Shown: positions 1-64,000 of the stretch, piece after piece
Layout: every line of letters begins with the position of its first letter
Numbering within the stretch: position 1 is the stretch's first letter
Notes under the pieces: generated by a model
What the model was told of the DNA's origin: nothing
What the model saw: the letters and a program-made list of their open reading frames with translations, nothing else
Databases searched by the model: none
Assembly: GCA_964437795.1 (NCBI GenBank)
Contig: CAYTIC010000008.1
Coordinates: forward strand, 61,407 to 125,406
Length of the DNA stretch: 64,000 bases
Direction of reading: 5' to 3'
Source: an uncultured Dehalococcoidales bacterium
GTDB lineage: Bacteria > Chloroflexota > Dehalococcoidia > GIF9 > UBA5629
Program-made: the position numbers and the translations under genes

Positions 1-270
1 AAGTTGCACCGGGGCCTGCCGGTGTACCGCAATTGGGGCAGACGGTGGGCAATGGCGTGCCGCACGCGTTGCAGTATTTCTGTCCGGGAGCATTGTTGGT
101 GCCGCATCTGGGGCATCTTATCCATTGCTGCATTTCGTCACTCCGTTACATCTATAACTATCTACAAAGGAAACGTACAATTACCCTGGAATGTTTAACC
201 ATTTTCTTGATTATATACACAGGTATTAAATAAATCAATAAATCTGGACATAAGGCAGTAAAGGATATTC

Positions 271-1179
271 CTACCTGCCGACAAGATAGCTCCTGCGTGA
301 GACCTCTTCACCTGCGGCATTGTAGAGCACGGCCGTATCGGCGATCTCGTTGTTCCAGATATTTCCCTGTCCCCAATTGAAGGAAAAACCGCCTGTCTGG
401 CAGTGAACTTCATCTGTGAAAACCAGCACCGTTTGACCCGGATAGAGGATACATGGGACAGGCAGGCCCTGCTGGCCGCTGGCCGGCTTCATGGGCGTCT
501 GGTCCAGGGGTTCCAGCGGAGTGCAGGAGGACCATGAGATCTCGCTGTTCGGCACATAGGACGGCAGGGGCTGTTGAGAGCCCGTTAAAAACCGGTTGGC
601 CTCGGACTGCGCAGGGTTCTTGGTCACGGTATAATAGCTTCCTTCGATTTTCGATTCCTCGGCCAATAAATCAACCGGCAGATCGTAGGGTACGCATGGA
701 TAGTATGTGGGGAAGAGGAAGGTCGGATACCCCCTGGATATATTCGTCAAGCGCCAGCCGGTGATATCCTGGTCGGTTTTGCTTATGTTCTGGATTACCA
801 CGAACTCATCGCGCTCGTATAGTCCTGCGTTGCAGCAACCGATCCTGGTCAGTGTGCCCCTGTAATGGATCAGTTTTATCTGGACAGGCGGTCCAATCTC
901 AGAAGTGACCGCAGGAACGGGCTTATTTGGCTCTGTCATAATCGCCGGGGCCTGGTCCGCAGGGGTAGACGCCGGAGTTGACCCTGCCGGGGGTTGCGGC
1001 GTGTCGATGCCGGCGGGACCCGGCGAGGGCATGGGTGATGCGCAGGCAGAGGCAGCCGCACCAATAATAATTAAAATGGTTAACAGCAATGCCTGGCCGA
1101 ATTTTCCCGGTTGAAAAGTTAGCATAAGCGTAATTGAATTATATGCACTGACGGAGAGGGATGTCCACAGGACGGGCAC
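271..1179 (-). CDS. Secreted or lipo-anchored lamin-tail-domain (LTD) protein with a Pro-rich linker. The true start is possibly the ATG at 1125 (MLTFQ...).
   Basis: A signal-peptide-like segment (LLLTILIIIGAAASAC) is followed by a Pro/Thr-rich spacer. The motif EFVVIQNISKTDQDITGWRL is typical of lamin-tail-domain (PF00932-like) proteins. Confidence 0.5.
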   Translation of the reverse strand: MPVLWTSLSVSAYNSITLMLTFQPGKFGQALLLTILIIIGAAASACASPMPSPGPAGIDTPQPPAGSTPASTPADQAPAIMTEPNKPVPAVTSEIGPPVQIKLIHYRGTLTRIGCCNAGLYERDEFVVIQNISKTDQDITGWRLTNISRGYPTFLFPTYYPCVPYDLPVDLLAEESKIEGSYYTVTKNPAQSEANRFLTGSQQPLPSYVPNSEISWSSCTPLEPLDQTPMKPASGQQGLPVPCILYPGQTVLVFTDEVHCQTGGFSFNWGQGNIWNNEIADTAVLYNAAGEEVSRRSYLVGR

Positions 1180-1270
1180 GGTCGGCGTTCAAAGGCTGGA
1201 TTTATTACGATTGCAATAGCCTGCTCACCTTGATTTTAAACCTTATTAAAGAATAGAATATAGCGTTAGA

Positions 1271-1343
1271 GGGCGGCTAGCTCAGCGGTTAGAGCACTTG
1301 CTTCACACGCAAGGGGTCACAGGTTCAAATCCTGTGCTGCCCA
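1271..1343 (+). tRNA. tRNA-Val (anticodon CAC)
   Basis: Cloverleaf read by hand: 7-bp acceptor stem, GTTCAAATCC T-loop, anticodon loop TTCACAC. No CCA is encoded. Confidence 0.8.
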
Positions 1344-1345
1344 GG

Positions 1346-1432
1346 GCCGAAGTGGCGGAATGGCAGACGCGCTACGTTCAGGGCGTAGTATCCGTAACGG
1401 ATGTGTGGGTTCAACTCCCACCTTCGGCACCA
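1346..1432 (+). tRNA. tRNA-Leu (anticodon CAG), class II with a long variable arm
   Basis: Starts GCCGAAGTGGCGGAA, has anticodon loop TTCAGGG and a long variable arm, and ends CACCA. Confidence 0.8.
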
Positions 1433-1437
1433 TTTAT

Positions 1438-1514
1438 GCGCCTGTAGCTCAGTGGATTAGAGCGCAGCCCTGCGAAGGCTGAGGCCGTGGGTTCAAGCCC
1501 CACCAGGCGTACCA
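1438..1514 (+). tRNA. tRNA-Arg, with the anticodon read as GCG (unusual)
   Basis: The anticodon stem is CAGCC/GGCTG, the loop CTGCGAA gives anticodon GCG, A20 is in the D-loop, and the T-loop is GGTTCAAGCC. CCA is encoded. Confidence 0.65.
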
Positions 1515-1521
1515 CTCCCCA

Positions 1522-1597
1522 GGGCGATTAGCTCAGCGGTTAGAGCACCTGTCTTACACACAGGGGGTCACTGGTTCAAATCCAGTATCGCCCACCA
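1522..1597 (+). tRNA. tRNA-Val (anticodon TAC). Its 3-prime 45 nt act as the att core that is repeated downstream.
   Basis: Anticodon loop CTTACAC, T-loop GGTTCAAATCC, and CCA encoded. The stretch from the anticodon loop to the 3-prime end recurs at 14761, 16941 and 18648. Confidence 0.85.
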
Positions 1598-1703
1598 TCC
1601 ACAAAAAACCCTGACCGATGCCTTTCTTCCTCACCGCGTTTTGTATATGTAAGTTTCAGCTGGAGCGTCAAGGAAAGCGTCAGAGATATTGGATAATCTA
1701 GTA

Positions 1704-2636
1704 TCATTGCAGTAATCGTGTCACAAGTGCAGCACTCGCCACGATGCCCAACACTGAGCATGCCCCCGGTAGTCCAACTAAGTACGCCAGTCCGTAAGGG
1801 CCCAAATCAACACCAGCAGAACAATTGGCAACTCCCAGCATAGCAAGCGTTCCTAGCAACATAGCGAAGAAAAGGAAACCCACAGTAAAATAGAACCTAG
1901 GAAGAACTAGCTCTCTGAATCTTTTTATGCGTTCTGCCTCGAATATCCACGGGGATTTCTGAATCTCATTGTGTAGCGCGATCAAAGACGAGGATTGGTT
2001 TTCATAAACTGCATCGGTATCAAGTGCATTTACTATCCGATCGATAACACTATCCATTTCCAATATAAGTTTAGATGGCTGAGCAAAATATGTTTCCCAC
2101 GTTTTTATTGCAGCTTCTTTTGTTGTCTTGTCGATATTGTAAAGTGGCTGTGTCTGCCATTTTCTTAAGTAACGAGGAGGATACTTGGAGGTATTATAAT
2201 GCGAGGCAAGCTCCTTAATCGCCCATAGCTTTCCTAACATTATCCTGTTTTCTTTTGCCTGCTTATCTTTCTTTTTCTCTATCTTCTCATTATTTACGAT
2301 TATCAACCATTTATTATAGAAAACATCCAATCGCACTTGATCTAGCCGCTGACTGCTTTCATCAAATCGTCGCATGTAGGCCTCAACTTTATCTAAAACC
2401 AGCGTTTCACGACCTGTAATGTGCTGTAACCTGAATACTGTTCCCGCTATTGAAGCCGCAAAGAATGCTGCCGCAACCTGTGTCTGGGTTCTTAAGAACC
2501 ACACGGCATTGTCTTGGCAGATATCAGGTAGCCACTTAATTGCATACACAACAAAAAAGCTGGTTACTGGGACAACGACAAGCATAATTACAGCTTCAAG
2601 CCAGTCGTTCGTCCTATCTTGCATTTGGTTCCTCAT
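1704..2636 (-). CDS. Hypothetical membrane protein with two N-terminal and two C-terminal TM helices and a coiled-coil middle.
   Basis: 310-aa ORF with hydrophobic helices at both ends. It sits 40 bp downstream of, and co-directional with, the AlpA/excisionase-like gene. Confidence 0.45.
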   Translation of the reverse strand: MRNQMQDRTNDWLEAVIMLVVVPVTSFFVVYAIKWLPDICQDNAVWFLRTQTQVAAAFFAASIAGTVFRLQHITGRETLVLDKVEAYMRRFDESSQRLDQVRLDVFYNKWLIIVNNEKIEKKKDKQAKENRIMLGKLWAIKELASHYNTSKYPPRYLRKWQTQPLYNIDKTTKEAAIKTWETYFAQPSKLILEMDSVIDRIVNALDTDAVYENQSSSLIALHNEIQKSPWIFEAERIKRFRELVLPRFYFTVGFLFFAMLLGTLAMLGVANCSAGVDLGPYGLAYLVGLPGACSVLGIVASAALVTRLLQ

Positions 2637-2678
2637 CTCTTCTTGTATCTAATTCAAGTTCATTTCTTGATCATCTGC

Positions 2679-2903
2679 TCAGTGGCTTTTTATCCATTTA
2701 ACCAGGTCATCCTTTAGAAAGACCCGTTTCTTGCCTATCTTGTGAGACGGTAAGCCAGACTCCATGAGTTTGTATATCGTCTGGTGGCTAACCCCCAGGA
2801 ACTCCTGGGCCTCAGTAAATGTAAAGAATATACGCTCTATCTTTTTATCCGGTTTAGCTCTTTTCATACTTAACCCTTTGAGATGATGGTATAATGCTGC
2901 CAA
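2679..2903 (-). CDS. Excisionase/AlpA-family helix-turn-helix DNA-binding protein (copy 1)
   Basis: RIFFTFTEAQEFLGVSHQTIYKLMESGLPSHKIGKKRVFLKDDLVKWIK matches the excisionase-family DNA-binding domain pattern. It is paralogous to 4037-4228. Confidence 0.6.
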   Translation of the reverse strand: MAALYHHLKGLSMKRAKPDKKIERIFFTFTEAQEFLGVSHQTIYKLMESGLPSHKIGKKRVFLKDDLVKWIKSH

Positions 2904-2975
2904 TCATTAGGCACAAATAGACAATTATAGATGATTATTGACAGTTAATTATAACGAGCTTAGAATTGGTTTTGC

Positions 2976-3329
2976 ATGGCAGCAAGTGCAGCAGGAAACA
3001 AAATGAAGTGCTACAACCATCCCGAGTACGATTCTGTCGCTACCTGTTTAAAGTGCAGTCAACCTATCTGCGAGATATGCTACTTGGGAGCCAGGGATCA
3101 TGCAATCTGCCGGACGTGCTGGGACAAGATCACACTGGAAGATCAACTACAGAGAAATAAAGAAAGGCAGGAGCTATTATCAAAAAGGAAAAGCGAGGAA
3201 CTTAATATCTCGCAGGTTACGGGCACAGCGCTGGCAGTGTTTGCACTGAGCCTGGTTGTTATATGCGCGAACCAAATGCTATCGATTGCGCAGAAGATGT
3301 TGAATGCTCTGAGAGCTAATGACAATTAA
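2976..3329 (+). CDS. B-box/zinc-ribbon-like small protein with a C-terminal TM helix. The start is possibly the ATG at 3003.
   Basis: Cys/His cluster CYNHPEYDSVATCLKCSQPICEICYL...HAICRTCW, followed by a hydrophobic segment. Confidence 0.35.
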   Translation: MAASAAGNKMKCYNHPEYDSVATCLKCSQPICEICYLGARDHAICRTCWDKITLEDQLQRNKERQELLSKRKSEELNISQVTGTALAVFALSLVVICANQMLSIAQKMLNALRANDN

Positions 3330-3393
3330 TGCGGGATTATATTGTTCATATAGGGGTTAGGGGGCTTGAAGCTATTTTTACATATTTAGGTAG

Positions 3394-3663
3394 TTAGCCA
3401 CGTCTTTTTTTTGATAGGGTAGCCAATATTATAAATACGAATGGCAATATAGCCGCGAAACCTACCAGATTCCATCCATCGTTGGCTGTTTGTCCAATAA
3501 CAATTGCCAGGCCCGATATGACCACAGCTCCTACAAGTCCCATTAAGGATAGCCACCCGGTATCCTGCATACTGTTGGCGATAATACGATCCTGTTTTCT
3601 CAGATGTTTCTGGATCGTTTTCAGGGATATTGGCCTACCTTTTTTCTTTTCTTTCATTTTCAT
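3394..3663 (-). CDS. Small membrane protein
   Basis: 89-aa ORF with a Lys-rich N-terminus and two hydrophobic helices. Low confidence. Confidence 0.3.
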   Translation of the reverse strand: MKMKEKKKGRPISLKTIQKHLRKQDRIIANSMQDTGWLSLMGLVGAVVISGLAIVIGQTANDGWNLVGFAAILPFVFIILATLSKKRRG

Positions 3664-4036
3664 CTCCTTGCTATTAGTCTATCTCAAACTTCAAAATAAT
3701 GCAAACATTTGTTCTATTATATAACATGAGGTGATTTTATAAACAATTTAATAGACGAGTTGAACAAAATTTTATAGAAAAAAGCTAAGCAGCCATTGTC
3801 GATGGTAAATTGGAGATGACTATTGATACTTGGACTATGATAATTTCACCACACTTTTTTGTGATGAACGTAATGAACCTAAAGATTAGAGTCGGTTGTC
3901 TTGAAATGCACATAAACAATGATTGTTATTTTGTTCCCGCCACCGCTATCACCCTTGCATCCTATCTCTGATAAAGCATCGTCTGCGGTTCTTACCTCTC
4001 ATGCGTTAGGGCATGTGTCTTGCGCCCATATGCCAA

Positions 4037-4228
4037 TTAATGTCCCTTCTTCCAGTCAGCCACATCCTCCTTCAGGAACACGATCTTCATGCCTATCCTG
4101 TGGTATGGTAGCCCGGACTTCATCAGCTTGCGCAGCATATACCTGCTGACGGACAATTGATCCATCGTCTCATTGAACGTGAAGAAAATCCGCTCTGTAC
4201 GTTTAGACCGTCCCTGTCCGTCCATCAT
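4037..4228 (-). CDS. Excisionase/AlpA-family helix-turn-helix DNA-binding protein (copy 2)
   Basis: RIFFTFNETMDQLSVSRYMLRKLMKSGLPYHRIGMKIVFLKEDVADWKK is paralogous to 2679-2903. Confidence 0.6.
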   Translation of the reverse strand: MMDGQGRSKRTERIFFTFNETMDQLSVSRYMLRKLMKSGLPYHRIGMKIVFLKEDVADWKKGH

Positions 4229-4440
4229 GTCTGACTAAAAATGGTATATGAAACGGGGATAAATGGAAAGCTACGATGAGCAATGAGATGAGGGATAGAA
4301 GCCGGGGTAGGGGTGGCCTGAATCATGGCATTAATTGTTACAAATCATAACTACCCAAATCACAAACACGGACTTGTTCCCTTCGCATATAGGGAGCATC
4401 AAGGGAAGCTTCAGGGGAAAAGGAGCTGATGCGATGAGTC

Positions 4441-4845
4441 TCAGGGACTCTTGCTCTTATGCTTGGCGTTGCCATGTCCCATGTGTTTAGATAATGGCTC
4501 TTCACATTGGTGGACGACATTTCCTGTGACGGGATCGGTTATCACTTCACTATACCAATCATGCTCCCTATCGATCACCCTGCTAAGATGCATCCACTTA
4601 TAAATCTTTCGAAACAGGTCAGCTCCTGAAACTTCTTCTATGAAGGGCTTCTTGTCACCTTGGTGCTTAGCTTTCATGCCTGCCCTAGTTGTTATTCCAA
4701 TACACACATGAGATGTGACTTTAAAATGTCTCGAGGTGGAACCACACACAGGGCAGGGAGTACGCTGACTCGGTTGGATATCGCTTCTTTCCCTCAGTAC
4801 CAAGCTGCATTTACCGCACTTCACGATTGCATTGTCGTCTGTCAC
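4441..4845 (-). CDS. Zinc-ribbon protein. It is co-transcribed downstream of the RM gene and may act as an accessory or controller.
   Basis: A CxxC...CxxC motif (KCGKCS...CPVCGS). There is a 27-bp gap after the RM ORF on the same strand. Confidence 0.4.
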   Translation of the reverse strand: MTDDNAIVKCGKCSLVLRERSDIQPSQRTPCPVCGSTSRHFKVTSHVCIGITTRAGMKAKHQGDKKPFIEEVSGADLFRKIYKWMHLSRVIDREHDWYSEVITDPVTGNVVHQCEEPLSKHMGHGNAKHKSKSP

Positions 4846-4872
4846 CGGCCTCCCATAACCTTCAGCTTCTGA

Positions 4873-7482
4873 CTAGTAGGATTCAAGCAGTTCCTTTACC
4901 TCTTCTGGTAGCGTTGTTAGACCTTCGACTTCGAGGGCTATTGCCGTGGTTCTATTCCGTAGCTGAGCTCTAGTCTGCACGGTCTCTCTTGTTTCTATGG
5001 CTATCCTCTGGCAAACCTGCGCATCTTTCGGAATCGGCAGCAACACTTCGAAAAGGCGTTTGCCCAATGTATCGATGATATCGCGTGTGAACTGCTTTGC
5101 TCTCATTTGCCGGCGGACGATGGGGGCATTCAGAAGGGCAAGCAATAGGTAGGGATCAAGCTCATCCTTTTTATTCACACGAATCTTATAGATGCCGCCG
5201 CAGTATAGTATTTTGACGTCGTGCTCCGTCAGTATGCAGGAGATGCCGACGAGATAAGTACCATCACGGACAACGAAGATGTCTTCTGCTTGCACATCTT
5301 GCTTGAGCCGATAGCTCTCGTAAAGCTCGATGCTGACATTCTGCTTGGGATCGGTCTTGAGTTCCCAATTCGAGATGTCGGAGGTGCGTATGAACGGGAT
5401 TGGCCCCGTGCCATACGCCATCTTTCCTATTTCTATTCCCGTCTTCCATGAGATGACTTTTTGTTGAACGAGGTCGGCCAAAGATATTAATTTATGCGTC
5501 GAAGCCAATGCTTCGAGATCGCTCTCCAGCTTTGGATCGTAATATTTAGGTATAAATATGTTATTTCTGATATCTTTAATGTGGTTGACAAAGCCAAGTC
5601 TATCCCGCTCCGGGTTCTTTCCATATTTGTAAATGTCGTTGAATCGCTCAGCAACGTGTGGGATATCATCCAGCAGCATCTTCCTCCCAAATTTGTCGAT
5701 ACGATATGTTGGATTTGCCCTGGAATCATGTCCACACCACTTGACGTCAGCCATGAAGATATCGTAGTTCTCTCCTCTGGTTGGTGGCGAGTTCTCAAGG
5801 AACATGACGCAGACTTTTGCATGGGTACCACCTTTGCCACTTGTCTTAAAAAGAGCCTCCGGCATGGAGACTATTCCCTTTATTTTTACGTTACGGCAAA
5901 GATAATTGACAACATATTCGTACGTTGGCATTCCAAAGACAGCTTCTGGGAGGACGATACCCATTCTGCCGCCAGGCTTCAAAAGTTGGAGGCACCTCTC
6001 GAGGAAGATGATCTGAGGTGGTTGGTCTTCATGAATTGCAGTGGTCTGGTTTATTTGTCCCGTGTCCCTATTGAGCTTCCATTTATGCCCAAGTTTATAT
6101 TGCGATAGGAGGCATTCTTCCTTCACGACGATTTTCTTCCCCATAGGAGGATTTGTCAGGAGGACATCGAATGCTCCTAATCCGACTCTCTCTTGCATCA
6201 CTGGCGGCCAATCACGCGGCAAGACAAGACTATTCTCACAAAAGACGCCGCCTCGACCATCACCTACTATTGCCATGTATGCTTTTGTCACTTTAGCGAG
6301 AAAGCTATCTTTGTCGATGCCAGTGAAATAACGTGTTGCTACTTCTACTTCCCGTTTAAACAGTTGTCGCTCGCTCCAGCCCTTTTTCTGCGCTTGTGCT
6401 TTAAGTCCAGCCCAAACGTGCTCCAGAGCCACGATCAAGAACCCACCTGATCCGCAGGCAGGATCGGCGATGCTTTCCCCAGCTTGAGGATCAAGGATGT
6501 CTACCATCATCTTTATCACGTTCCGTGGAGTGAAGAACTGCCCTTCGCTGCCTCTCAGAGCTGGTCCAATAAATACCTCAAAGGCATCTCCGACAGCGTC
6601 TCTGTCCGCTTCCATGATAGAGTAGTTCTGTAGTTCTCCGACGACATATAGGAGACTGTCTGCATCTAGTTTGATCTTCTCCTCCGGCGAGAATACATCG
6701 TCGAATGTCGCTATTTTTACCTTCTCAAATAACTCTAGGATTCGTTTTTGCACTGCTGTTGCATTCTCTCCGATCCCTGCGCGGAATTGGACCATATCCT
6801 CTGGGCCGCATGTTTGTTCGTCGAGTATCTTGCAGAACAATATGCTGATTATCTCTTGAGCCAGCGCTTCGTCACGCGTTATGCCAGTAGTCATGCCCGC
6901 GAGATGATTACGGATATCACGGAAAATCACCTTCAGATTTGACGGTTTTGTTAGGTCTTTACGTTTAAAAAGTCCGATGTCTTCTACGCGCTGCCCTTTA
7001 CGCGGAATGTTTGGTAGATCTTTCCACTCGATATGGCCGTCTGTGTGGCGTATCTTGAGTATGTAGGCGTGCTCGTGACCATTGTACCACGCACCTATGG
7101 TCGCTGGGCTCATCTCAAGATACAGCTTCAACTGGGCTATGCCATCTCGTCGATTTTTTTGCTTGCACTCCACGATCGTCGTCAGTTTCGACTCTATATG
7201 GTCAGAAGATTTGAAGACAGCTATATCAACGGGGTAGGATTTCTTTTCATCTGACGGACGCTTGCGGACGTGGAACTGAGGATGAGTCTGGATTTGGTTT
7301 TTATCGTAGCCGTAGTCTTCGACCAACCTCCGGGCGAATATCTGCACTGCTTCGATCTCCTCAGCAGTGGCCTTAGCTTCTATACCTGAGATATAATCGA
7401 TGACGTAGCCGGATTTAGGTTGCGGATCGGATTGACTGGCATCCGGGACAAGTTGGCTGACTATCTTCTTGCTACGACTCAT
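4873..7482 (-). CDS. Single-chain restriction-modification enzyme (Type IIG/IIB-like). It has an N-terminal PD-(D/E)xK nuclease-like domain (HSDR_N-like), a gamma-class N6-adenine DNA methyltransferase and a C-terminal HsdS-like target-recognition domain.
   Basis: Nuclease-like motif VDIAVF...IVECK. MTase motif I FFTPRNVIKMMVDILDPQAGESIADPACGSGGFL and motif IV TNPPMG. The C-terminal about 200 aa resemble a Type I specificity TRD. The internal ATG at 7482 (MSRSKK) is the likely start. No separate hsdR or hsdS gene is nearby. Confidence 0.65.
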   Translation of the reverse strand: MSRSKKIVSQLVPDASQSDPQPKSGYVIDYISGIEAKATAEEIEAVQIFARRLVEDYGYDKNQIQTHPQFHVRKRPSDEKKSYPVDIAVFKSSDHIESKLTTIVECKQKNRRDGIAQLKLYLEMSPATIGAWYNGHEHAYILKIRHTDGHIEWKDLPNIPRKGQRVEDIGLFKRKDLTKPSNLKVIFRDIRNHLAGMTTGITRDEALAQEIISILFCKILDEQTCGPEDMVQFRAGIGENATAVQKRILELFEKVKIATFDDVFSPEEKIKLDADSLLYVVGELQNYSIMEADRDAVGDAFEVFIGPALRGSEGQFFTPRNVIKMMVDILDPQAGESIADPACGSGGFLIVALEHVWAGLKAQAQKKGWSERQLFKREVEVATRYFTGIDKDSFLAKVTKAYMAIVGDGRGGVFCENSLVLPRDWPPVMQERVGLGAFDVLLTNPPMGKKIVVKEECLLSQYKLGHKWKLNRDTGQINQTTAIHEDQPPQIIFLERCLQLLKPGGRMGIVLPEAVFGMPTYEYVVNYLCRNVKIKGIVSMPEALFKTSGKGGTHAKVCVMFLENSPPTRGENYDIFMADVKWCGHDSRANPTYRIDKFGRKMLLDDIPHVAERFNDIYKYGKNPERDRLGFVNHIKDIRNNIFIPKYYDPKLESDLEALASTHKLISLADLVQQKVISWKTGIEIGKMAYGTGPIPFIRTSDISNWELKTDPKQNVSIELYESYRLKQDVQAEDIFVVRDGTYLVGISCILTEHDVKILYCGGIYKIRVNKKDELDPYLLLALLNAPIVRRQMRAKQFTRDIIDTLGKRLFEVLLPIPKDAQVCQRIAIETRETVQTRAQLRNRTTAIALEVEGLTTLPEEVKELLESY

Positions 7483-7871
7483 CTTTGTATATCCTAATGC
7501 CCGTCTGTTGCTACAGTCTTCTATATTTATGCACCAGTTGTCAAGCGCACTATTCCCTACATGGTGCGACAACACTGCCCTCGGTCTTCAAGACAGGGGG
7601 CACGATCAAGGGGCATGTTTGTGACGCTGGTTTGGCGATGAGGAAGTGACGGTCTTCCTGGCAAAAAACCGTCAGTAATTAAATTGGGCTGTTGATGGAC
7701 AGGTATCCTTCCTACCTGGGGTGGCCTCGATCATCGGAGGGTAGTATCTATCGCAACCATAGGCCGAGCACACACCGGGATTGCTTCCTCGAAAAAGGCG
7801 ACATAAACGCGTAGAACCGCTGGATATGCCGGGTTTAAAATGCCGATAAAATGCCGACGAGGTGAAAGATC

Positions 7872-8156
7872 GTGGAAAAAGATATAGTGTTAATCGAATG
7901 GATCGACAGCAGGGGCACGGAGAGGTGGGAATACCTCGACGAGATAGAGCCGATGCTGCCCGGCGAATGCCTTTCGGTGGGGTTCATCATCGAGGGCAAC
8001 AGCGATTATACAACAATAGCAATGGCGGTCACCGATACCCAGGTGCTTGCCCGGATGACAATACCGGCAGGCTGCATCAAAAGCGTAAAGAATCTTGGTA
8101 CTTCATCTGGCAGTAACCGCGATGCGGATAGAAAATGCCCTTATAACCGCAATTGA
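7872..8156 (+). CDS. Hypothetical protein
   Basis: A GAGGTG ribosome-binding site lies 7 nt upstream of a GTG start. No recognisable domain. Confidence 0.35.
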   Translation: MEKDIVLIEWIDSRGTERWEYLDEIEPMLPGECLSVGFIIEGNSDYTTIAMAVTDTQVLARMTIPAGCIKSVKNLGTSSGSNRDADRKCPYNRN

Positions 8157-8172
8157 CAGCAGCTACCGATAA

Positions 8173-8394
8173 TTAGTGGTTGATGTTGATGCCGTCGTTG
8201 CGGATCACGTCCATATGGCTTTCCAGCACAGCTTGCTTTTGCTCAACGGTGGTAATGCGGGCGTTCATGACATAGAAGAGGGCCAGCACCAATATGAGGG
8301 TTATGATCTGTATCACGATGCCTGCTACTCGTAGGGCAGAGAGTGTCTTCTTATCCACAGTAGCCATATTATAACTAATCAACAGCGTAGACAC
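8173..8394 (-). CDS. Small membrane protein
   Basis: 73 aa with one strong TM helix (VAGIVIQIITLILVLALFYV). Confidence 0.3.
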   Translation of the reverse strand: MSTLLISYNMATVDKKTLSALRVAGIVIQIITLILVLALFYVMNARITTVEQKQAVLESHMDVIRNDGININH

Positions 8395-8416
8395 TCAATT
8401 GGTTGTTAGTGTTAGG

Positions 8417-8437
8417 CCGTCTACACTGTCCACAGTG
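8417..8437. repeat. Inverted copy of the 9-bp GTAGACAGT-type repeat (two units)
   Basis: CTACACTGTCCACAGTG is the reverse complement of TGTGGACAGTGTAGACGG. Confidence 0.6.
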
Positions 8438-8690
8438 ACCAGCTCGCCGCAGAACTTAACGCAGTCATGTGGTGATGTCCGACCGCTGCCTTTCATGGTG
8501 GGTTGGTCGGGCCTCAACTTTTTGCGCGGATGGCACCGGTGGTGGCCAAGGCGTGGCCGGGGGCAGGGGTAGGGGTGTGGTCGGTATGGGGCGGAGCGGG
8601 TCAAGACATCCCATGCTTGCAGGGTCTTAACGCAATAACAAAAGTCCCCTTGAACCCGTATTGGAAACAAGGGGACTTTTGTCCGGTGCC

Positions 8691-8846
8691 TTATTGTTTA
8701 TTTACAAATGTCTCGCGATGGTCATCAATGCACACCAGTTACAATTCATGTCCCACCAGGCGCAGCGCTTCTGGATGCACTCTTTGTAACTTTCATCTGC
8801 TTCATCAGGTAACGCCAGTATAGCCGATGCTAATAACGGGCATACC
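8691..8846 (-). CDS. Small Cys-rich protein, 51 aa, not in the ORF track
   Basis: Hand translation gives MVCPLLASAILALPDEADESYKECIQKRCAWWDMNCNWCALMTIARHLYKQ. A GGAGGTG site lies 4 nt upstream of the ATG. Confidence 0.3.
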
Positions 8847-8897
8847 ATGTTTCACCTCCTGTATTTATTTTGTGGTTAGTAACGTATGTATAAACGT

Positions 8898-8920
8898 CGT
8901 AGACAGTGTAGACGGTGTGA
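8898..8920. repeat. Direct copies of the 9-bp GTAGACAGT-type repeat (iteron-like), immediately 3-prime of the primase-helicase gene
   Basis: GTAGACAGTGTAGACGGTGTGA. The same unit is tandemly repeated at 11654-11689. Confidence 0.6.
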
Positions 8921-8966
8921 GCGCCGTGGCGAGTGCCGCATCTTCAGCGTTCACACCACAGTCCAG

Positions 8967-10775
8967 TCAGCTGACGCTGTTTATGCCGTCCATGTTGTCC
9001 ATGTCATCCGTATGCTTTGGTAAGTCCATGATTGTATATTTGTTGTCGTTGTCTTTGTCTAGCAGTCCGGACTTAAGCATACTGGAGATCAGGCTCCTGA
9101 TTGTGCTTGGGTTACGTCCCAATTCGGTAGCTATTTCTTTGGGCGTGATCGGGCCTTTCTCCCGGATGACTTCCAATATGGCCTTTCTTTCATCGCTCAT
9201 GAAGTAGTCTTCAGCGTTACCAAGCACAGTCCACGACGCATCTTTGTTATGTTCGACAGCTATCTCCTGCTCTTCTCTGATATCGCGGCCAGTAATGTAA
9301 AGCTTAGCTAGTCTACCTTTGACTCGCTGAAGTACGAACACGTTGTCGACCCCCGCAGTGAGACCAAACGAGCCGCTGACTGCCTCCAACGGGTCTTCGG
9401 ATTTTTGTTTACGAAGATGGTGGACACCGAGTATTGCGATATTTCTCCTCGAAGCCAACTCCTGAAGGGGCCTCATCGCATCGTAATCTTCGGCATAGAC
9501 CGTTGATCTACCTTTACGTATGATAACCCGTTGCATTACATCGATGACTATCAATTTGGTATCTGGGTGTTCATCGAGGAATAGTTCGATCTGTTCGACG
9601 CAGCCCGTTTCCATGTTCGGCCACCTTATCTCAAAGTACAAGTTATCTGGGTCGGCATAGTTCTCTCCTTCTAAATCCCATGTGCCATCCTCCTGCTTTA
9701 TCAGCTTACCTTTAATTCCGATTTGCGTATTACGTTCCTGCAGCCGCCTTAGATTGTCTTCCAAGGCTAGATACAATACGTCTCCAGAACACGGTAAATT
9801 TGGAGCTATCCCTGCTTTAAACGGCCCGGAGAAACTCAGAAAGTCACGCCCCAGGGCCACACTTCTTGCTATCAATAAGGCTAGCCAGCTTTTGCCAACC
9901 TTGGGCCTGCCAGCTAAGATTGAAAGCCCCACTGGCAGCAAACCTTCGTAAACCCACTGCGTTTCCGGCAGTTCCATCACAGCAAGTTCTGCCGCTGAGA
10001 TGATATTGGGCTGGTAGAAATCCCTGACGACAATACCTGCATATTTCCAAGCACTCTCTACCTTGGCCATTGCTTCAGCCTCGGGGAAAGGCGGGGTACA
10101 TTTCGCTGCTGCTATTAACACAAGATACTCGATCGCAGGACGATCAAGCCCCTTACTTTTGAGGAAGCAAGCATATCGAAAGAGCTTGTCATCCCGTTGC
10201 CCTTCTGGTACGCCATCTAGCACGGTCACAAGGGCTCTATCCTGTGTCTTAGCAGCCTTCATCGGATTGATCAGCTCCTTAGGGAACTCGGCAAGTTCTA
10301 TCTCATTAGGAGCCTTGCCCTCCGCAAAACGATATTTTTTACCGGTTTCCGGATGCACGCTCGGGGGAGCGGCCACGATCCCACCCTCGGCGCGGATATC
10401 AACATGAGGCAAAATATTAGTGCCTGTCTTAACTCCGCTGTCCGGGTAACGATAGTAATAGTGCCAGCCACCACCGCCAGTTTCGACTGTAATAGTGTCC
10501 GGCAAGGTGATTCCCGCCTGCTTGAGGCTTTCCTTTCCTTCTAATCCGTCTACATCAACTACGGCCAATCCGGACACTGGCCCGGTCACTATGCCGATGT
10601 TGGGAGTTCGGCCTGACCCCCACCAGACTTTGTGTTGCGCGGATTCACTACGTTGAGTCTGATACCGCTTCCATCTGCCGCGCGGCCTCTTGCCATCCAG
10701 TGGTATCACGCACCATTTAAGCCACCTATACTGGTTAACAACGTGAGGAAGAATACTGCTATCCCAATTAGCCAT
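8967..10775 (-). CDS. Plasmid/phage-type replication protein: an N-terminal bifunctional primase-polymerase (prim-pol) domain, a RecA-fold AAA_25/RepA-like helicase domain and a C-terminal winged-helix region.
   Basis: AVVDVDG and GGGGWHYYYRY prim-pol motifs. Walker A GRPKVGKSWLALLIA. A C-terminal DNA-binding-like region. Confidence 0.75.
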   Translation of the reverse strand: MANWDSSILPHVVNQYRWLKWCVIPLDGKRPRGRWKRYQTQRSESAQHKVWWGSGRTPNIGIVTGPVSGLAVVDVDGLEGKESLKQAGITLPDTITVETGGGGWHYYYRYPDSGVKTGTNILPHVDIRAEGGIVAAPPSVHPETGKKYRFAEGKAPNEIELAEFPKELINPMKAAKTQDRALVTVLDGVPEGQRDDKLFRYACFLKSKGLDRPAIEYLVLIAAAKCTPPFPEAEAMAKVESAWKYAGIVVRDFYQPNIISAAELAVMELPETQWVYEGLLPVGLSILAGRPKVGKSWLALLIARSVALGRDFLSFSGPFKAGIAPNLPCSGDVLYLALEDNLRRLQERNTQIGIKGKLIKQEDGTWDLEGENYADPDNLYFEIRWPNMETGCVEQIELFLDEHPDTKLIVIDVMQRVIIRKGRSTVYAEDYDAMRPLQELASRRNIAILGVHHLRKQKSEDPLEAVSGSFGLTAGVDNVFVLQRVKGRLAKLYITGRDIREEQEIAVEHNKDASWTVLGNAEDYFMSDERKAILEVIREKGPITPKEIATELGRNPSTIRSLISSMLKSGLLDKDNDNKYTIMDLPKHTDDMDNMDGINSVS

Positions 10776-10794
10776 TGTATGAATCTCCTTTTTA

Positions 10795-11001
10795 TTAATT
10801 CTTAGCCATTAGATTTGTCTTGTACCAAATAAGCCGATCTGTATCTTCAGCCATTTCAAGTATAGATTCGATTGTGATAGATATCTGACCGCCCGAGCGC
10901 ACAAAGTCCAGTAGTCCCAATGTCGCCATCAGAGCAACCTGGGCAGCAGACACATTGAGCACCCGAGCCGTTGCTTCGACATCTATGCAGTATATTTCGC
11001 T
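10795..11001 (-). CDS. Small hypothetical protein, probably starting at a GTG with an AAGGAGG site, immediately upstream of the primase gene
   Basis: AAGGAGG-6nt-GTG. A 20-bp gap to the primase start on the same strand. Confidence 0.35.
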   Translation of the reverse strand, partial: SEIYCIDVEATARVLNVSAAQVALMATLGLLDFVRSGGQISITIESILEMAEDTDRLIWYKTNLMAKN

Positions 11002-11209
11002 CACAATAAACCTCCTTAATAACTCGTGTTTTGATTTCAATCGACCTTTAATATTCTTAAGGCATTGACAGCACCTGCGCAGGGTGTTATGCTTGAGACA
11101 TGACGATAATACGCTATCATTGTTTATTTCTATACAACTCTCTAATAATAATTATACAGGAAGATAAATCGCGTGTCAAGAGCGAATATGAACGTGAAGT
11201 AGGAGTTTT

Positions 11210-11641
11210 ATGAAAAAAGTCATATATAGCGATGAAATGAAGTACTTTGCTCTAAGTAAGCGAAGGGAAGGATTAGGTTGGTGGGATATTAGGAGGGCGG
11301 TGCAAGATAAGTTCAAGTTAGAGCCGATTCCAACCATCCGTGCGATGCAGCGATGGGAGGAGGTTCTTAATATCGATGAGCTAAGCGAGTCTGTAGCGAA
11401 GAACCTGGATATCAAGGCTCAGGCATCAGCAAGCACTGGGATGGTTGATTTAGCTGAGACTCTGTTGCATAGCTTATGGGGGACTCGGCATTTGGGCGAA
11501 CAAGTGGAGTATGATGGATGGAAGCATTTTCTATCGACTTTAGAACGCATCTGGGGCACCGAGAAGCTACGCGGATATGTCGGGAAATATCTGGCAGAGC
11601 GTGAAGGGCAGCCTGATTATTCACCCTCGTTGCTTGAATGA
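11210..11641 (+). CDS. Hypothetical protein (island gene)
   Basis: An AGGAG site upstream of the ATG. 143 aa with no recognised domain. Confidence 0.4.
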   Translation: MKKVIYSDEMKYFALSKRREGLGWWDIRRAVQDKFKLEPIPTIRAMQRWEEVLNIDELSESVAKNLDIKAQASASTGMVDLAETLLHSLWGTRHLGEQVEYDGWKHFLSTLERIWGTEKLRGYVGKYLAEREGQPDYSPSLLE

Positions 11642-11653
11642 TATACAAACCCT

Positions 11654-11689
11654 GTAGACAGTGTAGACAGTGTAGACAGTGTGAATGAC
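11654..11689. repeat. Tandem 9-bp repeat (TGTAGACAG x3 plus a partial unit) upstream of the integrase gene. It is either iterons or recombinase arm-type sites.
   Basis: TGTAGACAGTGTAGACAGTGTAGACAGTGTGAATGA. There are additional single units at 11725-11738 and an inverted partial at 11761-11770. Confidence 0.7.
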
Positions 11690-11887
11690 ATAATGCGCCC
11701 ACGATGGAGTAACTGCCCATCTATGGTGTAGACAGCCATTTTCTGTGTGTGTGTCCATGCTGTCTATAGTGTTTATACGTCCTGCTTTCTCATCCACCAA
11801 ACCGGCTGCCCTTCGAATGCTATTTCTAAACCTTCCGCCTCGAAGTACAATGTTTTTCAAGTACGGAAAGACGCTGGAGGTTATACA

Positions 11888-13021
11888 ATGCGAGGCTATA
11901 TCAGAAAACGAGGCAAAAACTACCAGCTGACCATATGGGTAGGTAAAAAGCCCGACGGGCGACCGTCGAGGCATTTCGAAACAATACGAGGAAGCAAAGC
12001 CGATGCACAGAGGAGACTCAGGGAGCTTCTCAGCGAGATCGACCGGAACACCTACACTGCTCCCAGCCATATGACGCTTGCACAGCTTCTCGACCAGTGG
12101 CTGGATGGATATTGCCGGACCAAGTGCTCTATGCGTACACAGGACAGCTATGAGTACCTTGTCCGGTGCCACCTGGTTCCGGCTATGGGGCATATCAAGC
12201 TTGATGAGCTGCAACCGCGCATTATCCAGAACTACTATGGCAAAGCATGTGAAAATGTGTCCAATCGCACGGTCTTACATACTCATAGAGTTCTGAGTCA
12301 GGCATTGAAGTGGGCTGTGAGACAAGGGTATGCAGGCAAGAACCCCGCTGAGCTAACTGACCCGCCCACACCACTGTATAGGAACATGACCACTTTATCG
12401 TCTGCTGAGGTTAGCCTCCTGCTGGAACATGCACAGGGTAATGACTATTATCCGGTCATCTATACGGCTATCTCCACCGGGCTGAGACGAAACGAGATAC
12501 TTGGCCTACGCTGGCGAGACGTTGATCTCCTCATGGCAAGCATATCGGTCAGCCAGGTTCTGTATAAAGGCAGGGGTAGAATCGAGTTCAAAGAGCCGAA
12601 GACTGAGCACAGCAGGCGCAGGGTAGCTATGACACCCAAGCTTGCCATCTATCTGAGGGAGCATAAAGAACGGCAAGAACAGTCAATGAGGAGGCCGCTC
12701 ACTCTTGATGACCTCGTATTCAGCCACCCCGATGGCACTCCTCTTGATCCCAGCACGGTAAGCCACAGCTTCAACAAGATCGTGAAAGCAGCGGGGCTTA
12801 AGGTCAGGTTTCATGACCTCCGGCATTCCTGTGCAAGCCTAATGCTGAGAGAGGGAATCCATCCCAAGATTGTCAGTGAGATGCTGGGTCATTCGAGCGT
12901 TGCGATCACGCTAGATATATACAGCCACGTTACCCCTGGACTTCAGGAAGCCGCTGCAAAAAGCCTAAACGAAGTGCTACCTGCTGGCGTAGCGGATGCG
13001 ATGCAAAACAGCGTCAAGTAG
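11888..13021 (+). CDS. int: Tyrosine-type site-specific integrase
   Basis: GGAGG site upstream of the ATG at 11888. A core-binding/SAM-like N-terminal region. The catalytic region has HDLRHSCASLML (H-x-x-R) and the tyrosine in LDIYSHV. Confidence 0.9.
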   Translation: MRGYIRKRGKNYQLTIWVGKKPDGRPSRHFETIRGSKADAQRRLRELLSEIDRNTYTAPSHMTLAQLLDQWLDGYCRTKCSMRTQDSYEYLVRCHLVPAMGHIKLDELQPRIIQNYYGKACENVSNRTVLHTHRVLSQALKWAVRQGYAGKNPAELTDPPTPLYRNMTTLSSAEVSLLLEHAQGNDYYPVIYTAISTGLRRNEILGLRWRDVDLLMASISVSQVLYKGRGRIEFKEPKTEHSRRRVAMTPKLAIYLREHKERQEQSMRRPLTLDDLVFSHPDGTPLDPSTVSHSFNKIVKAAGLKVRFHDLRHSCASLMLREGIHPKIVSEMLGHSSVAITLDIYSHVTPGLQEAAAKSLNEVLPAGVADAMQNSVK

Positions 13022-13054
13022 CAGACACAGATAATGACATCGACCCTTAAACGG

Positions 13055-13987
13055 TTACCTTGTATCTACAGGTGTCCCTAGCATCTGTTGGCTGTTGGCT
13101 GCAAATGACGCGTACTGGCATTCATGCTGGAGAAACAGGCCCAACTGGATCAATGATATATGGTGGTTCCGCATGTCATTGGCAGTGATCACTATGGTCA
13201 GCTTGTCTGCAAACGTCTTTTCGGAGCAGGCGGCAATGAACGATTTGATCATTTCATGTATTACCTCCTCTCTGGTTTGCTTTAGGCGTCCGAAACCTGT
13301 CCCAAGCACGGGCGCAACGAGGGACTCTTTCAAACCTCGTTGCCCAACAAACACCCACAGAGAGGCAAGGGCCTGTTGCAGGTCGTCGAATGTCACTGAC
13401 GCTACTCCATATTGGTTTATGTGCGCTATTGCGACGAAATAACCTGTACGATCTTTGGGATTAAGTCGAACGCAAGTCCCTATAGGGTATCTTCTCGATT
13501 TTCCTATACGTGTTCCAGCAAGGTCTCCGCCTACCAGTCCGCTCAGACAAGCGGACAATTCGGCATCAAGCTGGGTTTCATCACCATAGAAACGTCTTGT
13601 GAAAATTCCTTGGACACTTGCCTCAGCTATCATTTCCCTCGATATCCGTGTGTCAAAAGTAGTGTTCGAACCAACGATGAAGGCCCCCGAGAATCCAAGA
13701 AGATCACCGATAGCGATCTCGATAGTTGTATCGCGGCCATTGAGCTTGTGGGATACTGTCAACTGAGGTCTCCGCATAAGTCCCGCGATAATCAAGCCAA
13801 TGAGTCCAAAGTATATCCACTGACTACGAAGCCAGTCCGGGAGCTTTGTATTAGCAAAGAAAAACGTCGTGATCTCAACGAGAAGCCACAGCGCTCCGAA
13901 GGAACTGAGTATGGCTATCAGCGTTTTCCAGGAAATGATGTTCCTAAGCCATGTGATTATCCAGTACCAGGTTCTATTAATTATCAT
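13055..13987 (-). CDS. 2TM plus macro-like-domain protein, similar to ThsA of Thoeris type II
   Basis: Two N-terminal TM helices, then a domain carrying FIVGSNTTFDT and APVLGTGFGRL segments that resemble macro-domain motifs. It overlaps the upstream TIR gene by 4 bp. Confidence 0.45.
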   Translation of the reverse strand: MIINRTWYWIITWLRNIISWKTLIAILSSFGALWLLVEITTFFFANTKLPDWLRSQWIYFGLIGLIIAGLMRRPQLTVSHKLNGRDTTIEIAIGDLLGFSGAFIVGSNTTFDTRISREMIAEASVQGIFTRRFYGDETQLDAELSACLSGLVGGDLAGTRIGKSRRYPIGTCVRLNPKDRTGYFVAIAHINQYGVASVTFDDLQQALASLWVFVGQRGLKESLVAPVLGTGFGRLKQTREEVIHEMIKSFIAACSEKTFADKLTIVITANDMRNHHISLIQLGLFLQHECQYASFAANSQQMLGTPVDTR

Positions 13988-14487
13988 AGTCCCAAACGTG
14001 TGTATACTTCAGGTTTATAGTAGAATGGCCCGGTTTTACCTTCCTTACGGTAGGTTTCGTCACTGCTTGGCCAATTATCAAGAGCATATTGCATGATTGC
14101 TGCATTAAATGGTATATGAACCGCTAAAGCTTCTTTTGCCAAGGTCGGGCAACGTTCCTCATCCATTGCACGTTGCCCGTTAAGGTTCACTACTATTATG
14201 GGTAGAGTCCTAGATATGGCCTGTTCTATCTCCCATCTTACAAATTTCATGAGGTAACGAGTCCGCTCACCTGCTAATAAAATAAAGATTTTGGAATTCC
14301 GCATTCGCTCGGCCAATTGAGCTTTTACGGATGCTTCCTGACTCGAGTCTCTAGCTGTGTTAAGGTCGTGAGCATTATAGAAATTGAAGTCTATGCCGTC
14401 ATTTTGTTTCCATGCTTGCATAAGCCGATAATATGCCATGTCTATATCACCGTCGAACGAGACAAAAGTTTTATTACGGTACGGCAT
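13984..14487 (-). CDS. TIR-like (DUF1863/MTH538-type) domain protein, similar to ThsB
   Basis: An AGGAGG site 7 nt upstream of the ATG at 14487. KTFVSFDGDIDMAYYRLMQAW...FNFYNAHD...IFILLAGERT...FVRWEIEQA...LPIIVVNL fits the TIR-like fold with a conserved Glu. Confidence 0.6.
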   Translation of the reverse strand: MPYRNKTFVSFDGDIDMAYYRLMQAWKQNDGIDFNFYNAHDLNTARDSSQEASVKAQLAERMRNSKIFILLAGERTRYLMKFVRWEIEQAISRTLPIIVVNLNGQRAMDEERCPTLAKEALAVHIPFNAAIMQYALDNWPSSDETYRKEGKTGPFYYKPEVYTRLGL

Positions 14488-14691
14488 TATAATTGACCTC
14501 CTGAAGGATTTTGGTTGCGCTATCAAAGAAGTAATAGAAACATATAAATTTTGCTAATGCAGTCAGTGGGTTAAACCCATGCGCCCGCCAATTTGTCATG
14601 CCTCCAATGAAGTGCATGCGATTATTATAATACAGAATTATGTCGCATAGATAGCTCGCCAGAGTATTTGTATCTATTTGAAGCTCAAGCG

Positions 14692-14807
14692 TCAAACGAG
14701 CGCCAACCGGAAGTAGCCTCATATTGAGGTGCATGTAAGTGTATAGAAGTCGCTGATCTCTTACACACAGGGGGTCGCTGGTTCAAATCCAGCATCGCCC
14801 ACCATCC
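14692..14807 (+). repeat. 116-bp direct repeat whose 3-prime 45 nt are a copy of the tRNA-Val(TAC) 3-prime end (att-like site, copy 2)
   Basis: TCTTACACACAGGGGGTCGCTGGTTCAAATCCAGCATCGCCCACCATCC differs from tRNA-Val 1553-1600 at two positions. The upstream 70 nt are shared with copy 3. Confidence 0.8.
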
Positions 14808-14930
14808 CTGTTCTCCGATCGTGCCCAGAAAAGTCGTTACTTGATGGGTGAGGTATATGCAGGTGTTATGAAGAGCGTCATGGAAAGCGGCAGGGGAAAA
14901 GAATGGCAAGGCAGTTGGTAATGATGAAAA

Positions 14931-15608
14931 TTATCCGCGGAAGTCGGTTGATAGGAAACGTTCTATTCCATCGATCATATCTATGACCACTTCTTTGGTG
15001 TATTCGTCGAATTTTCCATGAGCTGCTGAATTACCGATATCTAGCCATGCTTGAATAAAACGCCACTGCGGTTGAGGGTACTTGTCTAGTTTTTTCAACT
15101 CATCATTTAGTGCTGATGCTTTTTGTTCAGCATCAATGTTTTCGCTTCGTGCTAACCGTTTGAGCGTATCTTCCAGTACAGTTCTAGCAAGAACAGCAGC
15201 AGGGTCTTTATATCCGTTTTGAGCCAGGTGCTTTGCTTGCTCCAAGATGGAATCAAAAAGGTCTCCAGCTATGATAAACTCCTGCCCGAGCAAATACCCA
15301 TTTTCTAGATCTGATAAAGCACCCTGTAATAAACCAACGAATTCGTAGACCTGGGAAGCAACTTCGATGCTTTTGGCCCCATCTTTTGGTATCAACTCTT
15401 CAAGATGATGGAATTGGGGGCTTTGTCTCCCAAATACCAGCTCAATAATATTTCGCGTACTGGCTAACCAACCGTGAAGTCTGACTTTGTCTTCACCTTG
15501 TATGTAACGAAAACCGTCAGATGTCTTTTCAAGTTTTGCTATAGTCTTGCCCTCAATGACCAACTCATTAAGCCGATCTGCATATCTCCGGTTTTTCATA
15601 CTAAGCAT
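14931..15608 (-). CDS. DUF4145-like domain protein (tentative), a candidate defence-associated protein
   Basis: The C-terminal region ...LARTVLEDTLKRL...WLDIGNSAAHGKFDE... resembles DUF4145, a domain seen fused to restriction enzymes. Confidence 0.4.
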   Translation of the reverse strand: MLSMKNRRYADRLNELVIEGKTIAKLEKTSDGFRYIQGEDKVRLHGWLASTRNIIELVFGRQSPQFHHLEELIPKDGAKSIEVASQVYEFVGLLQGALSDLENGYLLGQEFIIAGDLFDSILEQAKHLAQNGYKDPAAVLARTVLEDTLKRLARSENIDAEQKASALNDELKKLDKYPQPQWRFIQAWLDIGNSAAHGKFDEYTKEVVIDMIDGIERFLSTDFRG

Positions 15609-15748
15609 TTATTCTCCCCAGCTGATCTCCATTTCCAGGATAGGCATGATTTCAAAGCCTATGCACGGCTAGTGTTCTTTGATCCATTTTATCAGGTTTT
15701 CTTTCAGAAAAACTCGTTTTTTCAAAGGAAAAAATCTTCAAGGTGTTC

Positions 15749-16864
15749 CTATTGTATCTTCATTTTTCGCCCCTTCAAATGGTGCCAGTCTTGGTTAAGA
15801 AGCGCTCCGTATGCCAAAGGATTATGCTGAAATTGTAAGCGATTTTTCCTGCGGTAAATAGAGCGTGAGATAGCTGCTGGGATAGATGCAACGCCAACCC
15901 CCATAGTAATTGGTTCATTAGCTTGAATTCCCACCATCAATGAACCGCTACCTATTATAATTGGGAAGATATCTAAGAGTATTATGTCATGCCATGTTTC
16001 TTTCATATGAGTCGAAATATACTCAATTTCCTGATTCAATTCTTGAATAGTTAATTCTCTTTTTTCGTCACGATCCTTTCGATCAATTAGATTAGCCAGA
16101 TCAATAGATAATCCTTCAATATGGTCACGAAACCGGGCAAGTTCAGCATGATGTTTCCCCTTGAATTTTAAAATCTTACTTAGGCTCAGTTCATCCTTGG
16201 GAAAGGGCATTATGTATTTCAGTATTTCATTTCTCTGGTCAGTACGTTCCCCAACTGATTTTCTATTTCCACCTAGCAGACGAAAACAGGTTTTATTATT
16301 GGTGACAGGAGCACTATCGACTTCAGGAAGGCTACCGATATAAGTAGCAAGATATGTCATGAAAGCATCGGCTACCCATCTATCCATTTCATACCATGGG
16401 TAATCGGTGCTGACCGCTAAATTCATACGTACCAGTTCATCGGCAACAGAACTAAGCTTCTCGGCATGCACAGGGAACCTTTGAGATGCATTCTCTGTGA
16501 TCGGATTTCTTCGACTTTTAATTCTTCTCCTAATGAATTCTATAAAAGGTTTGCCAAACTCATCAGCATTATCAATGAGTTTATGAGGCTCTATGAAGTC
16601 AACTAGTCCTTCCTTCTTGAGTGTGGACATGTGTGGTAGCAGTCTCCGGCGATCATAAGCACACTCAGAAGGTACTATAGAACTTAACCGGTCCCAGTAT
16701 AATAGCATTAGATATAACCAGTCATTATCTGGAAGATTAATATACGGAAAATACAAAGCCTTAGTTCTCATCTCGTTACTGCCTCCGTAGATTAGCCGTT
16801 GCTTAGAAAATATTCTATCTGTTAATTCTTCGTATAGGGTAGTTCCATGTTTCACTATTGTCAA
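15749..16864 (-). CDS. Hypothetical 371-aa protein with no recognisable domain, upstream partner of the DUF4145-like gene
   Basis: Long ORF on the same strand, 140 bp upstream of 14931-15608, lying between att-like repeats 2 and 3. Confidence 0.4.
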   Translation of the reverse strand: MTIVKHGTTLYEELTDRIFSKQRLIYGGSNEMRTKALYFPYINLPDNDWLYLMLLYWDRLSSIVPSECAYDRRRLLPHMSTLKKEGLVDFIEPHKLIDNADEFGKPFIEFIRRRIKSRRNPITENASQRFPVHAEKLSSVADELVRMNLAVSTDYPWYEMDRWVADAFMTYLATYIGSLPEVDSAPVTNNKTCFRLLGGNRKSVGERTDQRNEILKYIMPFPKDELSLSKILKFKGKHHAELARFRDHIEGLSIDLANLIDRKDRDEKRELTIQELNQEIEYISTHMKETWHDIILLDIFPIIIGSGSLMVGIQANEPITMGVGVASIPAAISRSIYRRKNRLQFQHNPLAYGALLNQDWHHLKGRKMKIQ

Positions 16865-16876
16865 CTGCCTCCAAAA

Positions 16877-16991
16877 TCAAACGAGCGCCAACCGGAAGTT
16901 GCCTCATATAAAGGTGTAAGCAGCTACATAGTAGTCGCTGATCTCTTACACACAGGGTGTCACTGGTTCAAATCCAGTATCGCCCACCATC
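16877..16991 (+). repeat. Copy 3 of the 115-bp direct repeat ending in the tRNA-Val(TAC) 3-prime end (att-like)
   Basis: About 88% identical to 14692-14807. It ends ...GTCACTGGTTCAAATCCAGTATCGCCCACCATC. Confidence 0.8.
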
Positions 16992-17170
16992 TAAAAACAA
17001 AATGTCTCAAGTGAATCCTTCCTGTATGCGCTGTGTACATCATCGTTTTACCGGGGGCTTAAGAGGAAATAGTCATGTTGGTAATATCTGATACCAATGT
17101 AAATAATAGATAGCTCCCCAGCTCAACGATGAATAACCGGGGAGCTATTTACCGGATGTTCTTTGACAAA

Positions 17171-18283
17171 CTATAAATGGTTCTTGGGGCTATGCTTGAG
17201 CTCTTTTACTAACTTGGCTACCTTTTTCCATCTGAGTTTTTCATACTGACGCGTGCTGTGCTCCTCCCTTGATGCAAGGTAGCTTACCTCCTTTTGTAAT
17301 TTCCTGTAGCTTTCCAATCTGGATGGGTCAAAATCACCTTGATCGATAGCTGCTTTTACAGCGCAGCCGGATTCGAGGTTGTGGCTGCAATCGCTGAAGC
17401 GGCATCTTTTAGCCAGTGTCTCGATGTCGTGAAAGGCAGCTTGCAGATCTTCTTCTCCTGCCCACATCTGGATCTCTCTCATACCCGGTGTATCGATTAC
17501 CATGCCACCGCCGGGAAGAATGATGAGTTCGCGTTTGGTCGTAGTATGTCGCCCCATGCGGTCATCTTCGCGAACTTCTCCAATCTGCTGTTTCTCTATA
17601 CCAAGCAGGGCATTGATGAGCGCCGACTTCCCAACTCCGGAAGATCCCAGAAAAGCGGCTGTTTTCCCTCTGTTCAGGTAATTTTTAAGGGCATCTAACC
17701 CGATACGTTCCTTGGCGCTGACAGGATGAACTGATATACCAGGAGCAATAGTTTCAATGCTATGGGTATAGATATCAATATCCGTACACAGGTCCACCTT
17801 ATTGAGGACGATTACCGGAGTGGCTCCACTATTCCATGCAAGCGTAAGATACCGCTCAATCCTGCGAAGATTGAAATTTCTGCCGCCGTCCAGACCACTG
17901 ACAATGAAAACTGTGTCTATATTAGCTGAGACGATCTGTTCTTCGGTACGTGCGCCAGCGACTTTTCTGGAAAATTTACTCTTTCTGGGTAGCAAGGCAT
18001 GAATTGTGCATTTCTGTTCATTGATTAATGGTTTAATTACAACCCAATCACCGACAGCCGGATATTGTTTTTCAGCCTTGGCAAGGTGTCGCATTTTGCC
18101 CGTAACCCCAGCAGTTAATTCCCCATATTGACTGTATACCTGAAAAGCACCCTTAAATTCAGAAATGACTCTGGCAGGTACCGAATCGGGGATTTTCAAG
18201 GCGTGGAAGTTTTTCTGAAAAAACGAATCCCATCCAATATCCTGGAGGCTTATTGGCCGGGCATAATTTGAATTTATACTCAA
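17171..18283 (-). CDS. rsgA: Ribosome small-subunit-dependent GTPase A (YjeQ)
   Basis: OB-fold N-terminus, circularly permuted GTPase motifs (LNKVDL, GSSGVGKSALINAL, DTPG) and a C-terminal zinc finger CRFSDCSHNLESGC. Confidence 0.8.
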   Translation of the reverse strand: MSINSNYARPISLQDIGWDSFFQKNFHALKIPDSVPARVISEFKGAFQVYSQYGELTAGVTGKMRHLAKAEKQYPAVGDWVVIKPLINEQKCTIHALLPRKSKFSRKVAGARTEEQIVSANIDTVFIVSGLDGGRNFNLRRIERYLTLAWNSGATPVIVLNKVDLCTDIDIYTHSIETIAPGISVHPVSAKERIGLDALKNYLNRGKTAAFLGSSGVGKSALINALLGIEKQQIGEVREDDRMGRHTTTKRELIILPGGGMVIDTPGMREIQMWAGEEDLQAAFHDIETLAKRCRFSDCSHNLESGCAVKAAIDQGDFDPSRLESYRKLQKEVSYLASREEHSTRQYEKLRWKKVAKLVKELKHSPKNHL

Positions 18284-18586
18284 TTCTTTCTCCTTTTCGA
18301 AAGTAAGGTAATCAAGACTTTATCAGGCGATAAAGAAGCAACGGATTAACACCCCGCGGCTAACCTTGTCTTACTTCCTAATCAAGAGAAAAACAAAAAA
18401 GCCGTTCCCTTTGGAACAGCTAATAGTTCACTCATTCAAAACAGGAATATGGTATTTAGCTGGAAACCCGCAGGGGTGCGATATCCGCAGTTATTACGAT
18501 GGCAAGCATCAACAATCCTCCTTTATATTTATTCTATTGAAAATACTATCATTACTGTCCCGCGAATTCAAACTAATATTGATTGG

Positions 18587-18632
18587 AAATGTAAAGAATA
18601 TACGCTCGATCTTTTTATCCGGTCCAGCTCCC
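18587..18632 (-). pseudogene. Fragment of an excisionase/AlpA-like gene covering the 5-prime end only. It is a remnant of a further integrated element.
   Basis: AAATGTAAAGAATATACGCTCGATCTTTTTATCCGGT is about 90% identical to the 5-prime end of the gene at 2816-2860. No intact ORF. Confidence 0.5.
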
Positions 18633-18647
18633 TATTGTAATGATAGC

Positions 18648-18677
18648 CTGGTTCAAATCCAGTATCGCCCACCATCC
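18648..18677 (+). repeat. Copy 4: the last 30 nt of tRNA-Val(TAC) (att-like fragment)
   Basis: CTGGTTCAAATCCAGTATCGCCCACCATCC is identical to 1571-1600. Confidence 0.75.
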
Positions 18678-18900
18678 AAGGTAAAATTATTCTATTACTA
18701 TATATTCGGTTTTACCAAAACGAATAAATTAATCATTTTTCAACCGTAGTTTTGGTAATGTTATTACCTGCATAACTTGTCTATTTGCATAACAAAGAAC
18801 TGATATGTAATATATTGGATGGGACTTCTGGTTTTTACAAGTGGTGCGAAGGTGATGGACGACTTAAATTCATATATAATTTCTGGCGGGCAATAAGATC

Positions 18901-19239
18901 GTGAGTAAACTATCGTCAGAACGATGGCCTGCATATTTAATTGGCATAGGATTAGTTATCGCGATTACCTGTATTGGACTATTACTAAACTACTTGCCCA
19001 TTTTTGAACCTACCAATGTTGATATTCTATATCTTCTTATCGTTGCTATTTCGGCTGCTTATCTGGGAGTTGGACCGTCAATACTAATAAGTTTTCTTAG
19101 CGTATTTGCCTGTGATCTCTTCTTTATTAACCCTCTTTATTCAGTCACTGTTGCGAATGAAAAGGACAGTTTTAATCTACTCATTTTATTTATAGTTGCA
19201 ATGGCAATAAGCTTACTATCTCCTAAACTTCGCAGATAA
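18901..19239 (+). CDS. Stand-alone DUF4118-like membrane protein (the KdpD-type membrane domain)
   Basis: Three TM helices with a conserved pattern resembling the DUF4118 domain of sensor kinases. Confidence 0.45.
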   Translation: MSKLSSERWPAYLIGIGLVIAITCIGLLLNYLPIFEPTNVDILYLLIVAISAAYLGVGPSILISFLSVFACDLFFINPLYSVTVANEKDSFNLLILFIVAMAISLLSPKLRR

Positions 19240-19399
19240 ATACTATTATATATAACTCAATCGAGGAAGTGTCTGCCTAGGTCTGTCATATTATCCTTCT
19301 ATGAGTAGTTGTTGAAGAAATGGAATCAACTTTTTGCTCTCAAATAGGAGTTCAGGAACTGTCCATAATGCTCCACCATTTATGCTCCTTAGTGCTCTT

Positions 19400-19714
19400 T
19401 CAGGGCTTTTCTACGAAAAATATAAGCGCCTTATCTGATAGGACCCTGACTCTATGCTTATGTTCGGGGTTGTCGGGAATAAAAATGCCGTCGCCTTTGT
19501 GATAGGTTACGCTGCCCTTTTCGAATTCAAGTTCTACAATTCCTTCAATGACAAAGCCGGTATGCCCGTTCGTACACCAGTCCAGTGGGATCTCTTTTGA
19601 AAACTCGGCAAGGCGCAGGCAAACATTGTTTTGGATAAGGCATTTTTGCCGCAGGCCTTTTAACGGGTGTTCCCAATCCAGCTTATTAAAATCCGCCTTA
19701 TATTGAATTGCCAT
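19400..19714 (-). CDS. Cupin-domain protein
   Basis: 104 aa with a GHTGFVIEGIVELEF...YHKGDGIFIP beta-barrel cupin-like pattern. Confidence 0.55.
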   Translation of the reverse strand: MAIQYKADFNKLDWEHPLKGLRQKCLIQNNVCLRLAEFSKEIPLDWCTNGHTGFVIEGIVELEFEKGSVTYHKGDGIFIPDNPEHKHRVRVLSDKALIFFVEKP

Positions 19715-19897
19715 TATGTTCCCGTTACCTCCTTTTTCTTAATGAGAGCCTATTTTAAGGTTAGCTTAAACGTTATGGCTCTGCCTATTGTACGCTATCA
19801 CTCACCCTGTATAATATTGGAGGTTAGATGAAACATATCGGTAATGTTTTATTCACCGGGTGATTGGGATGATGAGGCAACAGATTAAAGGAGTTTA

Positions 19898-20287
19898 ATG
19901 GTGATGAGGAAATTATTAGTTATGGTAGGTGGCTCATTAACTATTTTATGGGGGATTGCTCATTTGATTCCCACCGGTTCTGTTGTCGAAGGGTTTGGCG
20001 ATATCTCAATTGACAACAAAAGAATAATCCTGATGGAATGGATAAATGAGGGATTGATATTAATATTCCTGGGAATACTGGTTATATCGGTTACAGCGCT
20101 CAGTTATAAAAATCTAAAATCCAGGAGAATCGTATTTATCTCAACATCGACCATGCTCATTGCCATGTCGGTGCTGTCGCTGTTTACCGGTTTCCAGATC
20201 GATTTCATTCCATATAAGCTATGCCCCGTCATTTTCTTGCTTTCGAGCCTATTGATATTGCAGGGTGCTTTTGACAGGGCAAATTAA
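19898..20287 (+). CDS. Hypothetical membrane protein with four TM helices
   Basis: Hydrophobic helices throughout. It lies upstream of the STAS-domain protein on the same strand. Confidence 0.4.
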   Translation: MVMRKLLVMVGGSLTILWGIAHLIPTGSVVEGFGDISIDNKRIILMEWINEGLILIFLGILVISVTALSYKNLKSRRIVFISTSTMLIAMSVLSLFTGFQIDFIPYKLCPVIFLLSSLLILQGAFDRAN

Positions 20288-20319
20288 TTAAACTGATTTA
20301 TAGTTAATGGGGCGTATCT

Positions 20320-21624
20320 TTGAATATAAAATCAGAACGTATAAACGGCATCCTGGTAGTGGCCCTGGAAGGCAGGCTGGATGCCTTTGAAGCCGCCAAT
20401 CTGGGCAAGGAGCTTGAGACTCTCTTAAAGGAAGATGACCATTACCTGGTCCTCGATATGGCCGGATCGCAATACTTAAGCAGCGGCGGCATCAGGGTCC
20501 TTTTGTCCACACAGAAAAAATTGGCGAATAAAAAAGGGCATGTCTCTCTTTCTGGCCTCACGGAATACCCGGCTCAGGTGTTGAAAATGGCCGGTATGGA
20601 CAGTATGTTCCCTACCTACAATACCGTTGATGAAGCCGTTAATCATAGCTCGCTGCTGAAGAATATGAAACGATCTGAAAAAGATTGGCAACAGCTGCCC
20701 TGTTACACAAGAAACAATACCAGCTTCCATGTCTACCATGTTACCGATAGCGCAGCAACGCTAAAAACTGTGGGCAATCTGACGAAAGTAATTAATGCCA
20801 CTCTGGAACCGGACGATATCCGTCAGCGGTTCTTTTCCGAAGCCGAATATTCCATCGGTCTGGGCGCTCTCGGTGGCAGCCTCGAAGACTGCCTGCCGTT
20901 GCTGGGCGAAATGATGACCAGCGGAGGCATCATGGTCTGGTTGCCCACCGATGGTAATGACACGCCGGATTTTTTCATACCCCAAAAGGATACGGGTGAG
21001 GTTGTGATTCATACCGGCCTTAATTTAGCTTTACACGGGGAATTTAACGATATTATGCTGGTGGGTAATGACGCCGGGAGCACCCCTATCACTTTCAGTG
21101 GCCTGTATGAGGCTATCTTCGACATTGCCAGAGAGCGGAAGACGGCTAACTGCAGCCTGGTCAGCGTGGCCATGATAGCTGACCTTGATGTGCTTTACAG
21201 CTCGGGGATCAAGATTTCCCCGATTAAAAAACATGCCCCGGCTAACAATGGTTTGATCACGGATCCGGAGAACATCGCTCAGTGGATGGACGTCAATACG
21301 GAGCCAAAATCACCCGGCCGCACCATGGTAACCTTCGGCTTGGGTTTGGACCTGACATCCGACCTGTCCGGGCTTTCGAAAGCAGCCCTGGATAACGCGT
21401 TTTATATGCATCCGGCCAATACGGGCGACAAGAAAATGCTGCTGCATAACCACGGTGTGGTTTTTGAATGCATGGAGTGGCAGAATGTCTTTAACCTGGA
21501 CAGCGAGATCAGGAGGATAGCGCGACAGGGCGAGTTTGTGGATATGCGCCATCTGCTGGATACAACCCGCATAACACGGGCAATTGCCGGTGTTTCGTAC
21601 ATTTCTGATATCACACCCGAGTAA
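20320..21624 (+). CDS. STAS-domain protein (anti-sigma-factor-antagonist fold) with a roughly 320-aa C-terminal extension of unknown function
   Basis: The N-terminal segment INGILVVALEGRLDAFEAANLGKELETLL...YLVLDMAGSQYLSSGGIRVL is typical of SpoIIAA/STAS. The remainder is unassigned. Confidence 0.55.
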   Translation: MNIKSERINGILVVALEGRLDAFEAANLGKELETLLKEDDHYLVLDMAGSQYLSSGGIRVLLSTQKKLANKKGHVSLSGLTEYPAQVLKMAGMDSMFPTYNTVDEAVNHSSLLKNMKRSEKDWQQLPCYTRNNTSFHVYHVTDSAATLKTVGNLTKVINATLEPDDIRQRFFSEAEYSIGLGALGGSLEDCLPLLGEMMTSGGIMVWLPTDGNDTPDFFIPQKDTGEVVIHTGLNLALHGEFNDIMLVGNDAGSTPITFSGLYEAIFDIARERKTANCSLVSVAMIADLDVLYSSGIKISPIKKHAPANNGLITDPENIAQWMDVNTEPKSPGRTMVTFGLGLDLTSDLSGLSKAALDNAFYMHPANTGDKKMLLHNHGVVFECMEWQNVFNLDSEIRRIARQGEFVDMRHLLDTTRITRAIAGVSYISDITPE

Positions 21625-21738
21625 GATAGGCGCACGAAGTACTGATTTGGGATTGACTGGTAGCCGGGCAACAATTGCATAGGGATAATGCGTGATCTCC
21701 TGCATTTCGCTACATACTAACGATACTGCATCGAGCTA

Positions 21739-21765
21739 TTGAAAACGCCGAAACTGATGTATAAT
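21739..21765 (+). promoter_or_regulatory. Candidate sigma70-type promoter (TTGAAA-15nt-TATAAT) upstream of the substrate-binding protein gene
   Basis: Hexamers read directly from the sequence. The spacer is short (15 nt), so this is weak. Confidence 0.3.
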
Positions 21766-21795
21766 CTTGTTAAAAAAATGCCGAGGTAATTAAAT

Positions 21796-22497
21796 ATGAA
21801 GAGACTATGCTTTGTCCTTATCTCTGCGATACTGCTTATCACAGCGTGTACCGCTCCCGTGGCGACCGGAAAGCTGCGGATTATGGCGGAGGAATATCCG
21901 CCCTATAACTACACCGATGCCGGAGGTAACCTGGTAGGGTCCTCGACCGAGGTAGTTAAAGGCATTATCAATAAACTTGGAGAGAATATCACGATCGAAG
22001 TAATGCCCTGGACACAGGCGTACGAGATAGTGACGACGATACCCGATACGGCACTTTATTCCGTGGCCAGGACACCCGAAAGAGAAAACCTTTTCATGTG
22101 GGTAGGCCCCATCGGCTCTTACGAGAACTGGCTGTATGCCAAAAAAGGTTCGAGTATACGGGTGAGCAATATTGATGATGCTAAAATGGTCAAAGGTATT
22201 GCCGTGGTGAAAGATGAGGCCGGGCAGCAGAATCTGGCGCAGCAGGGATGCATCAACTTCGTTTTTGCCGATTCGACCGCCGACGGCCTGAAGAAGTTGG
22301 TGGCGGGAGAGGCGGACCTCTGGCTGGGTACTGGAGCCGAGGTGGAACTTGTGGCGAAGAAAGCGGGCATCGACCCGGCCGCCATCGAGGCGGTAGCCTT
22401 TGTAAACAAGTATGATCTGTACATCGGCTTCAACAAAAATACTCCCTACGCAACGGTTTCGGCCTGGCAGAAGGCGCTTGATTCGCTGAAAAAGTAA
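21796..22497 (+). CDS. Solute-binding lipoprotein of the extracellular solute-binding family 3 (amino-acid-binding type). It is an orphan: no permease or ATPase is adjacent.
   Basis: A lipoprotein signal (LITACTAP) and a bilobal SBP-like sequence. Confidence 0.55.
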   Translation: MKRLCFVLISAILLITACTAPVATGKLRIMAEEYPPYNYTDAGGNLVGSSTEVVKGIINKLGENITIEVMPWTQAYEIVTTIPDTALYSVARTPERENLFMWVGPIGSYENWLYAKKGSSIRVSNIDDAKMVKGIAVVKDEAGQQNLAQQGCINFVFADSTADGLKKLVAGEADLWLGTGAEVELVAKKAGIDPAAIEAVAFVNKYDLYIGFNKNTPYATVSAWQKALDSLKK

Positions 22498-22534
22498 ACA
22501 TCCCAACTGAATATAAAGGGGAGGTACTAAGGAA

Positions 22535-23212
22535 GTGAAGAAATACTGGGCAGAGCTGATCGGGACCTTTGCACTGGTGCTGGTGGGCTGCGGCAGCGCT
22601 GTTATAGCCGGTAAATACATCGGATTTATGGGTATTTCCTTTGCCTTCGGATTAACGGTGCTTGCCATGGTTTATGCAATCGGCAACATATCCGGCTGCC
22701 ACATCAATCCGGCCATATCATTATCCATGCTCGTGGCCGGCAGACTCGGGTGGAAAGACACCATCTTCTATGTGATTTTTCAGTGTGTAGGCGCTGTGCT
22801 GGCAGCACTGTTACTGTGGCTGGTGGCCAGCGGCATGCCTGATTACTCCCTGGCAGTCAACGGCCTGGGCCAGAACGGGTACGGGGCATTATCTCCCGGT
22901 AAGTTCGACCTGTTGTCGTGCTTCGTGGCGGAAGTAGTGCTGACCGCCCTTTTCCTGTTCGTTATATTCGGCTCTATCAGCAAGAACGCGCCGGCCGGCT
23001 TTGCCGGGCTTGCCATAGGCCTTTCGCTGGTACTGATCCACCTCGTCGGGATACCTATCACCGGGACCTCGGTCAACCCGGCGCGCAGCTTTGGCCCTGC
23101 GCTGGTGGTAGGTGGAGCGGCGCTCTCGCAGCTCTGGCTCTTCTGGGTGGCGCCCATCATCGGCGGTATCCTGGCGGCAGTCATCTGGCGCTGGGGTTTC
23201 AAGAACCAATAA
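22535..23212 (+). CDS. aqpZ: Aquaporin Z / MIP-family water channel
   Basis: Two NPA motifs (HINPAIS, SVNPARS), six TM helices and an aromatic/Arg filter region. Confidence 0.85.
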   Translation: MKKYWAELIGTFALVLVGCGSAVIAGKYIGFMGISFAFGLTVLAMVYAIGNISGCHINPAISLSMLVAGRLGWKDTIFYVIFQCVGAVLAALLLWLVASGMPDYSLAVNGLGQNGYGALSPGKFDLLSCFVAEVVLTALFLFVIFGSISKNAPAGFAGLAIGLSLVLIHLVGIPITGTSVNPARSFGPALVVGGAALSQLWLFWVAPIIGGILAAVIWRWGFKNQ

Positions 23213-23225
23213 ATTAGTATTACTT

Positions 23226-23257
23226 GATACATGCCTTCTTTTAAGAAGGCATGTATC
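23226..23257. terminator. Rho-independent terminator-like perfect palindrome downstream of aqpZ
   Basis: GATACATGCCTTCTTTTAAGAAGGCATGTATC followed by TTTAAG. Confidence 0.5.
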
Positions 23258-23391
23258 TTTAAGTCGGCCTTACTTTTTCTTATACGGGTAAACCCCGCAA
23301 TATGGCCTGTTACGTATCACTCTTCAGCCGCGGGTCACTTTCTCATTGCAACCTTTTTGCATCCTTAACGTTATGAGTTAAACTGTGGTAC

Positions 23392-23985
23392 ATGCCTGGT
23401 CAAATGAACCCTGATTCTTTAATTTCTACCGATCAGCTGAGAGCGGAAGAGGAACTGGTAAAGCGCGCCCAGCATTCCCCGGAAGCCTTCGGTGAACTGT
23501 ACGAAATATATTACCAGCGTATCTTCAATTATGCTGTGAAACGCACAGCCAATGTCCAGCTTTCACTTGACATAACATCAACCACCTTTCTCAAGGCATT
23601 CTCCCAGATCAAGAAATACCGCTGGCGGGACGTGCCCTTTGCGGCCTGGCTGTACCGCATTGCCAGCAATGAGATCAACGACCATTACCGCAGGCAGGGG
23701 GGACGGCGAATGTCCAGCATAGAGACTATTGTTGAGCTGGCGGACACCAGCGACTATGCCGACGAGATAAACGAGGCGGAGGATGAGCTGAATAAGCACG
23801 AGGAATTTATCCTGCTGCACAAGAAGATCTCCGAACTCCCCTTTATTTACCAGGAGGTTATAGCCCTAAAGTTTTTTGAAAAGAAGAAGATACGTGAGAT
23901 GGTGAAGATACTGGGCAAGAAAGAGGGGACCATCAAGTCATTGCTGCACAGGGGAGTAGAAAAACTAAGGGAAAAAATGCAGTGA
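23392..23985 (+). CDS. ECF-family RNA polymerase sigma factor (sigma-24/sigma-E-like)
   Basis: Region 2 (ELYEIYYQRIFNYAVKRT) and region 4 (EVIALKFFEKKKIREMVKILG) signatures. Confidence 0.8.
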   Translation: MPGQMNPDSLISTDQLRAEEELVKRAQHSPEAFGELYEIYYQRIFNYAVKRTANVQLSLDITSTTFLKAFSQIKKYRWRDVPFAAWLYRIASNEINDHYRRQGGRRMSSIETIVELADTSDYADEINEAEDELNKHEEFILLHKKISELPFIYQEVIALKFFEKKKIREMVKILGKKEGTIKSLLHRGVEKLREKMQ

Positions 23986-24037
23986 TGCAACTTTTTTTAA
24001 TGAAGGGCATTATATTATTGGACGGAAACACCATACT

Positions 24038-24850
24038 ATGAAAAAGGAAGCGCTCATCAGGAAGCTGGAAAAGACAGATCTGCCGGAACTGTTGATAGCA
24101 GGCCACAGGGATTGCCTCAAGAAGGTGCTGATTGAGGGCGCTTATGCCGGCGATATTGCCTGGAGCAAACCGGCGGGCGTTCCTGCGAGGAACATATTTG
24201 AGAAATGGCTGGATTGGCTGAGGGCGCCGGCCTGGAGGATGGCCGCCGCCAGCGGCCTGGCGCTCATTATTGTGGCGGCTGTTTTGTCACTCACATTTTA
24301 CCTGGCTGCTCCTTCACCTTCGGTCATAGCTGCCGACGTGGTAAAAAAGGACCCGGGCATACAGCAGAGACTCAACGGGACAGGGGAGATCATCATAATC
24401 CGCGTGGATGTGAGGGATGGTATGGCCAGCGTGGTCTGCGGGCGCTGCATGGGTGATTTTATTGAAGCCGACGTTGACATGAATGTGAAAGCGGTCGTGA
24501 GCACGCGACGCTACGAAGGGATTTTCGTGCCTGAGCTTGCACCAAACATACGCGAACAGGCCGTTAATATAGCCGTTTCTGACCCGAGGGTAAAAAGCGT
24601 CATGGACAGGGGTGGAATTGTAGGCAGGGTGTTCCCCATTTTTTCCTCGGTCTCCAAGATATCAGTTATAGGCGATTCCATTATTAAAGTGACGCCCGAC
24701 GCTTCCCAGGCCATCGTGCCGGTACAACTCGATGGGAAAACCTGGCTGGTGCAGGTCAACCTCGAGGAAAACCGAGCCGAGCGCATCATAGAACCTGAGG
24801 CGGGCAGCACATATTATTACGAGATATTCTATAAGGCACAGAACCTTTAA
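24038..24850 (+). CDS. Putative anti-sigma factor, a single-pass membrane protein with an extracytoplasmic domain
   Basis: It sits directly downstream of the ECF sigma gene, has one TM helix (LALIIVAAVLSLTFYLAA) and its function is inferred from context. Confidence 0.4.
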   Translation: MKKEALIRKLEKTDLPELLIAGHRDCLKKVLIEGAYAGDIAWSKPAGVPARNIFEKWLDWLRAPAWRMAAASGLALIIVAAVLSLTFYLAAPSPSVIAADVVKKDPGIQQRLNGTGEIIIIRVDVRDGMASVVCGRCMGDFIEADVDMNVKAVVSTRRYEGIFVPELAPNIREQAVNIAVSDPRVKSVMDRGGIVGRVFPIFSSVSKISVIGDSIIKVTPDASQAIVPVQLDGKTWLVQVNLEENRAERIIEPEAGSTYYYEIFYKAQNL

Positions 24851-24886
24851 TCTAGATTATTCCTACAAATATCAGGAGGCTTTCAG

Positions 24887-26161
24887 ATGTTATTATCTAA
24901 AATATTTAGCGGATGGCGCCATAAAATAAGTGCACCGGCAGCAGCTTTAATCATTGCCGTGCTGCTGGTAACCGGCTGCAGCGCAGCCGCCCCGGCAAAT
25001 CCGTCCATCCAAAAGTCCTTGAACCTGCCGTCTTCGTCTGCGACGGTGCAGGTAGCGCCGCTCTACGATGAGACTACTACCATTTCGCTTTACGAAAGGT
25101 GCATACCGGCTGTGGTTCAGGTGGAGTCCGTGACCACCCTCACCCCCAAGATTTTCGGCCCCTTCGGGCTGGAGATCCCCAAGCTGAGGGGACAGGGGTC
25201 GGGTTTCATCATCGATGGGGAGGGCCACATCCTCACCAACAATCATGTTGTAGATAAGGCCTCCACCGTTAAAGTCACACTGAGCGACGGTACTCAGCTG
25301 GATGGAAAAGTCATCGGCTCAGACCGTAACAATGACGTGGCCTTATTACAGGTTGATGCTTCCAAAATATCGGCTATGACATACCTGGTGATGGCCGATT
25401 CCAGCCTGGTCAAGCCCGGCCAGATGGCCCTGGCACTGGGTTCACCCTTCGGACTGCAGGGCTCCATAACCATCGGCATCATCAGCGGCACTGGCAGGTC
25501 TATACCCAGTTCCACGTACCGTAACATAACGGACATCATACAGACGGACGCTGCGATCAATCCGGGCAACTCAGGCGGGCCTCTGCTCAATTCCAGGGGC
25601 GAGGTGATAGGCATCAACACGGCTATAGAAGCAGCGGCCAACGGGGTGGGCTTTGCCATTCCCATCAATACCGCTAAAAAGGTGCTGCCCGAACTACTCA
25701 AGGGCGGCATGATCAAGACTCCCTGGCTCGGCATCGAGGGCATGCCGGTCAACCAGGAACTGGCGGAAAAACTCAACCTCAAAATCACCAGGGGCGTATA
25801 TATTGTCGGTGTCCTGACCGGCAGCCCCGCGGAGAAGGCCGGCCTGGTACAGGGAGGCAGGGACAAACAGGACGAGCCCTCGGCAGGAGGTGACATCATC
25901 ACATTGGTTGACGACGTTTCTGTAACCAGGGTTGATGATATCCTCTCATATTTCAACGGCAAGAAGCCGGGCGACAAAGTATCGCTGTCAGTGCAGAGGG
26001 GTGATCAGAAGATCTCCGTCCCGGTAGAGTTGGGCGAATGGCCCGACAGGCTCCCTGGCTATTATGAGTTTAACCAGGGCGACGGCCAGGAACCTGCACC
26101 CGCGCCCGACCAGAATCAGAAAGAGTTCAATGTAGGGCCTTTCCAATTCCGTACGAATTAG
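24887..26161 (+). CDS. htrA: HtrA/DegP-family serine protease with a PDZ domain
   Basis: Trypsin-like catalytic motifs (HILTNNHVV, DVALLQV, GNSGGPLLN) plus a C-terminal PDZ domain and a signal-anchor. Confidence 0.8.
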   Translation: MLLSKIFSGWRHKISAPAAALIIAVLLVTGCSAAAPANPSIQKSLNLPSSSATVQVAPLYDETTTISLYERCIPAVVQVESVTTLTPKIFGPFGLEIPKLRGQGSGFIIDGEGHILTNNHVVDKASTVKVTLSDGTQLDGKVIGSDRNNDVALLQVDASKISAMTYLVMADSSLVKPGQMALALGSPFGLQGSITIGIISGTGRSIPSSTYRNITDIIQTDAAINPGNSGGPLLNSRGEVIGINTAIEAAANGVGFAIPINTAKKVLPELLKGGMIKTPWLGIEGMPVNQELAEKLNLKITRGVYIVGVLTGSPAEKAGLVQGGRDKQDEPSAGGDIITLVDDVSVTRVDDILSYFNGKKPGDKVSLSVQRGDQKISVPVELGEWPDRLPGYYEFNQGDGQEPAPAPDQNQKEFNVGPFQFRTN

Positions 26162-26174
26162 TCCAATTTATTCG

Positions 26175-26268
26175 TCCCGTCATTGCGAGTGGAGCGAAGC
26201 AATCTTGTGATTGAAGCTGCGGTACCAGCAGATTGCCGCGTCGCCTGCGGCTCCTCGCAATGACGGGA
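26175..26268. repeat. Long imperfect hairpin between convergent genes. The 14-bp perfect arms are CCCGTCATTGCGAG / CTCGCAATGACGGG, with inner arms GCAATCT / AGATTGC.
   Basis: Read directly from the sequence. Possible bidirectional terminator or small REP/MITE-like element. Confidence 0.5.
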
Positions 26269-26324
26269 TTAAAGACGTTGCTCACAATGACATTATTGAT
26301 GCGGGCGCACCTGAAGGAACGCCC

Positions 26325-26834
26325 CTACAGCTCAAGGGATTTCTGCATCCAGATGACGTCGAAATCCCTGCCGAACTTCCGCCCTATGCGTTCGAAGCGG
26401 CCGCACTCTCTGAATCCGTGCTTGATATGAAAATCGAGGCTCACCTGGTTGAGAGATGATATATTGGCCAACAGGGTTTCTACCCCGGCCGCCCTGGCAT
26501 CCTCTAAAATGGTCTCCATAAAACGTGTGCCCAGTCCCCGGCGCCCATGTGAGGGAAGAATAAAATACGTGATCTCCCCGGCCCGCTTAAACGCCTCGGC
26601 AATCTGGTGATGTCTCAGCAGGGCGAAGCCTATCACCTCTCCACCTGGCGACTCCGCCACGTAGAAGGCGCCTCCCCTGCTCATATTTTTTAGCAGGACG
26701 AAGATCTCGGGCCCAACCTTTTTATCAGGATAAGCGGCGAAACTGTTCTCAACGAAATAGTTGAAGACGCCGGCGATCGCGCCCTTGTCCTCATCCTTCA
26801 CACGCCTTATCTTGTAGTCCGGCATTTGCTTCAA
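26325..26834 (-). CDS. GNAT-family N-acetyltransferase
   Basis: Acetyl-CoA binding motif HHQIAEAFKRAGEITYFILPSHGRRGLGTRFM (Q/RxxGxG/A). Confidence 0.7.
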   Translation of the reverse strand: MKQMPDYKIRRVKDEDKGAIAGVFNYFVENSFAAYPDKKVGPEIFVLLKNMSRGGAFYVAESPGGEVIGFALLRHHQIAEAFKRAGEITYFILPSHGRRGLGTRFMETILEDARAAGVETLLANISSLNQVSLDFHIKHGFRECGRFERIGRKFGRDFDVIWMQKSLEL

Positions 26835-26853
26835 TCCTCGCTATAAGGATACG

Positions 26854-28320
26854 TTAAATCGGTATCGGCGGTGTGCGCTCACCTGCTGCTACGCTCTTTT
26901 CTTCTTTTGCCAGCCATGAGAGGACCAGGGCGGCCACACACATGGCGGCGCCTACAAAGCAGGCGGCGCTGAAACCTATCAATAGCGTGTTGACCGGCAC
27001 GCCGGCAACTGCCTGTTCAGTACTGAAATCTGCAGACGGGATGAAAGCCGAAAATACGGTTTCATAGATGGCCACCCCCAGTACCATACCCAGGTTCTGC
27101 ATAGCCCTCGAGGCTGCCGACGCCTCGCCCTGGTTGTCAGCCGGTATGGCGCTCAGCATAGTGCTGTTGTTGGGGGAGACAAAGGTGCCCATGGAGAGGC
27201 CTATCCAGGCGAGATAGACCACCATAGGAATGAGGGAGGGCAGGCCCAGCGACAGGGCCAGGAAAACAAGCGCCCCCGTAGCTGAGACCATGCCGGCGCA
27301 GCACAGCAGGCGCCTGCCGATACGGTCGGACAGCCGTCCCATATAGAGGCTGGTGATGATATAAACTATAGAGCCGACAAGGAAGATGGAGCCGATTAGG
27401 CTGGCTGAAAGACCCTGGACCATCGTGAGGTAGAAGGGGAAAAGGAAGTTACCGCCGGAATACATGCTCCAGGCAGCCAACGCGGCGAATGAACCGTAGC
27501 TGAAACTGGCATATTTGTACAGCGCCAGGTCCAGCAGAGGGTCGCGGCACCTCTTCTCCCACTGTATGAACAATATAAATAGTACAGCTGAAAGGATAAA
27601 TGAGCCCCAGATTCCCCAGTGCTCCCAGCCTAATTGCTGGCCGCGGTTAATCGCAAGCACCAGCAGTGACAGGGCCAGAAAACTCAATATGGCGCCGGCA
27701 AAATCGAAGGGTGTGCGCTTGCTGCCCGCTCCAATATGAATTCGGTCGTTGGGCATTACCTTCAGTGCTACGATGATGGCAGCTATGCCGACAGGTACGT
27801 TGAACCAGAATATCCAGTGCCAGTCCAGGTATTGCGTGATGAAGCCTCCCATGGGCGCCCCTATTATCACGCCGAGGCCGGCCCCGGTTGACGTTATGCC
27901 GAAAGCCCAGCCACGTTTTTCCGGTGGAATGTACCTGATTATCATGGCCATCCCCACCGCGTAAAGCATGGCGGCGCCCAGCCCCTGTATGCTGCGCGAG
28001 CCCGAAAGCAGGTATATAGTGGGGGCCAACCCGCTCAGGAAGGAACCTAATGCGAAGAAGGCGAATCCCGTGACAAAGACGATTTTAAACCCCGTTCTCT
28101 CTCCGATCTTTCCGAAGATGAGCAGGGTGCTGGTGATGACCAGCAGGTAGACAAGTGTGATGAGGGCTGCGTCGGTAGGGCTGGCGTTGAAGTCCGCCGC
28201 AATTGTGGGCAGGGCCACGTTGACTATGTAGGTGTCCAGCGCAGCCATGAATGCTGCGAATGCTACGCTGATGACTATCCAGAGCTGGCGCCGCTTGTCC
28301 TGCACTATAAAATCACTCAT
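26854..28320 (-). CDS. MFS transporter, DHA2 (EmrB/QacA) family with 14 TMS
   Basis: 488 aa, 14 predicted helices and MFS signatures (GKIGERTGFK; GxLaDrxGrR-like LSDRIGRRL). Confidence 0.8.
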   Translation of the reverse strand: MSDFIVQDKRRQLWIVISVAFAAFMAALDTYIVNVALPTIAADFNASPTDAALITLVYLLVITSTLLIFGKIGERTGFKIVFVTGFAFFALGSFLSGLAPTIYLLSGSRSIQGLGAAMLYAVGMAMIIRYIPPEKRGWAFGITSTGAGLGVIIGAPMGGFITQYLDWHWIFWFNVPVGIAAIIVALKVMPNDRIHIGAGSKRTPFDFAGAILSFLALSLLVLAINRGQQLGWEHWGIWGSFILSAVLFILFIQWEKRCRDPLLDLALYKYASFSYGSFAALAAWSMYSGGNFLFPFYLTMVQGLSASLIGSIFLVGSIVYIITSLYMGRLSDRIGRRLLCCAGMVSATGALVFLALSLGLPSLIPMVVYLAWIGLSMGTFVSPNNSTMLSAIPADNQGEASAASRAMQNLGMVLGVAIYETVFSAFIPSADFSTEQAVAGVPVNTLLIGFSAACFVGAAMCVAALVLSWLAKEEKSVAAGERTPPIPI

Positions 28321-28369
28321 TTACACCCTCTGAAAAGCCTGCCGGCGCTTTTGTCACAGATTATAACAG

Positions 28370-28400
28370 AAGGGCATCACACAGGTGATGCCCTTCTGTT
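28370..28400 (-). terminator. Hairpin terminator downstream of the SDR gene
   Basis: GAAGGGCATCAC-acag-GTGATGCCCTTC with a T-rich tail on the minus strand. Confidence 0.4.
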
Positions 28401-28420
28401 CATTTCATAGCAGGTCCTGT

Positions 28421-29365
28421 TTATTTGGCCGGTTTTGCCGGCATTGGATTTACCCAGTTGTTGGTAAGCTCTTTTGGCGTGATGGCTACCAGTTCATCAA
28501 CGGTCCAGAAACCCTCGGCCTTGGTGATCTTCTGCGTCACCGCCGGTTCTGCATAGATGCCGATATCGTTGCTGCTGATGAAGAAGGTGGCGCCGTTGAC
28601 GTTGGCCGCTTCTTCAGTGGCCAGCCAGACCACCACCGGTGCGATGTGCTCAGGCTTGGAGGACAGCACCATCTTGTCGATCATCTCTTTGAACACTTTC
28701 TCATCGGTGCCTCCGGCGTCCACGAACTGCTTTTTCCAGGCAGCCAGTAGCTCGTCGGTCACGGTCATCCTGGTGGCCGCATTGGGGCGGAGGGCGTTGC
28801 AGGTCACGCCGTATTTGCCCATGTCCCTGGCAACCGTGCGCGTGAAACCAACGATGCCTTCCTTGGCCGCTGAGTAGTTGGCCTGGCCCATATTGCCCAG
28901 GCCGGCGATGGACGAGGTGTTGATGATGCGTCCCGACCTCTGCTGGCGCATATAGGGGGTCGCTGCCCTGGTGCAGTAAAAATGCCCGTAGAGGTGGATC
29001 TTGATGATGATGTCCCACTCCTCTTCAGTCATATTGAAGACCATTTTATCGCGCAGGATGCCCGCGTTGTTGACCAGGATATCTATGCGGCCGAAATTGT
29101 CGATGGCGGTCTTGACAATGTTCTCACCGCCTGCCCAGGTGGCCACGGAGTCAAAATTGGGTACGGCTTCGCCGCCCAGCTTCTTGATCTCCTGGCAAAC
29201 TTCCTCCGCCGGGCTGGCCGATTTTCCAGAACCATCCGAAGCTGCGCCGAGGTCGTTTATAACAACCTTGGCGCCCTCTGCCGCCAAAGCCATGGCCTCT
29301 GCACGGCCGATACCGCGCCCGGAGCCTGTAACGATTGCTACCTTGCCCTTTAGCCTGTTACCCAT
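28421..29365 (-). CDS. SDR-family oxidoreductase (short-chain dehydrogenase) with a C-terminal extension
   Basis: TGSGRGIGRA Rossmann motif and a YxxxK active site (YSAAK). Confidence 0.75.
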   Translation of the reverse strand: MGNRLKGKVAIVTGSGRGIGRAEAMALAAEGAKVVINDLGAASDGSGKSASPAEEVCQEIKKLGGEAVPNFDSVATWAGGENIVKTAIDNFGRIDILVNNAGILRDKMVFNMTEEEWDIIIKIHLYGHFYCTRAATPYMRQQRSGRIINTSSIAGLGNMGQANYSAAKEGIVGFTRTVARDMGKYGVTCNALRPNAATRMTVTDELLAAWKKQFVDAGGTDEKVFKEMIDKMVLSSKPEHIAPVVVWLATEEAANVNGATFFISSNDIGIYAEPAVTQKITKAEGFWTVDELVAITPKELTNNWVNPMPAKPAK

Positions 29366-29473
29366 ATTGAATCACTCTCCTTATTTTATTATTTGCGAGC
29401 AAAACCCTGCATATTGTACAACAACAGGACGGTGGCTGCACGTTGATTGATTCATCGGTCAAAGCCGGTGAAG

Positions 29474-30205
29474 CTATTTAGGATGCTGCCTGAGTGAAGA
29501 GGCTATCTCCTGGGCGGACAGTTTTTTAAAACTTCCTTCCGCCAGCTCCCCCAATCTCAGGTTCCCCATCCGGACACGTTTCAAAGCGGTGACCGTATAT
29601 CCAAGGTGTGCGAACATACGCCTGACCTCGCGGTTGCGGCCTTCGTGGATGGTGATGCTGTAATTGTAGGGCGGATCATAGCTGACCTCCGTCACCTTTG
29701 CCGGAGCCGTGATACCGTCGTCCAGGAGTACGCCTTTCTCCAACAGATCCCTTTCCTGTTGATTGAGCGTGCCTTCTATATGTACAAGGTACTCCTTGCC
29801 CAGCTCGAAACGAGGGTGTGTCAGGCGGTAGGTGAGGTTGCCGTCGTTGGTCAGCAGCAGCAGCCCGGTCGTATCGTGGTCCAGCCTGCCCACAGGATAG
29901 AGGCCCAGCCCACGGTATTCGGCGGGAAGGATATCCAGTACGGTCCGCCTGCCACGGTCGTCGCTGGTGGTGGTCAGCAGGTTTAAAGGCTTGTTCAGCA
30001 TGAGTACTATTCGGGCCCTGGTATGAAAGGAAACAGGTTTACCATCGAAAGTGATCTTGTCCGCCTGCGGGTAGACCGGCATCGTATAGCTCTCAGCCTG
30101 CCTGCCGTTGACGGCAACGCGTCCAACCTTTATGGCGGCCACAACCTGCCGCCTGGCGCCCAGGCCGGCTTCCACGAGGTACCTGAGGAGGGGAATGGAT
30201 TCCAC
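29474..30205 (-). CDS. RNA pseudouridine synthase (RsuA/RluB family) with an N-terminal S4 domain
   Basis: S4 RNA-binding motif (RYLVEAGLG...RVAVNG) and catalytic motif GRLDHDTTGLLLLTNDG. Confidence 0.8.
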   Translation of the reverse strand: MESIPLLRYLVEAGLGARRQVVAAIKVGRVAVNGRQAESYTMPVYPQADKITFDGKPVSFHTRARIVLMLNKPLNLLTTTSDDRGRRTVLDILPAEYRGLGLYPVGRLDHDTTGLLLLTNDGNLTYRLTHPRFELGKEYLVHIEGTLNQQERDLLEKGVLLDDGITAPAKVTEVSYDPPYNYSITIHEGRNREVRRMFAHLGYTVTALKRVRMGNLRLGELAEGSFKKLSAQEIASSLRQHPK

Positions 30206-30295
30206 GGTTGAAATAATAGCATAGAGCGTTTTTAAATGTAGGGGCGTACCTTCAGGTGCCTGCTACAACAGGATATGCTGATGCCGGGGTGAGGA

Positions 30296-31588
30296 CTATT
30301 TGTTGACGACGGCATTGACGACCAGGTCGGCAAGGCCTGTCACCTTGATGCCCAGGTTGTAATGATCATTGAGCTCGCCAAGTTGTATCCGGCAGTTGTC
30401 ACAGGAAGCCACGACAATTTTGGCGCCGGTGGCCTGGATCTGCTTTGCTTTGGGCATCCCCGCCTGCATGCGCCGTTCTTCCCATTCCTCAACGGCCACC
30501 ATACCGCTCCCCCCTCCGCAGCAGTAAGCTTCCTCCTTATTGGGATACATCTCACGGAAGTCCTTGACCGCAGCCCGTAATACTATACGTGGTTCTTCCA
30601 GCAGGCCGCCGTTCCGGCCGAGGTTGCATGAATCGTGATATGTGACCGGCTCGGGGTTGGCGTCTGGATTGAGCGTGAGGCGCCCGTTCTGTACCCACTC
30701 AGCCAGGACTTCTATCAGGCTACGCACACGAAACGGCAACGCTTCCTTGAACCATTTGGGAGCTTCCCAGCGCAGTACCGTATATGCATGGCCGCACTCA
30801 CCTATCACAACCTCTTTTACGCCCAGTTCCCTGGCTTCGTCGATAATGCGTTGAGCTATTTTTTTTGATCTTTCGATATCTGCCAGAAACGAGCCGTAGT
30901 TCGAAGCTTCAAACAGGCTGAATGTCCAGTTCGCCCTGGCATAATGGAATAGAATAGCCGGCGGCACAATGCTGTGCTCGCCCGAAAGGCCTACGAACAG
31001 CATGTCGGCGCCTTTCTTGCCTACGGGTATTGAAAATGTAGGGTCGTTGATCTTCTTGCGAGTCTCGGTTTCAAGGTCTTTTAACTGCTCCAGCAGCAGG
31101 TCACGGCAGAGCTCGATATTCTCACCGCGGCTGATGGCCGAGTCAGCCAGTTGGACCAGTATCTCCGGGGCTTTGCCTGTGGCAGAGGCGATGGAACGTG
31201 CGGTACGCATCAGGGAAGCTGTGTCGATTCCCAGCGGACAATTAACCGTGCAGCGGCGACACAGAGTACATGTGCCGAACGCCATATCCGCTAAAGAATC
31301 AAGCGAACGTTCATCACCGGATTTTGCTTTTTCAGATTTTCGGAAGAGCCGGTTCGCCAGGCCTGTGTTTCCCCGGTAAAGCTTGCGTACGGCTTCGCCC
31401 CGATAGACCGGCATATTCTGTAATTGCGGTTGGGCAATGTAGTTATGACATGACTCGGCACAGAGGCCGCAGCGGACGCAACCCTCCAGGGCTGCAACAG
31501 TTTCCCTGGTAAGCTGCTTATCAAGGATCTCCCGTGTCAGCAATGCGGGGCTCTCCGTCGCCAAAACTGTTGAATTATCTTCACTCAT
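30296..31588 (-). CDS. Iron-sulfur CCG-domain protein (HdrD/DsrK/GlpC-like)
   Basis: Two ferredoxin-like Cys clusters (CVRCGLCAESC, CTLCRRCTVNCP) plus two Cys-rich CCG-type regions (CGHAY..., CCGGGSGM). Confidence 0.65.
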   Translation of the reverse strand: MSEDNSTVLATESPALLTREILDKQLTRETVAALEGCVRCGLCAESCHNYIAQPQLQNMPVYRGEAVRKLYRGNTGLANRLFRKSEKAKSGDERSLDSLADMAFGTCTLCRRCTVNCPLGIDTASLMRTARSIASATGKAPEILVQLADSAISRGENIELCRDLLLEQLKDLETETRKKINDPTFSIPVGKKGADMLFVGLSGEHSIVPPAILFHYARANWTFSLFEASNYGSFLADIERSKKIAQRIIDEARELGVKEVVIGECGHAYTVLRWEAPKWFKEALPFRVRSLIEVLAEWVQNGRLTLNPDANPEPVTYHDSCNLGRNGGLLEEPRIVLRAAVKDFREMYPNKEEAYCCGGGSGMVAVEEWEERRMQAGMPKAKQIQATGAKIVVASCDNCRIQLGELNDHYNLGIKVTGLADLVVNAVVNK

Positions 31589-32229
31589 GTTGTTGGCTTC
31601 CTCGAATGTTCGCCTGGTGTCGTCAACAGGCCTCTATGTCCCATCATGGCGCCTATCTTACCGCGCGAGAAAAAGAAATAGACGCAATGTCGCACCTTGC
31701 TCCAGGGAAGATACAGGCACAGGACACTGGTCGGTATATAGAAATATATAGTGCTGAGTAAACCAGCGGTAGACAGGGCTCCCGTCAGCATGAAAAGGGT
31801 GATCAGTGCCGGCGCGACGTAATCATCGGGCATGCTGATCCGCCTTAGATTGGGATCAACCGCGCGAGACACAATTGCAGCCAGGCCAGAAATGACGCCG
31901 ATCCACAGCAAGATGCTGATCACCAGGCTAACTATATCGGGGCTGGTTACGTTAAAGATACGCAATATTAAGGCCAGGATGCCAGCGAAGATCCCGGCGT
32001 GAAAGAATATCCCCCTTAAATACACCAGCCGGTGAAGCGTTGCACTTTCCTTCTTCCACGGCAGCATACCAAGTGTGAATGCATAAAGCACCCCCAGTTT
32101 ATCGGAACCTTTGCCCGGTGATGGATCGCAGACGCTGTCCCTGGAGAGAATCTGGAATATCCAGATCCCAACTCCCACAAGGGCAACGGCCAACGAGAAT
32201 AACAGAATAATCAACGCTATGTCGGGCAT
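31585..32229 (-). CDS. Membrane-bound NarI/DsrM/HdrE-like cytochrome b-type subunit, the partner of the CCG protein. The start is likely the ATG at 32229.
   Basis: Five TM helices with conserved His positions. It overlaps the downstream CCG-domain gene by 4 bp. Confidence 0.45.
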   Translation of the reverse strand: MPDIALIILLFSLAVALVGVGIWIFQILSRDSVCDPSPGKGSDKLGVLYAFTLGMLPWKKESATLHRLVYLRGIFFHAGIFAGILALILRIFNVTSPDIVSLVISILLWIGVISGLAAIVSRAVDPNLRRISMPDDYVAPALITLFMLTGALSTAGLLSTIYFYIPTSVLCLYLPWSKVRHCVYFFFSRGKIGAMMGHRGLLTTPGEHSRKPTT

Positions 32230-32239
32230 GGTAAGTCCA

Positions 32240-32482
32240 TTATTTAAGTTTTCGTACCAGGAATTTGACCAGCTTGCCTTCCCGTTCAATCTTGATGACC
32301 TCGTTGCCGGTGGTGCGAGCCCAGGCAGGGATGTCGGCCAGTACGCCGGGATCCGTGGCAGTTGCTTCGAGCACTCCCCCGATGGGGAGGTCCTTTATTG
32401 CTTTGGCGACTTTGACCACAGGGATCGGGCATAGAAGCCCTTCCAGGTTCAGTTTCACAGTGACTTCGTTTTCTATTGACAT
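32240..32482 (-). CDS. TusA-family sulfurtransferase
   Basis: The CPxP motif (GLLCPIP) near the N-terminus. An AAGGAG site 7 nt upstream of the ATG at 32482. Confidence 0.7.
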   Translation of the reverse strand: MSIENEVTVKLNLEGLLCPIPVVKVAKAIKDLPIGGVLEATATDPGVLADIPAWARTTGNEVIKIEREGKLVKFLVRKLK

Positions 32483-32492
32483 CGTTTTCTCC

Positions 32493-32972
32493 TTAAATGA
32501 AGAGAGTTGCCTTGGAGCGGTAGGCCATTTCGAGCATGGTCGCCACGCCGCAGGACGGCTGTGCCTCATCAATCAAATCTTCTTTTTTGATTTCCATTAC
32601 TTCCATGCTCATCTGGCAGGGCAGGAGCTTCACTCCCAGGTCGATGGCGGTCTGGCGCAGCTCGGCTATGGGTGTGATCTTGTGCATTTTCATCATCTGG
32701 TTGAACATCCACCTGCCAATTCCCCAAAAATTGAAGCGGGAAGGGCCGATGCGATCGATGCCGCCACGATTCATAATCCCCATCATTTTGCCGAAAAAGC
32801 TGTTACCCGTCAGGTTGCCCTTCTGGATGGCCTTTAATCCCCAGAAGGTGAAGAACATATTGGCTTCTTTGCCTGATGCTGCAGCGCCTATGGCAATGTT
32901 CAACGCCGCCATGACCTTGTCCATATCGCCGCTGCAAACTATTAAAGTCACTCCGTCTGTAGAGTTTTCCAT
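32493..32972 (-). CDS. DsrE/DsrF-like (DsrE2-type) sulfur-relay protein
   Basis: About 160 aa with a conserved Cys in a DsrE-like fold (LIVCSGDMDKVMAALNIA...). Confidence 0.6.
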   Translation of the reverse strand: MENSTDGVTLIVCSGDMDKVMAALNIAIGAAASGKEANMFFTFWGLKAIQKGNLTGNSFFGKMMGIMNRGGIDRIGPSRFNFWGIGRWMFNQMMKMHKITPIAELRQTAIDLGVKLLPCQMSMEVMEIKKEDLIDEAQPSCGVATMLEMAYRSKATLFI

Positions 32973-33046
32973 TTCGAATTTCCTCCTTTCCGCTTTTATC
33001 TTTGTTGTCGTTTATGCCAAACAGCCGGCATCTCGATTAATGCATT

Positions 33047-33385
33047 TCAACGGCTGTTCTGTGAGAGTTTGTGTCTCCTGGCGACCTGGTCAGCCTGTAC
33101 GTGTATTAACAGTTCAATCGCCTGAAAAATCCTGGGGTCCGATAGCGAATAGTAGATGGATGCGCCGTCACGCCGTGTTACCACTAACCCGCGTTCCCTC
33201 ATCAAGGCCAGGTGCTTCGAAACGTTCGATTGGTGCAGTCCCAAACTATTTGCCAGGTCACTCACCGACTTCTCGCCCATCACCAGCTCTGCAATTATCA
33301 GCAGGCGGTTGGCATCTGCCAGGGTCTTGCAGAATTGGGCATGAAACTCATATAGCGTGACCTTGTCCAATTTCAGTTCAGTCAT
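33047..33385 (-). CDS. ArsR/SmtB-family transcriptional regulator
   Basis: Winged HTH: LADANRLLIIAEL...SVSDLANSLGLHQSNVSKHLALMRERGLV. Confidence 0.75.
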   Translation of the reverse strand: MTELKLDKVTLYEFHAQFCKTLADANRLLIIAELVMGEKSVSDLANSLGLHQSNVSKHLALMRERGLVVTRRDGASIYYSLSDPRIFQAIELLIHVQADQVARRHKLSQNSR

Positions 33386-33539
33386 AAAGTTACTCCATGA
33401 TTATATTACCATATACTCATATTACTATATATTATATTGCCCTGGAGGTGGACTGTCAACAGGAAAGTGATAATCGTCTTGTAATTCATATTGTGCTGCT
33501 GTGCTAAAATATACGAAATATAATCGTTGCAGGATATAT

Positions 33540-35018
33540 ATGAACAGAAGATGTTTTAACATATTAGCACTGGCAATTATCACTGCCTCGCTGCTTTCGC
33601 CCTCGGTTGCTTGCCAGGCGCAAAACACTGACTCGGGGAACGCAATTCAACAGGCTTACAACGGGGCCCGCGAATGGTTTATCATGCAGGGCGCCGGCGA
33701 CCGCATAGAGAAAGTGCGAAAGGGAGATGGCAGCGTACTTGTGCTGGACGAAAATAACGTCCCGGTACGGGGAGCTCGTGTATATTACGAACAGCAGAGC
33801 CATGACTTCCTTTTCGGCACCAACCTGGCCCTGCTGGCCAAGAATGGTCCCACTGCGGTCAACCAGGAGTGGGCGGAAGCCTGCGGCGCACTTTTCAACT
33901 ACGGCACAGCGCCGTTTTTCTGGGATAGCTACGAGGCTGCCCAGGGGAAGACTTCGGCCACGATGCTCAAGATGATAGCCGATTGGGCCGAAAAAAAGGG
34001 TATTACAGTAAAAGGTCATCCTCTTATATGGGCGGAATCGGTCCCGGCCTGGGCTCCCCTTCCCGCCGAAGATATGCAGAAAGCGCAGGAAAAGCGAGTC
34101 AAGGAAACTGTAGCTGAATTCTGCGGTAAGATCGACTACTGGGATGTTGTGAACGAGCCTACCATGGGCGCGCGTGTTAATAATCCGCTGGGCAACTGGA
34201 TGGCCTCGCGCACAGCCGTAGTGGTTTGCGCAGATGCACTGGCGTGGGCCAGGTCGGAATGCCCGACTTCAACACTCATAATCAACGATTTCCGCACCGA
34301 CCAGGATTACCGCGACCTGCTGCAGGGCATCATACGGCAGAAAGGTAAATTCGATGCCATCGGCATACAGTCGCACATGCACCGCGGCAACTGGCCGCTA
34401 TACCAGGTATGGGACATCTGCGAACGTTTCAAGTATTTTGACGTGCCCATACATTTCAGCGAGGTTACGGTGCTGAGCGGCAGCCCCAAAACAGGCATAT
34501 CCGCCGAACAGCCGTCCGAATGGCCTTCCACGCCGGCCGGCGAGATTGAGCAGGCGGATTACGTGGAGAAGTTCTACACATTGCTATTCAGCCATCCCTC
34601 GGTGCAGGCCATAACCTGGTGGGACCTTTCAGACTATGGCGCCTGGCAGGGGGCTCCCGCCGGACTGCTGCGCCAGGATATGTCCAGGAAGCCGGCCTAC
34701 AAGCGCCTCCTCGATCTTATACACAATAAATGGTGGTCGCGCGGCGATACATACACGGGGGATGACGGGATCGCAAGGATGCGCGGTTTTTACGGCACGT
34801 ACAAGATAATAGTTGAGAAAGAAGGCAAGAGGACTGAGTCCACTTTCCATATTGCCAACGGCCTGGAAAACAGGCTCAAGGTGAATTTGCCGGGTTACAG
34901 GCAGCCGCCGCCCACACCCCTTTACGAGATGATCTGGCCTTATGTGCTGGCGGTAGTTCTAATTACATTGATCGTATTGATAGGCCGCTGGGTCGCCAGG
35001 ATCAGGCGGCGTATCTAA
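33540..35018 (+). CDS. Glycoside hydrolase, clan GH-A (GH10-like), with a signal peptide and a C-terminal TM anchor
   Basis: WDVVNEPT (acid/base Glu) and IHFSEVTV (nucleophile Glu) motifs. A C-terminal hydrophobic helix followed by RIRRRI. Confidence 0.5.
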   Translation: MNRRCFNILALAIITASLLSPSVACQAQNTDSGNAIQQAYNGAREWFIMQGAGDRIEKVRKGDGSVLVLDENNVPVRGARVYYEQQSHDFLFGTNLALLAKNGPTAVNQEWAEACGALFNYGTAPFFWDSYEAAQGKTSATMLKMIADWAEKKGITVKGHPLIWAESVPAWAPLPAEDMQKAQEKRVKETVAEFCGKIDYWDVVNEPTMGARVNNPLGNWMASRTAVVVCADALAWARSECPTSTLIINDFRTDQDYRDLLQGIIRQKGKFDAIGIQSHMHRGNWPLYQVWDICERFKYFDVPIHFSEVTVLSGSPKTGISAEQPSEWPSTPAGEIEQADYVEKFYTLLFSHPSVQAITWWDLSDYGAWQGAPAGLLRQDMSRKPAYKRLLDLIHNKWWSRGDTYTGDDGIARMRGFYGTYKIIVEKEGKRTESTFHIANGLENRLKVNLPGYRQPPPTPLYEMIWPYVLAVVLITLIVLIGRWVARIRRRI

Positions 35019-35042
35019 ATCCCGCAGGAACGAGGTGAAGCG

Positions 35043-35600
35043 ATGGATACCATTGAAGCAATCATGACGCGCCGCAGTATAAGAAAGTATACGGATAACC
35101 GCGTGCCCGCAGACGTTATTGAGCAGGTATTGCGGGCAGGGATGGCCGCGCCGTCGGCAGCCAACGAGCAGCCGTGGCATTTCGTAGTCATCACCGAGCG
35201 CAAGACTCTAGCCCAGGTGCCGACCTTTCACCCGCACTCACACATGCTTAAGGAAGCAGCGTTGGCCATACTGGTTTGCAACGACAGCGGCCTTGAGCTG
35301 ACTAAAGGCAGGGGTATACTGGACTGCTCGGCGGCCACACAAAACATACTTTTAGCTGCACATGACCAGGGCCTGGGGGCGGTCTGGGTAGGCATTTACC
35401 CGGTTGAGGAGAGGATGAACGGGATGAGGAAGCTGCTCAATATGCCGACCAGGATCCTGCCTATCGCGCTTGTTTCTATCGGCTATCCGGACGAGAGGCC
35501 GCGCATGGATGACAGGTTCAAGCCCGAGCGCGTTCACTACGAGCGCTGGATGGGCCCGGCCGATACCAAACCAGCCAAAGCGACCAAGGGCAAGAAGTAG
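35043..35600 (+). CDS. Nitroreductase-family (NAD(P)H-flavin oxidoreductase-like) protein
   Basis: IMTRRSIRKY...RAGMAAPSAANEQPWHFVVI is the classic nitroreductase N-terminus. Confidence 0.75.
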   Translation: MDTIEAIMTRRSIRKYTDNRVPADVIEQVLRAGMAAPSAANEQPWHFVVITERKTLAQVPTFHPHSHMLKEAALAILVCNDSGLELTKGRGILDCSAATQNILLAAHDQGLGAVWVGIYPVEERMNGMRKLLNMPTRILPIALVSIGYPDERPRMDDRFKPERVHYERWMGPADTKPAKATKGKK

Positions 35601-35661
35601 GTGTCACAGGGCGCCTGTGCTTAGCAAACTGAAACAGATTTAGTATAATATATGGTCTTGC

Positions 35662-35737
35662 GGGCCTGTAGCTCAATTGGGAGAGCGCCTGATTTGCATT
35701 CAGGAGGTCGGGAGTTCGAATCTCCCCAGGTCCACCA
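35662..35737 (+). tRNA. tRNA-Ala (anticodon TGC)
   Basis: G3:U70 identity pair, anticodon loop TTTGCAT and CCA encoded. Confidence 0.85.
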
Positions 35738-35777
35738 AAGATCGATTAGCCGATCACTCAGATATGAACCAGGAGGT

Positions 35778-36236
35778 ATGATGAGGGAGCAGATTAAATC
35801 CTCAATAGTCATAGCTTTAATCTCACTGTTATCCATCGCGCTGCTATCCTGCAGCGCACCGGCGCCTGTGACTACGCCATCGGCCCCGGCTACATCATCC
35901 GGGCCAATCCAGACGGCACCTTTGGCTATGGGGAAGGCAGTTCACCAGGTAGTACAATTAACCGGCAAGCAGGCCGACGGATACATTATTCCGATTAAAA
36001 AGGCGAACATAGTCTGCGTAATTACGGATGTCGGCATGGCAGGCTGCGGTGCTTTTGATGTGATGGTCCTGGACTCTTTTGATTACCCCGCGGTTAAAAT
36101 GAAATCCTCGACAACAAATCCCATTGCCACGGTCGATGACCTGCTGGCAGGAACAGTCAAAGAGGTAAATAATACAGCAGCCAAACTCGGCATCAAAGTC
36201 GGCATGACGGGCCGGGAAGCGCTTGACCTGCTGTGA
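35778..36236 (+). CDS. Hypothetical lipoprotein (lipobox LLSC). The upstream part of the tracked ORF overlaps tRNA-Ala and is not coding.
   Basis: An AGGAGG site immediately upstream of ATGATG at 35778/35781. Signal plus lipobox. Confidence 0.4.
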   Translation: MMREQIKSSIVIALISLLSIALLSCSAPAPVTTPSAPATSSGPIQTAPLAMGKAVHQVVQLTGKQADGYIIPIKKANIVCVITDVGMAGCGAFDVMVLDSFDYPAVKMKSSTTNPIATVDDLLAGTVKEVNNTAAKLGIKVGMTGREALDLL

Positions 36237-36269
36237 ATTTGCACAGATAAGGTAATCGGCCGGACTGCA

Positions 36270-37174
36270 TTAAAGCGTCTGTACCATTAAGTCTAAACCG
36301 CACTGCCCGGCGTACTCTTTAATAGTATCGATTATCTGTGACGGGGGAAGCATGATATTGACACTGCCTTCCGGGTTTTGCTCCGACCGCAACCCGGAAA
36401 GCCACGAGACATACTCCTGTTGAGGAAGTTTGCCGAGCACGGTTTTAATCTTATCAACACCTACTACTTGGATTTGTACCAATCCAGCTTCGGAGATAAG
36501 GCCCTCTTTAGAAATTATTTCCTCCAGCGTTTTATTGCGATTGGTACCTGTGATCAGGGTGAAGTGCCACCGGCCGTCTTCCAGCCAGGAATAGAGCTCG
36601 TATCCTTTCATAGAATGGGGTAACTGATCTACCGTCTCTATCGACAGCCTGGTTATCAGCTTGCCGGACTGCTCCAGAGATTTCATCACGTCTGCGTTAT
36701 TCCGGGGATCTTCACCACCGTAGAAAGATGAGGAGGGATAACCCAGCTCGAGTGTGACGACGTGCGGCTCACGTGAGATCAGAGGCTTCCAGATGGTGAC
36801 GCCGTCGTAAGACATGGACGAGATCGGGGTCCAGAAGGCGCCCGAGTAGATGGGGTTCCTGTCGACGCACACAACAAACGACCTGCCCCTCACCGGAACA
36901 TCCAGCTTGGAGATACGCTCAAAAGCACTATCGCTAAGCTTCAGCTCATGTATTTGAGCATTATACGTGATGATGTCTTCCATCGATATGATGGGCGTTT
37001 CTGCGATGTCGACATGGCTCAAGATCGGCATCTGCGCAGGAGGGATGTCTCCCTTGGTCAGGTAAATGGCAAACCCCTCATGGCTAGGGTCTGAATAAGC
37101 ACACGACACGAACAGCGAACATGCTGTGACAACAGCGAGTACTGCATGAGTATGGTTGAATATACTTTTCATTG
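36270..37174 (-). CDS. Hypothetical lipoprotein, starting at MKSIFN with lipobox FVSC
   Basis: Signal peptide plus Cys. No known domain. Confidence 0.4.
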
Positions 37175-37243
37175 GACCCGCCTTTACCATTGAGTAGTAT
37201 AATAGGCTTCGGATGCTGGATTTATTATAGCAAGGAAGAGAAA

Positions 37244-37693
37244 ATGAATACGAAGAGCGAGAGTGCGGTAGCCAAGTTTTCTCAGGGCTACAACTGTGCG
37301 CAGGCAATTATCTATGCCTTCAGCGACGATCTAGGCATAGATAAAGAAACCGCTTTAAAGATCGCCACCGGGTTCGGGGCGGGCATGGGAAGGAAACAGG
37401 AAGTTTGCGGCGCGGTTAGCGGGGGAATCATGGTCATCGGCCTGAAATTCGGCAGGGGTGAAAAGGATGAACGCAAGGTTATGGACCAGGCCTACGTAAA
37501 GGTACGGACGCTGATGGACCGCTTCTCGGAAAAACACGGCACGTTTATCTGTCGTAAACTGGTTGGCGAGTGCGAGCTGACCACTGATGAAGGGCAAAAA
37601 GAGTACAGGGAAAAGTCCCTGTTTCAGAATGTATGCAAGCCGTGTGTGGCGACTGTTGCCGGGATACTTGAGGACATTATTTTGCATGGGTGA
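37244..37693 (+). CDS. C_GCAxxG_C_C-family (putative redox-active) protein
   Basis: NCAQAI..., CGAVSGG, CRKLVGEC and CKPC spacing is typical of the family. Confidence 0.5.
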   Translation: MNTKSESAVAKFSQGYNCAQAIIYAFSDDLGIDKETALKIATGFGAGMGRKQEVCGAVSGGIMVIGLKFGRGEKDERKVMDQAYVKVRTLMDRFSEKHGTFICRKLVGECELTTDEGQKEYREKSLFQNVCKPCVATVAGILEDIILHG

Positions 37694-37995
37694 TAAAAAT
37701 GATTATTGTCATCGGAAGGGTCCTCGCCAGATCAAACAATTTGGAGAATCTGCTCGAACTCTGCATTGAACATTCACAACGCTCCCGCAAAGAGCCTGGA
37801 TGCCTGTCACACGCAGTGCACCAGGATGCGGAGAATCCGCTGAGGCTGGTGTTCGTCGAGCAGTGGGAGGACCGTGCCTCCCTGGACCGGCATTTCGGTG
37901 TCCAGGCATCGAGAGATTTTGTCAGGGCTGCGCGTGTGCTGGCTGCCGAGCTGCCCGTGATGAATGTCTTCGATGCAAACCTGTTGCAGCTTTAG
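37690..37995 (+). CDS. Antibiotic-biosynthesis-monooxygenase (ABM) domain protein
   Basis: About 100-aa ferredoxin-like ABM pattern (EPGCLSHAVHQD...LVFVEQWED). Confidence 0.55.
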   Translation: MIKMIIVIGRVLARSNNLENLLELCIEHSQRSRKEPGCLSHAVHQDAENPLRLVFVEQWEDRASLDRHFGVQASRDFVRAARVLAAELPVMNVFDANLLQL

Positions 37996-38873
37996 GCGTT
38001 TTGCGCCGTACCCCAGGTGGATTTCAGGCTGACAACGAGCATGGCTATAACGATGCAGATCCCGCCTGATACGGCCCTGAACGTCATCTGTTCCCCGCCT
38101 ATGACCACAGCAAACAGGCCGGCAAATACCGGTTCCATTGTCATCACGATGGCGGCCCTTACCGGTGAAACGAGCGATTGTGCCCATGTTTGCACTATAA
38201 AGGCAAGGGCGGTTGCGAATACCGCCGTGATGCCGATGGTTATCCACACTTCGACATTGGGCGGCTGGGTGATGCCTCCGGGCATGGCGGCAATGATGGA
38301 TATTATGGCGACAGTGGCAATCTGAAGAAATGCAAAAGTGTACGGATCGTAATCAGGGGACCATTCGCCCAGGCCGACTATGTGTACGGCAAAAAGTATG
38401 GCGCAAGCCAGGGTGAGAAGTTCGCCGATGCCGATAGACCAACCGTTGAGGCTCAGCAAGGCGACGCCAACGGTGGCCAATCCCACCATGAACCAGGTAT
38501 GTATGTCGGTTTTGTGGTGAAGAATGATCCAGGCCACGACGGGCGTAAGCACGACAAACATGCCGGTTATAAAGCCGGAAACAGCCGCTGAGGCGTAGAG
38601 CAGGCCGTACGTCTGGGCGATGTAGCCCAGTCCAAGGACGAGGCCCAGCCCGCAGCCGCGCAGCAATTCGAGACGCGTAATGTCGCGGATACACCCGGGG
38701 CGCAGCGCAAGCATAACAAGCGCGGCGGCGGCGAAGCGCCAGGCCATAAAGTCCATGACCGGCATTACTGCGACTGCCGACTTAACGATGAGAAAGGTGT
38801 AGCCCCAGACCGCAGTGATCCCGACCAGCGCAGCCAGCGACAGGGAAGGCGATGATTTCCAGTTTGCCAGCAT
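37992..38873 (-). CDS. EamA/DMT-superfamily transporter with 10 TMS
   Basis: Two EamA-like repeats of five helices each. Confidence 0.75.
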   Translation of the reverse strand: MLANWKSSPSLSLAALVGITAVWGYTFLIVKSAVAVMPVMDFMAWRFAAAALVMLALRPGCIRDITRLELLRGCGLGLVLGLGYIAQTYGLLYASAAVSGFITGMFVVLTPVVAWIILHHKTDIHTWFMVGLATVGVALLSLNGWSIGIGELLTLACAILFAVHIVGLGEWSPDYDPYTFAFLQIATVAIISIIAAMPGGITQPPNVEVWITIGITAVFATALAFIVQTWAQSLVSPVRAAIVMTMEPVFAGLFAVVIGGEQMTFRAVSGGICIVIAMLVVSLKSTWGTAQNA

Positions 38874-38996
38874 ATTATTCCCTGTATTTTATAGTATTGG
38901 CCGTTTTATATCAGTTCTGCTCTGGAATTGCACTATCATAAAGAATTAAAATCTGCCATAATAGTACGTTGATTCATCCGGCAAGGAGGAGGCAAT

Positions 38997-39281
38997 ATGT
39001 GCTGTTTTGTCACGCTGTTTCTTTTGATCGGTCCACGCTTTGCGCTGGTGTGCATGTGGCTGTTCTCTGATATGGTTACCAGGGCCTTCGGCCCCAACTT
39101 CATCATCCCGCTGCTGGGTGTTATCTTCCTGCCCTACACAGCCATATTCTATGTCATCGTGTATCAATACATGGGCATGGCCAATCCCTTCGCCTGGGCC
39201 CTGGTTATACTGGGGTTCATCATCGATATCTCCACTTATGGCGGAGGATGGTGGGGCAACCGCAACCGACTGCGCAGATAA
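38997..39281 (+). CDS. Small membrane protein
   Basis: A strong AAGGAGGAGG site upstream of the ATG. Three TM helices. Confidence 0.45.
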   Translation: MCCFVTLFLLIGPRFALVCMWLFSDMVTRAFGPNFIIPLLGVIFLPYTAIFYVIVYQYMGMANPFAWALVILGFIIDISTYGGGWWGNRNRLRR

Positions 39282-39330
39282 TACTGCCGCCTGCATGGCA
39301 GCAAATGACATCCGGATACCGCGCCGGTAT

Positions 39331-39507
39331 TTAGGCCTGTTGCTTGCCGCTCTGCGCTGTTCCCTTAAGGTTCTTTAGCTCTATCAGTATCTCGCGCAGC
39401 AGCAGAAGCTCCAAACGGCGGTAGGTGATATCGCTTGCCAGTTTGCCCCATTTCTTGGGGTCGTCTGACAGGAATTCTTCGGTTATCTCCATCGCGCTTC
39501 TGGCCAT
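39331..39507 (-). CDS. Small 58-aa protein, not in the ORF track, 15 bp downstream of the DUF2284 gene
   Basis: Hand translation gives MARSAMEITEEFLSDDPKKWGKLASDITYRRLELLLLREILIELKNLKGTAQSGKQQA. An AAGGAGA site 5 nt upstream. Confidence 0.35.
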   Translation of the reverse strand: MARSAMEITEEFLSDDPKKWGKLASDITYRRLELLLLREILIELKNLKGTAQSGKQQA

Positions 39508-39522
39508 GTCATTCTCCTTATC

Positions 39523-40185
39523 TCAGTCGATCAATACCAGCCCCACGGACGTGGCACACGGGATCTCGCTGACCTCGCCCAGCAGTGGGTAGGCGTTCCA
39601 TCCGACCTTGCCGATGATATCCATCACATCGATGCCCAGCGCCTCCATGGCCGGCCTGGCTTTCAGGGGGAAGCGGCACCTGCCGCTGTCCTTGAACTGG
39701 CAGACCAGCCCATGGCAGAGGTAATCCTTGCAGGACCCTCCTCCCAGCCCCATGGCCAGCGAGTAACCGTGCTGGTAGGCCAGGCGCTCGATCTCGTTAA
39801 CGATTTTTGCTGTCTTCTGGTGAAAGAGCAGGCTGCGGTCGGTGCCTCCATTGTCCTTGGAACCTCCCGGCGCGTAGTCTTCCATGGGCTCCACCAGGGT
39901 TTTGATCAATATGCCGAAGGAGTACCTTGCGAAGGCCTTCCTCACCAGGTCAAGGTCGGGCGTGTTGGGCGGGCAGTTAGGCGTCTCCCCGGCCCGCAGG
40001 CAACGCGGTATCGAACATTTCAGCCTTACGCGCTCGTCCACTACGAGCTGGTCGGCCCTGATGATCTCGGCGCCTGCAGCTCCCAGCTCCAGTGCCTTGC
40101 TGCGGAACAACTCAAGGTCTGCCTTCAGCTTTTTTGCCTTTATCTTGTGGGTCAACGGAATGGCTTCAGCCTTCTTTTTCTGCAT
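39523..40185 (-). CDS. DUF2284-like predicted metal-binding protein
   Basis: Cys pattern CSIPRC...C...C, CHGLVCQF...C and CATSVG, typical of the family. Confidence 0.45.
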   Translation of the reverse strand: MQKKKAEAIPLTHKIKAKKLKADLELFRSKALELGAAGAEIIRADQLVVDERVRLKCSIPRCLRAGETPNCPPNTPDLDLVRKAFARYSFGILIKTLVEPMEDYAPGGSKDNGGTDRSLLFHQKTAKIVNEIERLAYQHGYSLAMGLGGGSCKDYLCHGLVCQFKDSGRCRFPLKARPAMEALGIDVMDIIGKVGWNAYPLLGEVSEIPCATSVGLVLID

Positions 40186-40286
40186 AAATCCGGCGCTCCT
40201 TAAACAGATTTTAACACGGCTTACCCGCACGATTATAGCCCGAAGGGCGTAGTTGCGCTAAACTTTAAGCCGGATGGTGGAGATAT

Positions 40287-41300
40287 ATGCCGAAATGGCC
40301 TGACCTGGCAGCGGGCTTTAAGCTGCTGCGCGAGGTGGACCTCAATGCCATCCGCCGGCAGGCCGAGTCGCCCTTTCACCTTGCGGTGCTGGGCGGAGAG
40401 GGCACAGGCAAGTCAACGCTGATCAGCCGGCTGCTCACGGGCCCCCGTTCGCAGGAACCGGGATTCGTGCCGCCGCTGCGGGAGTACGGCCTGGATGGCG
40501 AAACGCCTGTGGGGACCTGCACGCTTGCCATCCTTATGATCGGCGCATCCGGTGATGATTGCGCGCGTTCAGAGGAGATATTCAGGCACCTGTTGCGAGA
40601 TAAAATCCCTGTTATTGTCTGTTATAACCGGTATAGCCCGGTTCAGGGAAGTCAGATCGTTCCCGCGGGTGGACAGGGATGGCAGGGCGCACAAACGGTG
40701 GCCGTGGACCCTCGCGACCGCGAAGAACTGGTGCGTGTACTGGCGCCGGCCATGCTGCGAGCCTGTCCCGGGAAGGAAGTTCAGCTTGCGCGTAACCTTC
40801 CCATGCTGCGCGAAATCGTCTCACGCAAGTTGATCGACGACGCATGCATGGTCAACAGCACCTACAGCCTTGCTACAGGCCTGGCCGAGATCAACGTGTT
40901 CCTCGACCTGCCGCTTAACATGGCTGACATAGTGGTACTGACCAAGAACCAGGCCCTTATGGCATATAAGATATCGCTGGCTATGGGTATGACGGGCGAT
41001 TGGAAGGAGACCATCCCCAAGATGACCGCCGTGATCGGCGGCGCCTTCCTGTGGAGGCAGGTGGCCAGGCTCCTGGTCGGTCTGATACCGGCGTACGGCG
41101 TTGTTCCCAAGATCGCCGTGGCCTATGCCGGGACTTTTACGGTAGGACAGGCCATCTACCAGTGGTGCGCCAGAGGCGAGAAGCTCAGGACGGAAAACCT
41201 CAAGTCGATGTATCTGTCTGCACTGAAGCGCGGCCGTGAAACGGCACAGGCTATTATTATCAGGCGCAAAGCATTGAGACATCCGCAGCCGGGATCGTAG
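40287..41300 (+). CDS. P-loop GTPase-domain protein with a hydrophobic C-terminal region (DUF697/YcjF-like, tentative)
   Basis: Walker A GGEGTGKST. The C-terminal amphipathic/hydrophobic helices are as in DUF697. Confidence 0.45.
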   Translation: MPKWPDLAAGFKLLREVDLNAIRRQAESPFHLAVLGGEGTGKSTLISRLLTGPRSQEPGFVPPLREYGLDGETPVGTCTLAILMIGASGDDCARSEEIFRHLLRDKIPVIVCYNRYSPVQGSQIVPAGGQGWQGAQTVAVDPRDREELVRVLAPAMLRACPGKEVQLARNLPMLREIVSRKLIDDACMVNSTYSLATGLAEINVFLDLPLNMADIVVLTKNQALMAYKISLAMGMTGDWKETIPKMTAVIGGAFLWRQVARLLVGLIPAYGVVPKIAVAYAGTFTVGQAIYQWCARGEKLRTENLKSMYLSALKRGRETAQAIIIRRKALRHPQPGS

Positions 41301-41337
41301 CGGAATAAATTAAGTCGTATCGGTGGAAGCGGCGGCC

Positions 41338-43980
41338 CTAAATGCGCCTGCGCGATATCGAGGTCGCGATCAATACGATGATCAGAACGATGACCAGGAA
41401 CGCCACCACTGCGCATATCCACAGGTAGATGTCGTTGGCAAAAAGCGAGGCCAGGGTCGGTGTCCCGTTATCTGAGGGTACGGATGACGCCGGCGTATTC
41501 GGCGCCTGCGACGGCGCCGACGGTACTGGTGGCGCCTGTATGTTTTCAGAGGGACCGGGCGTGATGGGCCCAGGGACTTCAGGCTGTTGCGCAGTGGGTT
41601 TTGGGACCGGGGGAGTCGAAGGCGGTTGTGGAGAAACCTCTCTATAAGAGGGAGCCGGAGGGGGTAATGTGTACTGGGGAGTGGGGGACAGGCAGTCGCA
41701 GAATGTCCACAGCCTTCCGACGTCCGCAGTGTAATTATATGGCCTGTCGTCTATGGCCCACAGGTTGATGCCTCCTGATAGCTTGAGCGAAAGGGGCTCC
41801 CGCGTGAAGGCCACTCCAGCCGGTAATCCCATGCTGAGCGAATCCCATTCAATCGCCGGAGGGCCCAGCAACTCCGGATACAGTGTCCTGTCGACGGTGG
41901 AGCTGGCCGGGCCGGCGGCGGCGCCGTAGAGCGTTCCCATCTGGGCAAGTCCCCAGAATCGTGAAGAGGGCGCTCCCATAATGTCCCAGGCGGGGCTGGC
42001 GCCGATAAACCAGTAGTAGATATCGCTGCCTGCACTGTCGCTGGCGGCGTAGATCAGCACGCCGTTTCTGAACCTGTAATCTGCGATAGCGTGGATGCGG
42101 CCGGTGGAAGGTAAAGGCGCCGTTGCCATAAATTGCCCGCCGTCCGGCGAGAATGCCACTCTGCTGTCGGCGATATCCCCTCCCACAACCACGACGCCGT
42201 TGGGCGCGGCAAAAACAGTATGCCCGGCGTTAAGCGTGGTGGCCACCTTTTGCGACCAGTGAGGTACCAGCGATGAGACGTTTGCCTTTCGTACGGCGGT
42301 ACCGGAAAGTGCGTATAGGTAGCGGATGCTGTTGACGGTGGTCACCGAGAAGTCGGTTACGGTCATACCGGGAAGCTGCTCCTTCCATGTCTGGCCCCCG
42401 TCTTGCGACTGGCGCAGGTCGTCCGTGCCCCGGGAAGCCATAAAGACAGCCCCGTCGTTTCCGTAGTTGCTCATGCGCAGTATGATATCGTTGCTGGCCG
42501 AAGGCAGGCAGAGCATGCGCTCCCAGAACTGGTCCGCAGTCGTCCCTCCCGAACGCCAGATGCTGTCAAGGCCGGCCCCTGATTTGTTTATCGATGCCAG
42601 GTAGATCACGCTCGAATCTGCTGTAACGACCACGTCGGAGAGGAGGCTGATCTGGGTATCTATCAGGCTGTACTGGTTCCAGGTCTTGCCATTGTCCTGG
42701 CTCATTGAGAAAGCCGATTCATCCAGGGGCACGCTGTTGAGATAGCCTGCCGGCCAGGACGCCGGTCCGCTGAGCTGGGCGGAGCCGGTGCCGCAATAGG
42801 CGCGGCTGCCGTCGGGAGACCAGATAATAATGGCATTCCCGTAGCCGGAGACGCCGGCGCCCGTGGGTGATTTTTCGGTCTGGTACCAGCACGTGGTGGG
42901 ACAGGTCATCGGGGCGTCGGTAAACCAGGTCAACACAGTGCCGCGGACGGCGTCGCCGGTGACCGATCCTGCCAGCAGCTTTCCGCTGGCATAGGTGCCG
43001 AAATAAGCGATACTCGAAACGCGCCGGTTGGGCTGCGAATTCATAAGCTGGTAGACCACGGCGTTATCCAACCTGAACACACCGGCATTGCCGGCGGGGG
43101 CATCGATGCTCAGGTAGGCCCGGCACATAGCCGGCGCCTGCCCTGAGTAGTCGGCAGTGAGTTGAAGGCACCCGTTGACAATCTGATTGGCCTTTGGCGA
43201 GCTTCCCGGTCCACCTGTTGTTATCTCCGGTGGGCTGCCGCTGTAAATCAATCCCCAGTTGGTGGTATTTGCGTTGAGATCGTGGATACCTGCGTTGAAA
43301 TAGGTGCCCGTTGCCGTGCAGTACAGGACGGCTATCGAAGGGTCGGACCTGTAAGACGGGGGAAAACATATGGAGAGCACGTCGCCGGCCAATCCCTGCG
43401 CGGTCCAGGCGCCTCCTGTCCCTCCCGCTTTATATATGTAGATATCGCCGGCCCCGCCGGAACGGGTGCCCGCCGCTATATCGCAAACCCCGTAGAGAGG
43501 GGAGATCGCCAGCGCGCTGATGTCGGATGAGGCGGGAAAGGCAGTGTCGTTCCAGGTCTGCCCGCCATCCAGCGAAACATAAACCTGCCGCGGCCGATTG
43601 CCCGAACTGGTGACCGCCGCGATGAACCTGGGGTCATCCGGGGCGATAGCTATGTTCCAGGCCGGCATCTGCGCCCCGGCCGAAATCAAATTGTTGCCGA
43701 TCTCCAGCCAGCTCGCGCCTGCGTCTTCCGAGCGGTATAGCCTGCTGCGGGAGGTATCCGAAGCGTAAAAAGTCCGTCCGTCCCTGGACATGGCCAGGAA
43801 GTCGATCTCGCACGGGCTGGCCAGGGTATTGAACTGGCTGCCGGGTGTATCCACCGTGCTCCATATCATGCGGCCGGCCTGCGCGGGACGGGGCGCAAGG
43901 CAGACGGCCAGCACTACAGCCAGCGTCAGAGCTGCGAGCGACGTCCATCGGATTCTTTTTCGGATACAAAACGGCGACAT
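41338..43980 (-). CDS. Large cell-surface BNR/Asp-box repeat protein (beta-propeller; sialidase/Ycf48-like) with a C-terminal Pro-rich stalk and TM anchor
   Basis: Several S-x-D-x-G-x-T-W motifs (SLDGGQTWND, SQDGGQTWKE, SQDNGKTWNQ, EDAGASWLE). A PPxP-rich segment then AVVAFLVIVLIIVLIA. Confidence 0.6.
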   Translation of the reverse strand: MSPFCIRKRIRWTSLAALTLAVVLAVCLAPRPAQAGRMIWSTVDTPGSQFNTLASPCEIDFLAMSRDGRTFYASDTSRSRLYRSEDAGASWLEIGNNLISAGAQMPAWNIAIAPDDPRFIAAVTSSGNRPRQVYVSLDGGQTWNDTAFPASSDISALAISPLYGVCDIAAGTRSGGAGDIYIYKAGGTGGAWTAQGLAGDVLSICFPPSYRSDPSIAVLYCTATGTYFNAGIHDLNANTTNWGLIYSGSPPEITTGGPGSSPKANQIVNGCLQLTADYSGQAPAMCRAYLSIDAPAGNAGVFRLDNAVVYQLMNSQPNRRVSSIAYFGTYASGKLLAGSVTGDAVRGTVLTWFTDAPMTCPTTCWYQTEKSPTGAGVSGYGNAIIIWSPDGSRAYCGTGSAQLSGPASWPAGYLNSVPLDESAFSMSQDNGKTWNQYSLIDTQISLLSDVVVTADSSVIYLASINKSGAGLDSIWRSGGTTADQFWERMLCLPSASNDIILRMSNYGNDGAVFMASRGTDDLRQSQDGGQTWKEQLPGMTVTDFSVTTVNSIRYLYALSGTAVRKANVSSLVPHWSQKVATTLNAGHTVFAAPNGVVVVGGDIADSRVAFSPDGGQFMATAPLPSTGRIHAIADYRFRNGVLIYAASDSAGSDIYYWFIGASPAWDIMGAPSSRFWGLAQMGTLYGAAAGPASSTVDRTLYPELLGPPAIEWDSLSMGLPAGVAFTREPLSLKLSGGINLWAIDDRPYNYTADVGRLWTFCDCLSPTPQYTLPPPAPSYREVSPQPPSTPPVPKPTAQQPEVPGPITPGPSENIQAPPVPSAPSQAPNTPASSVPSDNGTPTLASLFANDIYLWICAVVAFLVIVLIIVLIATSISRRRI

Positions 43981-44027
43981 AGTGATGATTATAGAACGTT
44001 TTATTCCGCCGAGCAGTTTATGCCCGC

Positions 44028-46199
44028 TCAGGCCGGCAACTGGTCGGGGGGTATGATCTGTGAAGCCGGTATATCGATTTCGGGCATACCGTCGGTATAG
44101 TGCGGGGCCGGGGGTTTCAGCGGCTGCTTGGGCCCGTAGTTGCGGTCCTCGTTGATCGTATCGAGAACGCTGTAGACGATCTCGGTGGCGCCCTTGTGTG
44201 TGCCCTTATGCCCCAGCGGAAGCTTGCAGATGTGCAGCTCCCATTCGTTGTAAGACTCGCGTGTCCAGGTGACCGTTCGTCCTCCCGCAAGCGCTGCGCT
44301 CTTTTTATCGCCGGGAGTCACCACGATCGGTTTGATGGCCGTGTTCTTCCATTGTGTTACCACAGTGCGCAACAGCTTTTTGGAGGTTGAGCCGCATTCC
44401 TCTGCAGGCTGAGATCTCTCCGAGGTGGAGTCCACGGCGCTGCTGTAATCGGGCGCGGGCAACTCCTTCTTCTCGATCAAAGTGGCCATCTCCGGAAGTT
44501 CCGGGGTTGACGGCAACTCACGGCCCTGGGACAGTTCCTCCTCGTATTTCTGAAGCAGCTCTCCGAATTTCTCCATGAGTTGCTCGCGCGTGTTCGGCGG
44601 ACCCTTCCTGAGTCCCTCGCCGATCATGACCACTGTGGTTTGCGGGGGCATAACAGCAGGCGCGGGCGGTGGCTGTGGTGGGGGAATCGGAGGGTAAGGA
44701 GGGTAATAGATAGGAGGAGGCGGTGGTGGGGGCGGGGGCTGGAACTGCGTTGCGTAGGGATTGGCCGGCTGGGGCACGCGGCCGCGCCGGGTCAGGGCAT
44801 AGATGCCGTATATAAGTCCGGCGATCACCAGCACGGTGATCGGTATGGTAACTGCAGGTGTCGAGTAGTCGGGGTCCCACTGAACGGAAACGGTCTTTGG
44901 CCCCTCCACCAGTTCGGATCCCGAAGTAAGCAGCGCCCTGAATTTTCCCCCGAAAAATCCGGCGATGCCGGGCATGGCCACCTCTTCCGGGGCCACGCTC
45001 CATTTGGCGATGGTTCCAACCTTCTGCCAGCCTCCTCCAGTGGTGTTGCCGTATTTTGAATCCACGGTCAGCCGGTAATACAGGTCGTAGGTTGCGATAT
45101 ACTTGCCTGCTGCTGATATTACCGTGTTGAGCGTGGGCGAGCTGATCTTGGCGCCCGTCGGCGTCAGCCAGTAAGCGAATTTATATTGCGATTCGGCGTC
45201 CTTTGCCACTTCCTGGGGTGCGCTGATATTGAGCGGCCTGTCCTCGCGGTACCAGCCGGTGCCTGTTACCGATGTTATGCCGCCGGGATCGCTGGTGATC
45301 TGGATATCGTATTCGGGGTAGTAGGTGAACTGCACCTGGTTGATGCCCGCGCTGACGGTGGATGAGTTGGCTTCAGCCTTATAGCGGATATCCGTCCGTC
45401 CGCTCGGTGTCACGATATTGTCCACCGACACTGTTGATGAGGTGTCGGGATCGAGCTGTGTAATCCTGTATGATTCGCCTCCTCTCAAAGTGGCGCGGGG
45501 TATATTGTCCACGTAGACACGTGTCTGCCCCTCGGCCAGCCCCGAGGATATGGTCACGTTCACATCGTAGCTGCCCTTGTCCACGGTCATGGAGAAGCTC
45601 TGCTGCGTCGAGGTCGTTCCCGCTGTTGCTGTGATTGTGAAAGAATAATTGCCGGCCGTGCCGCGCGCCGGTGTGCCGGATATCTGACCGTTGTTAAAGG
45701 ATAGCCCGGAAGGCAACGCGCCGTTGCTCAGGGAGTAGCTTATGGTGCCTACGCCTCCCGTGGCAGAGATGCTGGCCGAATAGCCCTGGCCCACCGTGGC
45801 CATGGGTATGCTGGCAGAAGAGAAAACCAGTGCGGGAGTGGTGATGATGATGATAAACGTGGCGGAGGAGCTGCCCCATGTGGCGTCGGTGACGCTAACG
45901 TCTATGGGGAAGGTACCCTGTATTGAGGGCGTTCCCGTGATTGTCCTTCCGGAGGCTATCAATCCGGGAGGTGTACCGGATATGGACCAGACGGTCGAAG
46001 AGCAGGCTGTGCCGTTGCAGGTGGCCGAGAAGCTGGTATTGTAGGGCATGCCCACCTGCCCGCTGGGCGGTGAGCCCGAGATGATGGGTGGAGCCGCATC
46101 CGCCCTGCCGTAAAATATACCTGTTATAAGGCAGGCCAAAATAAGGGATGCTGCCGTCCACCTGAGAGTGGCGGTAAGTGATTGCCTGTAGTTATTCAC
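44028..46199 (-). CDS. Large cell-surface protein with N-terminal putative-Ig (dystroglycan/cadherin-like) repeats, a central TM helix, a Pro-rich segment and a cytoplasmic tail
   Basis: Repeats of the form SG.PP.G.VG.PY...ATGG; TM helix ITVLVIAGLIYGIYALT; a poly-Pro run. Confidence 0.55.
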   Translation of the reverse strand: MNNYRQSLTATLRWTAASLILACLITGIFYGRADAAPPIISGSPPSGQVGMPYNTSFSATCNGTACSSTVWSISGTPPGLIASGRTITGTPSIQGTFPIDVSVTDATWGSSSATFIIIITTPALVFSSASIPMATVGQGYSASISATGGVGTISYSLSNGALPSGLSFNNGQISGTPARGTAGNYSFTITATAGTTSTQQSFSMTVDKGSYDVNVTISSGLAEGQTRVYVDNIPRATLRGGESYRITQLDPDTSSTVSVDNIVTPSGRTDIRYKAEANSSTVSAGINQVQFTYYPEYDIQITSDPGGITSVTGTGWYREDRPLNISAPQEVAKDAESQYKFAYWLTPTGAKISSPTLNTVISAAGKYIATYDLYYRLTVDSKYGNTTGGGWQKVGTIAKWSVAPEEVAMPGIAGFFGGKFRALLTSGSELVEGPKTVSVQWDPDYSTPAVTIPITVLVIAGLIYGIYALTRRGRVPQPANPYATQFQPPPPPPPPPIYYPPYPPIPPPQPPPAPAVMPPQTTVVMIGEGLRKGPPNTREQLMEKFGELLQKYEEELSQGRELPSTPELPEMATLIEKKELPAPDYSSAVDSTSERSQPAEECGSTSKKLLRTVVTQWKNTAIKPIVVTPGDKKSAALAGGRTVTWTRESYNEWELHICKLPLGHKGTHKGATEIVYSVLDTINEDRNYGPKQPLKPPAPHYTDGMPEIDIPASQIIPPDQLPA

Positions 46200-46349
46200 T
46201 TGATCTTAATCCGCATAGCCGGGTACGTTTCTACCTGTATTATAATGACAATTCAAATACTTGTCGATTTCATCGTGTACGCTGCAGGCAAAGCTGCAGT
46301 TACAATTGATTATGGATGACAATTGTTAAGAGAATATTAAGAGAGGATA

Positions 46350-46895
46350 TTATTTCAGCTTCAACGGCAGGCCTGCTGTCAGGAGGACGACATCGTCGGA
46401 AGCCATAGCCAGCCGCTGGTTGGCCCTGCCCAGGGCGTCACGGTATACCCTGGCTAACCTGTTATCCGGTACGATCCCGCTGCCTACTTCGTTAGACACC
46501 AGTATGAAGCTGCAGGCCGACCCGCGCATCAGGTCGATGAGCGCGTCCGCCTCGGCGTCAACTGCTTTTTCGGCTGCCGTGGAATCAATAGTCTCACCCA
46601 TACAGTTGGCGGCCAGCAGCGTCATGCAGTCTATGATGACCGTATCGTATTTGTCGGTTTTATCTGCGAGCGCCGCTGCCAGGCCGTCTTTGATTTCCAG
46701 CGTGTCCCAGGCGGAAGGGCGCGACTGCCTGTGTGCGCGAATCCGCTCGCGCATCTCCTCATCCAGCGGTTGGGCTGTTGCGCAGAAGAGCACCCTGCCA
46801 CCCCTGTCCGCCGCCGTCTGCTGGGCGTAGGTGCTCTTGCCGCTCCGTGCCCCACCCAGGACCAATATAATTCTTTTGTCGGTGCCCATACTCAA
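46350..46895 (-). CDS. cobU: Adenosylcobinamide kinase / adenosylcobinamide-phosphate guanylyltransferase
   Basis: P-loop GGARSGKS and the CobU/CobP family pattern. Confidence 0.85.
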   Translation of the reverse strand: MSMGTDKRIILVLGGARSGKSTYAQQTAADRGGRVLFCATAQPLDEEMRERIRAHRQSRPSAWDTLEIKDGLAAALADKTDKYDTVIIDCMTLLAANCMGETIDSTAAEKAVDAEADALIDLMRGSACSFILVSNEVGSGIVPDNRLARVYRDALGRANQRLAMASDDVVLLTAGLPLKLK

Positions 46896-47789
46896 TCAAA
46901 ATGGAAGGGAGATTTTGAACAGGTTGAAGTCGGAGATATAGGGTAGCAGGCGCAGCGTTGCTACGATTAAGACCAGCGTGATCACCTCGCCCGCTTCGAT
47001 GAGCGCGCCGCAGCAATCACCCGTCAGCCCGCCGAAGATGCGGCTGAAGAGCAAACCCAGGCAATAAAGCAGGACGAAAAGCCCGGCCATGATCAACGGT
47101 CCGACGATCAGCCCGTTCATCACAATAGCCAGGGCGAGTGCAATGGCTGTGGCGCCGGCAAAGCCGCCCCATTCGGCATTTCTCTTGAGTGTGAAGAAGG
47201 AGCCGCTCTCTTTGGCGGCCGGGAAGATCAGGACCAGTCCGGTAATGGCCCAGCGGCTGAGAAGAGCAAAGGTCAGCAGCGCAGAAATGCTGATAGCCGC
47301 TGTAAGGCAAACGTACTTGGCCAGCAGCAACAGGCAGGCGGCGGTGATGCCGAAGGACCCTATCCTGGTGTCAGCCATGATCTCCAGCCGCTGGCTCCTG
47401 GTCTTGCCTGCAACCAGGGCGTCGCAGGTATCCATCAAACCGTCGATATGATGTGCCCCCGTGAGGACGGCCAGGGCAATCACCAGCAGGATGCCCGTGA
47501 CCGCGGTAGGTAAAAAGGCCCTGAATAAGATGTAAAGCAGCGCGAGCAGCAGCCCGATCACCAGCCCCACCAGGGGGAAATATACCGTGGAACGTCCGGT
47601 CAAACTGATCTCTTCATCAGGGGTGGACTCAGCGGGCATGAACAGCACGGTCTTCATCTCGGCCGATGCGTATTCCGTGCGCTGCTCTGTGGTCGGGTTG
47701 GACAGGCGGGTACGGCCCCCGGATTCGGCGATTTTTGATTTCGGCGACGGAAGTATGGTCAGGAACCGCAGGACGGCCCAGAAGCTCAT
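46896..47789 (-). CDS. cobS: Adenosylcobinamide-GDP ribazoletransferase (cobalamin synthase)
   Basis: Multi-TM CobS family. The start ATG at 47789 overlaps the cobT stop by 4 bp (ATGA). Confidence 0.8.
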   Translation of the reverse strand: MSFWAVLRFLTILPSPKSKIAESGGRTRLSNPTTEQRTEYASAEMKTVLFMPAESTPDEEISLTGRSTVYFPLVGLVIGLLLALLYILFRAFLPTAVTGILLVIALAVLTGAHHIDGLMDTCDALVAGKTRSQRLEIMADTRIGSFGITAACLLLLAKYVCLTAAISISALLTFALLSRWAITGLVLIFPAAKESGSFFTLKRNAEWGGFAGATAIALALAIVMNGLIVGPLIMAGLFVLLYCLGLLFSRIFGGLTGDCCGALIEAGEVITLVLIVATLRLLPYISDFNLFKISLPF

Positions 47790-48877
47790 GATATGGCCTC
47801 CCCCGGGATATCGGACACGCCGGCTCCTTCGAAGGTAGCCATGTCCCGCATGAGGTTGATCGAACACTCCGCTAAAAATATGCCCAGCGCCGCCCCGGTG
47901 CCCTCGCCCAGGCGCAGGTCAAGCTCCAGCAGCGGCCTCAGTCCCAGGTGTTTCAGACAGGCGGTATGTCCCTTCTCCGCCGATAGGTGGGCCGCTATCA
48001 GGTAATTTTTAATCTGCGGGCAGATGCCCGCCGCTATAAGGGCCGCTGCGCCCGAGATAAAGCCGTCGATTACCACCGGTATGCGGTTGGCTGCCCCGGC
48101 TATCATGGCCCCGGCCAGGCCCCCTATCTCGAAGCCGCCCACTTTCTCCAGTACTCCCAGGGCATCGGCGGGATCGGGCCTGTTGACCGACAGGGCCTGC
48201 TCGATGATCTTGATCTTGTGCTCCAGCTGTTCATCCCCGATGCCTGTGCCGCGTCCCGTCACCTCCCGCACCGTTTTACCGGTCATAGCCGCCGTGATGG
48301 CGCTGGCTGACGTCGTGTTGCCGATGCCCATATCACCGGTACCGAGTATATCCAGGCCTGCTTTCAACTCGTTCTCAACTATCTCCCGGCCCGCCAGCAG
48401 ACTATTTATTGCCTGGGCCCGGCTCATAGCCGGACCGGCGCTCATATCGCCGGTGCCGAAATCAATCATTTTACAAACTATGCCTTCGTACGACGGAAGG
48501 CCGCCTATCACTCCCATATCCACGATGATCACGCGTGCCCCGGCCATCCGCGCCAGGACGTTGATGGCGGCGCCCCCCGCGGCAAAGTTGAGAGCCATCT
48601 GGCTGGTGACCTCCTGCGGGTAGAGGCTGACGCCGCGGGCAGCTACTCCGTGATCGGCGGCCATGGTGATGATGACCTTGTCTTTCATACGCGGGATGAC
48701 CTCACCGCGTATGCCGGCGATTTGCGACGCCAGGTCCTCCAGCGTGCCGAGGCTGCCGCGCGGCTTGGTCAGGCTGTTCAGCCTGCGAAAGGCAGCTTCC
48801 CGGAAGGCCTCGTCGGGAGGGCTAACCCGGCTGACCAGGTCCTGCAACTTCCGTACGGCGTCTATTTCAGCGCTCAA
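47786..48877 (-). CDS. cobT: Nicotinate-nucleotide--dimethylbenzimidazole phosphoribosyltransferase
   Basis: SLGTLEDLASQIAGI N-terminus, and the full-length family pattern. Confidence 0.85.
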   Translation of the reverse strand: MSAEIDAVRKLQDLVSRVSPPDEAFREAAFRRLNSLTKPRGSLGTLEDLASQIAGIRGEVIPRMKDKVIITMAADHGVAARGVSLYPQEVTSQMALNFAAGGAAINVLARMAGARVIIVDMGVIGGLPSYEGIVCKMIDFGTGDMSAGPAMSRAQAINSLLAGREIVENELKAGLDILGTGDMGIGNTTSASAITAAMTGKTVREVTGRGTGIGDEQLEHKIKIIEQALSVNRPDPADALGVLEKVGGFEIGGLAGAMIAGAANRIPVVIDGFISGAAALIAAGICPQIKNYLIAAHLSAEKGHTACLKHLGLRPLLELDLRLGEGTGAALGIFLAECSINLMRDMATFEGAGVSDIPGEAIS

Positions 48878-49398
48878 TACTCAATCCCTCTGCGCTGGTG
48901 TATCCCTTCTGAAAAGGGGTGCTTGATCATGAGCATCTCGGTAACAAGGTCGGCGCGCCTGACTATTTCCTGCGGGGCCTTGCGCCCCGTAAGTATCAGC
49001 TCGACGTTGGCCGGTTTCATTTTTAACAGGTCCAGTATCTGGGGCAGGCTGACCAGGCCCCGCCAGTGGGCGATGAAAATCTCATCCAGCACCACGACAT
49101 CGTATTTCCCTCCGCTGAGCGCGCTCACGGCGAAATCGTAGGCCTGCCGTGTTTCCCGCTGCAATTCCTCTTCGCTCTTCTTGAAAAGGTCGCCCTTGCC
49201 GAACTGGATGATCTCGAAGGGTTTGTACTTATCCGCGAAGATATGCTCTCCCCCCGGCTGGGTCTTGAGGAACTGGATGAAGATGACTTTTAAACCCTGC
49301 GCGGAAGCCCGCAGGGCCTGTCCCAGCGCGGCGGTGGTCTTGCCCTTGCCGTCGCCGGTATAAACCTGTACCAGCCCTTTAAAATCCTGTTCAGCCAT
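48874..49398 (-). CDS. cobO: Cob(I)yrinic acid a,c-diamide (corrinoid) adenosyltransferase
   Basis: VQVYTGDGKGKTTAALGQALRA P-loop of the CobA/CobO/BtuR family. Confidence 0.8.
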   Translation of the reverse strand: MAEQDFKGLVQVYTGDGKGKTTAALGQALRASAQGLKVIFIQFLKTQPGGEHIFADKYKPFEIIQFGKGDLFKKSEEELQRETRQAYDFAVSALSGGKYDVVVLDEIFIAHWRGLVSLPQILDLLKMKPANVELILTGRKAPQEIVRRADLVTEMLMIKHPFSEGIHQRRGIEY

Positions 49399-49434
49399 AT
49401 GACCCTCCGTAAGTAATATTGTACAACATGGACG

Positions 49435-50517
49435 TCAGCCCGCTTTCCCGGCCATCATTGAAATAGCCTTAACCAGCTTCTGACAGTCCCCCATCCGGCG
49501 CGGCGAAATACGCACGTAGGCCGGCAGGCCGAAGGACGAGCAGTCCCGCACCAGGAACCCTTTATCCAGCAGGCGGCTTTTAAAATCGGCGGCGTTTCCG
49601 ACCTGCATGAGGAAGAAATGGGTATCCGTAGAGATTATTTTGTATCCCAGAGCGGCCAATCTGCGCGCCAGGTAGGCGCTGCATTTCTGTATCCTGGCAT
49701 TGCTCTGCCGCATATATCCGTCAACCCCGACGGCTGCTATGCCCGCCTGCTGGGCAGGGGAGCTTACGTTCCACGGCGGCCGCACCTTTTCCAGGTTGCC
49801 TATGATGTCCCGGCAGGCCAGGCCATAACCCAGGCGCAGGCCGGCCAGAGCGAAGTCCTTGGTCATAGACCGGACGACTAAAACGTTAGGCTGGCCTATC
49901 AGTGCAGCGGCGCCGGTACTTTCCTGTGTGAACGCCAGGTAGGCTTCGTCAAGGATTACCAGTGTGTCCGGCGATGCCTTCACCAGCCTGTGCACGTCCT
50001 CCCCGGAGAGCAGTTGTCCCGTGGGATTATTGGGATTGCACAGGAAGACGGCCTTCGGGTTGTGTCCTCGAATGAATTCAGCAAACCCGCCCGCGTCCAG
50101 TTGGAAGTCACGGTCCTCGAGCAGGTGATATTTAATGATCTCGGCCCCGGCAATACGGCCGGACAGTTCGTATTCTCCGTAAGTCGGCGATGGGACGACA
50201 ACCCTGTCACCCGCCGCCAGGTAGGCCAGGGCGGCCAGCCTTATGATCTCTGTCGAGCCGTTGCCTGCTACGATGTTTTCAGGAGCCACGTCCAGGTTTT
50301 TCGAGAGGGCTTCAACCAGTTCGCTTGAATGGGTATCCGGGTAGGACTCGATATCCGCGTTACGCAGGGCGAGGCGGACCCCGGGAGGCGGTCCGTAGGG
50401 ATTGCAGCAGGTGCTGAAGTCCATAACCCCGCCGGCGCCTTTCAGCCCGGCATGGCCCGCTCCGCCGTGTTCAACGGGGCATAGGCTTTTGATATGGGAA
50501 TTAGCGTGCAAGGCCAA
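49435..50517 (-). CDS. cobD: L-threonine-O-3-phosphate decarboxylase (aminotransferase class I/II fold)
   Basis: PLP-dependent class I/II pattern. The CobD assignment is supported by its operon context with cbiB. Confidence 0.7.
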   Translation of the reverse strand: MALHANSHIKSLCPVEHGGAGHAGLKGAGGVMDFSTCCNPYGPPPGVRLALRNADIESYPDTHSSELVEALSKNLDVAPENIVAGNGSTEIIRLAALAYLAAGDRVVVPSPTYGEYELSGRIAGAEIIKYHLLEDRDFQLDAGGFAEFIRGHNPKAVFLCNPNNPTGQLLSGEDVHRLVKASPDTLVILDEAYLAFTQESTGAAALIGQPNVLVVRSMTKDFALAGLRLGYGLACRDIIGNLEKVRPPWNVSSPAQQAGIAAVGVDGYMRQSNARIQKCSAYLARRLAALGYKIISTDTHFFLMQVGNAADFKSRLLDKGFLVRDCSSFGLPAYVRISPRRMGDCQKLVKAISMMAGKAG

Positions 50518-51436
50518 TAAACACCTCTATAGCGGCGACAATGATCGCCCATATACCCGCTGATGTCAGCATCACGGTCTGCGATTGCGTGACTGCGCCG
50601 ATGCAAAGTCTGGCGTTGCCGCCGGTCAGTGTATACTCGCCGCTTTTTTTCAGTTCGATGCCCAGCGAGCCGGCCATGGAGCACATGGTCCAACCCGCGT
50701 TGGGGCTTGGTGTCCTTGCATGCTGCGCCAGCATGGTACGCCAGCTCCCGCCGGCATCAGCGCGGCAAAGGGCCGACGCGGCTACGATCAGCAGCGCGCT
50801 CAGCCTGGATGGGATGAAGTTGAGCAAGTCGTCCAGACGTGCGGTGAATTTCCCCGTATATTCCCAGCGGCCCCGGTACCCGATCATGCCGTCGAAGGTA
50901 TTTACAACGCGGTATATGATGGCCCCCGGCAAACCCAGGACGGCGAAATAGAAAAGCGGCGCGATGAAGCTGTCGCAAAGGTTCTCTGCGCAGGACTCGA
51001 CAGCCGCCGAAATGAGCTGCTCGTTTGTTAAATCTGAGGTGTCGCGGCTGACCAGCGCCCGTGCCTTCAACCTGGCTTCCGCCGGGTCGCTGAGGGGCAG
51101 GCACAGCTTTACGTCTTCCACCGCCTGCCAGAGCCCTCTCAGTGCGAATGTATTTTTCAGCAGGTATGCAGACAGCACTATATAGATTATCTGGTTGAGA
51201 CCGAGCAGGTATTCGAGGCCGAGGTAGAGCGGGACGGTTACTATGGCGCAGGTAAAAATGACCATGGCTGCGCCGTAAATGAATTGCCTTCGCGGACCTG
51301 ATAACGGCTCGAATTTAAGCTGTAGGGAGATGAGGTTGCCCAGCCAGGCCACGGGATGCCAGGAGTTGGGAGCCTCGCCCATCAGCGCATCCAGCAGCAG
51401 CGCTCCGCACAGTATATACAGCCCCGAAAGTTCCAC
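50501..51436 (-). CDS. cbiB: Adenosylcobinamide-phosphate synthase (membrane)
   Basis: CobD/CbiB membrane-protein family pattern. It overlaps the neighbouring genes, consistent with an operon. Confidence 0.8.
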   Translation of the reverse strand: MELSGLYILCGALLLDALMGEAPNSWHPVAWLGNLISLQLKFEPLSGPRRQFIYGAAMVIFTCAIVTVPLYLGLEYLLGLNQIIYIVLSAYLLKNTFALRGLWQAVEDVKLCLPLSDPAEARLKARALVSRDTSDLTNEQLISAAVESCAENLCDSFIAPLFYFAVLGLPGAIIYRVVNTFDGMIGYRGRWEYTGKFTARLDDLLNFIPSRLSALLIVAASALCRADAGGSWRTMLAQHARTPSPNAGWTMCSMAGSLGIELKKSGEYTLTGGNARLCIGAVTQSQTVMLTSAGIWAIIVAAIEVFIGLAR

Positions 51437-52233
51437 TATGCGCGCTCCACTTTTTTTACCGATGTGACCAGCGCTGTGGGCAATCCGTTGACGGGGTGCG
51501 AAAAGATGGTCACGTCGAGGCCGAAAGCCTCTCTGAGGGTGGGTGAGTCTATGACTTCCTGCGGCCTGCCCTCTTTATATATGGCGCCGTCCTTGAGCAC
51601 AATAATCCTGTCGCCGTATTGCGAGGCCAGGTTGATATCGTGAAGCGCTGCCACAATAGTCAGCCCCTTTTCCAGGCAGAGCTTTTTAAGGAAATCCAAT
51701 ATACCGGCCTGGTAATTTATATCCAGGTTGGCCGTGGGCTCGTCCAGCAGCAGAATGCCTGCCTCCTGTGCCAGCGAGCGGGCGATGAGCACACGTTGAC
51801 GCTCGCCGCCGGACAGCTGGTTGACGCGCCGCCCGGCCAGCCGGCCGGTCTCCGTAGCCTCCATGGCGTTTGCTGCGGCCAGGATGTCGCTGCTGCCCTC
51901 GTAGCGGAGCAGTCCCAGGTGAGGAGTGCGTCCCATCAGCACGATCTCCATGGCCGTGAAAAGCTCGGGCAGGAAGGCGCCCTGCGGCATCAGGGCTATG
52001 TTGAGGGCGATATGTGTGCGGCTGCAGCTGCCCAGGGACCGGCCGTCCAGCAGTACAGCGCCGCTGTATGGCCGCAGCAGTCTGCACATCCCTTTCAAAA
52101 GAGTGCTCTTGCCGGACCCGTTGGGGCCTATCACCGTTAGAAATTCACCGGGTCGCGTATTCAGAGTGATGTCGTGAAGCACAGCCCGCTCGCCGTATCT
52201 GAAACATGCTTTCTCAAGAGATATGACAGCCAT
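51436..52233 (-). CDS. btuD: ABC transporter ATP-binding protein, corrinoid/iron-siderophore type
   Basis: Walker A GPNGSGKST, signature LSGGERQRV and Walker B LLLDEP. Confidence 0.75.
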   Translation of the reverse strand: MAVISLEKACFRYGERAVLHDITLNTRPGEFLTVIGPNGSGKSTLLKGMCRLLRPYSGAVLLDGRSLGSCSRTHIALNIALMPQGAFLPELFTAMEIVLMGRTPHLGLLRYEGSSDILAAANAMEATETGRLAGRRVNQLSGGERQRVLIARSLAQEAGILLLDEPTANLDINYQAGILDFLKKLCLEKGLTIVAALHDINLASQYGDRIIVLKDGAIYKEGRPQEVIDSPTLREAFGLDVTIFSHPVNGLPTALVTSVKKVERA

Positions 52234-53294
52234 CAGAACACCGCCTTTTTCTTCTGATTGAGCAGGTAAAGGAAAAAGGGAGCGCCTATGATGGCGGTGA
52301 TGATACCTACCGGTATCTCGGCGGGCGCCATGATGGTCCGGGCGGCTGTGTCAGCCAGTATCAGGAAGGCTGCCCCGCCCAGCAGGGACAGTGGCAGCAG
52401 CAGGCGGTAGTCCGGTCCGCAGATCATCCTCACGGCGTGGGGTATGATGATACCTACAAAACCGATGGCGCCGCAGAAGCACACGGCCGCGGCCGTAGCC
52501 AGTGTGGCCGCTATTAATATAATTATCTTGGTACGCTCGACATTTATGCCCAGTTGTTCGGCCTGATCTTCATCCAGTTGCATCACATTGAGCGGGCGCG
52601 CCGCGAGCAGCAGCACTATCGCGCCTGCCAGTATATAGGGTGTCATCACAGCCACACGCCACCAGTCCGCCAGAGCGAAAGTGCCCAGCAGCCAGAACAC
52701 GATACCATGTACCTTGTCGTTCGAGATAATGAGGAGGTAGGAAGTGATCGATGCTAAAAATGCCCCGATAGCTACGCCGCCTAATATGAGTGTAGTGACG
52801 GGCAGCGTGCGGCCGGTCCTGGCGATGGAGTAGACCGCTGCCACGCTGAATATGGCGCCCAGGAAGGCCAGTACCGGTATCAGGGCGGCCGGCACGGCAG
52901 CCGGAAGCAGGAATCCGGCGACTGCTCCCAGGGCTGCACCCTGAGAAACGCCGGTAAGATAGGGATCGGCCAATGGATTGCGGAACATGCCCTGGTAGGC
53001 CGCGCCGGCCACCGCCAGCGCAGCGCCTGTGAGGCCGGCCATCAAAATGCGCGGCAGGCGGATATCCCAGATAATCGTATTTAACACGGAGGGGTCGGCT
53101 CCTGTATTAGCCGGGTCAAACAGCCTGGCCTGTAAAACAGCCAGGATATCCTGCAGGGGAATGGCAGTGCTTCCGGTCGTGACTGCCCATAAAGCCACGG
53201 CAGCAAGCACCATGATGGCCAGGATTATGGCCAGCCGGCCGCGGCGCACCCTGGTACGATGCAGGTCAAGTTCGCTTTTAAGTGCAGTTTCCAT
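52233..53294 (-). CDS. btuC: FecCD-family ABC permease (corrinoid). The likely start is METALK at 53294.
   Basis: Ten TM helices in the FecCD family pattern. Confidence 0.75.
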   Translation of the reverse strand: METALKSELDLHRTRVRRGRLAIILAIMVLAAVALWAVTTGSTAIPLQDILAVLQARLFDPANTGADPSVLNTIIWDIRLPRILMAGLTGAALAVAGAAYQGMFRNPLADPYLTGVSQGAALGAVAGFLLPAAVPAALIPVLAFLGAIFSVAAVYSIARTGRTLPVTTLILGGVAIGAFLASITSYLLIISNDKVHGIVFWLLGTFALADWWRVAVMTPYILAGAIVLLLAARPLNVMQLDEDQAEQLGINVERTKIIILIAATLATAAAVCFCGAIGFVGIIIPHAVRMICGPDYRLLLPLSLLGGAAFLILADTAARTIMAPAEIPVGIITAIIGAPFFLYLLNQKKKAVF

Positions 53295-53319
53295 CGTTAG
53301 ATTGATTTTCAGCAGTTGC

Positions 53320-54246
53320 TCATTGCTCAGGTTTATTGAAAAGATCGGGGTGCAGGAACGATGCAGTTTGTTCCAGGGCCGATACACAGCGCGGGCTGTG
53401 CCGGTATATCAGGTCACCGTTGATCTTATATACCCGGCCGTTTTTAACGGCGGACGTGTTGCTCATACGTGGGTCGGTCGTAACGAATTTCCACAATGGA
53501 TCGCCTGAGTTATCCATGCTGGTCGGCACGATGATGACCTGTGGATCCGCGCTGATTATAGATTCAAAGCTCATGGAGCTGTGGCCGTTGATGGCCGAGG
53601 CGACATTAGTACCTCCTGCCACGCGGATGATGTCATCGATCAGTGTGGAGTTGCCGGCCACCATCATGGGATCGTTCCAGATCATCAGTAATGTACGAGG
53701 GCGTTGACCGGGTGTCAGGCCGGCGGTTACCGCCGATACCGCGTCAATGCGTTTCTGCAATAACGCGGTGAGTGTCGCGGCAGCTTTGTCGGCGCCGGCA
53801 AGGCTGCCGGTCAGCGTGATGTCGCGTATTACGCCTTCCACCGTTTTGGGATAGATTGAAACCACGCGGAAGCCCATTTTCTGCAGCTGCGGCGCTACGC
53901 TCTTATTGTGTATCTCGGAGGCGAGCACCAGGTCGGGCCTGAGCGCCACCGTCTTCTCGATGTCTACCGTGCTGAATCCTCCCACCCGGGCCTTGTTTTT
54001 AGCTGCCGGCGGATAGTTACAGTATTCCGTCACGCCCACCAGCCTGTCTTCCAGCCCCAGCGCGTAGACTATCTCGGTGTTGGCCGGCGCCAGGGATATT
54101 ATGCGCTCAGCGGGAGGCGCCGGTGCTATGGTACTGCCCGAGTCGTCGATCAGGTCCGCCGGTGCGGCGGGAACGGAGCATGCGCAAACGCAGAACAGAG
54201 CGGTCAGCACCAGGTAGCCGAAGGATTTGCCCCAGGTATTTTTCAT
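53320..54246 (-). CDS. btuF: Periplasmic corrinoid-binding protein (class III SBP) with a lipoprotein signal
   Basis: ISLAPANTEIVYALGL...LRPDLVL class III SBP signature. It is the first gene after the riboswitch. Confidence 0.7.
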   Translation of the reverse strand: MKNTWGKSFGYLVLTALFCVCACSVPAAPADLIDDSGSTIAPAPPAERIISLAPANTEIVYALGLEDRLVGVTEYCNYPPAAKNKARVGGFSTVDIEKTVALRPDLVLASEIHNKSVAPQLQKMGFRVVSIYPKTVEGVIRDITLTGSLAGADKAAATLTALLQKRIDAVSAVTAGLTPGQRPRTLLMIWNDPMMVAGNSTLIDDIIRVAGGTNVASAINGHSSMSFESIISADPQVIIVPTSMDNSGDPLWKFVTTDPRMSNTSAVKNGRVYKINGDLIYRHSPRCVSALEQTASFLHPDLFNKPEQ

Positions 54247-54262
54247 TTCTCACCCCTGCAAT

Positions 54263-54450
54263 TAATAAAAAACCCCTGCTCCGGGAGCAGGGGGATCGTT
54301 AATAAATAACAAATCCCGCCTCCTTACTCCGCGGAGGCAGCTTTTCAGCAGGGTGGCGTTCTGACTTTCACAGTAGGCGGGACTGTACCGGTATTGCGCC
54401 GGTTTGCACTCCTTTTAAGCCTGCGGTCACCCGCGGGCGCCCTGCTTCAA
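54263..54450 (-). ncRNA. Cobalamin (B12) riboswitch with an intrinsic-terminator expression platform
   Basis: The minus strand reads ...AGUGCAAACCGG...CAGUCCCGCCUACUGUGAAAGUCAGAACGCCACCC. This matches the conserved GGUGnAAnUCC / CCCGCcACUGU / B12-box AGUCAGgAgaCCkGCC elements. The hairpin CCCCUGCUCC-cgg-GGAGCAGGGG followed by UUUUUAUU at 54295-54263 precedes the btuF start. Confidence 0.6.
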
Positions 54451-54519
54451 ATATTCAATTGGCCTAAAGCATATAGTTTTGGCCGCCCGATGTCAAAATA
54501 TTCCCGTACGGCATATTCG

Positions 54520-54549
54520 TTGCTATTGCGGGAACCTTAACGCTATAAT
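54520..54549 (+). promoter_or_regulatory. Candidate sigma70-type promoter (TTGCTA-18nt-TATAAT) for the glycosylation locus
   Basis: Hexamers read directly. A GAGG site and the ATG at 54569 follow closely. Confidence 0.35.
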
Positions 54550-54568
54550 CTATCGCGAGGTCAGATAT

Positions 54569-57500
54569 ATGGCGTTAAAAAAGATACCGTCCTGGGTCAT
54601 CGTCCTGTTATTGCTCATAGTAATCGTGTCTCTGGCGCTTTGGCTGAGGGTCGTGCTCCCGTACAACCAGGTGTTTGTCGGGGACTGGGTAAAGATGACG
54701 GGTGTGGACGCGTATTATTACATGCGGCTGGTCGATAATCTGATGAAGCACTTCCCGCATGTAACACAGTTCGATCCGTATTTGCAGTTTCCGGGTGGTT
54801 GGAATACAGGCGGGTCCCCCGATTTCTTCGCCTATTTCATGGGGGGTATTATCTGGCTGGTCAGCCTGGGACAGGCTAACCAGCATACTGTGGATGTAAT
54901 ATCGGTATATATACCTCCTTTGCTGGCGGTACTGACCATACTGGCCGTATTTGTTATCGGGGTACTGCTGGGCAGCAAGTGGCTGGGGTTGATGTCTGCA
55001 GGGTTGCTGGCCATCATCCCGGGGGAGTTTCTCAACAGGTCGCTCCTCGGCTATACCGACCATCACATCGCCGAGGTATTGTTCTCCACCTGCATCATGC
55101 TTTTTGTGTTCCTGGCGATAAGGGCTGGACGGGGAAGGCGGTTTGAGGATTCGATCAAGGGTGGCTGGCAGGGTATAGGGAAACCTGTCCTGTTCGGCAT
55201 ACTGGCCGGGTTATTTATGGGCGTTTATATGCTGACCTGGGCCGGTGCGCTGATGTTCGCCCTGATCATATTTATATTTATCGTGGTTCAGGCCGTTATC
55301 GACCATCTGAATGACCGTCCGTCCGATTATCTGGGTATTCTGGGCTTTTGCATGTTCGGGACGGCCCTGGCACTGTACCTGCCGTGGGCGCGCGGTACGA
55401 TGACTATACTGGCCCTTGTTGCCGGTCTACTAGTTTCCGTGCTTCTGCCTTTTCTCTCAAGGTTGATGAACGGCAGGCGACTGAAGACGTTTTACTATCC
55501 TGTTGCGATCGTGGGGCTGGCTGTACTGGGCACATTTCTGGTGGCGCTGATAAGCCCGTCGCTATTACAGGATATGCTGGGCAGCCTGGCCAGCATTTTT
55601 GTCTGGCCGTTCGGGACAACCGTGATGGAGATGCAGCCCCTGCTTATACAGCAGGGCGATTTCACCTTTGCCGTAGCCCTCGGCAACTATATGCTGGCCT
55701 TTTTCGTCAGCCTTGTGTGCATAGGCGTGTTGTTTTACCAGGTGATAAAACAGGGGCAGCCGGATAAGGCGCTGCTCTTGATCTGGAGCATAATAATACT
55801 CTTGTCGGCGCTGTCCATGAGGCGCTATGCCTATTATTTTGCGGTGAACGTGGCATTGCTTACGGGCTATCTCTGCTGGATCCCGCTTAACGCCCTGATC
55901 AAGAAAAGAGAAGCCTCATCCGCGGCGGTGGCAGCTGTTAAAGCTTCTTCCAGAGGGAAAAAGGCCTCGGCAAAGCGGGCCCGGCAGGCGAAGCCTGCAA
56001 AGCAGGGCAACTACGCCATTGTAATACTGCTGGCCGCCATTCTGCTGCTGGTTTATTACCCTAACATCGGGCCGATGCCCGACGGCCAGAAGCCTGCTAT
56101 CGACCTCGCCACGCGGCCGTTATTCGCTCCCTCAAATGCCTGGTGTGAAGCTGTGGACTGGCTGCGGACAAGTACCCCCGAGCCTTTCGGCAAGTCGGAT
56201 GCTTACTATGGATTATATAAGCCCGTCAAAGCGCAGGGAGGCTTTGAATACCCCGCCGGCGCCTACGGGACCCTGGCGTGGTGGGATTACGGCTACTGGA
56301 TAGCCCGCATCGGCCAGCGTCCTCCTTTGACGAATCCCGGGACCGGCGACATCGGGGCCGCATACTTTTTTACCGCCCAGGATGGGCCTTCGGCTGCGCG
56401 GTCAATAAACAATTTTGGTACACGTTACGTTGTCGTTGACAACGAGATAGCCGCCTATGAAGGCAAATTCTATGCGCTGGCAGCGCTGAGCGGTTCAAGC
56501 TACACCAGGTATTACGACTTATTCATAAAGAAACAGAATAATCAGTATGTATCGTCCATGCTTTTCTACCCGGAATATTACCGCACTACAGTTGCACGGC
56601 TGTATAACTTCGACGGCAAGGCCGTGGCACCGGACAGCGTAAGTGTTATCGAGTTCAGGATGGTCACAGGGCAGGACGGCGCCAGGTATAAGGAGATAAT
56701 CGATGAGAAGGAATTCGGCTCCCTGGAAGCCGCTCAAAAGTTCATCAGCGAGAACAAAAACAAGAATTATATTATAGCGGGGAAAGATGTCAACGTAAGT
56801 CCTGTGCCGCTGGACGAGCTAAAGGACTTCAGCCTCGTGTACAGCTCGAACAGGAAGGTGTCCACAGGTTCAAAAACTCAGCCCAATATCAAGATATTTG
56901 AGTATAAGAGAGATGCAGTTCCGCTTACGGGCGATTGGAACGGTGATAAAAAGGCGGAGCTCGGCCTCTGGCAGTCCGATGGCTATTTCAAGCTGGATAA
57001 AAATGGCGATGGAAGTCCGGTGAAAGTCGGTCCGTTCGGATATTCGACCGATGTCCCGCTTGTGGGAGACTGGAATGGGGATGGCAGGGATGAGATCGGA
57101 GTTTACCGTCCATCCGATTTGTGTTTTTACCTGGATTACAACGGAAACGGCGCCTGGGATGGGGAAAACGGGGATAAAAAGTTAGGGCCCTTCGGCTTCG
57201 CTTTTACTGACATCCCGGTAGCGGGTGACTGGAATGGGGACGGCACATGCGAAATCGGGGTATGGCATCATGCGCAGGGTGAAACGGACTGCTATTTTTA
57301 TCTCGATGTCAACGGAGACGGGAAATGGGATCCCGCAAACAAAGACGTTAAAATCGGCAAGCTGGGAAAGGCAGGTGACGTGCCGATTGCCGGCGATTGG
57401 AACGGGGACAGCCGGGATGAAGTGGGTGTCTGGGAACCGTCGAGCCGGTATTTCTACCTTGAGAAAGATGGGAAAGGCGTTTCGGACGCTGCCGGGGAAA

Positions 57501-57688
57501 ATCTAAAGCTCGGGCCGTACGGTGAGAGCTACGATACGCCTGTAAGGGGCAACTGGGACGGCGGCAATAAGGACCTGGTAGGTATGTGGGACCCGTATAC
57601 GAGGCTTTTCCATTTGAATATAGGCGGGGATGGAAAATGGGAAGATAACCGGAGCAATGTCCTGGCGAATTCATTGAGTGGTCAATAG
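54569..57688 (+). CDS. STT3/AglB/PglB-type oligosaccharyltransferase with a C-terminal FG-GAP-like repeat (beta-propeller) domain
   Basis: A 13-TM N-terminal domain with a DxD-like loop (GVDAYYYMRLVD) and the diagnostic WWDYGYWI motif. The C-terminal roughly 260 aa contain five or more tandem G-D-W-N-G-D-G-x-x-E-x-G-V-W / D-x-N-G-D-G repeats. Confidence 0.7.
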   Translation: MALKKIPSWVIVLLLLIVIVSLALWLRVVLPYNQVFVGDWVKMTGVDAYYYMRLVDNLMKHFPHVTQFDPYLQFPGGWNTGGSPDFFAYFMGGIIWLVSLGQANQHTVDVISVYIPPLLAVLTILAVFVIGVLLGSKWLGLMSAGLLAIIPGEFLNRSLLGYTDHHIAEVLFSTCIMLFVFLAIRAGRGRRFEDSIKGGWQGIGKPVLFGILAGLFMGVYMLTWAGALMFALIIFIFIVVQAVIDHLNDRPSDYLGILGFCMFGTALALYLPWARGTMTILALVAGLLVSVLLPFLSRLMNGRRLKTFYYPVAIVGLAVLGTFLVALISPSLLQDMLGSLASIFVWPFGTTVMEMQPLLIQQGDFTFAVALGNYMLAFFVSLVCIGVLFYQVIKQGQPDKALLLIWSIIILLSALSMRRYAYYFAVNVALLTGYLCWIPLNALIKKREASSAAVAAVKASSRGKKASAKRARQAKPAKQGNYAIVILLAAILLLVYYPNIGPMPDGQKPAIDLATRPLFAPSNAWCEAVDWLRTSTPEPFGKSDAYYGLYKPVKAQGGFEYPAGAYGTLAWWDYGYWIARIGQRPPLTNPGTGDIGAAYFFTAQDGPSAARSINNFGTRYVVVDNEIAAYEGKFYALAALSGSSYTRYYDLFIKKQNNQYVSSMLFYPEYYRTTVARLYNFDGKAVAPDSVSVIEFRMVTGQDGARYKEIIDEKEFGSLEAAQKFISENKNKNYIIAGKDVNVSPVPLDELKDFSLVYSSNRKVSTGSKTQPNIKIFEYKRDAVPLTGDWNGDKKAELGLWQSDGYFKLDKNGDGSPVKVGPFGYSTDVPLVGDWNGDGRDEIGVYRPSDLCFYLDYNGNGAWDGENGDKKLGPFGFAFTDIPVAGDWNGDGTCEIGVWHHAQGETDCYFYLDVNGDGKWDPANKDVKIGKLGKAGDVPIAGDWNGDSRDEVGVWEPSSRYFYLEKDGKGVSDAAGENLKLGPYGESYDTPVRGNWDGGNKDLVGMWDPYTRLFHLNIGGDGKWEDNRSNVLANSLSGQ

Positions 57689-57737
57689 TCCCGGTGAAGC
57701 GGGAGGATGGATTAATATCCGGTGGGTTTTCTGTCAT

Positions 57738-59225
57738 ATGAGCAATCGACCGATAACGGATCCTCAAAAATTTGCCGGCGATATCTTTTGGGTCGCCGCT
57801 TCAAATTTTGCCGTGCCCCTGGTTGGATTAATTACGCTCCCCGCCATGACGAAGAACTACGCAGATGAAGTATATGCCGTGTGGATGCAGTCTATTTTGG
57901 CGGTCGGGCTCCTGGCATTTATCGTAAGTTTATACCTGGGATACTCTGTAGTAAGGTTCCTGGCTGCTGAGGATGATAAAGCAGTGCGGAGGCGCGCACT
58001 GGGAGCAATATTGTGGCCCACTCTTGCAGTCTCATCCCTGTCCATCGTTATTTCGATATTGCTCCGGCAGTGTTTCTCTCAAATTCTGTTCGGCAATTCT
58101 GATTATGCTTACCTCGTCCCGTTAGTTTTTATCTGGTCCGCGGCTGAGGCCGTATTTTCAATTTTAGTCGCCTATTTGCTGGCAAGGCGCAGGATCAAGG
58201 CCATGTCCATTATCCAGATAGGCCTGGCAGTGTATAGAATGGCTGTTATAGTCATACTGGCAACATTGGGATACGGGCTGGCGTGGATTATCGGATTTGT
58301 CATAGCTGGCATAATACTTGCCGTCATAGTCATTTTTTGGATGATCGTGAAGGAGGTAGGCTGTCCTCTGCCTGCCATAAAAGGATTAAATGGCTATCTG
58401 GCCCTCAGCATTCCGTTGATACCAAGCGGGATCTTTTTCTGGGTTATCAGTGCCAGCGACCGTTTTTTTATCACAAATATCCTCAGCTTGAGCCAGACCG
58501 CCATTTACGCCGCGTCTTTTGCCATAGGTAGTTTGATATTCTTTTTTTATTATCCCATCCAGTTGGTGCTGTTACCTGTTTTATCCAGGCTGTGGGAGCA
58601 AAAGGAGTCTGCAAAGGTCAGGAACTACCTGGAATATTCGAACAAGTTATTTGTGACAGTGGCCATCCCGTCAGCCGCGGGTCTCTTCGTTCTTTCACAG
58701 CCGATACTGGCAATTCTCACCACACCTGACTATTTAGCCGGGGGCGGCCTGGTTCTGTTGATCGCCCTGGCAACCATACTGAACGGTTTATATCAAATTA
58801 ACTGTTCAGTAATCTTTCTGGTCAAGCAGACCAGATGGCTGATGCCTATTATAGCTACAGCCGCAATTGCCAATGTCGGTCTTAACCTGGCTTTGATTCC
58901 ACTTCTCGGCGTAACGGGAGCCGCAATTGCCGCCGTTATAGCTTATTTGATTCTGTCGGTCACCATAACGGTTTGGGCGAGAAAGGTAACCGGCTTCACC
59001 GTAAGTATTAAATTTATGGTCAAGGTTGTCGTGGGCGCGTTGTTGATGGCCGGGATAGTCAGTTTCATTCAAATAGGCGGTATATTGGGTATAATCGCTG
59101 TAGCTGCTGCCGGCGTGATCATATTCGCATTATGGATGTGGCTGACAAGGGCTTTTGTACCGGAGGATATCAAGCTCATCAGGGAGATTGCTGCCGGGTT
59201 AAGGCAGGGCACACTGCTGAGATGA
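57738..59225 (+). CDS. Wzx-type oligosaccharide flippase (polysaccharide biosynthesis protein; MOP superfamily)
   Basis: About 14 TM helices with the MATE-like/Wzx pattern. The start ATG at 57738 (MSNRPI) sits in a CATATG context. Confidence 0.65.
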   Translation: MSNRPITDPQKFAGDIFWVAASNFAVPLVGLITLPAMTKNYADEVYAVWMQSILAVGLLAFIVSLYLGYSVVRFLAAEDDKAVRRRALGAILWPTLAVSSLSIVISILLRQCFSQILFGNSDYAYLVPLVFIWSAAEAVFSILVAYLLARRRIKAMSIIQIGLAVYRMAVIVILATLGYGLAWIIGFVIAGIILAVIVIFWMIVKEVGCPLPAIKGLNGYLALSIPLIPSGIFFWVISASDRFFITNILSLSQTAIYAASFAIGSLIFFFYYPIQLVLLPVLSRLWEQKESAKVRNYLEYSNKLFVTVAIPSAAGLFVLSQPILAILTTPDYLAGGGLVLLIALATILNGLYQINCSVIFLVKQTRWLMPIIATAAIANVGLNLALIPLLGVTGAAIAAVIAYLILSVTITVWARKVTGFTVSIKFMVKVVVGALLMAGIVSFIQIGGILGIIAVAAAGVIIFALWMWLTRAFVPEDIKLIREIAAGLRQGTLLR

Positions 59226-59261
59226 TTAAATGTGGAAGCGATAATGCTGTTTGAGAAATAA

Positions 59262-60536
59262 ATGCCCAAGTTAGCCATTATTGATCAATACGTTAGCGCC
59301 GGTGGGGTGGAACGTTTCATCCACGGCCTTGTTGGGGGAATTCTGGAGCAGTCCGAATTCCAGGACTGGGACGTTACAATAATTTTGAATAGATTTAACA
59401 CTGCCGGAAATGACGTAAGGTGGCCGGAACACCTGGCCGGTTCAAATTTACAACTACGTTATTTGTTCGACGGTAAATGGGGAAAATATATTAGAAGGAT
59501 TGTCGAACCGGGAAGGATATGGGGTATACCGGGGACAGGGATTATCAGATCAGGTTTATTTTTATTGGTTGCCCGGTTGTGGATTGAATCGGAATGCCGG
59601 CGGCAGAGATATGATGTAATCTATTTTCCGGGCCCCTATCTAATCGGTTGCCCGAATATTCCCATGCCCCTAGTGACGACCATGCATGATTTCAACTGGA
59701 AGCACAAGGATCTGCATTCGGTATCTTTCCTGGGCAGCCAATTGTTGGAACTGCAAATACCCGGATGGCTTCGCAAATGCTTTCGGGCCGTTGTGTCCAG
59801 CGAATTTATTGCCGGCGAATTAAAACATTTTTATCCATCATTCGGCAGTAAGGTTCGAACGGTGCGGGTTGGGACACCTTCGGCGAATCTTATTCCCACA
59901 GATGGACAATTGCAGGCTTATAAGGTAAATGCGGAGCTGCCGCCCCAATTTCTTTTGACGGTTGGCTGGATCATGCCTCATAAAAACCAGAAGGTGCTGC
60001 TCGAGGCTTTGCATGAACTGAGAAATAGAGGTATTAAAATCCCTATTATTTTCACGGGACCTAACAGTGCGAACCTCCGACCCGGCGTTAAAGAACCGAA
60101 TCCGAAATATATGGAAGAGACAATTCAATTGGCGGATCGCCTCGGTTTAAAGTACGGTCAGGATTATTTTGGCCTGGGCTATGTGAGTGACTTCGATCTG
60201 GATTGTCTCTACAGGTTGTCCAGGGCGCTAATAGCCCCTGCACTGTATGAGGCAGGCAGTTTTCCTATTCTCGAGGCCATACGGGCGCGCTGTCCGGTAC
60301 TCTGTTCAAGAATTCCTCCTTACATGGAGCAGGATAATCTGCTGGGCAACAATTTTTGGGTATTTAATCCAAATGATGCCTCTTCAATTGCTGAAAATAT
60401 TGCGCAGGTATTGTCCAACCCTGAGCTTGCCGGTGACAGGGCAGCGAAGGCCGCGGAAATGCTCCGGGAGAACTATAATTGGTCCAGAGCCGCTGCCGGA
60501 TACTTAGACATATTCCGAAGCGCACTCGAGAAATAA
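59262..60536 (+). CDS. Glycosyltransferase family 4 (GT-B, retaining)
   Basis: The C-terminal GT1/GT4 motif EAGSFPILEAIRARCPVLCSRIPP (E-x7-E-like). Confidence 0.7.
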   Translation: MPKLAIIDQYVSAGGVERFIHGLVGGILEQSEFQDWDVTIILNRFNTAGNDVRWPEHLAGSNLQLRYLFDGKWGKYIRRIVEPGRIWGIPGTGIIRSGLFLLVARLWIESECRRQRYDVIYFPGPYLIGCPNIPMPLVTTMHDFNWKHKDLHSVSFLGSQLLELQIPGWLRKCFRAVVSSEFIAGELKHFYPSFGSKVRTVRVGTPSANLIPTDGQLQAYKVNAELPPQFLLTVGWIMPHKNQKVLLEALHELRNRGIKIPIIFTGPNSANLRPGVKEPNPKYMEETIQLADRLGLKYGQDYFGLGYVSDFDLDCLYRLSRALIAPALYEAGSFPILEAIRARCPVLCSRIPPYMEQDNLLGNNFWVFNPNDASSIAENIAQVLSNPELAGDRAAKAAEMLRENYNWSRAAAGYLDIFRSALEK

Positions 60537-60566
60537 TAGTGATTTATAGAAGTCAGGGATAAATTA

Positions 60567-61913
60567 ATGGTTGAACATCCATTGAACATTGTCGTAGCAG
60601 CGGAGACCATCCCGGCGCTAAACTGCGGCCTGGGATATTTCCTGTTTAACGGAATCACAAAATTGGCTGCTGCAAAACCGTCCTGGCAATTCACAGTGGT
60701 TGCCCCATCGAGTTTTAAGGAACTATCCGATATCCATCAGCCCAATATTAAAATTTTATATTGGGACCTTGGTTTTCTCAGGAGAACAGTCATATCGGTT
60801 CTAAAGACTCTAATGCCGTCGACCAGGCCCGATATAACAGAACAATTCAGCTTTGCGGTGAGCCTTTTATCCCGTCGCATGCCGTTCCGCCGGATGCGGG
60901 CCAGTATGGGTGATCTCAAGTCCATTTACGGATCATTCAAAAATGTGGACCTGGTATGGATGCCGCACTATTCGATCATTCAGCCGGACCAGTTCGCGGC
61001 GTCAGAAAACCTGAGCACCGTAGCATGTCCAATACTGCTGACAATGCATGATATTCACCCTGTATTTTTCCCGGATAGTTGGAGCCGGGAGAGTATGCAT
61101 AGTTTCTGGAACTCATTTGTACCCTTCGCGCGTAACTGTAAAAGAATAATGACTCACTCCGAGTTCCAGAAGGAAATGATGGTTAAACATCTCGGGATTA
61201 ATCCTGAAGTAATTAAAGTTGTATCGATCCCATCGCTGATCGATTTTGAAATAGTAAATGGGAAATCCAGCAGTAGTGAGATAAAGGAGGTTTTGGAACG
61301 GTTCGGCATTACTGCTCCTTTCGTCTTTTATCCCGGGGCGGGCGGGCACATACACAAGAACCACATGCGTTTGTTTATGGCATGGGCTGAGCTGTATAAA
61401 ACATTGGGTAGCACCTGCCCGACACTTGTTTGTACAACAAAGGGCCATCTCTGGCCGGCTCTCAAGGAACAGATAAATGCGCTGGGAATATCGGATAAAG
61501 TGATATTCACAGATACGGTAGACACGGATACGCTGATTAAACTATACGCCGGCTGTGCCTTTGTAATCGTGCCGACCCTCTTCGAAGGAGGTGGCAGCGG
61601 CCCCGTGGTGGAGGCGTTGCTGGCCGGGAAGCCCGTTGCCTGTTCGAATATTGCGCCTATCCTGGAGCAACTGCGTGCTTTAAACCTGGATTTAGCCGAG
61701 CGTTACCTTGAGTTCTTCGATCCTTTGTCAGTGGATTCAATCGTTCGCACAACGTTGTCGGTGATTAACAGGCTGCCTGAGCTTGAAAGCAGGGAGCCTG
61801 TAGATGGCAGGCGGGTGTTGATCAGGATGGAATCATTGTGGGGCGAATGGACATCTGCGTATACGGAGCAAATGATGGAGCTTACTGCGAAAGAATCTGA
61901 AAGGCGGTTATAA
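60567..61913 (+). CDS. Glycosyltransferase (GT4-like)
   Basis: A GT-B C-terminal domain pattern (FEGGGSGPVVEALLAGKPVACSNIAP). Confidence 0.6.
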   Translation: MVEHPLNIVVAAETIPALNCGLGYFLFNGITKLAAAKPSWQFTVVAPSSFKELSDIHQPNIKILYWDLGFLRRTVISVLKTLMPSTRPDITEQFSFAVSLLSRRMPFRRMRASMGDLKSIYGSFKNVDLVWMPHYSIIQPDQFAASENLSTVACPILLTMHDIHPVFFPDSWSRESMHSFWNSFVPFARNCKRIMTHSEFQKEMMVKHLGINPEVIKVVSIPSLIDFEIVNGKSSSSEIKEVLERFGITAPFVFYPGAGGHIHKNHMRLFMAWAELYKTLGSTCPTLVCTTKGHLWPALKEQINALGISDKVIFTDTVDTDTLIKLYAGCAFVIVPTLFEGGGSGPVVEALLAGKPVACSNIAPILEQLRALNLDLAERYLEFFDPLSVDSIVRTTLSVINRLPELESREPVDGRRVLIRMESLWGEWTSAYTEQMMELTAKESERRL

Positions 61914-61918
61914 ATAGT

Positions 61919-62596
61919 ATGAGCGGATCACATCAAGGTATATCGGTAAAATCCCGTAATATCCTGATACTGGGCGCCGGCGGCATGGCACGGGAAGTCG
62001 GCTGGCTGATCAACGATATAAACAGGGCAGGCCGGGAATCGTGGAATCTTGTCGGGTATATGGAGCATGGGGGCGCGCGGAAAGGATTATTAATGAATGG
62101 GATACCCATCGTCGGACCTGATGAAATTCGTCAGTATCTTCCTGATCTATATGCGGTTATTGCTATTGGTGATCCTAAAATTAAAGAACGGGTTGTCACG
62201 GAGGCGGAGGTATTGGGCTGCAAATTTGCCACGCTGATACATCCAAGCGTGAGATATGATCCGTCGACTGTTGTGATTGCTCCAGGGTCTATAATTTGTG
62301 TTGGCAGCATTATTACAGTAAACGTAACTATAGGTATGCATGTTATTGTTAATAACGATTGCACTGTAGCTCATGATTGTATAATAGAAGACTATGTTAC
62401 CCTTTCCCCCGGTTGTCATGTTTCGGGACATAATATCTTGCGCCGGAGTTCATTTTTGGGGACGGGATCCGTAACAGCGGAAAAATGCGAAATAGGCGAT
62501 CATGCAATTATCGGCGCGGGGGCAGTGGTGGTGTGTAATATACCCGGCAATGTCACCGCGGTAGGGGTGCCTGCAAAACCTGTAAATAATAAATAG
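61919..62596 (+). CDS. Sugar N/O-acetyltransferase of the PglD/NeuD hexapeptide-repeat family
   Basis: The N-terminal Rossmann-like ILILGAGGMAREV followed by left-handed beta-helix hexapeptide repeats. Confidence 0.7.
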   Translation: MSGSHQGISVKSRNILILGAGGMAREVGWLINDINRAGRESWNLVGYMEHGGARKGLLMNGIPIVGPDEIRQYLPDLYAVIAIGDPKIKERVVTEAEVLGCKFATLIHPSVRYDPSTVVIAPGSIICVGSIITVNVTIGMHVIVNNDCTVAHDCIIEDYVTLSPGCHVSGHNILRRSSFLGTGSVTAEKCEIGDHAIIGAGAVVVCNIPGNVTAVGVPAKPVNNK

Positions 62597-62689
62597 CAAC
62601 TGATTGTTTCATGTAATATTATTGCGAAAAGTGCTAAGGTGGGCCTTCATTGGGAGGCGTGAAATGATTGTCTCAACAGGGTATTAGAT

Positions 62690-63808
62690 ATGCGAAAAAA
62701 GATTTCAGTGGCAAGTCCGTCATTTGCCGGAAATGAAAAAAAATATGTGAAGGACTGTATGGATACCGGCTGGATATCCTCCGCCGGCAAATATGTGGGG
62801 GAATTCGAGACAAAGTTCGCTGATTTTTGTAACGTTAAAAATGCATTGACCTGCTCAAATGGCACAGTTGCGCTGCATCTTGCGCTCAGGGCATACGATA
62901 TTGGCCCTGCTGATGAAGTTATTGTTCCGACGTTAACATATGTTGCCACGGCAAACGCTGTGACATATTGCGGGGCCGTTCCCGTGTTCGTGGATATCGA
63001 TCCGGACACCTGGAACATCGATGCGGGGAAAATCGAGGAAAAAATCACCCCGAAGACCAAAGGTATAATTGTTGTTCATATTTATGGACATCCGGTGGAT
63101 ATGGACCCGATATTAAAAATAGCGGAAAAACATAATCTTTTTGTTATTGAGGACGCAGCAGAGGCACATGGAGCTCTCTACAAAAATCGAGTCGCCGGCG
63201 GTATTGGGGATATCGGGACCTTCAGCTTTTTCGGCAACAAGCTGATCACAACAGGCGAGGGCGGGATGATAACAACCGATAATGACGAATTGGCTGCCAA
63301 GATGCGGTTGTTGAAAGGGCAGGGCGTTGATCCCGATCGTAGATACTGGTTTCCCGTAGTCGGCTATAACTACAGGATGACAAACATACAGGCAGCTATC
63401 GGATTGGCCCAATTAGAGAAAATAGAGTGGCACATTAAGAGGAGAAGGCAGGTCGCCGATTTATACTACAAGCATTTGGGCGGCCTTGCCGATTTTATAA
63501 TTCTGCCAGTGGAAAAAGAATGGGCCAGGAATTCATTCTGGATGTTCACCATAATCCTGAAAGATACCGTTAAGATGTCCCGGGACGGGTTCATGGATGA
63601 GCTGCAAAAGCTCGGGATTGAAACGAGGCCTGTTTTCCATCCCATGCATGTCTTGCCGCCGTACAGGGAGCTTCAGAAAGGTGACCATTTCCCTGTTGCG
63701 GATAAGGTTAGCAGCCGGGGTTTAAATATACCCACTCACGCCAACCTCAGTGCAGCGGATATTGAATATGTGTGTGACGCTGTCAGGAAGCTTCTGTCCG
63801 GCAGTTAA
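62690..63808 (+). CDS. DegT/DnrJ/EryC1/StrS-family PLP-dependent sugar aminotransferase (PglE-like)
   Basis: TLTYVATANAV, DAAEAHGA and the lysine motif FSFFGNKLITTGEGGM. Confidence 0.85.
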   Translation: MRKKISVASPSFAGNEKKYVKDCMDTGWISSAGKYVGEFETKFADFCNVKNALTCSNGTVALHLALRAYDIGPADEVIVPTLTYVATANAVTYCGAVPVFVDIDPDTWNIDAGKIEEKITPKTKGIIVVHIYGHPVDMDPILKIAEKHNLFVIEDAAEAHGALYKNRVAGGIGDIGTFSFFGNKLITTGEGGMITTDNDELAAKMRLLKGQGVDPDRRYWFPVVGYNYRMTNIQAAIGLAQLEKIEWHIKRRRQVADLYYKHLGGLADFIILPVEKEWARNSFWMFTIILKDTVKMSRDGFMDELQKLGIETRPVFHPMHVLPPYRELQKGDHFPVADKVSSRGLNIPTHANLSAADIEYVCDAVRKLLSGS

Positions 63809-63840
63809 GCAGGAGAACAAGAGAAGTAGTAATAGTCACC

Positions 63841-64000
63841 ATGCATATTGTAGTGGATGCCCTTCCCGTTAACGCCAGGCCGTGGACCGGCATATCTCTC
63901 TACATTCTCAATTTGCTGAAGTCCCTGGCCGAATTTGATAAAAAAAATGAATACACTGTTTATTGCATGAGATATAACCTCCGTGATTTTGGTATTGAAA
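63841..64000 (+). CDS. Glycosyltransferase (GT4 N-terminal domain), truncated by the window end
   Basis: MHIVVDALPVNARPWTGISLYILNLLKSL is typical of a GT4 N-terminus. Partial. Confidence 0.45.
   Translation, partial: MHIVVDALPVNARPWTGISLYILNLLKSLAEFDKKNEYTVYCMRYNLRDFGIE

Follow-up and report, generated by a model that had tools for sequence, protein, structure and literature searches.

A tandem array of integrative-element segments behind tRNA-Val(TAC) in an uncultured Dehalococcoidales bacterium

In the 64,000-nucleotide stretch of an uncultured Dehalococcoidales genome analysed here (the window), three segments, A, B and C, lie in tandem behind a tRNA-Val(TAC) gene, and the array very probably arose by successive site-specific integrations of a single element family into the anticodon loop of that tRNA. 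Integration hotspots of this kind are well known, and the locus is an ordinary one. An original prediction, made from the sequence alone, had proposed nested or tandem segments generated by repeated integration into one tRNA, and its interpretation is partly supported: the segments are tandem and not nested, and the integration reading stands because conserved attP-type arms flank the repeats, siblings with different cargo are found at this tRNA in related contigs, and close relatives lack segments A and B.

The target tRNA, its repeats and the attachment arms

The tRNA-Val(TAC) gene was called by ARAGORN and Rfam (74 bits in the latter) and is preceded by genes for tRNA-Val(CAC), tRNA-Leu and tRNA-Arg at 1271–1514 (ARAGORN, Rfam). 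Its 3' part is repeated three times downstream:

1522–1597, plus strand: intact tRNA-Val(TAC) (att1), attL of element A (ARAGORN, Rfam)
1598–1690, plus strand: P' arm, left end of element A, with AGCGTCA-N6-AGCGTCA at 1664–1682
14686–14758, plus strand: P arm, right end of element A, with AGCGTCA-N4-AGCGCCA at 14688–14705
14759–14807, plus strand: att2, displaced 3' half of tRNA-Val; its T stem has a compensatory G-C allele
16944–16990, plus strand: att3, displaced tRNA-Val 3' half, one mismatch
18648–18678, plus strand: att4, 31-nt copy (100% identity) that spans T arm to 3' end and 4 nt beyond, left arm missing

BLAST aligned 1552–1600 with 14759–14807 (49 nt, 96%), 1552–1608 with 16944–17000 (57 nt, 93%) and 1571–1601 with 18648–18678 (31 nt, 100%). 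A 25-nt att core (GGTTCAAATCCAGTATCGCCCACCA) was matched at 1573, 14780, 16965 and 18650 with at most one mismatch, against no match in 100 shuffles, and no further copy was found in the window even when 6–8 mismatches were tolerated. The direct repeats that had been predicted are therefore real and four in number, but the third had been placed about 3 nt off and the fourth consists of 31 nt starting at the T arm, not of 45 nt. The regions of att2 and att3 (14692–14806 and 16877–16991) are alike over 115 nt (88%), of which the left part of about 67 nt is non-tRNA sequence, in agreement with the 70 bp or so expected to be common to these copies. The expected AT-richness between the sites was also found, with a GC content of 0.38–0.50 within the array compared with 0.52–0.55 in the flanks. 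Short-read contigs end at the 31-nt exact repeat and so yield no information on junctions.

Since the identity of att2 and att3 with the tRNA begins at 1550–1552, in the anticodon loop, we infer that element A crosses over there, at 1551–1557, and the tRNA-Val 3' half (about 1550–1597) may itself be element-derived. The T-stem G-C allele of att2 also occurs in intact tRNA-Val genes of four related metagenome loci (L117, L123, L127 and L138; such loci are given L numbers throughout).

On their left, att2 and att3 have conserved P arms; on the right, P' arms adjoin att1, att2 and att3. The paired AGCG(T/C)CA motif occurs three times in the 64-kb window, always at arms, against 0.025 expected, and the P' arm sites are intact at att1, carry one mismatch at att2 and are degenerate at att3. 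Relatives keep the layout of two repeats spaced by 11 nt, with clade-specific sequences. The P' arm of element A has homologues in the right flank of att2 and among the P' arms of many metagenome loci, and its P arm is 85–89% identical to those of L169, L114, L129 and L141.

Bare repeats, if there were nothing more, might be a family of tRNA pseudogenes or duplications unrelated to site-specific integration, an alternative that the original prediction had itself raised. Here, all four copies are co-oriented, and the repeats all represent the 3' terminus of the tRNA, mark changes in composition and gene content and have conserved arms with paired repeats beside them. The arms, together with presence/absence differences between relatives that coincide with the repeats, contradict such an origin, which we regard as extremely improbable.

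A metagenome scan revealed many different downstream flanks behind the same tRNA-Val, further tandem arrays and, as the prediction had suggested looking for in related genomes, apparently empty tRNA-Val sites followed by metabolic genes. A tailed prophage also sits at the identical tRNA.

In the proposed mechanism, attP of the element would have three parts: a P arm of non-tRNA sequence, an overlap formed by the 7-nt anticodon loop, and a P' arm whose first stretch is a tRNA 3'-half copy. Because attP carries this copy, each integration would rebuild the tRNA and push the earlier 3' half, and everything behind it, downstream. The lambda-type tyrosine integrase encoded at 11888–13021 would bind the core and the paired arm repeats, and the AlpA/HTH_17 proteins are likely directionality factors.

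Element A and its siblings

Judged by its genes and ends, segment A (1598–14758) is a complete 13-kb integrative element, described here as self-replicating, and the only complete copy in the array. It appears to be the newest member, combining a PrimPol-helicase replication module with three filled cargo slots:

1704–2636, minus strand: cargo slot 1, 310-aa membrane protein of no known function
2679–2903, minus strand: alpA1, HTH_17 excisionase- or regulator-like (Pfam HTH_17, 2.5e-12; PHROG excisionase families)
2976–3329, plus strand: zf117, backbone gene for a Cys-rich 117-aa protein
4037–4228, minus strand: alpA2, second HTH_17-like paralogue
4229–4422, unstranded: conserved alpA2-upstream region (4294–4372) and arm-site-like motif (4394–4422)
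4441–7575, minus strand: cargo slot 2, 134-aa protein (4441–4845) and 900-aa fused nuclease-like/N6-methyltransferase/S-like protein (4873–7575)
7577–8670, unstranded: backbone stretch with conserved non-coding DNA (7577–7790), u94 (7872–8156, plus), u73 (8173–8394, minus) and u91 (8395–8670, minus)
8899–8918, plus strand: 9-nt GTAGACAGT repeats, two copies, 3' of the PrimPol gene (TRF, regex search)
8967–10775, minus strand: replication protein with PrimPol, PriCT_1, AAA_25 (RepA/DnaB-like ATPase) and C-terminal winged helix (Pfam)
10795–11040, minus strand: u81, HTH-like by eye only
11210–11641, plus strand: u143, conserved integrase partner
11653–11682, plus strand: 9-nt TGTAGACAG repeats, 3.3 copies, between u143 and the integrase gene (TRF score 60)
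11888–13021, plus strand: tyrosine integrase, 377 aa (Pfam Phage_integrase and SAM_3)
13055–14526, minus strand: cargo slot 3, Thoeris pair of ThsA (Macro, 13055–13987) and ThsB (TIR, 13984–14526)

The mobility genes named in the prediction, two AlpA paralogues, a PrimPol/helicase and a tyrosine integrase, were all confirmed with Pfam, but they are confined to segment A and missing from B and C. The integrase, for which 11888 is probably the true start, is identical to a 377-aa protein on record (P0001), and its nearest solved relatives include 6emy/6emz, deposited as 'Int protein'. Its translation contains motifs matching what we take, by eye and from general knowledge, to be the catalytic residues of tyrosine recombinases.

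The backbone recurs in related loci. In both L117 and L146, alpA1 (likely starting with the ATG at 2867) is 86–92% identical, and zf117 (80%) and alpA2 (84–86%; 56% identical to alpA1) are syntenic. The alpA2-upstream region is 83–91% identical in L117, L146 and L073, and the arm-site-like motif belongs to motif family D6. The stretch at 7577–8670 is conserved in L004, L005, L073, L117, L129, L152, L156, L164 and L168, with u94 97% identical to its L117 counterpart. PrimPol genes adjoin the integrase gene in L004, L005, L008, L036 and L168, and u143 lies next to it, at 42–45% identity, in L164, L167 and L168 and is also present in L169. Several small backbone ORFs received no functional assignment from PHROGs.

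The repeat behind the predicted iteron origin proved real: TRF found the 9-nt GTAGACAGT repeats at both 8899–8918 and 11653–11682, and those at the latter position are candidate iterons or a candidate operator. L169 carries similar direct and inverted copies at the corresponding place, and repeats of the 11653–11682 type are absent from L004.

Defence cargo, also predicted, is present in segment A as a restriction-modification-like protein and Thoeris. The 900-aa protein of slot 2, with HSDR_N, N6_Mtase and S-like domains (Pfam HSDR_N_2 and N6_Mtase; PADLOC MTase_II and mad2), resembles a fused restriction-modification enzyme; it scored 370 bits against NCBIfam MAD2, under the cut-off of 720. 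The Thoeris genes were recognised both by Pfam (ThsA_Macro 4.6e-43, ThsB_TIR 4.1e-19) and by PADLOC (ThsA 7e-62, ThsB 1e-77). The slot 1 protein had no match in Pfam, PADLOC, PHROGs or NCBIfam.

Each slot is filled differently in siblings. At the position of slot 1, L117 has a DUF4145 gene and L146 has different content. L117 and L164, which overlap at 100% identity, yield a complete 15.7-kb sibling with an intact tRNA-Val on one side and a 46-nt copy of the 3' half on the other; it carries alpA1, zf117, alpA2, a restriction-modification gene and u94 in the order of element A, with a different restriction-modification gene (41% identity) and other genes in slot 2. L169, with an integrase 92% identical, has the same layout of u143, integrase, cargo, P arm and att, and a single 226-aa membrane protein in place of Thoeris. 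Gene arrangement is not uniform across the family, because siblings at 68–70% identity carry the integrase gene inverted relative to the backbone, which counts against the array explanation. Element A may still be mobile, and some route of transfer between cells can be presumed.

The predicted resemblance of element A to P4/PICI-like satellites or integrative mobilizable elements lies solely in its integrase, AlpA and primase genes. Were it a P4/PICI-type satellite, dependent on a helper phage for induction and on the capsids of that phage for packaging, the array would record satellite re-integration. Its 13 kb length and its integrase, AlpA-like and primase-helicase genes would suit this, as would the unassigned small ORFs, and related integrases do occur in real phages (L094 with a terminase; L091 with head, portal and terminase genes, at the same tRNA-Val). 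However, Pfam, PHROGs and NCBIfam searches detected no packaging, capsid-redirecting or relaxase genes, and specifically no terminase small subunit, capsid, capsid-size-redirection, Psu/Sid/Delta-like or cos-related gene, and close siblings come from ordinary genome and metagenome contigs; we consider a satellite quite unlikely.

Segments B and C and the order of integration

14808–16943: segment B
14874–14892: paired sites of the segment B P' arm
14931–15608, minus strand: DUF4145 (Pfam)
15670–15722: alpA 3' stub of about 50 nt, similar to 2688–2745
15749–16864, minus strand: DUF6236 (Pfam)
16877–16943: segment B P arm, one site decayed (P arm alignment)
16991–18586 (to the att4 edge at 18647), unstranded: segment C, decayed P'-like left end and rsgA (17171–18283, minus)
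18587–18630, minus strand: 44-nt alpA fragment, 93% identical to 2817–2860, truncated on both sides
18679–20319, unstranded: variable low-GC tail (0.38) with a KdpD-like DUF4118 fragment (18901–19239), a cupin gene (19400–19714, minus) and a 129-aa membrane protein (Pfam)

Segment B is an internally deleted sibling element that has kept both arms and lacks an integrase. L117 matches 14759–15723 at 78% and then runs on into a full alpA1. In the L117/L164 sibling, DUF4145 at the left end is linked to the G-C T-stem allele seen in att2, a linkage consistent with the 3' half moving as part of the element to its right.

Segment C is an old, fixed remnant, because it lies behind the same tRNA in close relatives without A and B: it directly follows the intact tRNA-Val in L139 and, in L129, follows a different decayed element and an att copy (88% nucleotide identity in both). 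Its only gene is a housekeeping-type rsgA (NCBIfam TIGR00157, 171.7 bits, cut-off 100), and the predicted defence cargo does not extend to it. An rsgA gene is an odd one for an island, and we count this against the array explanation.

By the proposed history, segment C would be the oldest, fixed and common to relatives; segment B would have come next, later losing everything between alpA and its right-end cargo to become an integrase-less, att-flanked mini-island, perhaps still movable, like a CIME (cis-mobilizable element), by the integrase of element A. Alternatively, A and B, or all three segments, might have arrived as one pre-assembled composite through recombination of the outermost att sites in a previous host, by accretion and then cis-mobilization. 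Segment B, with both arms and no integrase, has the configuration described for CIME/accretion arrays (PMC3146451), and L129 and L139, having neither A nor B, give no order for the two. Yet C must predate both since it stands alone behind the tRNA in L139, and the gradient of arm-site decay and the distinct T-stem allele of att2 agree with A and B differing in age and source, which makes composite arrival rather improbable.

The truncated att4 bears on whether one element family is enough. From the P'-like left end of segment C alone, we infer that att4 came from the same integrase family. Like its equivalents after rsgA in L129 and L139 (33–36 nt; 31–36 nt with att4 included), att4 begins at the T arm and lacks a P arm, and other element types do use tRNA-Val(TAC), so that a different integrase class crossing over in the T loop, and hence two unrelated families, might be envisaged. 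The left end of segment C, however, looks like a decayed P' arm of the same family, and a single deletion of the P arm and the first 15–20 nt of the repeat, which would have occurred before the window, L129 and L139 diverged, would suffice; a second integrase class is unlikely.

The 44-nt alpA fragment beside att4 is absent from L129 and L139. Within the tail, 18679–19399 is missing from L129, L139 has 7 kb of other DNA at the tail position, and the conserved chromosome starts again at a STAS/PP2C gene (20320).

Comparable islands in other bacteria

By analogy, the closest known systems are tycheposons and CIME/accretion arrays. Tycheposons of Prochlorococcus, like element A, combine a tyrosine integrase, an excisionase-like gene, a primase/helicase and cargo, and likewise target tRNA genes, with partial tRNA copies left behind; older elements are displaced deeper into the island by newer arrivals, and degraded remnants pile up (bioRxiv 10.1101/2020.12.28.424599). 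Their host phylum differs from the Chloroflexota/Dehalococcoidia considered here, and the likeness is one of gene functions and integration pattern. Moreover, the cargo here is mostly defence-like instead of serving nutrient acquisition, and capsid or terS variants were not seen. P4-like/PICI satellites share with element A an integrase, an AlpA-like regulator, a primase-helicase, a size of about 10–15 kb and tRNA integration, but no packaging or capsid-redirecting module was detected here.

Islander-type islands with an anticodon-centred attP are alike in that their integrase lies between an intact tRNA gene and a displaced terminal fragment of it in the same orientation. In the Islander database the anticodon-loop class accounts for 2083 of 3919 islands, and arrays of at least three are rare (4 cases), an integrase being required in each island (PMC4383910), whereas two of the three segments described here have none.

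Within the same bacterial class, islands of Dehalococcoides lie in tandem downstream of one small-RNA gene, ssrA, and likewise have direct repeats of the ssrA 3' end as their boundaries; some members of these ssrA/CIME arrays lack an integration module and were proposed to be cis-mobilizable (PMC3146451). Their recombinase, DsiB, is of the serine type, their 20-bp repeat lies close to the T loop of the tmRNA and they carry rdhA cargo (PMC3146451), in contrast to the tyrosine integrase, tRNA-Val anticodon-loop site, PrimPol replication module and defence cargo of the present array.

tRNA-Val repeats and their arms

The array starts in a cluster of tRNA genes, the last of which, tRNA-Val(TAC), is intact and is followed on the same strand by three 3' fragments. 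The intact gene is denoted att1 and the downstream copies att2, att3 and att4, from left to right.

tRNA genes and att copies, with identities to the tRNA and copy boundaries from BLAST
1271-1597: tRNA cluster Val(CAC)-Leu-Arg-Val(TAC), located by ARAGORN, with Rfam in agreement
1522-1597, + strand: intact tRNA-Val(TAC), att1
14759-14807, + strand: att2, 49 nt, 96% identity
16944-17000, + strand: att3, 57 nt, 93% identity
18648-18678, + strand: att4, 31 nt, 100% identity, starting at the T arm

The + strand contains four copies of a 25-nt core taken from the tRNA 3' part, at 1573, 14780, 16965 and 18650, with at most one mismatch in each; 100 shuffles yielded no match and searches with relaxed mismatch limits revealed no fifth copy. 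Rfam detected only tRNAs over positions 1-26000. The measured boundaries lie within about 3 nt of those originally predicted, except for the fourth copy, which had been given as 45 nt and is a shorter repeat of 31 nt. About 70 bp of non-tRNA sequence had been described as common to copies 2 and 3; it measures about 67 nt, to the left of the repeat, within a common stretch of 115 nt (88% identity). The AT-richness of the array was also reproduced, with GC contents of 0.38-0.50 between the copies versus 0.52-0.55 outside.

Both att2 and att3 match the tRNA from the anticodon loop (1550-1552) through to a few nt beyond the CCA end and, on the basis of sequence, these would be classed as anticodon-centred tRNA sites. 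Islands at such sites are common in the Islander database, while arrays of at least three are rare (PMC4383910). As in the islands defined there, an intact tRNA is accompanied by a co-oriented terminal fragment on the correct side (PMC4383910) and, for segment A (1598-14758), a tyrosine integrase gene (11888-13021) lies between the two. Segments B (14808-16943) and C (16991-18647) carry no integrase.

Conserved non-tRNA sequences flank the copies. The P arm, corresponding to the right end of an element, lies to the left of att2 and att3, and the P' arm, corresponding to the left end, lies to the right of att1 and att2, with a decayed form to the right of att3. On each arm there is a pair of direct AGCG(T/C)CA repeats, spaced 10-13 nt from start to start and located about 50-70 nt to the left (P) or 110-130 nt to the right (P') of the anticodon loop, and their position is conserved across relatives. 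In the 64-kb window the paired motif occurs exactly three times, at 1664 (P', att1), 14688 (P, att2) and 14874 (P', att2), against 0.025 expected from shuffles. The two-repeat layout also occurs in relatives among the comparison loci (L-numbers), in clade-specific form, with AACGCCAA in L006, L007 and L010 and AGCGTCA in L008, L164 and L168. In a lambda-type (heterobivalent) tyrosine integrase system, arm-type sites are expected on both arms of attP, outside the core. Pfam called no arm-binding domain in the segment A integrase, and we consider the paired repeats to be putative arm-type sites for the integrase or for an excisionase.

The P' sites decay stepwise along the array, being intact at att1, with one mismatch at att2 and degenerate at att3, which fits the order expected if the newest element lies beside the tRNA. 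Moreover, att2 differs from the tRNA at two positions, where an A-U pair of the T stem is replaced by G-C in a compensatory manner, and intact tRNA-Val genes elsewhere carry this allele too, among them that preceding L117, a sibling element bearing a DUF4145 gene. The common allele indicates that each element brings along the 3' half lying on its left, which is what a crossover located upstream of the T arm would produce.

Two public short-read contigs of this organism from Logan, L084 and L085, end at 18649 and 18648, respectively, exactly where the 31-nt perfect repeat begins. These ends probably reflect an assembly break at the repeat, presumably with k = 31, and not sequence variation, and the right-flank contigs are therefore uninformative on polymorphism or excision.

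Genes of the three segments

The genes of segment A are listed in order from the left, together with the sole gene of segment C. ORFs lacking an assigned function are named by their length in amino acids (u94 and so on).

Genes of segments A and C
Segment A, first: 310-aa membrane protein (u310), function not assigned
Segment A, second: alpA1, HTH_17
Between alpA1 and alpA2: Cys-rich 117-aa protein (zf117)
After zf117: alpA2, 56% identical to alpA1
After alpA2: 134-aa protein (u134) and 900-aa fused HSDR_N/N6-methyltransferase/S-like protein
Between the 900-aa protein and PrimPol genes: small ORFs u94, u73 and u91
After u91, before u81: PrimPol+PriCT+AAA_25+winged-helix protein
Between PrimPol and integrase genes: u81 and u143
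11888-13021: tyrosine integrase, 377 aa
Segment A, last: Thoeris pair, ThsA (Macro) and ThsB (TIR)
17171-18283: rsgA, segment C

Profile searches recovered all the mobility genes predicted for the array, two AlpA paralogues, a PrimPol/helicase and a tyrosine integrase, within segment A, and in the integrase we discern, by eye, motifs which we take to match the catalytic residues. The adjacent thsA and thsB genes overlap by 4 nt, and their products gave values of 4.6e-43 (ThsA_Macro) and 4.1e-19 (ThsB_TIR) with Pfam, and 7e-62 and 1e-77 with PADLOC. For the 900-aa protein the best NCBIfam match was MAD2, below the cut-off. PADLOC, PHROGs and NCBIfam yielded no match for u310, u134, the DUF4145 and DUF6236 proteins or the small backbone ORFs, so, of the predicted defence cargo, Thoeris and the restriction-modification-like gene, both in segment A, are the only established parts. 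This cargo does not extend to segment C, where the gene product matches the NCBIfam equivalog for the ribosome-biogenesis GTPase RsgA (171.7 bits versus a cut-off of 100) and is not defence cargo. Nine-nt GTAGACAGT repeats stand at two sites, one past the 3' end of the PrimPol gene and the other in the u143-integrase interval, and a 92%-identical sibling has them at the equivalent position. Exact-protein look-ups returned no contig for the window integrase (424-aa and 377-aa forms, and the identical 377-aa record P0001) and no match for a 129-aa protein.

Two siblings define the extent of segment A. The integrase of L169 is 92% identical to that of the window and the two are collinear over window positions 11010-12988; past the integrase, L169 encodes a 226-aa membrane protein where the window carries Thoeris, and beyond that gene come the P arm and a tRNA-Val 3' half. 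This layout ties the window integrase to this att site and reveals a cargo slot. Contigs L117 and L164 overlap with 100% identity over 5996 nt, and when joined they yield a complete 15.7-kb sibling bounded by an intact tRNA-Val and a 46-nt 3'-half copy. Its first genes are DUF4145, alpA1, zf117, alpA2, a 41%-identical restriction-modification gene and u94 (97%), followed by genes for a replication protein and an HTH_17 protein, a u143-like gene and the integrase gene (68%). This gene order implies that segment A is one element, not two.

An arm-like motif at 4394, the presence of two alpA genes and a GC step had suggested that segment A consists of two fused elements (1598-4290 and 4330-14758). 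The split was rejected because L117 and L146 keep alpA1, zf117, alpA2, the restriction-modification gene and u94 in order within one element. The stretch 4294-4372 is better read as a conserved region upstream of alpA2, and it is probably a shared promoter/operator region.

Segment B contains only the DUF4145 and DUF6236 genes and is flanked by a P' arm, a P arm and att2/att3. As in a CIME, a neighbour's att sites lie on both sides and there are no recombination or transfer genes of its own. It matches the L117 sibling from att2 through DUF4145, which is the left-end cargo of L117/L164, and the match ends in an alpA stub of about 50 nt (15670-15722). Because the match stops inside this stub, segment B is interpreted as an internally deleted sibling. 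Segment C is att-flanked and low in GC, and rsgA is kept there in relatives L129, L139 and L114.

Two smaller features were observed around att4. Between segment C and att4 lies a 44-nt internal alpA fragment (18587-18630; 93% to alpA1), cut at both ends and absent from L129 and L139, which may be the scar of a lost element. Behind att4, in the lowest-GC stretch (0.38), a 112-aa ORF (18901-19239) is a gene fragment whose match to KdpD-type sensor kinases is confined to their membrane DUF4118 part; a 720-nt piece is missing here in L129.

Proposed order of integration and probable mobility

L139 and L129 are close relatives of the host, with STAS proteins 92-96% identical and flanks about 90% identical at the nucleotide level, and both are without segments A and B. 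In L139, the intact tRNA leads straight into segment C (88% nucleotide identity), at whose far end lies a 34-nt att copy. L129 carries a different decayed element and, behind it, a P arm and then segment C between two att copies. The flank behind the last att copy of L139 resembles that directly behind the tRNA in the L098 group, with flavodoxin and aldo-keto-reductase genes, an arrangement that probably represents the empty-site state.

The main claim of the original prediction, repeated site-specific integration into one tRNA, is borne out by the repeats, the arms, the sibling elements and the relatives without segments A and B. Successive elements of one family would each have entered at the anticodon loop of tRNA-Val, rebuilding the tRNA with their own 3' half and displacing the earlier one. 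Segment C would have arrived first and is now fixed; a deletion that removed the P arm together with the initial 15-20 nt of the repeat appears to have occurred before the window, L129 and L139 diverged from their common ancestor. The short att4, with its start at the T arm, could also be attributed to a separate T-loop integrase, a less parsimonious explanation than deletion of the left part of an ordinary repeat. Following such a deletion in segment C, segment B would have been acquired, to be gutted later by internal deletion, and segment A would be the newest element, still complete. Given its intact arms on both sides and an integrase with catalytic-like motifs, segment A is probably still excisable, by recombination between att1 and att2, and segment B could be movable in trans or together with segment A.

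Affinities and relatives of the element family

Likeness to P4/PICI satellites or to an IME had been proposed for the array. Segment A does combine an integrase, an AlpA-type regulator and a primase/replication module, but the packaging module of PICI/P4 elements was not found, with no family match in Pfam, PHROGs or NCBIfam to terS, capsid homologues, Sid/Psu/Delta or Ppi/Cpm among the segment A ORFs, where small ORFs without assigned function remain. Nor was the relaxase of an IME found, there being no relaxase, coupling-protein or T4SS family match in Pfam or NCBIfam; throughout the array, Pfam, PHROGs and NCBIfam gave no match to relaxase, terminase, capsid or capsid-redirecting families. 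Nothing in segment A identifies satellite status. Compared by architecture and by the way islands are built, the array matches tycheposons (10.1101/2020.12.28.424599) as well as CIME/accretion arrays (PMC3146451). The tandem ssrA islands of Dehalococcoides agree in these respects too, but they employ a serine recombinase, DsiB, and a different target, ssrA (PMC3146451), whereas the window has a tyrosine integrase and tRNA-Val.

The array is an ordinary kind of feature, and what is new is the member, an uncharacterised Dehalococcoidia element family. We propose tentatively, and with some doubt, that segment A represents an undescribed, Dehalococcoidia-wide, self-replicating (PrimPol-helicase) family, tycheposon-like and with three defence-shuttling cargo slots, whose integrase clade has repeatedly moved to the anticodon loops of different tRNAs, with changes between 3'-half (window) and 5'-half mimicry (L006, L009, L010) and even inversion of the integrase gene relative to the backbone. 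The result leaves the prevailing view of integrative elements as it was. The window provides a clean, well-bounded case of island growth behind a tRNA in an uncultured, genome-streamlined lineage, with a complete element placed ahead of decayed predecessors of its own. From the comparisons emerge the att architecture of the family, an anticodon-loop core with paired arm repeats, and three cargo slots, a basis for locating further elements and for mining Dehalococcoidia metagenomes for defence or accessory genes.

A scan of species-representative genomes with the integrase placed the host among Dehalococcoidia/Dehalococcoidales MAGs, and PrimPol genes adjoin the integrase gene in L004, L005, L008 and L036. 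The first 83 integrase-relative loci yielded no match to the tRNA-Val core and they use other tRNAs. A metagenome scan with a 46-nt att pattern gave 66 loci, in which one tRNA-Arg/tRNA-Val pair precedes many unrelated downstream flanks. Two or three att copies are present in L114+L146, L105/L128/L145, L135, L136 and L141, and the partial copies in L114, L136, L141 and L145 bear the P arm of the window.

In the closest integrase relatives at other tRNAs (Trp, Thr and Arg, with 54-61% identity), it is the tRNA 5' half, as far as the anticodon loop, that is duplicated (L006 9-56/11189-11236; L009 4017-4053/12398-12434; L010 615-655/11209-11249; L073 79-117). Their integrase gene lies just upstream of the intact tRNA, which implies that attP mimics the 5' half. 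This type is a minority in the Islander database, with 159 of 3919 islands (PMC4383910). L073 also carries the non-coding 4294-4372 stretch of the window at 91% identity (1946-2023; 2737-2766), and its first 30 nt occur twice there, bracketing a homologue of the 134-aa cargo gene.

The integrase gene, together with about 70 nt upstream, is inverted relative to the backbone and att site in siblings of 68-70% identity (window 11818-12988 versus L164 8518-9697, L167 2580-3759 and L168 9937-11112), and collinear with the window in L004, L005 and L169. Three contigs (L129 2741-2992, L152 2197-2457, L156 6321-6685) have a common decayed junction, in which a region of the 7577-7684 type lies 15-80 nt from a C-terminal integrase fragment (corresponding to window 12773-12988); a single deletion derivative may have been inherited by all three, or deletions may have recurred at one breakpoint.

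In L015, an Archaeoglobus MAG, the integrase and PrimPol (5677-6807, 14837-15307) are 38% and 32% identical, respectively, to those of the window, a hint that the pairing may cross domains. Finally, a tailed prophage (L088/L091/L155, IMGVR_UViG_3300028156_000007) directly follows an identical tRNA-Val(TAC). It has genes for a major head protein, a portal, a terminase and a ParA-like protein, and its 392-aa integrase is convergent with the tRNA and 40% identical to that of the window. The presence of this prophage at the identical tRNA in a related contig indicates that helper phages exist in this lineage.

Follow-up and report, generated by a model that had tools for sequence, protein, structure and literature searches.

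A probable type II Thoeris gene pair carried by a tRNA-Val-integrated genomic island in an uncultured Dehalococcoidales bacterium

Results

The window (the whole stretch of DNA that was analysed, 64,000 nucleotides) contains two co-directional genes on the minus strand, thsB (13984-14487) and thsA (13055-13987). The thsB gene begins with ATG and encodes a 167-aa TIR-like protein (PF08937/DUF1863), a predicted signal synthase of the EcThsB2 or 'subfamily 9'-like type, and the thsA gene, recognised from the six-frame ORF listing, PADLOC, and homologues, encodes a 310-aa effector. The stop codon of thsB and the start codon of thsA share the 4-bp sequence ATGA (13984-13987), and the junction was read as GGA CTA TGA / ATG ATA ATT. 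The two overlapping ORFs described in an earlier note on this DNA were found where that note had placed them. All of the peptides quoted there (KTFVSFDGDIDMAYY, FNFYNAHD, FVRWEIEQA, FIVGSNTTFDT, and APVLGTGFGRL) were present in the translations.

In the ORF listing, thsB extends either from a TTG codon (13984-14526) or from the ATG codon (13984-14487). A Shine-Dalgarno sequence, AGGAGG (14497-14502, minus strand), was read from the sequence 9 nt upstream of the ATG at 14487. As all of the 120 closest ThsB homologues begin with MPYRNKT, and nearly all of them are exactly 167 aa long, we assigned the ATG at 14487 as the start of thsB and rejected the longer ORF from the TTG at 14526. A promoter scan gave four promoter-like sites against 3.5 expected by chance and no convincing promoter, and a terminator scan gave nothing above chance. 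A search of plasmid DNA returned only two short matches (75%), both inside thsB.

The upstream gene product had been described in the earlier note as a TIR-like DUF1863 protein of the ThsB kind, and the searches bore this out. ThsB matched Pfam PF08937 (ThsB_TIR, formerly DUF1863) over residues 8-106 (E 3.3e-19), the PADLOC ThsB model PDLC00429 over its full length (1-167/167, E 8.3e-78), and, among the PDB sequences, EcThsB2 (8v6t) from end to end (E 1.6e-34), with an identity of about 41% in a MAFFT alignment. The AF2 model of ThsB had a pLDDT of 78, and its nearest structure was again 8v6t (TM 0.78-0.82). NCBIfam gave no model for ThsB or ThsA. The catalytic glutamate, E86, aligned with E89 of EcThsB2 (E99 in BaThsB) and was invariant in 120 of 120 close homologues and in 80 of 80 genomic loci; the earlier note had held that absence of this residue would speak against ThsB. 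The C-terminal tail (...GPFYYKPEVYTRLGL) is conserved and aligned with that of EcThsB2, Y157 corresponding to Y159 (118 of 120 homologues) and Y162 to Y164 (120 of 120), and the tail blocks had a pLDDT of 90-93 in the model. ThsB therefore has the trait of subfamily 9, a C-terminal tail of approximately 20 residues that folds back on the TIR domain.

Another trait, the active-site tyrosine of ThsB subfamilies 7-9 (Shi et al. 2024), is absent: residue 8 of ThsB is Phe, where EcThsB2 has its active-site Tyr8. In EcThsB2, Y8 is hydrogen-bonded to the catalytic glutamate (Shi et al. 2024, PMC11204291). Shi et al. regard the active-site tyrosine as characteristic of those ThsB subfamilies that occur exclusively with TM-Macro ThsA, and they report it for BaThsB as well, a proven His-ADPR synthase (PMC11204291). 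We found Phe8 in 117 of the 120 closest ThsB clusters and in 22 of 80 species loci, most of the others having Tyr, and the Phe8 clade is widespread in environmental MAGs. Of 123 informative representatives of the whole ThsB family at 50% identity, 92 have Tyr and 22 have Phe at position 8; thus, Phe8 recurs as a minority state within a known family and is not a new kind of ThsB.

The downstream gene product had been read as a protein with two N-terminal TM helices followed by a possible Macro domain, and both parts of this reading held. The membrane module of ThsA covers residues about 20-71 (13775-13930, minus strand); its TM1 (about 20-43) and TM2 (about 57-71) follow an amphipathic helix at residues 2-17. 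These TM helices were called from hydropathy and the AF2 model only, that is, from hydrophobic segments at about 21-45 and 53-71 (Kyte-Doolittle windows above 1.4) and from modelled helices at 2-17, 20-43, 49-55, and 57-71.

The Macro domain, residues 89-267 (13187-13723, minus strand), is the predicted signal receptor and was identified from PF20016, Foldseek, and residue mapping. The earlier note had proposed this domain from weak motif resemblance, and the tests of remote homology and fold clearly favoured it. The only Pfam match of ThsA was PF20016 (ThsA_Macro; E 4.6e-43, positions 1-182 of 183), and the PADLOC ThsA Macro model PDLC00414 matched residues 13-289, nearly the full length (E 7.3e-62), so that PADLOC recognised both proteins of the region. 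Among the PDB sequences, the C-terminal domain matched only Thoeris ThsA Macro entries (8v6q/8v6r, 9uuz, 8r66, and 8v6s). Homologues of ThsA numbered 265, of which the best 120 all carried PF20016 and were mostly about 307 aa long. The AF2 model of ThsA, built on 40 homologues, had a pLDDT of 85 and a pTM of 0.78, and its top eight PDB matches in Foldseek were EcThsA, BaThsA:His-ADPR, and PcThsA:IAD (8v6q/8v6r, 8r66, and 8v6s; E 5e-16 to 9e-14, target TM-score 0.81-0.85), with the macrodomains of MacroH2A, PARP14, and OiMacroD among the next. The C-terminal domain thus falls among nucleotide- or ADPR-binding folds, the lack of which had been named as grounds for abandoning the assignment. The Macro call is strong. 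There is no need to fall back on the other possibility raised in the earlier note, an uncharacterised membrane effector system linked to TIR.

We also considered whether the Macro domain could be a MacroD-type hydrolase or a DarG-like antitoxin. Both were rejected, as its nearest relatives are ThsA Macro domains and, for the latter, the partner is a TIR protein and not DarT. EcThsA Macro showed no hydrolase activity (PMC11204291), and BaThsA Macro is without the catalytic Asp of MacroD (bioRxiv 10.1101/2024.01.03.573942).

For the spread of the pair, contigs from one genome per species were scanned with the ThsB alignment, which gave 192 relatives; the best 80 loci were analysed. In 77 of these 80, thsA adjoins thsB, and of the three loci that differ, two or more are cut off at a contig end. 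In most loci, thsA lies directly downstream of thsB with an overlap of 4 bp or 1 bp. The hosts include Acidobacteriota, Verrucomicrobiota, Bacillota, Bacteroidota, Poribacteria, Gammaproteobacteria, and one methanogen. In the case of the methanogen, the archaeon Methanimicrococcus sp. (L062; JAJDHP010000002.1), the thsB is 62% identical to that of the window and is followed by a Macro-type thsA, which suggests inter-domain transfer of this Thoeris type.

Among these 80 loci (L001-L080), 72 have a thsA ORF of 260 aa or more, and in all 72 ThsB is closer to its counterpart in the window than the partner ThsA is. The mean identities to the window were 64% for ThsB, 40% for the ThsA Macro domain, and 25% for the TM region; the size of this gap is partly a selection effect because the loci were chosen by ThsB similarity. 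In type I Thoeris, the ThsB sensors are the more variable partner, the reverse of the pattern here.

The pair lies inside a genomic island at a tRNA-Val(tac) gene (1522-1597, plus strand; ARAGORN and Rfam). By local alignment, the 3' part of this tRNA forms the left boundary, attL (1552-1600, plus strand; repeat family D1), and a direct copy of it, matching at 47 of 49 positions, forms the right boundary, attR (14759-14807, plus strand). The first island thus extends from about 1598 to 14807, about 13.2 kb, and thsAB is situated between the tRNA and the 49-nt direct repeat. A tyrosine integrase gene (11747-13021, plus strand; Phage_integrase, E 3.9e-28, and Phage_int_SAM_3) is convergent with thsA, and 33 nt separate its end at 13021 from the stop codon of thsA; the description of the pair as integrase-proximal cargo was therefore correct.

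The first island also holds a PrimPol-AAA_25-wHTH replication protein, an HTH_17 protein, and a 900-aa HSDR_N + N6_Mtase fusion (4873-7575, minus strand; PADLOC MTase_II, E 5e-81, and mad2 of MADS, E 5e-46). The fusion is probably an R-M enzyme, either type IIG-like or solitary, and an R-M-type methyltransferase fusion on the same island is typical of defence cargo. Two ORFs near it (1704-2636 and 4441-4845) had no family matches. A short iterated repeat of the GTAGACAGT type (family D5) occurs just downstream of the PrimPol gene (8886-8918) and between the ORF at 11210-11641 and the integrase start (11641-11682), and these repeats may be island iterons or regulatory sites.

Further direct copies of the 3' part of tRNA-Val were found at 16944-16997 (51/54) and 18648-18678 (31/31). 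These repeats point to tandem integration at one tRNA and imply that three integrated elements, or what remains of them, lie in tandem. The 67 nt on the 5' side of the second and third copies (14692-14758 and 16877-16943) are also alike, and the 117-nt stretches including the repeat match at 101 of 117 positions; thus, islands I and II have related right ends. The 2.2-kb segment between these two copies contains only a gene for a DUF4145/HEPN-like protein of 225 aa (14931-15608, minus strand; Pfam) and a gene for a DUF6236 protein of 371 aa with one hydrophobic helix at about 292-315 (15749-16864, minus strand). The two could possibly be a small pair of defence or toxin cargo genes. A conserved association of DUF4145 with DUF6236 was not supported, since no contig but an identical one from Logan showed the two together, and DUF4145 did not adjoin DUF6236 in the three metagenomic DUF6236 relatives found. 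Between the third and fourth copies lies a gene for an RsgA-family ribosome-biogenesis GTPase (17171-18283, minus strand; TIGR00157, 171.7 bits against a cutoff of 100), apparently within an island remnant rather than in the core genome.

To map the ligand pocket, the published contacts of EcThsA:ADPR and PcThsA:IAD (PMC11204291) and of BaThsA:His-ADPR (bioRxiv 10.1101/2024.01.03.573942) were placed on ThsA. Six residues, D95, N108, D112, I120, G231, and R234, match ligand-binding or loop-stabilising residues of EcThsA/BaThsA. By this mapping, D95 would contact the adenine N6, N108 and D112 would form the loop scaffold, and G231 would belong to the diphosphate loop, and R234 corresponds to R240 of BaThsA, the contact of the histidine carboxylate of His-ADPR, and is kept in 119 of 120 homologues. 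The distal-ribose contacts are changed, with Q126 in place of N114 (EcThsA) or N133 (BaThsA) and A188 in place of S175 or S194, and so is the adenine-stacking position, with T268 in place of H259 or Y277. Of the residues that form the His-ADPR pocket of BaThsA (D100, N133, S194, R240, and Y277), only the first and fourth are therefore kept. Since neither solved complex has Q126, A188, and T268 at these positions, details of the signal, or of how it is bound, could be different.

As a separate observation, the position of R234 is occupied by Gly in about 19 loci, mostly from Bacillota/Clostridia (L023-L026, L028, L029, L032, L034, L037-L039, L042, L048, L050, L053, L054, L068, L073, and L074). 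Ligand recognition may differ in this ThsA sub-lineage.

Discussion

Our results indicate, with a probability of about 0.9, that thsB and thsA together form an intact type II Thoeris system, a two-gene defence against phages, which the tRNA-Val-integrated genomic island carries as cargo. The type II Thoeris pair proposed in the earlier note is supported by the Pfam and PADLOC matches of both proteins, the match of ThsB to 8v6t, and the ThsA Macro domains found as fold neighbours.

By homology to the systems of Bacillus amyloliquefaciens Y2 and E. coli, the following mechanism may be proposed, in which the identity of the signal, the oligomerisation, the membrane effect, and the phage protection are all carried over by analogy. 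ThsB, a small TIR-like enzyme, would probably be held inactive by its C-terminal tail and become activated upon infection. Using Glu86, it would cleave NAD+ and join the ADP-ribose to an acceptor of the imidazole type, for which free histidine is the likeliest candidate; the product would be His-ADPR or a closely related molecule. The signal would then enter the pocket of the cytoplasmic Macro domain of a dimeric ThsA, where D95 would hold the adenine, the G231 loop the diphosphate, and R234 the histidine carboxylate. Ligand binding would lead to open-ended oligomerisation of the Macro dimers and clustering of the N-terminal two-helix modules, by which the membrane would be perturbed, and the infected cell would halt growth or die before the phage cycle is completed.

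Precedents exist for several of these steps. BaThsB makes His-ADPR, which binds the Macro domain (bioRxiv 10.1101/2024.01.03.573942), and EcThsA Macro oligomerises on binding its ligand (PMC11204291). A TM-Macro ThsA and a subgroup 9 ThsB2 from E. coli ATCC 25922 suffice on their own for protection against phages, T4 among them (Englert et al. 2026, bioRxiv 10.64898/2026.01.22.701046). This defence depends on the TM helices and, in ThsB2, on a conserved tryptophan (WxxxE motif), and it is accompanied by growth arrest without NAD+ depletion or standard cell-death markers (bioRxiv 10.64898/2026.01.22.701046). Because of this growth arrest without the standard death markers, a membrane pore followed by cell death may not be the outcome in every system.

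With the E. coli type II system of CFT073 (ThsA and ThsB2; PDB 8v6q/8v6r/8v6t; Shi et al. 2024, PMC11204291), the pair shares the same two-protein logic and folds. ThsA consists of two TM helices and a ThsA-type Macro domain (TM-score 0.82-0.85), in which D95, N108, D112, G231, and R234 correspond to D83, N96, D100, G218, and R221 of EcThsA, and ThsB matches EcThsB2 throughout, including the C-terminal tail and the catalytic glutamate. It differs in having one ThsB without an EcThsB1-like second TIR gene, in Phe8 against Tyr8 of EcThsB2, in a ThsA Macro domain that is only about 22% identical to that of EcThsA, and in having Q126, A188, T230, G233, and T268 where EcThsA has N114, S175, S217, T220, and H259. 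In ATCC 25922, thsB2 is inverted, whereas the genes here are co-directional and overlapping.

The type II system of B. amyloliquefaciens Y2, which signals by His-ADPR (PDB 8r66; Sabonis et al., bioRxiv 10.1101/2024.01.03.573942), likewise has one ThsB and one TM-Macro ThsA. The Macro fold is similar (8r66, TM 0.81), and D100 and R240 of BaThsA are D95 and R234 here. ThsB is distant (the likely BaThsB entry, 9uv0, matched with E 4e-6), the active-site Tyr reported for BaThsB is replaced, and N133, S194, and Y277 of BaThsA have become Q126, A188, and T268.

Type I Thoeris (SIR2-SLOG ThsA, 3'cADPR) resembles the pair in that the work is divided between a ThsB with a TIR domain, acting as sensor/synthase, and a distinct effector, ThsA, that receives the signal. 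In contrast, ThsA of the window has neither SIR2 nor SLOG, PF20016 being its only Pfam match, and the expected outcome is membrane perturbation and not NAD+ depletion; ThsA Macro domains do not bind 2'/3'cADPR (PMC11204291). The two-TM effectors of CBASS also combine a cytoplasmic ligand sensor with an N-terminal pair of TM helices, which cluster once the ligand is bound, a parallel already drawn in PMC11204291, but their sensor domain and signal chemistry are unrelated, and the likeness is one of analogy and not homology.

We considered one reading that retains the type II Thoeris architecture and changes the signal: ThsB of the Phe8 clade would make, and the pocket with Q126, A188, and T268 would read, a molecule other than His-ADPR, such as plain ADPR or a different ADPR conjugate formed by base exchange. 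In vitro, ADPR and IAD are among the several ligands that ThsA Macro domains bind (PMC11204291). Phe8, common to nearly all of the closest homologues, stands in for a Tyr that hydrogen-bonds the catalytic glutamate in EcThsB2 and is reported in BaThsB too, and three pocket contacts are unlike those of both solved complexes. However, the change from Tyr to Phe loses only a hydroxyl, the histidine-carboxylate contact R234 is retained, and Tyr-bearing ThsBs that are 65-71% identical to that of the window pair with similar ThsAs (L015 and L016). We further examined the co-variation of Tyr/Phe at ThsB position 8 with N/Q at ThsA position 126 and S/A at position 188. Among the best 80 of 192 loci, the combination was Y,Q,A in 29, F,Q,A in 17, Y,Q,S in 16, and Y,N,S in 5; Q126/A188 is the majority state of the ThsA family in these loci and occurs with Tyr8 ThsBs just as often as with Phe8, so that co-variation was not supported. 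A signal other than His-ADPR therefore seems unlikely. We hold it similarly doubtful that the Phe8 clade and the Q126/A188/T268 pocket together define a type II Thoeris sub-lineage with a signal chemistry or an activation threshold unlike the His-ADPR paradigm; if such a sub-lineage did exist, TIR synthases of this class could do without the active-site tyrosine.

The tandem, partly degraded island copies at the same tRNA and the non-significant promoter signal might suggest an old island on which the pair survives only as a remnant, decayed or silent, and no longer works in defence, but this is highly improbable, as both ORFs have the full length of their families (167 aa for ThsB; 310 against about 307 aa for ThsA), both proteins keep every invariant column in the alignments of 29 and 40 homologues, and the strong Shine-Dalgarno sequence and the overlap for translational coupling are kept.

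Conclusion

Both proteins of this type II Thoeris pair are already covered by near-full-length PADLOC models and by Pfam domains named after Thoeris, and three ThsA Macro structures and one ThsB structure are already solved among their homologues. The pair adds one more natural sequence to the well-populated ThsA/ThsB family. Its value lies in annotation, as it marks the 13-kb tRNA-Val island as a defence island that carries Thoeris II and an R-M-type methyltransferase. The Phe8 variant opens no new question, but it shows that not every ThsB of the TM-Macro-associated lineage has the active-site tyrosine noted for it.

Follow-up and report, generated by a model that had tools for sequence, protein, structure and literature searches.

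A 2.2-kb integrase-less unit of probable CIME type, carrying two independent cargo genes, beside a larger element at a tRNA-Val(TAC) gene

The 2.2-kb unit E2, at positions 14805-16989 of the 64,000-nt stretch of DNA that was analyzed (the window), is probably an integrase-less, att-bounded mini-island of the cis-mobilizable element (CIME) type, belonging to the same tRNA-Val(TAC)-specific element family as its 13.2-kb neighbor E1 (1598-14804), which does carry an integrase. As far as can be judged from sequence and gene neighborhood, the two genes of E2 are independent cargo and do not make up a conserved two-gene defence system. The array, with its integrase-less att-bounded unit, is an already known kind of structure (the CIME pattern).

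Repeats, core copies and the order of the array

The integration target is an intact tRNA-Val(TAC) gene (1522-1597, plus strand), which was recognized by ARAGORN and scored 74 bits with the Rfam tRNA model; the Rfam scan, covering 1000-20000, yielded four tRNAs and no other RNA family. The last 27 nt of the gene (1571-1597, plus strand) constitute the first copy of the core and represent attL. A core search recovered this 27-nt sequence four times in the window (starting at 1571, 14778, 16963 and 18648), against zero occurrences in 100 shuffles. The cores at 14778-14804 and 16963-16989 bound E2 and lie inside direct repeats of 115 nt each (14692-14806 and 16877-16991), which are 88% identical, are spaced 2185 nt apart and both terminate in the last 46 nt of tRNA-Val(TAC). 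This bears out the first-pass annotation, in which the 2.2-kb cassette was described as having direct repeats with the 3' part of tRNA-Val at its ends.

The repeats can be divided into a P arm and a tRNA-like part of 46 nt. In copy 2 (14692-14804, plus strand) these are 14692-14758 (67 nt) and 14759-14804, and in copy 3 (16877-16989, plus strand), which represents attR of E2, they are 16877-16943 and 16944-16989. The P arm occurs in copies 2 and 3 and in the inner copy of the related contig L051 (z >24), and is lacking from copy 4. To the right of the core, a P' motif is common to copy 1 (1643-1683) and copy 2 (14853-14893; z 8.5, 0 of 300 shuffles), where it forms the conserved part of the P' arms at the left ends of E1 (1598-1690, plus strand; alignment, local alignment and blastn) and E2 (14805-14930, plus strand; alignments). 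The similarity of these arms beyond the core was overlooked by an ungapped repeat finder. The motif recurs in the tRNA-Val flanks of the contigs L053, L051 and L138 (local alignment, z 8.5 to 8.6, 0 of 300 shuffles; blastn), and local alignment found it missing beside copies 3 and 4, including the right flank of copy 3. A candidate arm-site motif, GAGCGNCAA, was matched 7 times where 2.3 matches were expected, with 3 of the 7 inside the arms, a mild excess that is no more than suggestive. Copy 4 (18648-18674, plus strand; core search), separated from copy 3 by the gene for the RsgA GTPase (17171-18283, minus strand; Pfam), has neither a P nor a P' arm on either side by local alignment and may be an older scar.

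The att sites of E2 are related to those of E1, with P arms that are 88% identical and a shared P' motif. The order of the array is tRNA-Val/core/P' (attL), E1, a P/core/P' junction, E2, and P/core (attR); on the alignments, E1 and E2 meet in an attP-like hybrid junction made up of copy 2 and the P' arm right after it. There is one mismatch in the core of copy 2 and one at a variable-loop position of copy 3. Copy 2 in addition shows a compensatory change in the T-stem, G14777/C14793 replacing A/T, which is the same as in the intact tRNA-Val allele of L053. Such compensatory changes in displaced tRNA ends would be expected if each of these had formerly been a functional tRNA 3' end.

The second repeat could in principle stem from a local duplication of the right end of E1, or from a mis-join of the contig at tRNA-like repeats. 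In line with this, the short-read contigs, drawn from three samples, end at the cores without exception and so do not confirm the linkage across the repeats for this strain. The identical unit is present in the samples SRR13723394, SRR13723396 and SRR13723397. However, the repeat copies differ at 12% of their positions and carry the compensatory tRNA-stem variant, and each type of junction is present on independent contigs: P/core/P'-DUF4145 on L051, tRNA/P' as well as DUF6236-P/core on L138, and DUF4145-DUF6236 on L044. The last of these, an independent Logan contig of 2214 nt, is 100% identical to 14775-16988, which implies that the gene-gene junction within E2 is no assembly artefact. We therefore regard a duplication or mis-join as highly improbable. 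L044 was also considered as a circular form of the unit, given its length of 2214 nt against the 2185-nt period, and rejected, as the core copies at its two ends are not the same and differ by 2 mismatches.

Modules of the element family and the mobility of E2

According to Pfam and PADLOC scans E1 is a complete integrative element. It encodes a membrane protein of 310 aa (1704-2636, minus strand), a Zn-ribbon protein (2976-3329, plus), an excisionase-type HTH_17 protein (4037-4228, minus), an N6-methylase with HSDR_N_2 (4873-7575, minus), a PrimPol-AAA_25 replicase (8967-10775, minus), a tyrosine integrase (11888-13021, plus) and the Thoeris proteins ThsA-Macro (13055-13987, minus) and ThsB-TIR (13984-14526, minus). 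E1 has the look of an integrative element that replicates with PrimPol and is satellite-like or mobilizable. Relatives of the integrase were found on five IMG/VR contigs (36-56% identity), which lack tRNA genes and any nucleotide similarity beyond the integrase gene; an exact search of IMG/VR with the P arm gave no match.

E2 holds two real genes between its repeats, both on the minus strand. Its ORFs, combined with Pfam searches, revealed no integrase, excisionase or transfer genes, and HTH_17 and PrimPol-AAA_25 are likewise missing. The initial description of two same-strand genes alone inside the repeats (14931-15608 and 15749-16864, both minus) was thus right, and the Pfam search of both proteins agrees with the claim that there is no integrase among them. 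A promoter/terminator scan of the unit gave no excess over shuffles.

Alignments revealed backbone segments that E2 shares with the long elements E1 and L053. The segment upstream of the left-slot gene (15670-15722; alignments and blastn) is shared with E1 (2688-2740), L053, L051 and L138. The homology to the long elements stops near 15723, around 25 nt past the stop codon of the DUF6236 gene, and the junction at this point is, as the alignments indicate, the join of a left-end and a right-end module. E2 would then retain just the two ends of the family backbone: a left end made up of the P' arm, a single cargo gene for the DUF4145/HEPN protein, preceded by an upstream region of its own, and the short shared segment, and a right end in which DUF6236 is the single cargo gene and is accompanied by the P arm. 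Modules for the integrase, the excisionase, the replicase and restriction-modification would have been lost from E2 or never have been present.

Contig L138, a second metagenomic contig, has the same 2.2-kb backbone directly at its tRNA-Val gene, with a unit length of 2171 bp against 2185 bp in E2, in which DUF6236 has been kept and DUF4145 replaced. Here an intact tRNA cluster (94% identical) is followed by P' (78%), an unrelated gene coding for 248 aa, the shared segment and the DUF6236 module, which together with the P arm and core shows 79% identity over 1223 nt. For the 248-aa protein no homology was found to the 225-aa DUF4145 family of E2 (hhalign probability 0.3%), or to Pfam or PADLOC models, and its matches among PDB sequences were at chance level only. 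In L053, part of contig Ga0268278_1000593, DUF4145 comes right after an intact tRNA-Val and is succeeded by genes for a Zn-ribbon protein, a kinase, DUF4238 and a methylase; in L051 the tRNA is followed by a decayed island of 4 kb that includes a fragment of an integrase, and then by P/core, DUF4145 and AbiEii/AbiEi. The right slot is taken by Thoeris in E1 and by DUF6236 in E2, and in L051 it codes for a protein of 388 aa. Judged from these arrangements, the two genes of E2 are parts of separate end modules, which have been combined independently of one another within the element family.

Mobilization of E2 in trans is plausible. The tyrosine integrase of E1, probably with the HTH_17 protein, could recombine the three att sites in any pairing, and exit of E2, alone or jointly with E1, would then be possible. 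Given the 12% difference between the P arms of E1 and E2, recognition by the E1 integrase is not guaranteed. The same divergence fits a reading in which E2 is an inert scar, what is left of an older, decayed element, now fixed and recombination-incompetent, the repeats being historical footprints only. The mismatches in copies 2 and 3 point the same way; the presence of a similar unit at the same site in L138 fits vertical descent; there are other decayed pieces, namely the integrase fragment of L051 and the armless copy 4; and neither excision junctions nor circular forms nor an empty site came to light, the assembled Logan contigs breaking at the cores. Nevertheless, both arms and the core have been retained in E2 as well as in L138. 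The P arm (87-88% identity) is better conserved than the DUF6236 module (79%) or the 302-aa flanking chromosomal gene (68%), the P' arm with core being 78% identical. Moreover, exchange of the left-slot gene has taken place between units that are otherwise alike, implying that recombination at the backbone is continuing. Considering both sides, we hold the inert scar to be a real possibility, at somewhat less than an even chance.

The two cargo genes

The first-pass annotation proposed the two genes as a candidate defence or abortive-infection pair, working together on one cassette. Indeed, a gap of 140 nt separates the two, which share a strand and are carried by a putatively mobile unit in a defence-rich island, and in contig L110 a DUF6236-like gene is found 1.8 kb upstream of a DUF4145-family gene, beside a ThsB-like TIR gene. 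In addition, the 248-aa replacement protein of L138 has the string R-N-P-I-A-H, in agreement with the Rx4H pattern of HEPN, which would be compatible with a pairing of DUF6236 with 'some HEPN' in mini-elements. The co-occurrence check, which the first-pass annotation had itself named as a refuting test and for which family HMMs were applied to 39 genome and 80 metagenome loci and the neighbors were clustered all against all, nonetheless led to the rejection of a conserved pair. Relatives of the 225-aa family were not found within a distance of 10 kb at any of the 39 genome loci with DUF6236 homologs, and neither did these loci have a conserved neighbor of any other kind; eight further, closer homologs have other neighbors, including MatE, HSDR_N_2, DUF429/PDC-S44, BrxL and an LmuB-like protein. 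Conversely, only 1 of the 80 metagenome loci with the 225-aa family had a DUF6236-like ORF, which was not adjacent but 1.8 kb away with two genes in between. The families are also of unequal size (comparable searches gave at least 337 database clusters for the 225-aa family and 58 for DUF6236), the intergenic spacer holds the module join and the conserved upstream region that belongs to DUF4145 itself, and homology of the 248-aa protein to the 225-aa family is undetectable. It is thus very unlikely that the two form a functional pair, and each would act independently of the other.

The larger gene, in the right cargo slot, was initially taken to encode a 371-aa protein without a recognizable domain. 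The corresponding ORF (15749-16864) extends to a TTG at 16864, but homologs and a database copy of the same protein begin at an internal ATG, and so the real gene is 15749-16771 (minus strand; Pfam, homologs and AF2), encoding 340 aa. The absence of a domain proved to be wrong as well, since the protein matches PF19749 (DUF6236) with 33.2 bits against a cut-off of 26.2. It aligns end to end with 47 homologs, some of which are named 'DUF6236 family protein'; an exact look-up of the 340-aa sequence gave no record. In a representative library PF19749 had 4173 matches at E up to 1e-3 (around 4,000 clusters at 50% identity); the best 150 of these 4173 were mostly stand-alone proteins of around 300-380 aa, plus some shorter fragments. 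The AF2 model (pLDDT 85.5) has an N-terminal alpha/beta domain and a helical C-terminal half, and hydropathy indicates a hydrophobic segment at residues 263-281. No structural relatives were found in PDB or BFVD, sequence comparison of the family with PDB gave chance-level matches only, and no homologs were found in viral contigs.

The neighbors of DUF6236 genes include DruE, JetC, pAgo and type I/IIG/III restriction-modification proteins, and further PbeA, AriA/GajA-like proteins, BrxL, LmuB-like proteins and PDC-S44. Going by this gene neighborhood, DUF6236 would have an accessory role as a stand-alone protein, probably a defensive one, and may act at the membrane via a C-terminal hydrophobic hairpin; any defence function of either cargo gene would be putative. 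The literature searched contained no mention of DUF6236. Considering that it is a sizeable family, absent from that literature, with no structural relative and repeatedly found beside known defence genes, it makes a reasonable candidate for phage or plasmid challenge. A more far-reaching combination, in which DUF6236 is a new stand-alone anti-phage or anti-plasmid protein with a membrane-inserting hairpin and the 2.2-kb units are at the same time live, trans-mobilized two-slot shuttles, is tentative and on present grounds rather unlikely. Such shuttles would ride on the integrase of the larger tRNA-Val element, swapping single defence genes among Dehalococcoidia genomes.

The smaller gene, in the left cargo slot (14931-15608, minus strand), encodes a protein of 225 aa. 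Its earlier assignment to DUF4145 was upheld by a match to PF13643 above the curated cut-off (E 2.1e-7; 31.3 bits against 23.1; residues 128-213). The protein consists of an N-terminal helical domain and a C-terminal four-helix HEPN fold, contains no cysteine, and has no match at E up to 0.01 among the PADLOC families; sequence comparison of its family with PDB gave chance-level matches only, and one distant match was found among viral contigs. Its motif reads W182-R183...W188-L-D190-I-G192-N193-A-A-A-H197, without the canonical Arg. Within 40 members of the family His197 and Asn193 are invariant, position H-5 is an invariant Gly and position H-8 a nearly invariant Leu, and the catalytic Rx4-6H motif (in DUF4145/RAZR with the Arg 8 before the His) is missing. 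It should be added that this motif is conserved in only around 80% of the DUF4145 proteins (PMC3710099). The family also occurs among housekeeping genes in some Dehalococcoidales. Given these neighbors and the missing catalytic Arg, a role as an RNase or in defence is uncertain, and RNase activity in particular is doubtful as read from the motif. The protein would be a HEPN-type sensor/effector or regulator, of a non-canonical kind that lacks the catalytic Arg.

Comparison with known systems

In P4-like satellites and integrative elements variable defence cargo is carried at fixed positions, by the integrase and the att ends. The variable right-slot cargo of E1, E2 and L051 resembles such hotspots, but the host lineage and the element family are different, and no helper phage is known.

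With respect to the left-slot protein, DUF4145 is a family of HEPN domains (PMC3710099), and the closest described counterpart is RAZR / PD-T7-4, a single-gene abortive-infection RNase composed of a Zn-finger and a DUF4145 HEPN domain (PMC13017515). Like RAZR, the 225-aa protein is small and stand-alone, with an extra domain at the N-terminus, a DUF4145 HEPN domain at the C-terminus and a defence-rich mobile context. Unlike RAZR, it is free of cysteine and thus has no Zn ribbon or Cys4 zinc finger, and it is not matched by PADLOC, which includes the PD-T7-4 profile. Furthermore, RAZR needs R146, eight residues before H154, where the 225-aa family has its nearly invariant Leu, with Gly at H-5. 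Membership of RAZR was rejected on these grounds.

As for the array, the CIME concept and tandem accretion are exemplified by ICESt1/ICESt3 of Streptococcus thermophilus (PMC5704250). E2 is similar in that it is without integration and transfer genes, has kept attL and attR, and lies in tandem with the related, integrase-bearing E1 at the 3' end of the target gene, with a chimeric att between the two. It differs in that no conjugation module is visible in either E1 or E2, in its very small size (2.2 kb) and in the recurrence of its backbone with an exchanged gene. Dehalococcoides carries tandem genomic islands at ssrA, 15 of which lack integration modules and have been proposed to be CIMEs (PMC3146451). 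In both kinds of array the end of a small RNA gene is directly repeated at the boundaries of the islands and some units have no integrase, and the host class, Dehalococcoidia, is probably shared, judging from the nearest named homologs. The present array nevertheless differs from the ssrA islands in its target (tRNA-Val(TAC) instead of ssrA), in its recombinase, which is a tyrosine integrase, in its repeats (113 nt including the arm, against 20 bp) and in its cargo, which consists of defence-type genes instead of reductive dehalogenases. The architecture as such is therefore not new, as tandem arrays with integrase-less att-bounded islands have been described previously. What the array provides is a clean example, from an uncultured Dehalococcoidia-like lineage, of single defence genes being parked and exchanged at both ends of a small element family, and the two genes of E2 merit testing separately and not as one system.

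Tandem attachment sites at the tRNA-Val gene

The direct repeats at 14692-14806 and 16877-16991 are 115 nt long, 88% identical and spaced by 2185 nt, and the final 46 nt of both are a copy of the 3' part of tRNA-Val(TAC), the intact gene of which (1522-1597) closes a tRNA cluster of the order Val-Leu-Arg-Val. The window contains four copies of the 27-nt core (copies 1-4, starting at 1571, 14778, 16963 and 18648), versus none in 100 shuffled sequences. In copies 2 and 3 the tRNA-like 46 nt are preceded by 67 nt of common non-tRNA sequence (the P arm), which was also found at the inner copy of the comparison contig L051 (z > 24) and is absent from copy 4. Downstream of the core, the right flanks of copies 1 and 2 have in common a P' motif of ~42 nt (GTATATG..GT.T.A...GAGCGTCA.GGAAAGCG.CAG; local alignment z 8.5, 0/300 shuffles as high). 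It also occurs to the right of the intact tRNA-Val genes in L051 and two other contigs, L053 and L138, and is absent from the right flanks of copies 3 and 4. With B and B' for the chromosomal sides, copy 1 reads B-core-P' (attL), copy 2 P-core-P' (an attP-like junction) and copy 3 P-core-B' (attR). This layout implies two related elements integrated in tandem, E1 (1598-14804) and E2 (14805-16989), the second of which has no recombination genes.

E2 holds two genes, both on the minus strand (14931-15608 and 15749-16864), and neither encodes a recombinase. The first-pass annotation had described just this, i.e. two repeats ending in the tRNA-Val core around two same-strand genes with no integrase inside, and it is borne out. 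Positions 14775-16988 are matched at 100% identity by L044, an independent Logan contig, and two further contigs cover parts of this stretch.

In copy 2 the first T-stem pair has changed in a compensatory way (G14777 and C14793 replace the A and T of the resident tRNA), giving the allele of the intact tRNA-Val in L053. The inner copy of L051 (~2260-2306) shows another compensatory change, C-G to G-C, one pair further in. This fits the idea that each displaced 3' end once served as a working tRNA 3' end and seems to descend from a functional allele. Contigs L044, L045 and L046, from three separate sequencing runs, all end at 14775-14777, the place expected for the last 31-mer common to a G-C-type tRNA-Val core with a different flank; these samples may contain another junction with a G-C core, that of a related strain or of an excised form. 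Copy 4 (18648-18674) is a bare core with neither arm. The region between copies 3 and 4 (16990-18674) contains the gene of the ribosome-biogenesis GTPase RsgA (17171-18283, minus strand), and may be a much older third unit carrying rsgA, or a chromosomal gene beside an old scar.

Content of the elements and assortment of their end modules

E1 (13.2 kb, copy 1 to copy 2), a complete integrative element, has genes for a tyrosine integrase (11888-13021), an excisionase-type HTH_17 protein (4037-4228), a PrimPol-AAA_25 replicase (8967-10775) and a 900-aa N6-methylase with an HSDR_N_2 domain (4873-7575). Its right-end cargo, abutting the P arm, is a complete Thoeris-type pair (13055-14526, minus strand), consisting of ThsA with a Macro domain and N-terminal membrane helices (13055-13987; PADLOC E 7e-62) and the TIR-domain protein ThsB (13984-14526; PADLOC E 1e-77). 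Tandem 9-nt repeats GTAGACAGT (2-4 copies, each array preceded by ATrTAyAAAC) at 8886-8918 and 11641-11682 flank the block from the replicase gene to just upstream of the integrase gene, and could be iterons or regulator-binding sites. A gene for a B-box-like small Zn-ribbon membrane protein (2976-3329, plus strand) has 86% nucleotide identity with L053, and the stretch 4045-4326, containing the HTH_17 gene, is 91% conserved there; the two genes look like backbone of the element family, not cargo.

Similar units were found elsewhere. L138, a 7.4-kb ENA contig reached through a DUF6236 homologue of 70% identity, has (in tRNA orientation) a tRNA cluster 94% identical to that of the window, with an intact tRNA-Val(TAC), and then the P' arm (78%). 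Its right part, comprising the DUF6236 gene, P arm and core, is 79% identical over 1223 nt, and the contig ends 6 nt past the core, which makes the unit 2171 bp versus 2185 bp in the window. Between its P' arm and a shared segment (the counterpart of 15670-15719) lies a gene of 248 aa that shows no similarity to the DUF4145 gene of E2 at the nucleotide level and none detectable in its protein. The shared segment has a counterpart (2688-2740) upstream of the first gene of E1, and the homology of E2 to long elements ends near 15723, ~25 nt past the DUF6236 stop codon. In L053 a DUF4145 homologue (78% identity) directly follows the intact tRNA-Val, and is followed by the shared segment, a homologue of the Zn-ribbon gene, a PD-T4-6-like Ser/Thr kinase, DUF4238 and a methylase. 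The latter has a specificity domain related to the 900-aa methylase of the window, and the island (1195-7618) appears to be a second E1-family variant loaded with defence genes. In L051 and L049 the tRNA cluster (96-98% identity) is followed by a decayed island of 4 kb that includes a 3' fragment of an integrase gene, and then by P/core, DUF4145, AbiEii and AbiEi. From the position of the shared segment, the homology limit near 15723 and these gene orders, DUF4145 is assigned to a slot at the left end, which holds a 310-aa membrane protein in E1 and the 248-aa gene in L138, and DUF6236 to one at the right end, which holds Thoeris in E1 and a 388-aa protein in L051. In E2 the two slots have come together, by an event that may be the same as in L138. 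The mini-backbone recurs, and the two genes assort independently.

The DUF4145 and DUF6236 proteins

E2 had also been proposed to carry a candidate defence or abortive-infection pair, which did not survive the co-occurrence analysis. A search with the family HMM of the DUF4145 protein (225 aa) at 39 DUF6236 loci in species-representative genomes found no relative within 10 kb of any, and neighbour clustering of these loci gave no conserved partner of any kind. Conversely, only one of 80 metagenome loci of the 225-aa family (L110) had a DUF6236-like ORF, at 1.8 kb with two genes between and followed by a ThsB-like TIR gene. Unrelated genes flank the closer DUF6236 homologues, those of 44-70% identity (MatE; HSDR_N_2; DUF429/PDC-S44; BrxL; QatC-like and LmuB-like), and the same kind of search recovered at least 337 clusters for the 225-aa family versus 58 for DUF6236. 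The two proteins would each act alone. The closest homologues with a named source come from Chloroflexota, Dehalococcoidales and Dehalogenimonas, which suggests a Dehalococcoidia-like genome.

The structure of the 225-aa protein was predicted with confidence (pLDDT 91). Among HEPN families, DUF4145 is a divergent one (PMC3710099). RAZR/PD-T7-4, a single-gene abortive-infection RNase that combines a Zn-finger with DUF4145, requires R146 and H154 (PMC13017515). Among 40 aligned members of the 225-aa family, H197 and N193 are invariant, a nearly invariant Leu lies eight residues before the His, and an invariant Gly five residues before it. In fold and context the protein is similar to HEPN effectors, but it lacks their catalytic motif. 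Considering this, together with the lack of any cysteine and of a match among the PADLOC families, it is HEPN-like yet not a RAZR member. Some family members sit in housekeeping surroundings (moaA on one side, an rdgB-type gene on the other), others adjoin AbiE or methylases. At seven metagenome loci (L081, L082, L083, L085, L086, L090 and L092) the family gene is directly followed (small overlap to 27-nt gap) by that of a ~200-aa protein that has a membrane helix at its N-terminus, contains the motif R-N-T-A-V-H and matches several HEPN families below threshold, possibly a canonical HEPN partner of the Arg-less family; no such gene occurs in the window.

The second product, earlier taken to lack a recognisable domain, is a DUF6236 protein by family match and homologues (340 aa; ORF 371 aa). 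Its predicted structure is confident overall (pLDDT 85.5), with an alpha/beta domain at the N-terminus and helices in the C-terminal half; residues 260-300 are modelled with lower confidence and include a hydrophobic segment (Kyte-Doolittle 19-residue mean 2.07). The surroundings of three close homologues (L143 1744-2712, L141 1010-2071, L042 6001-7023) were as follows. One close homologue is directly behind brxL (PADLOC E 5e-243), one is between a QatC/DpnII-MboI-like and an LmuB-like ATPase gene, and a Dehalogenimonas homologue is in an ICE-like region just ahead of a DUF429/PDC-S44 gene. DUF6236 has 4173 representatives at E <= 1e-3, and the best 150 of these are mostly stand-alone proteins of ~300-380 aa, with some shorter fragments; the literature searched does not mention it. 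Immediate neighbours in 38 genomes include DruE, JetC, pAgo, type I/IIG/III restriction-modification proteins, PbeA, AriA/GajA-like ATPases, PglX and PDC-S54. By association only, this supports DUF6236 as a gene that stands alone in defence islands and on mobile elements. A role in defence itself is a tentative proposal that we would sooner doubt than adopt. DUF6236 is the most worthwhile lead.

Mobility and relation to known elements

The locus has a tandem att architecture with both arms, in which E1 has and E2 lacks an integrase and an excisionase-type gene. The E1 integrase would release E2 alone by recombining copies 2 and 3, E1 alone via copies 1 and 2, and both together via copies 1 and 3. 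Whether E2 is still competent for this is nearly a balanced matter, with doubt slightly prevailing. Left-slot genes could be exchanged by accretion and subsequent homologous recombination in the shared segment. The locus probably has an architecture of the cis-mobilizable element (CIME) type, with E2 as the CIME; the definition of CIMEs covers such units, with tandem accretion as their origin (reviewed in PMC5704250). Tandem islands, 15 of them without integration modules, were reported for Dehalococcoides (PMC3146451), and the structural reading of E2 as a structure of an already known kind is supported.
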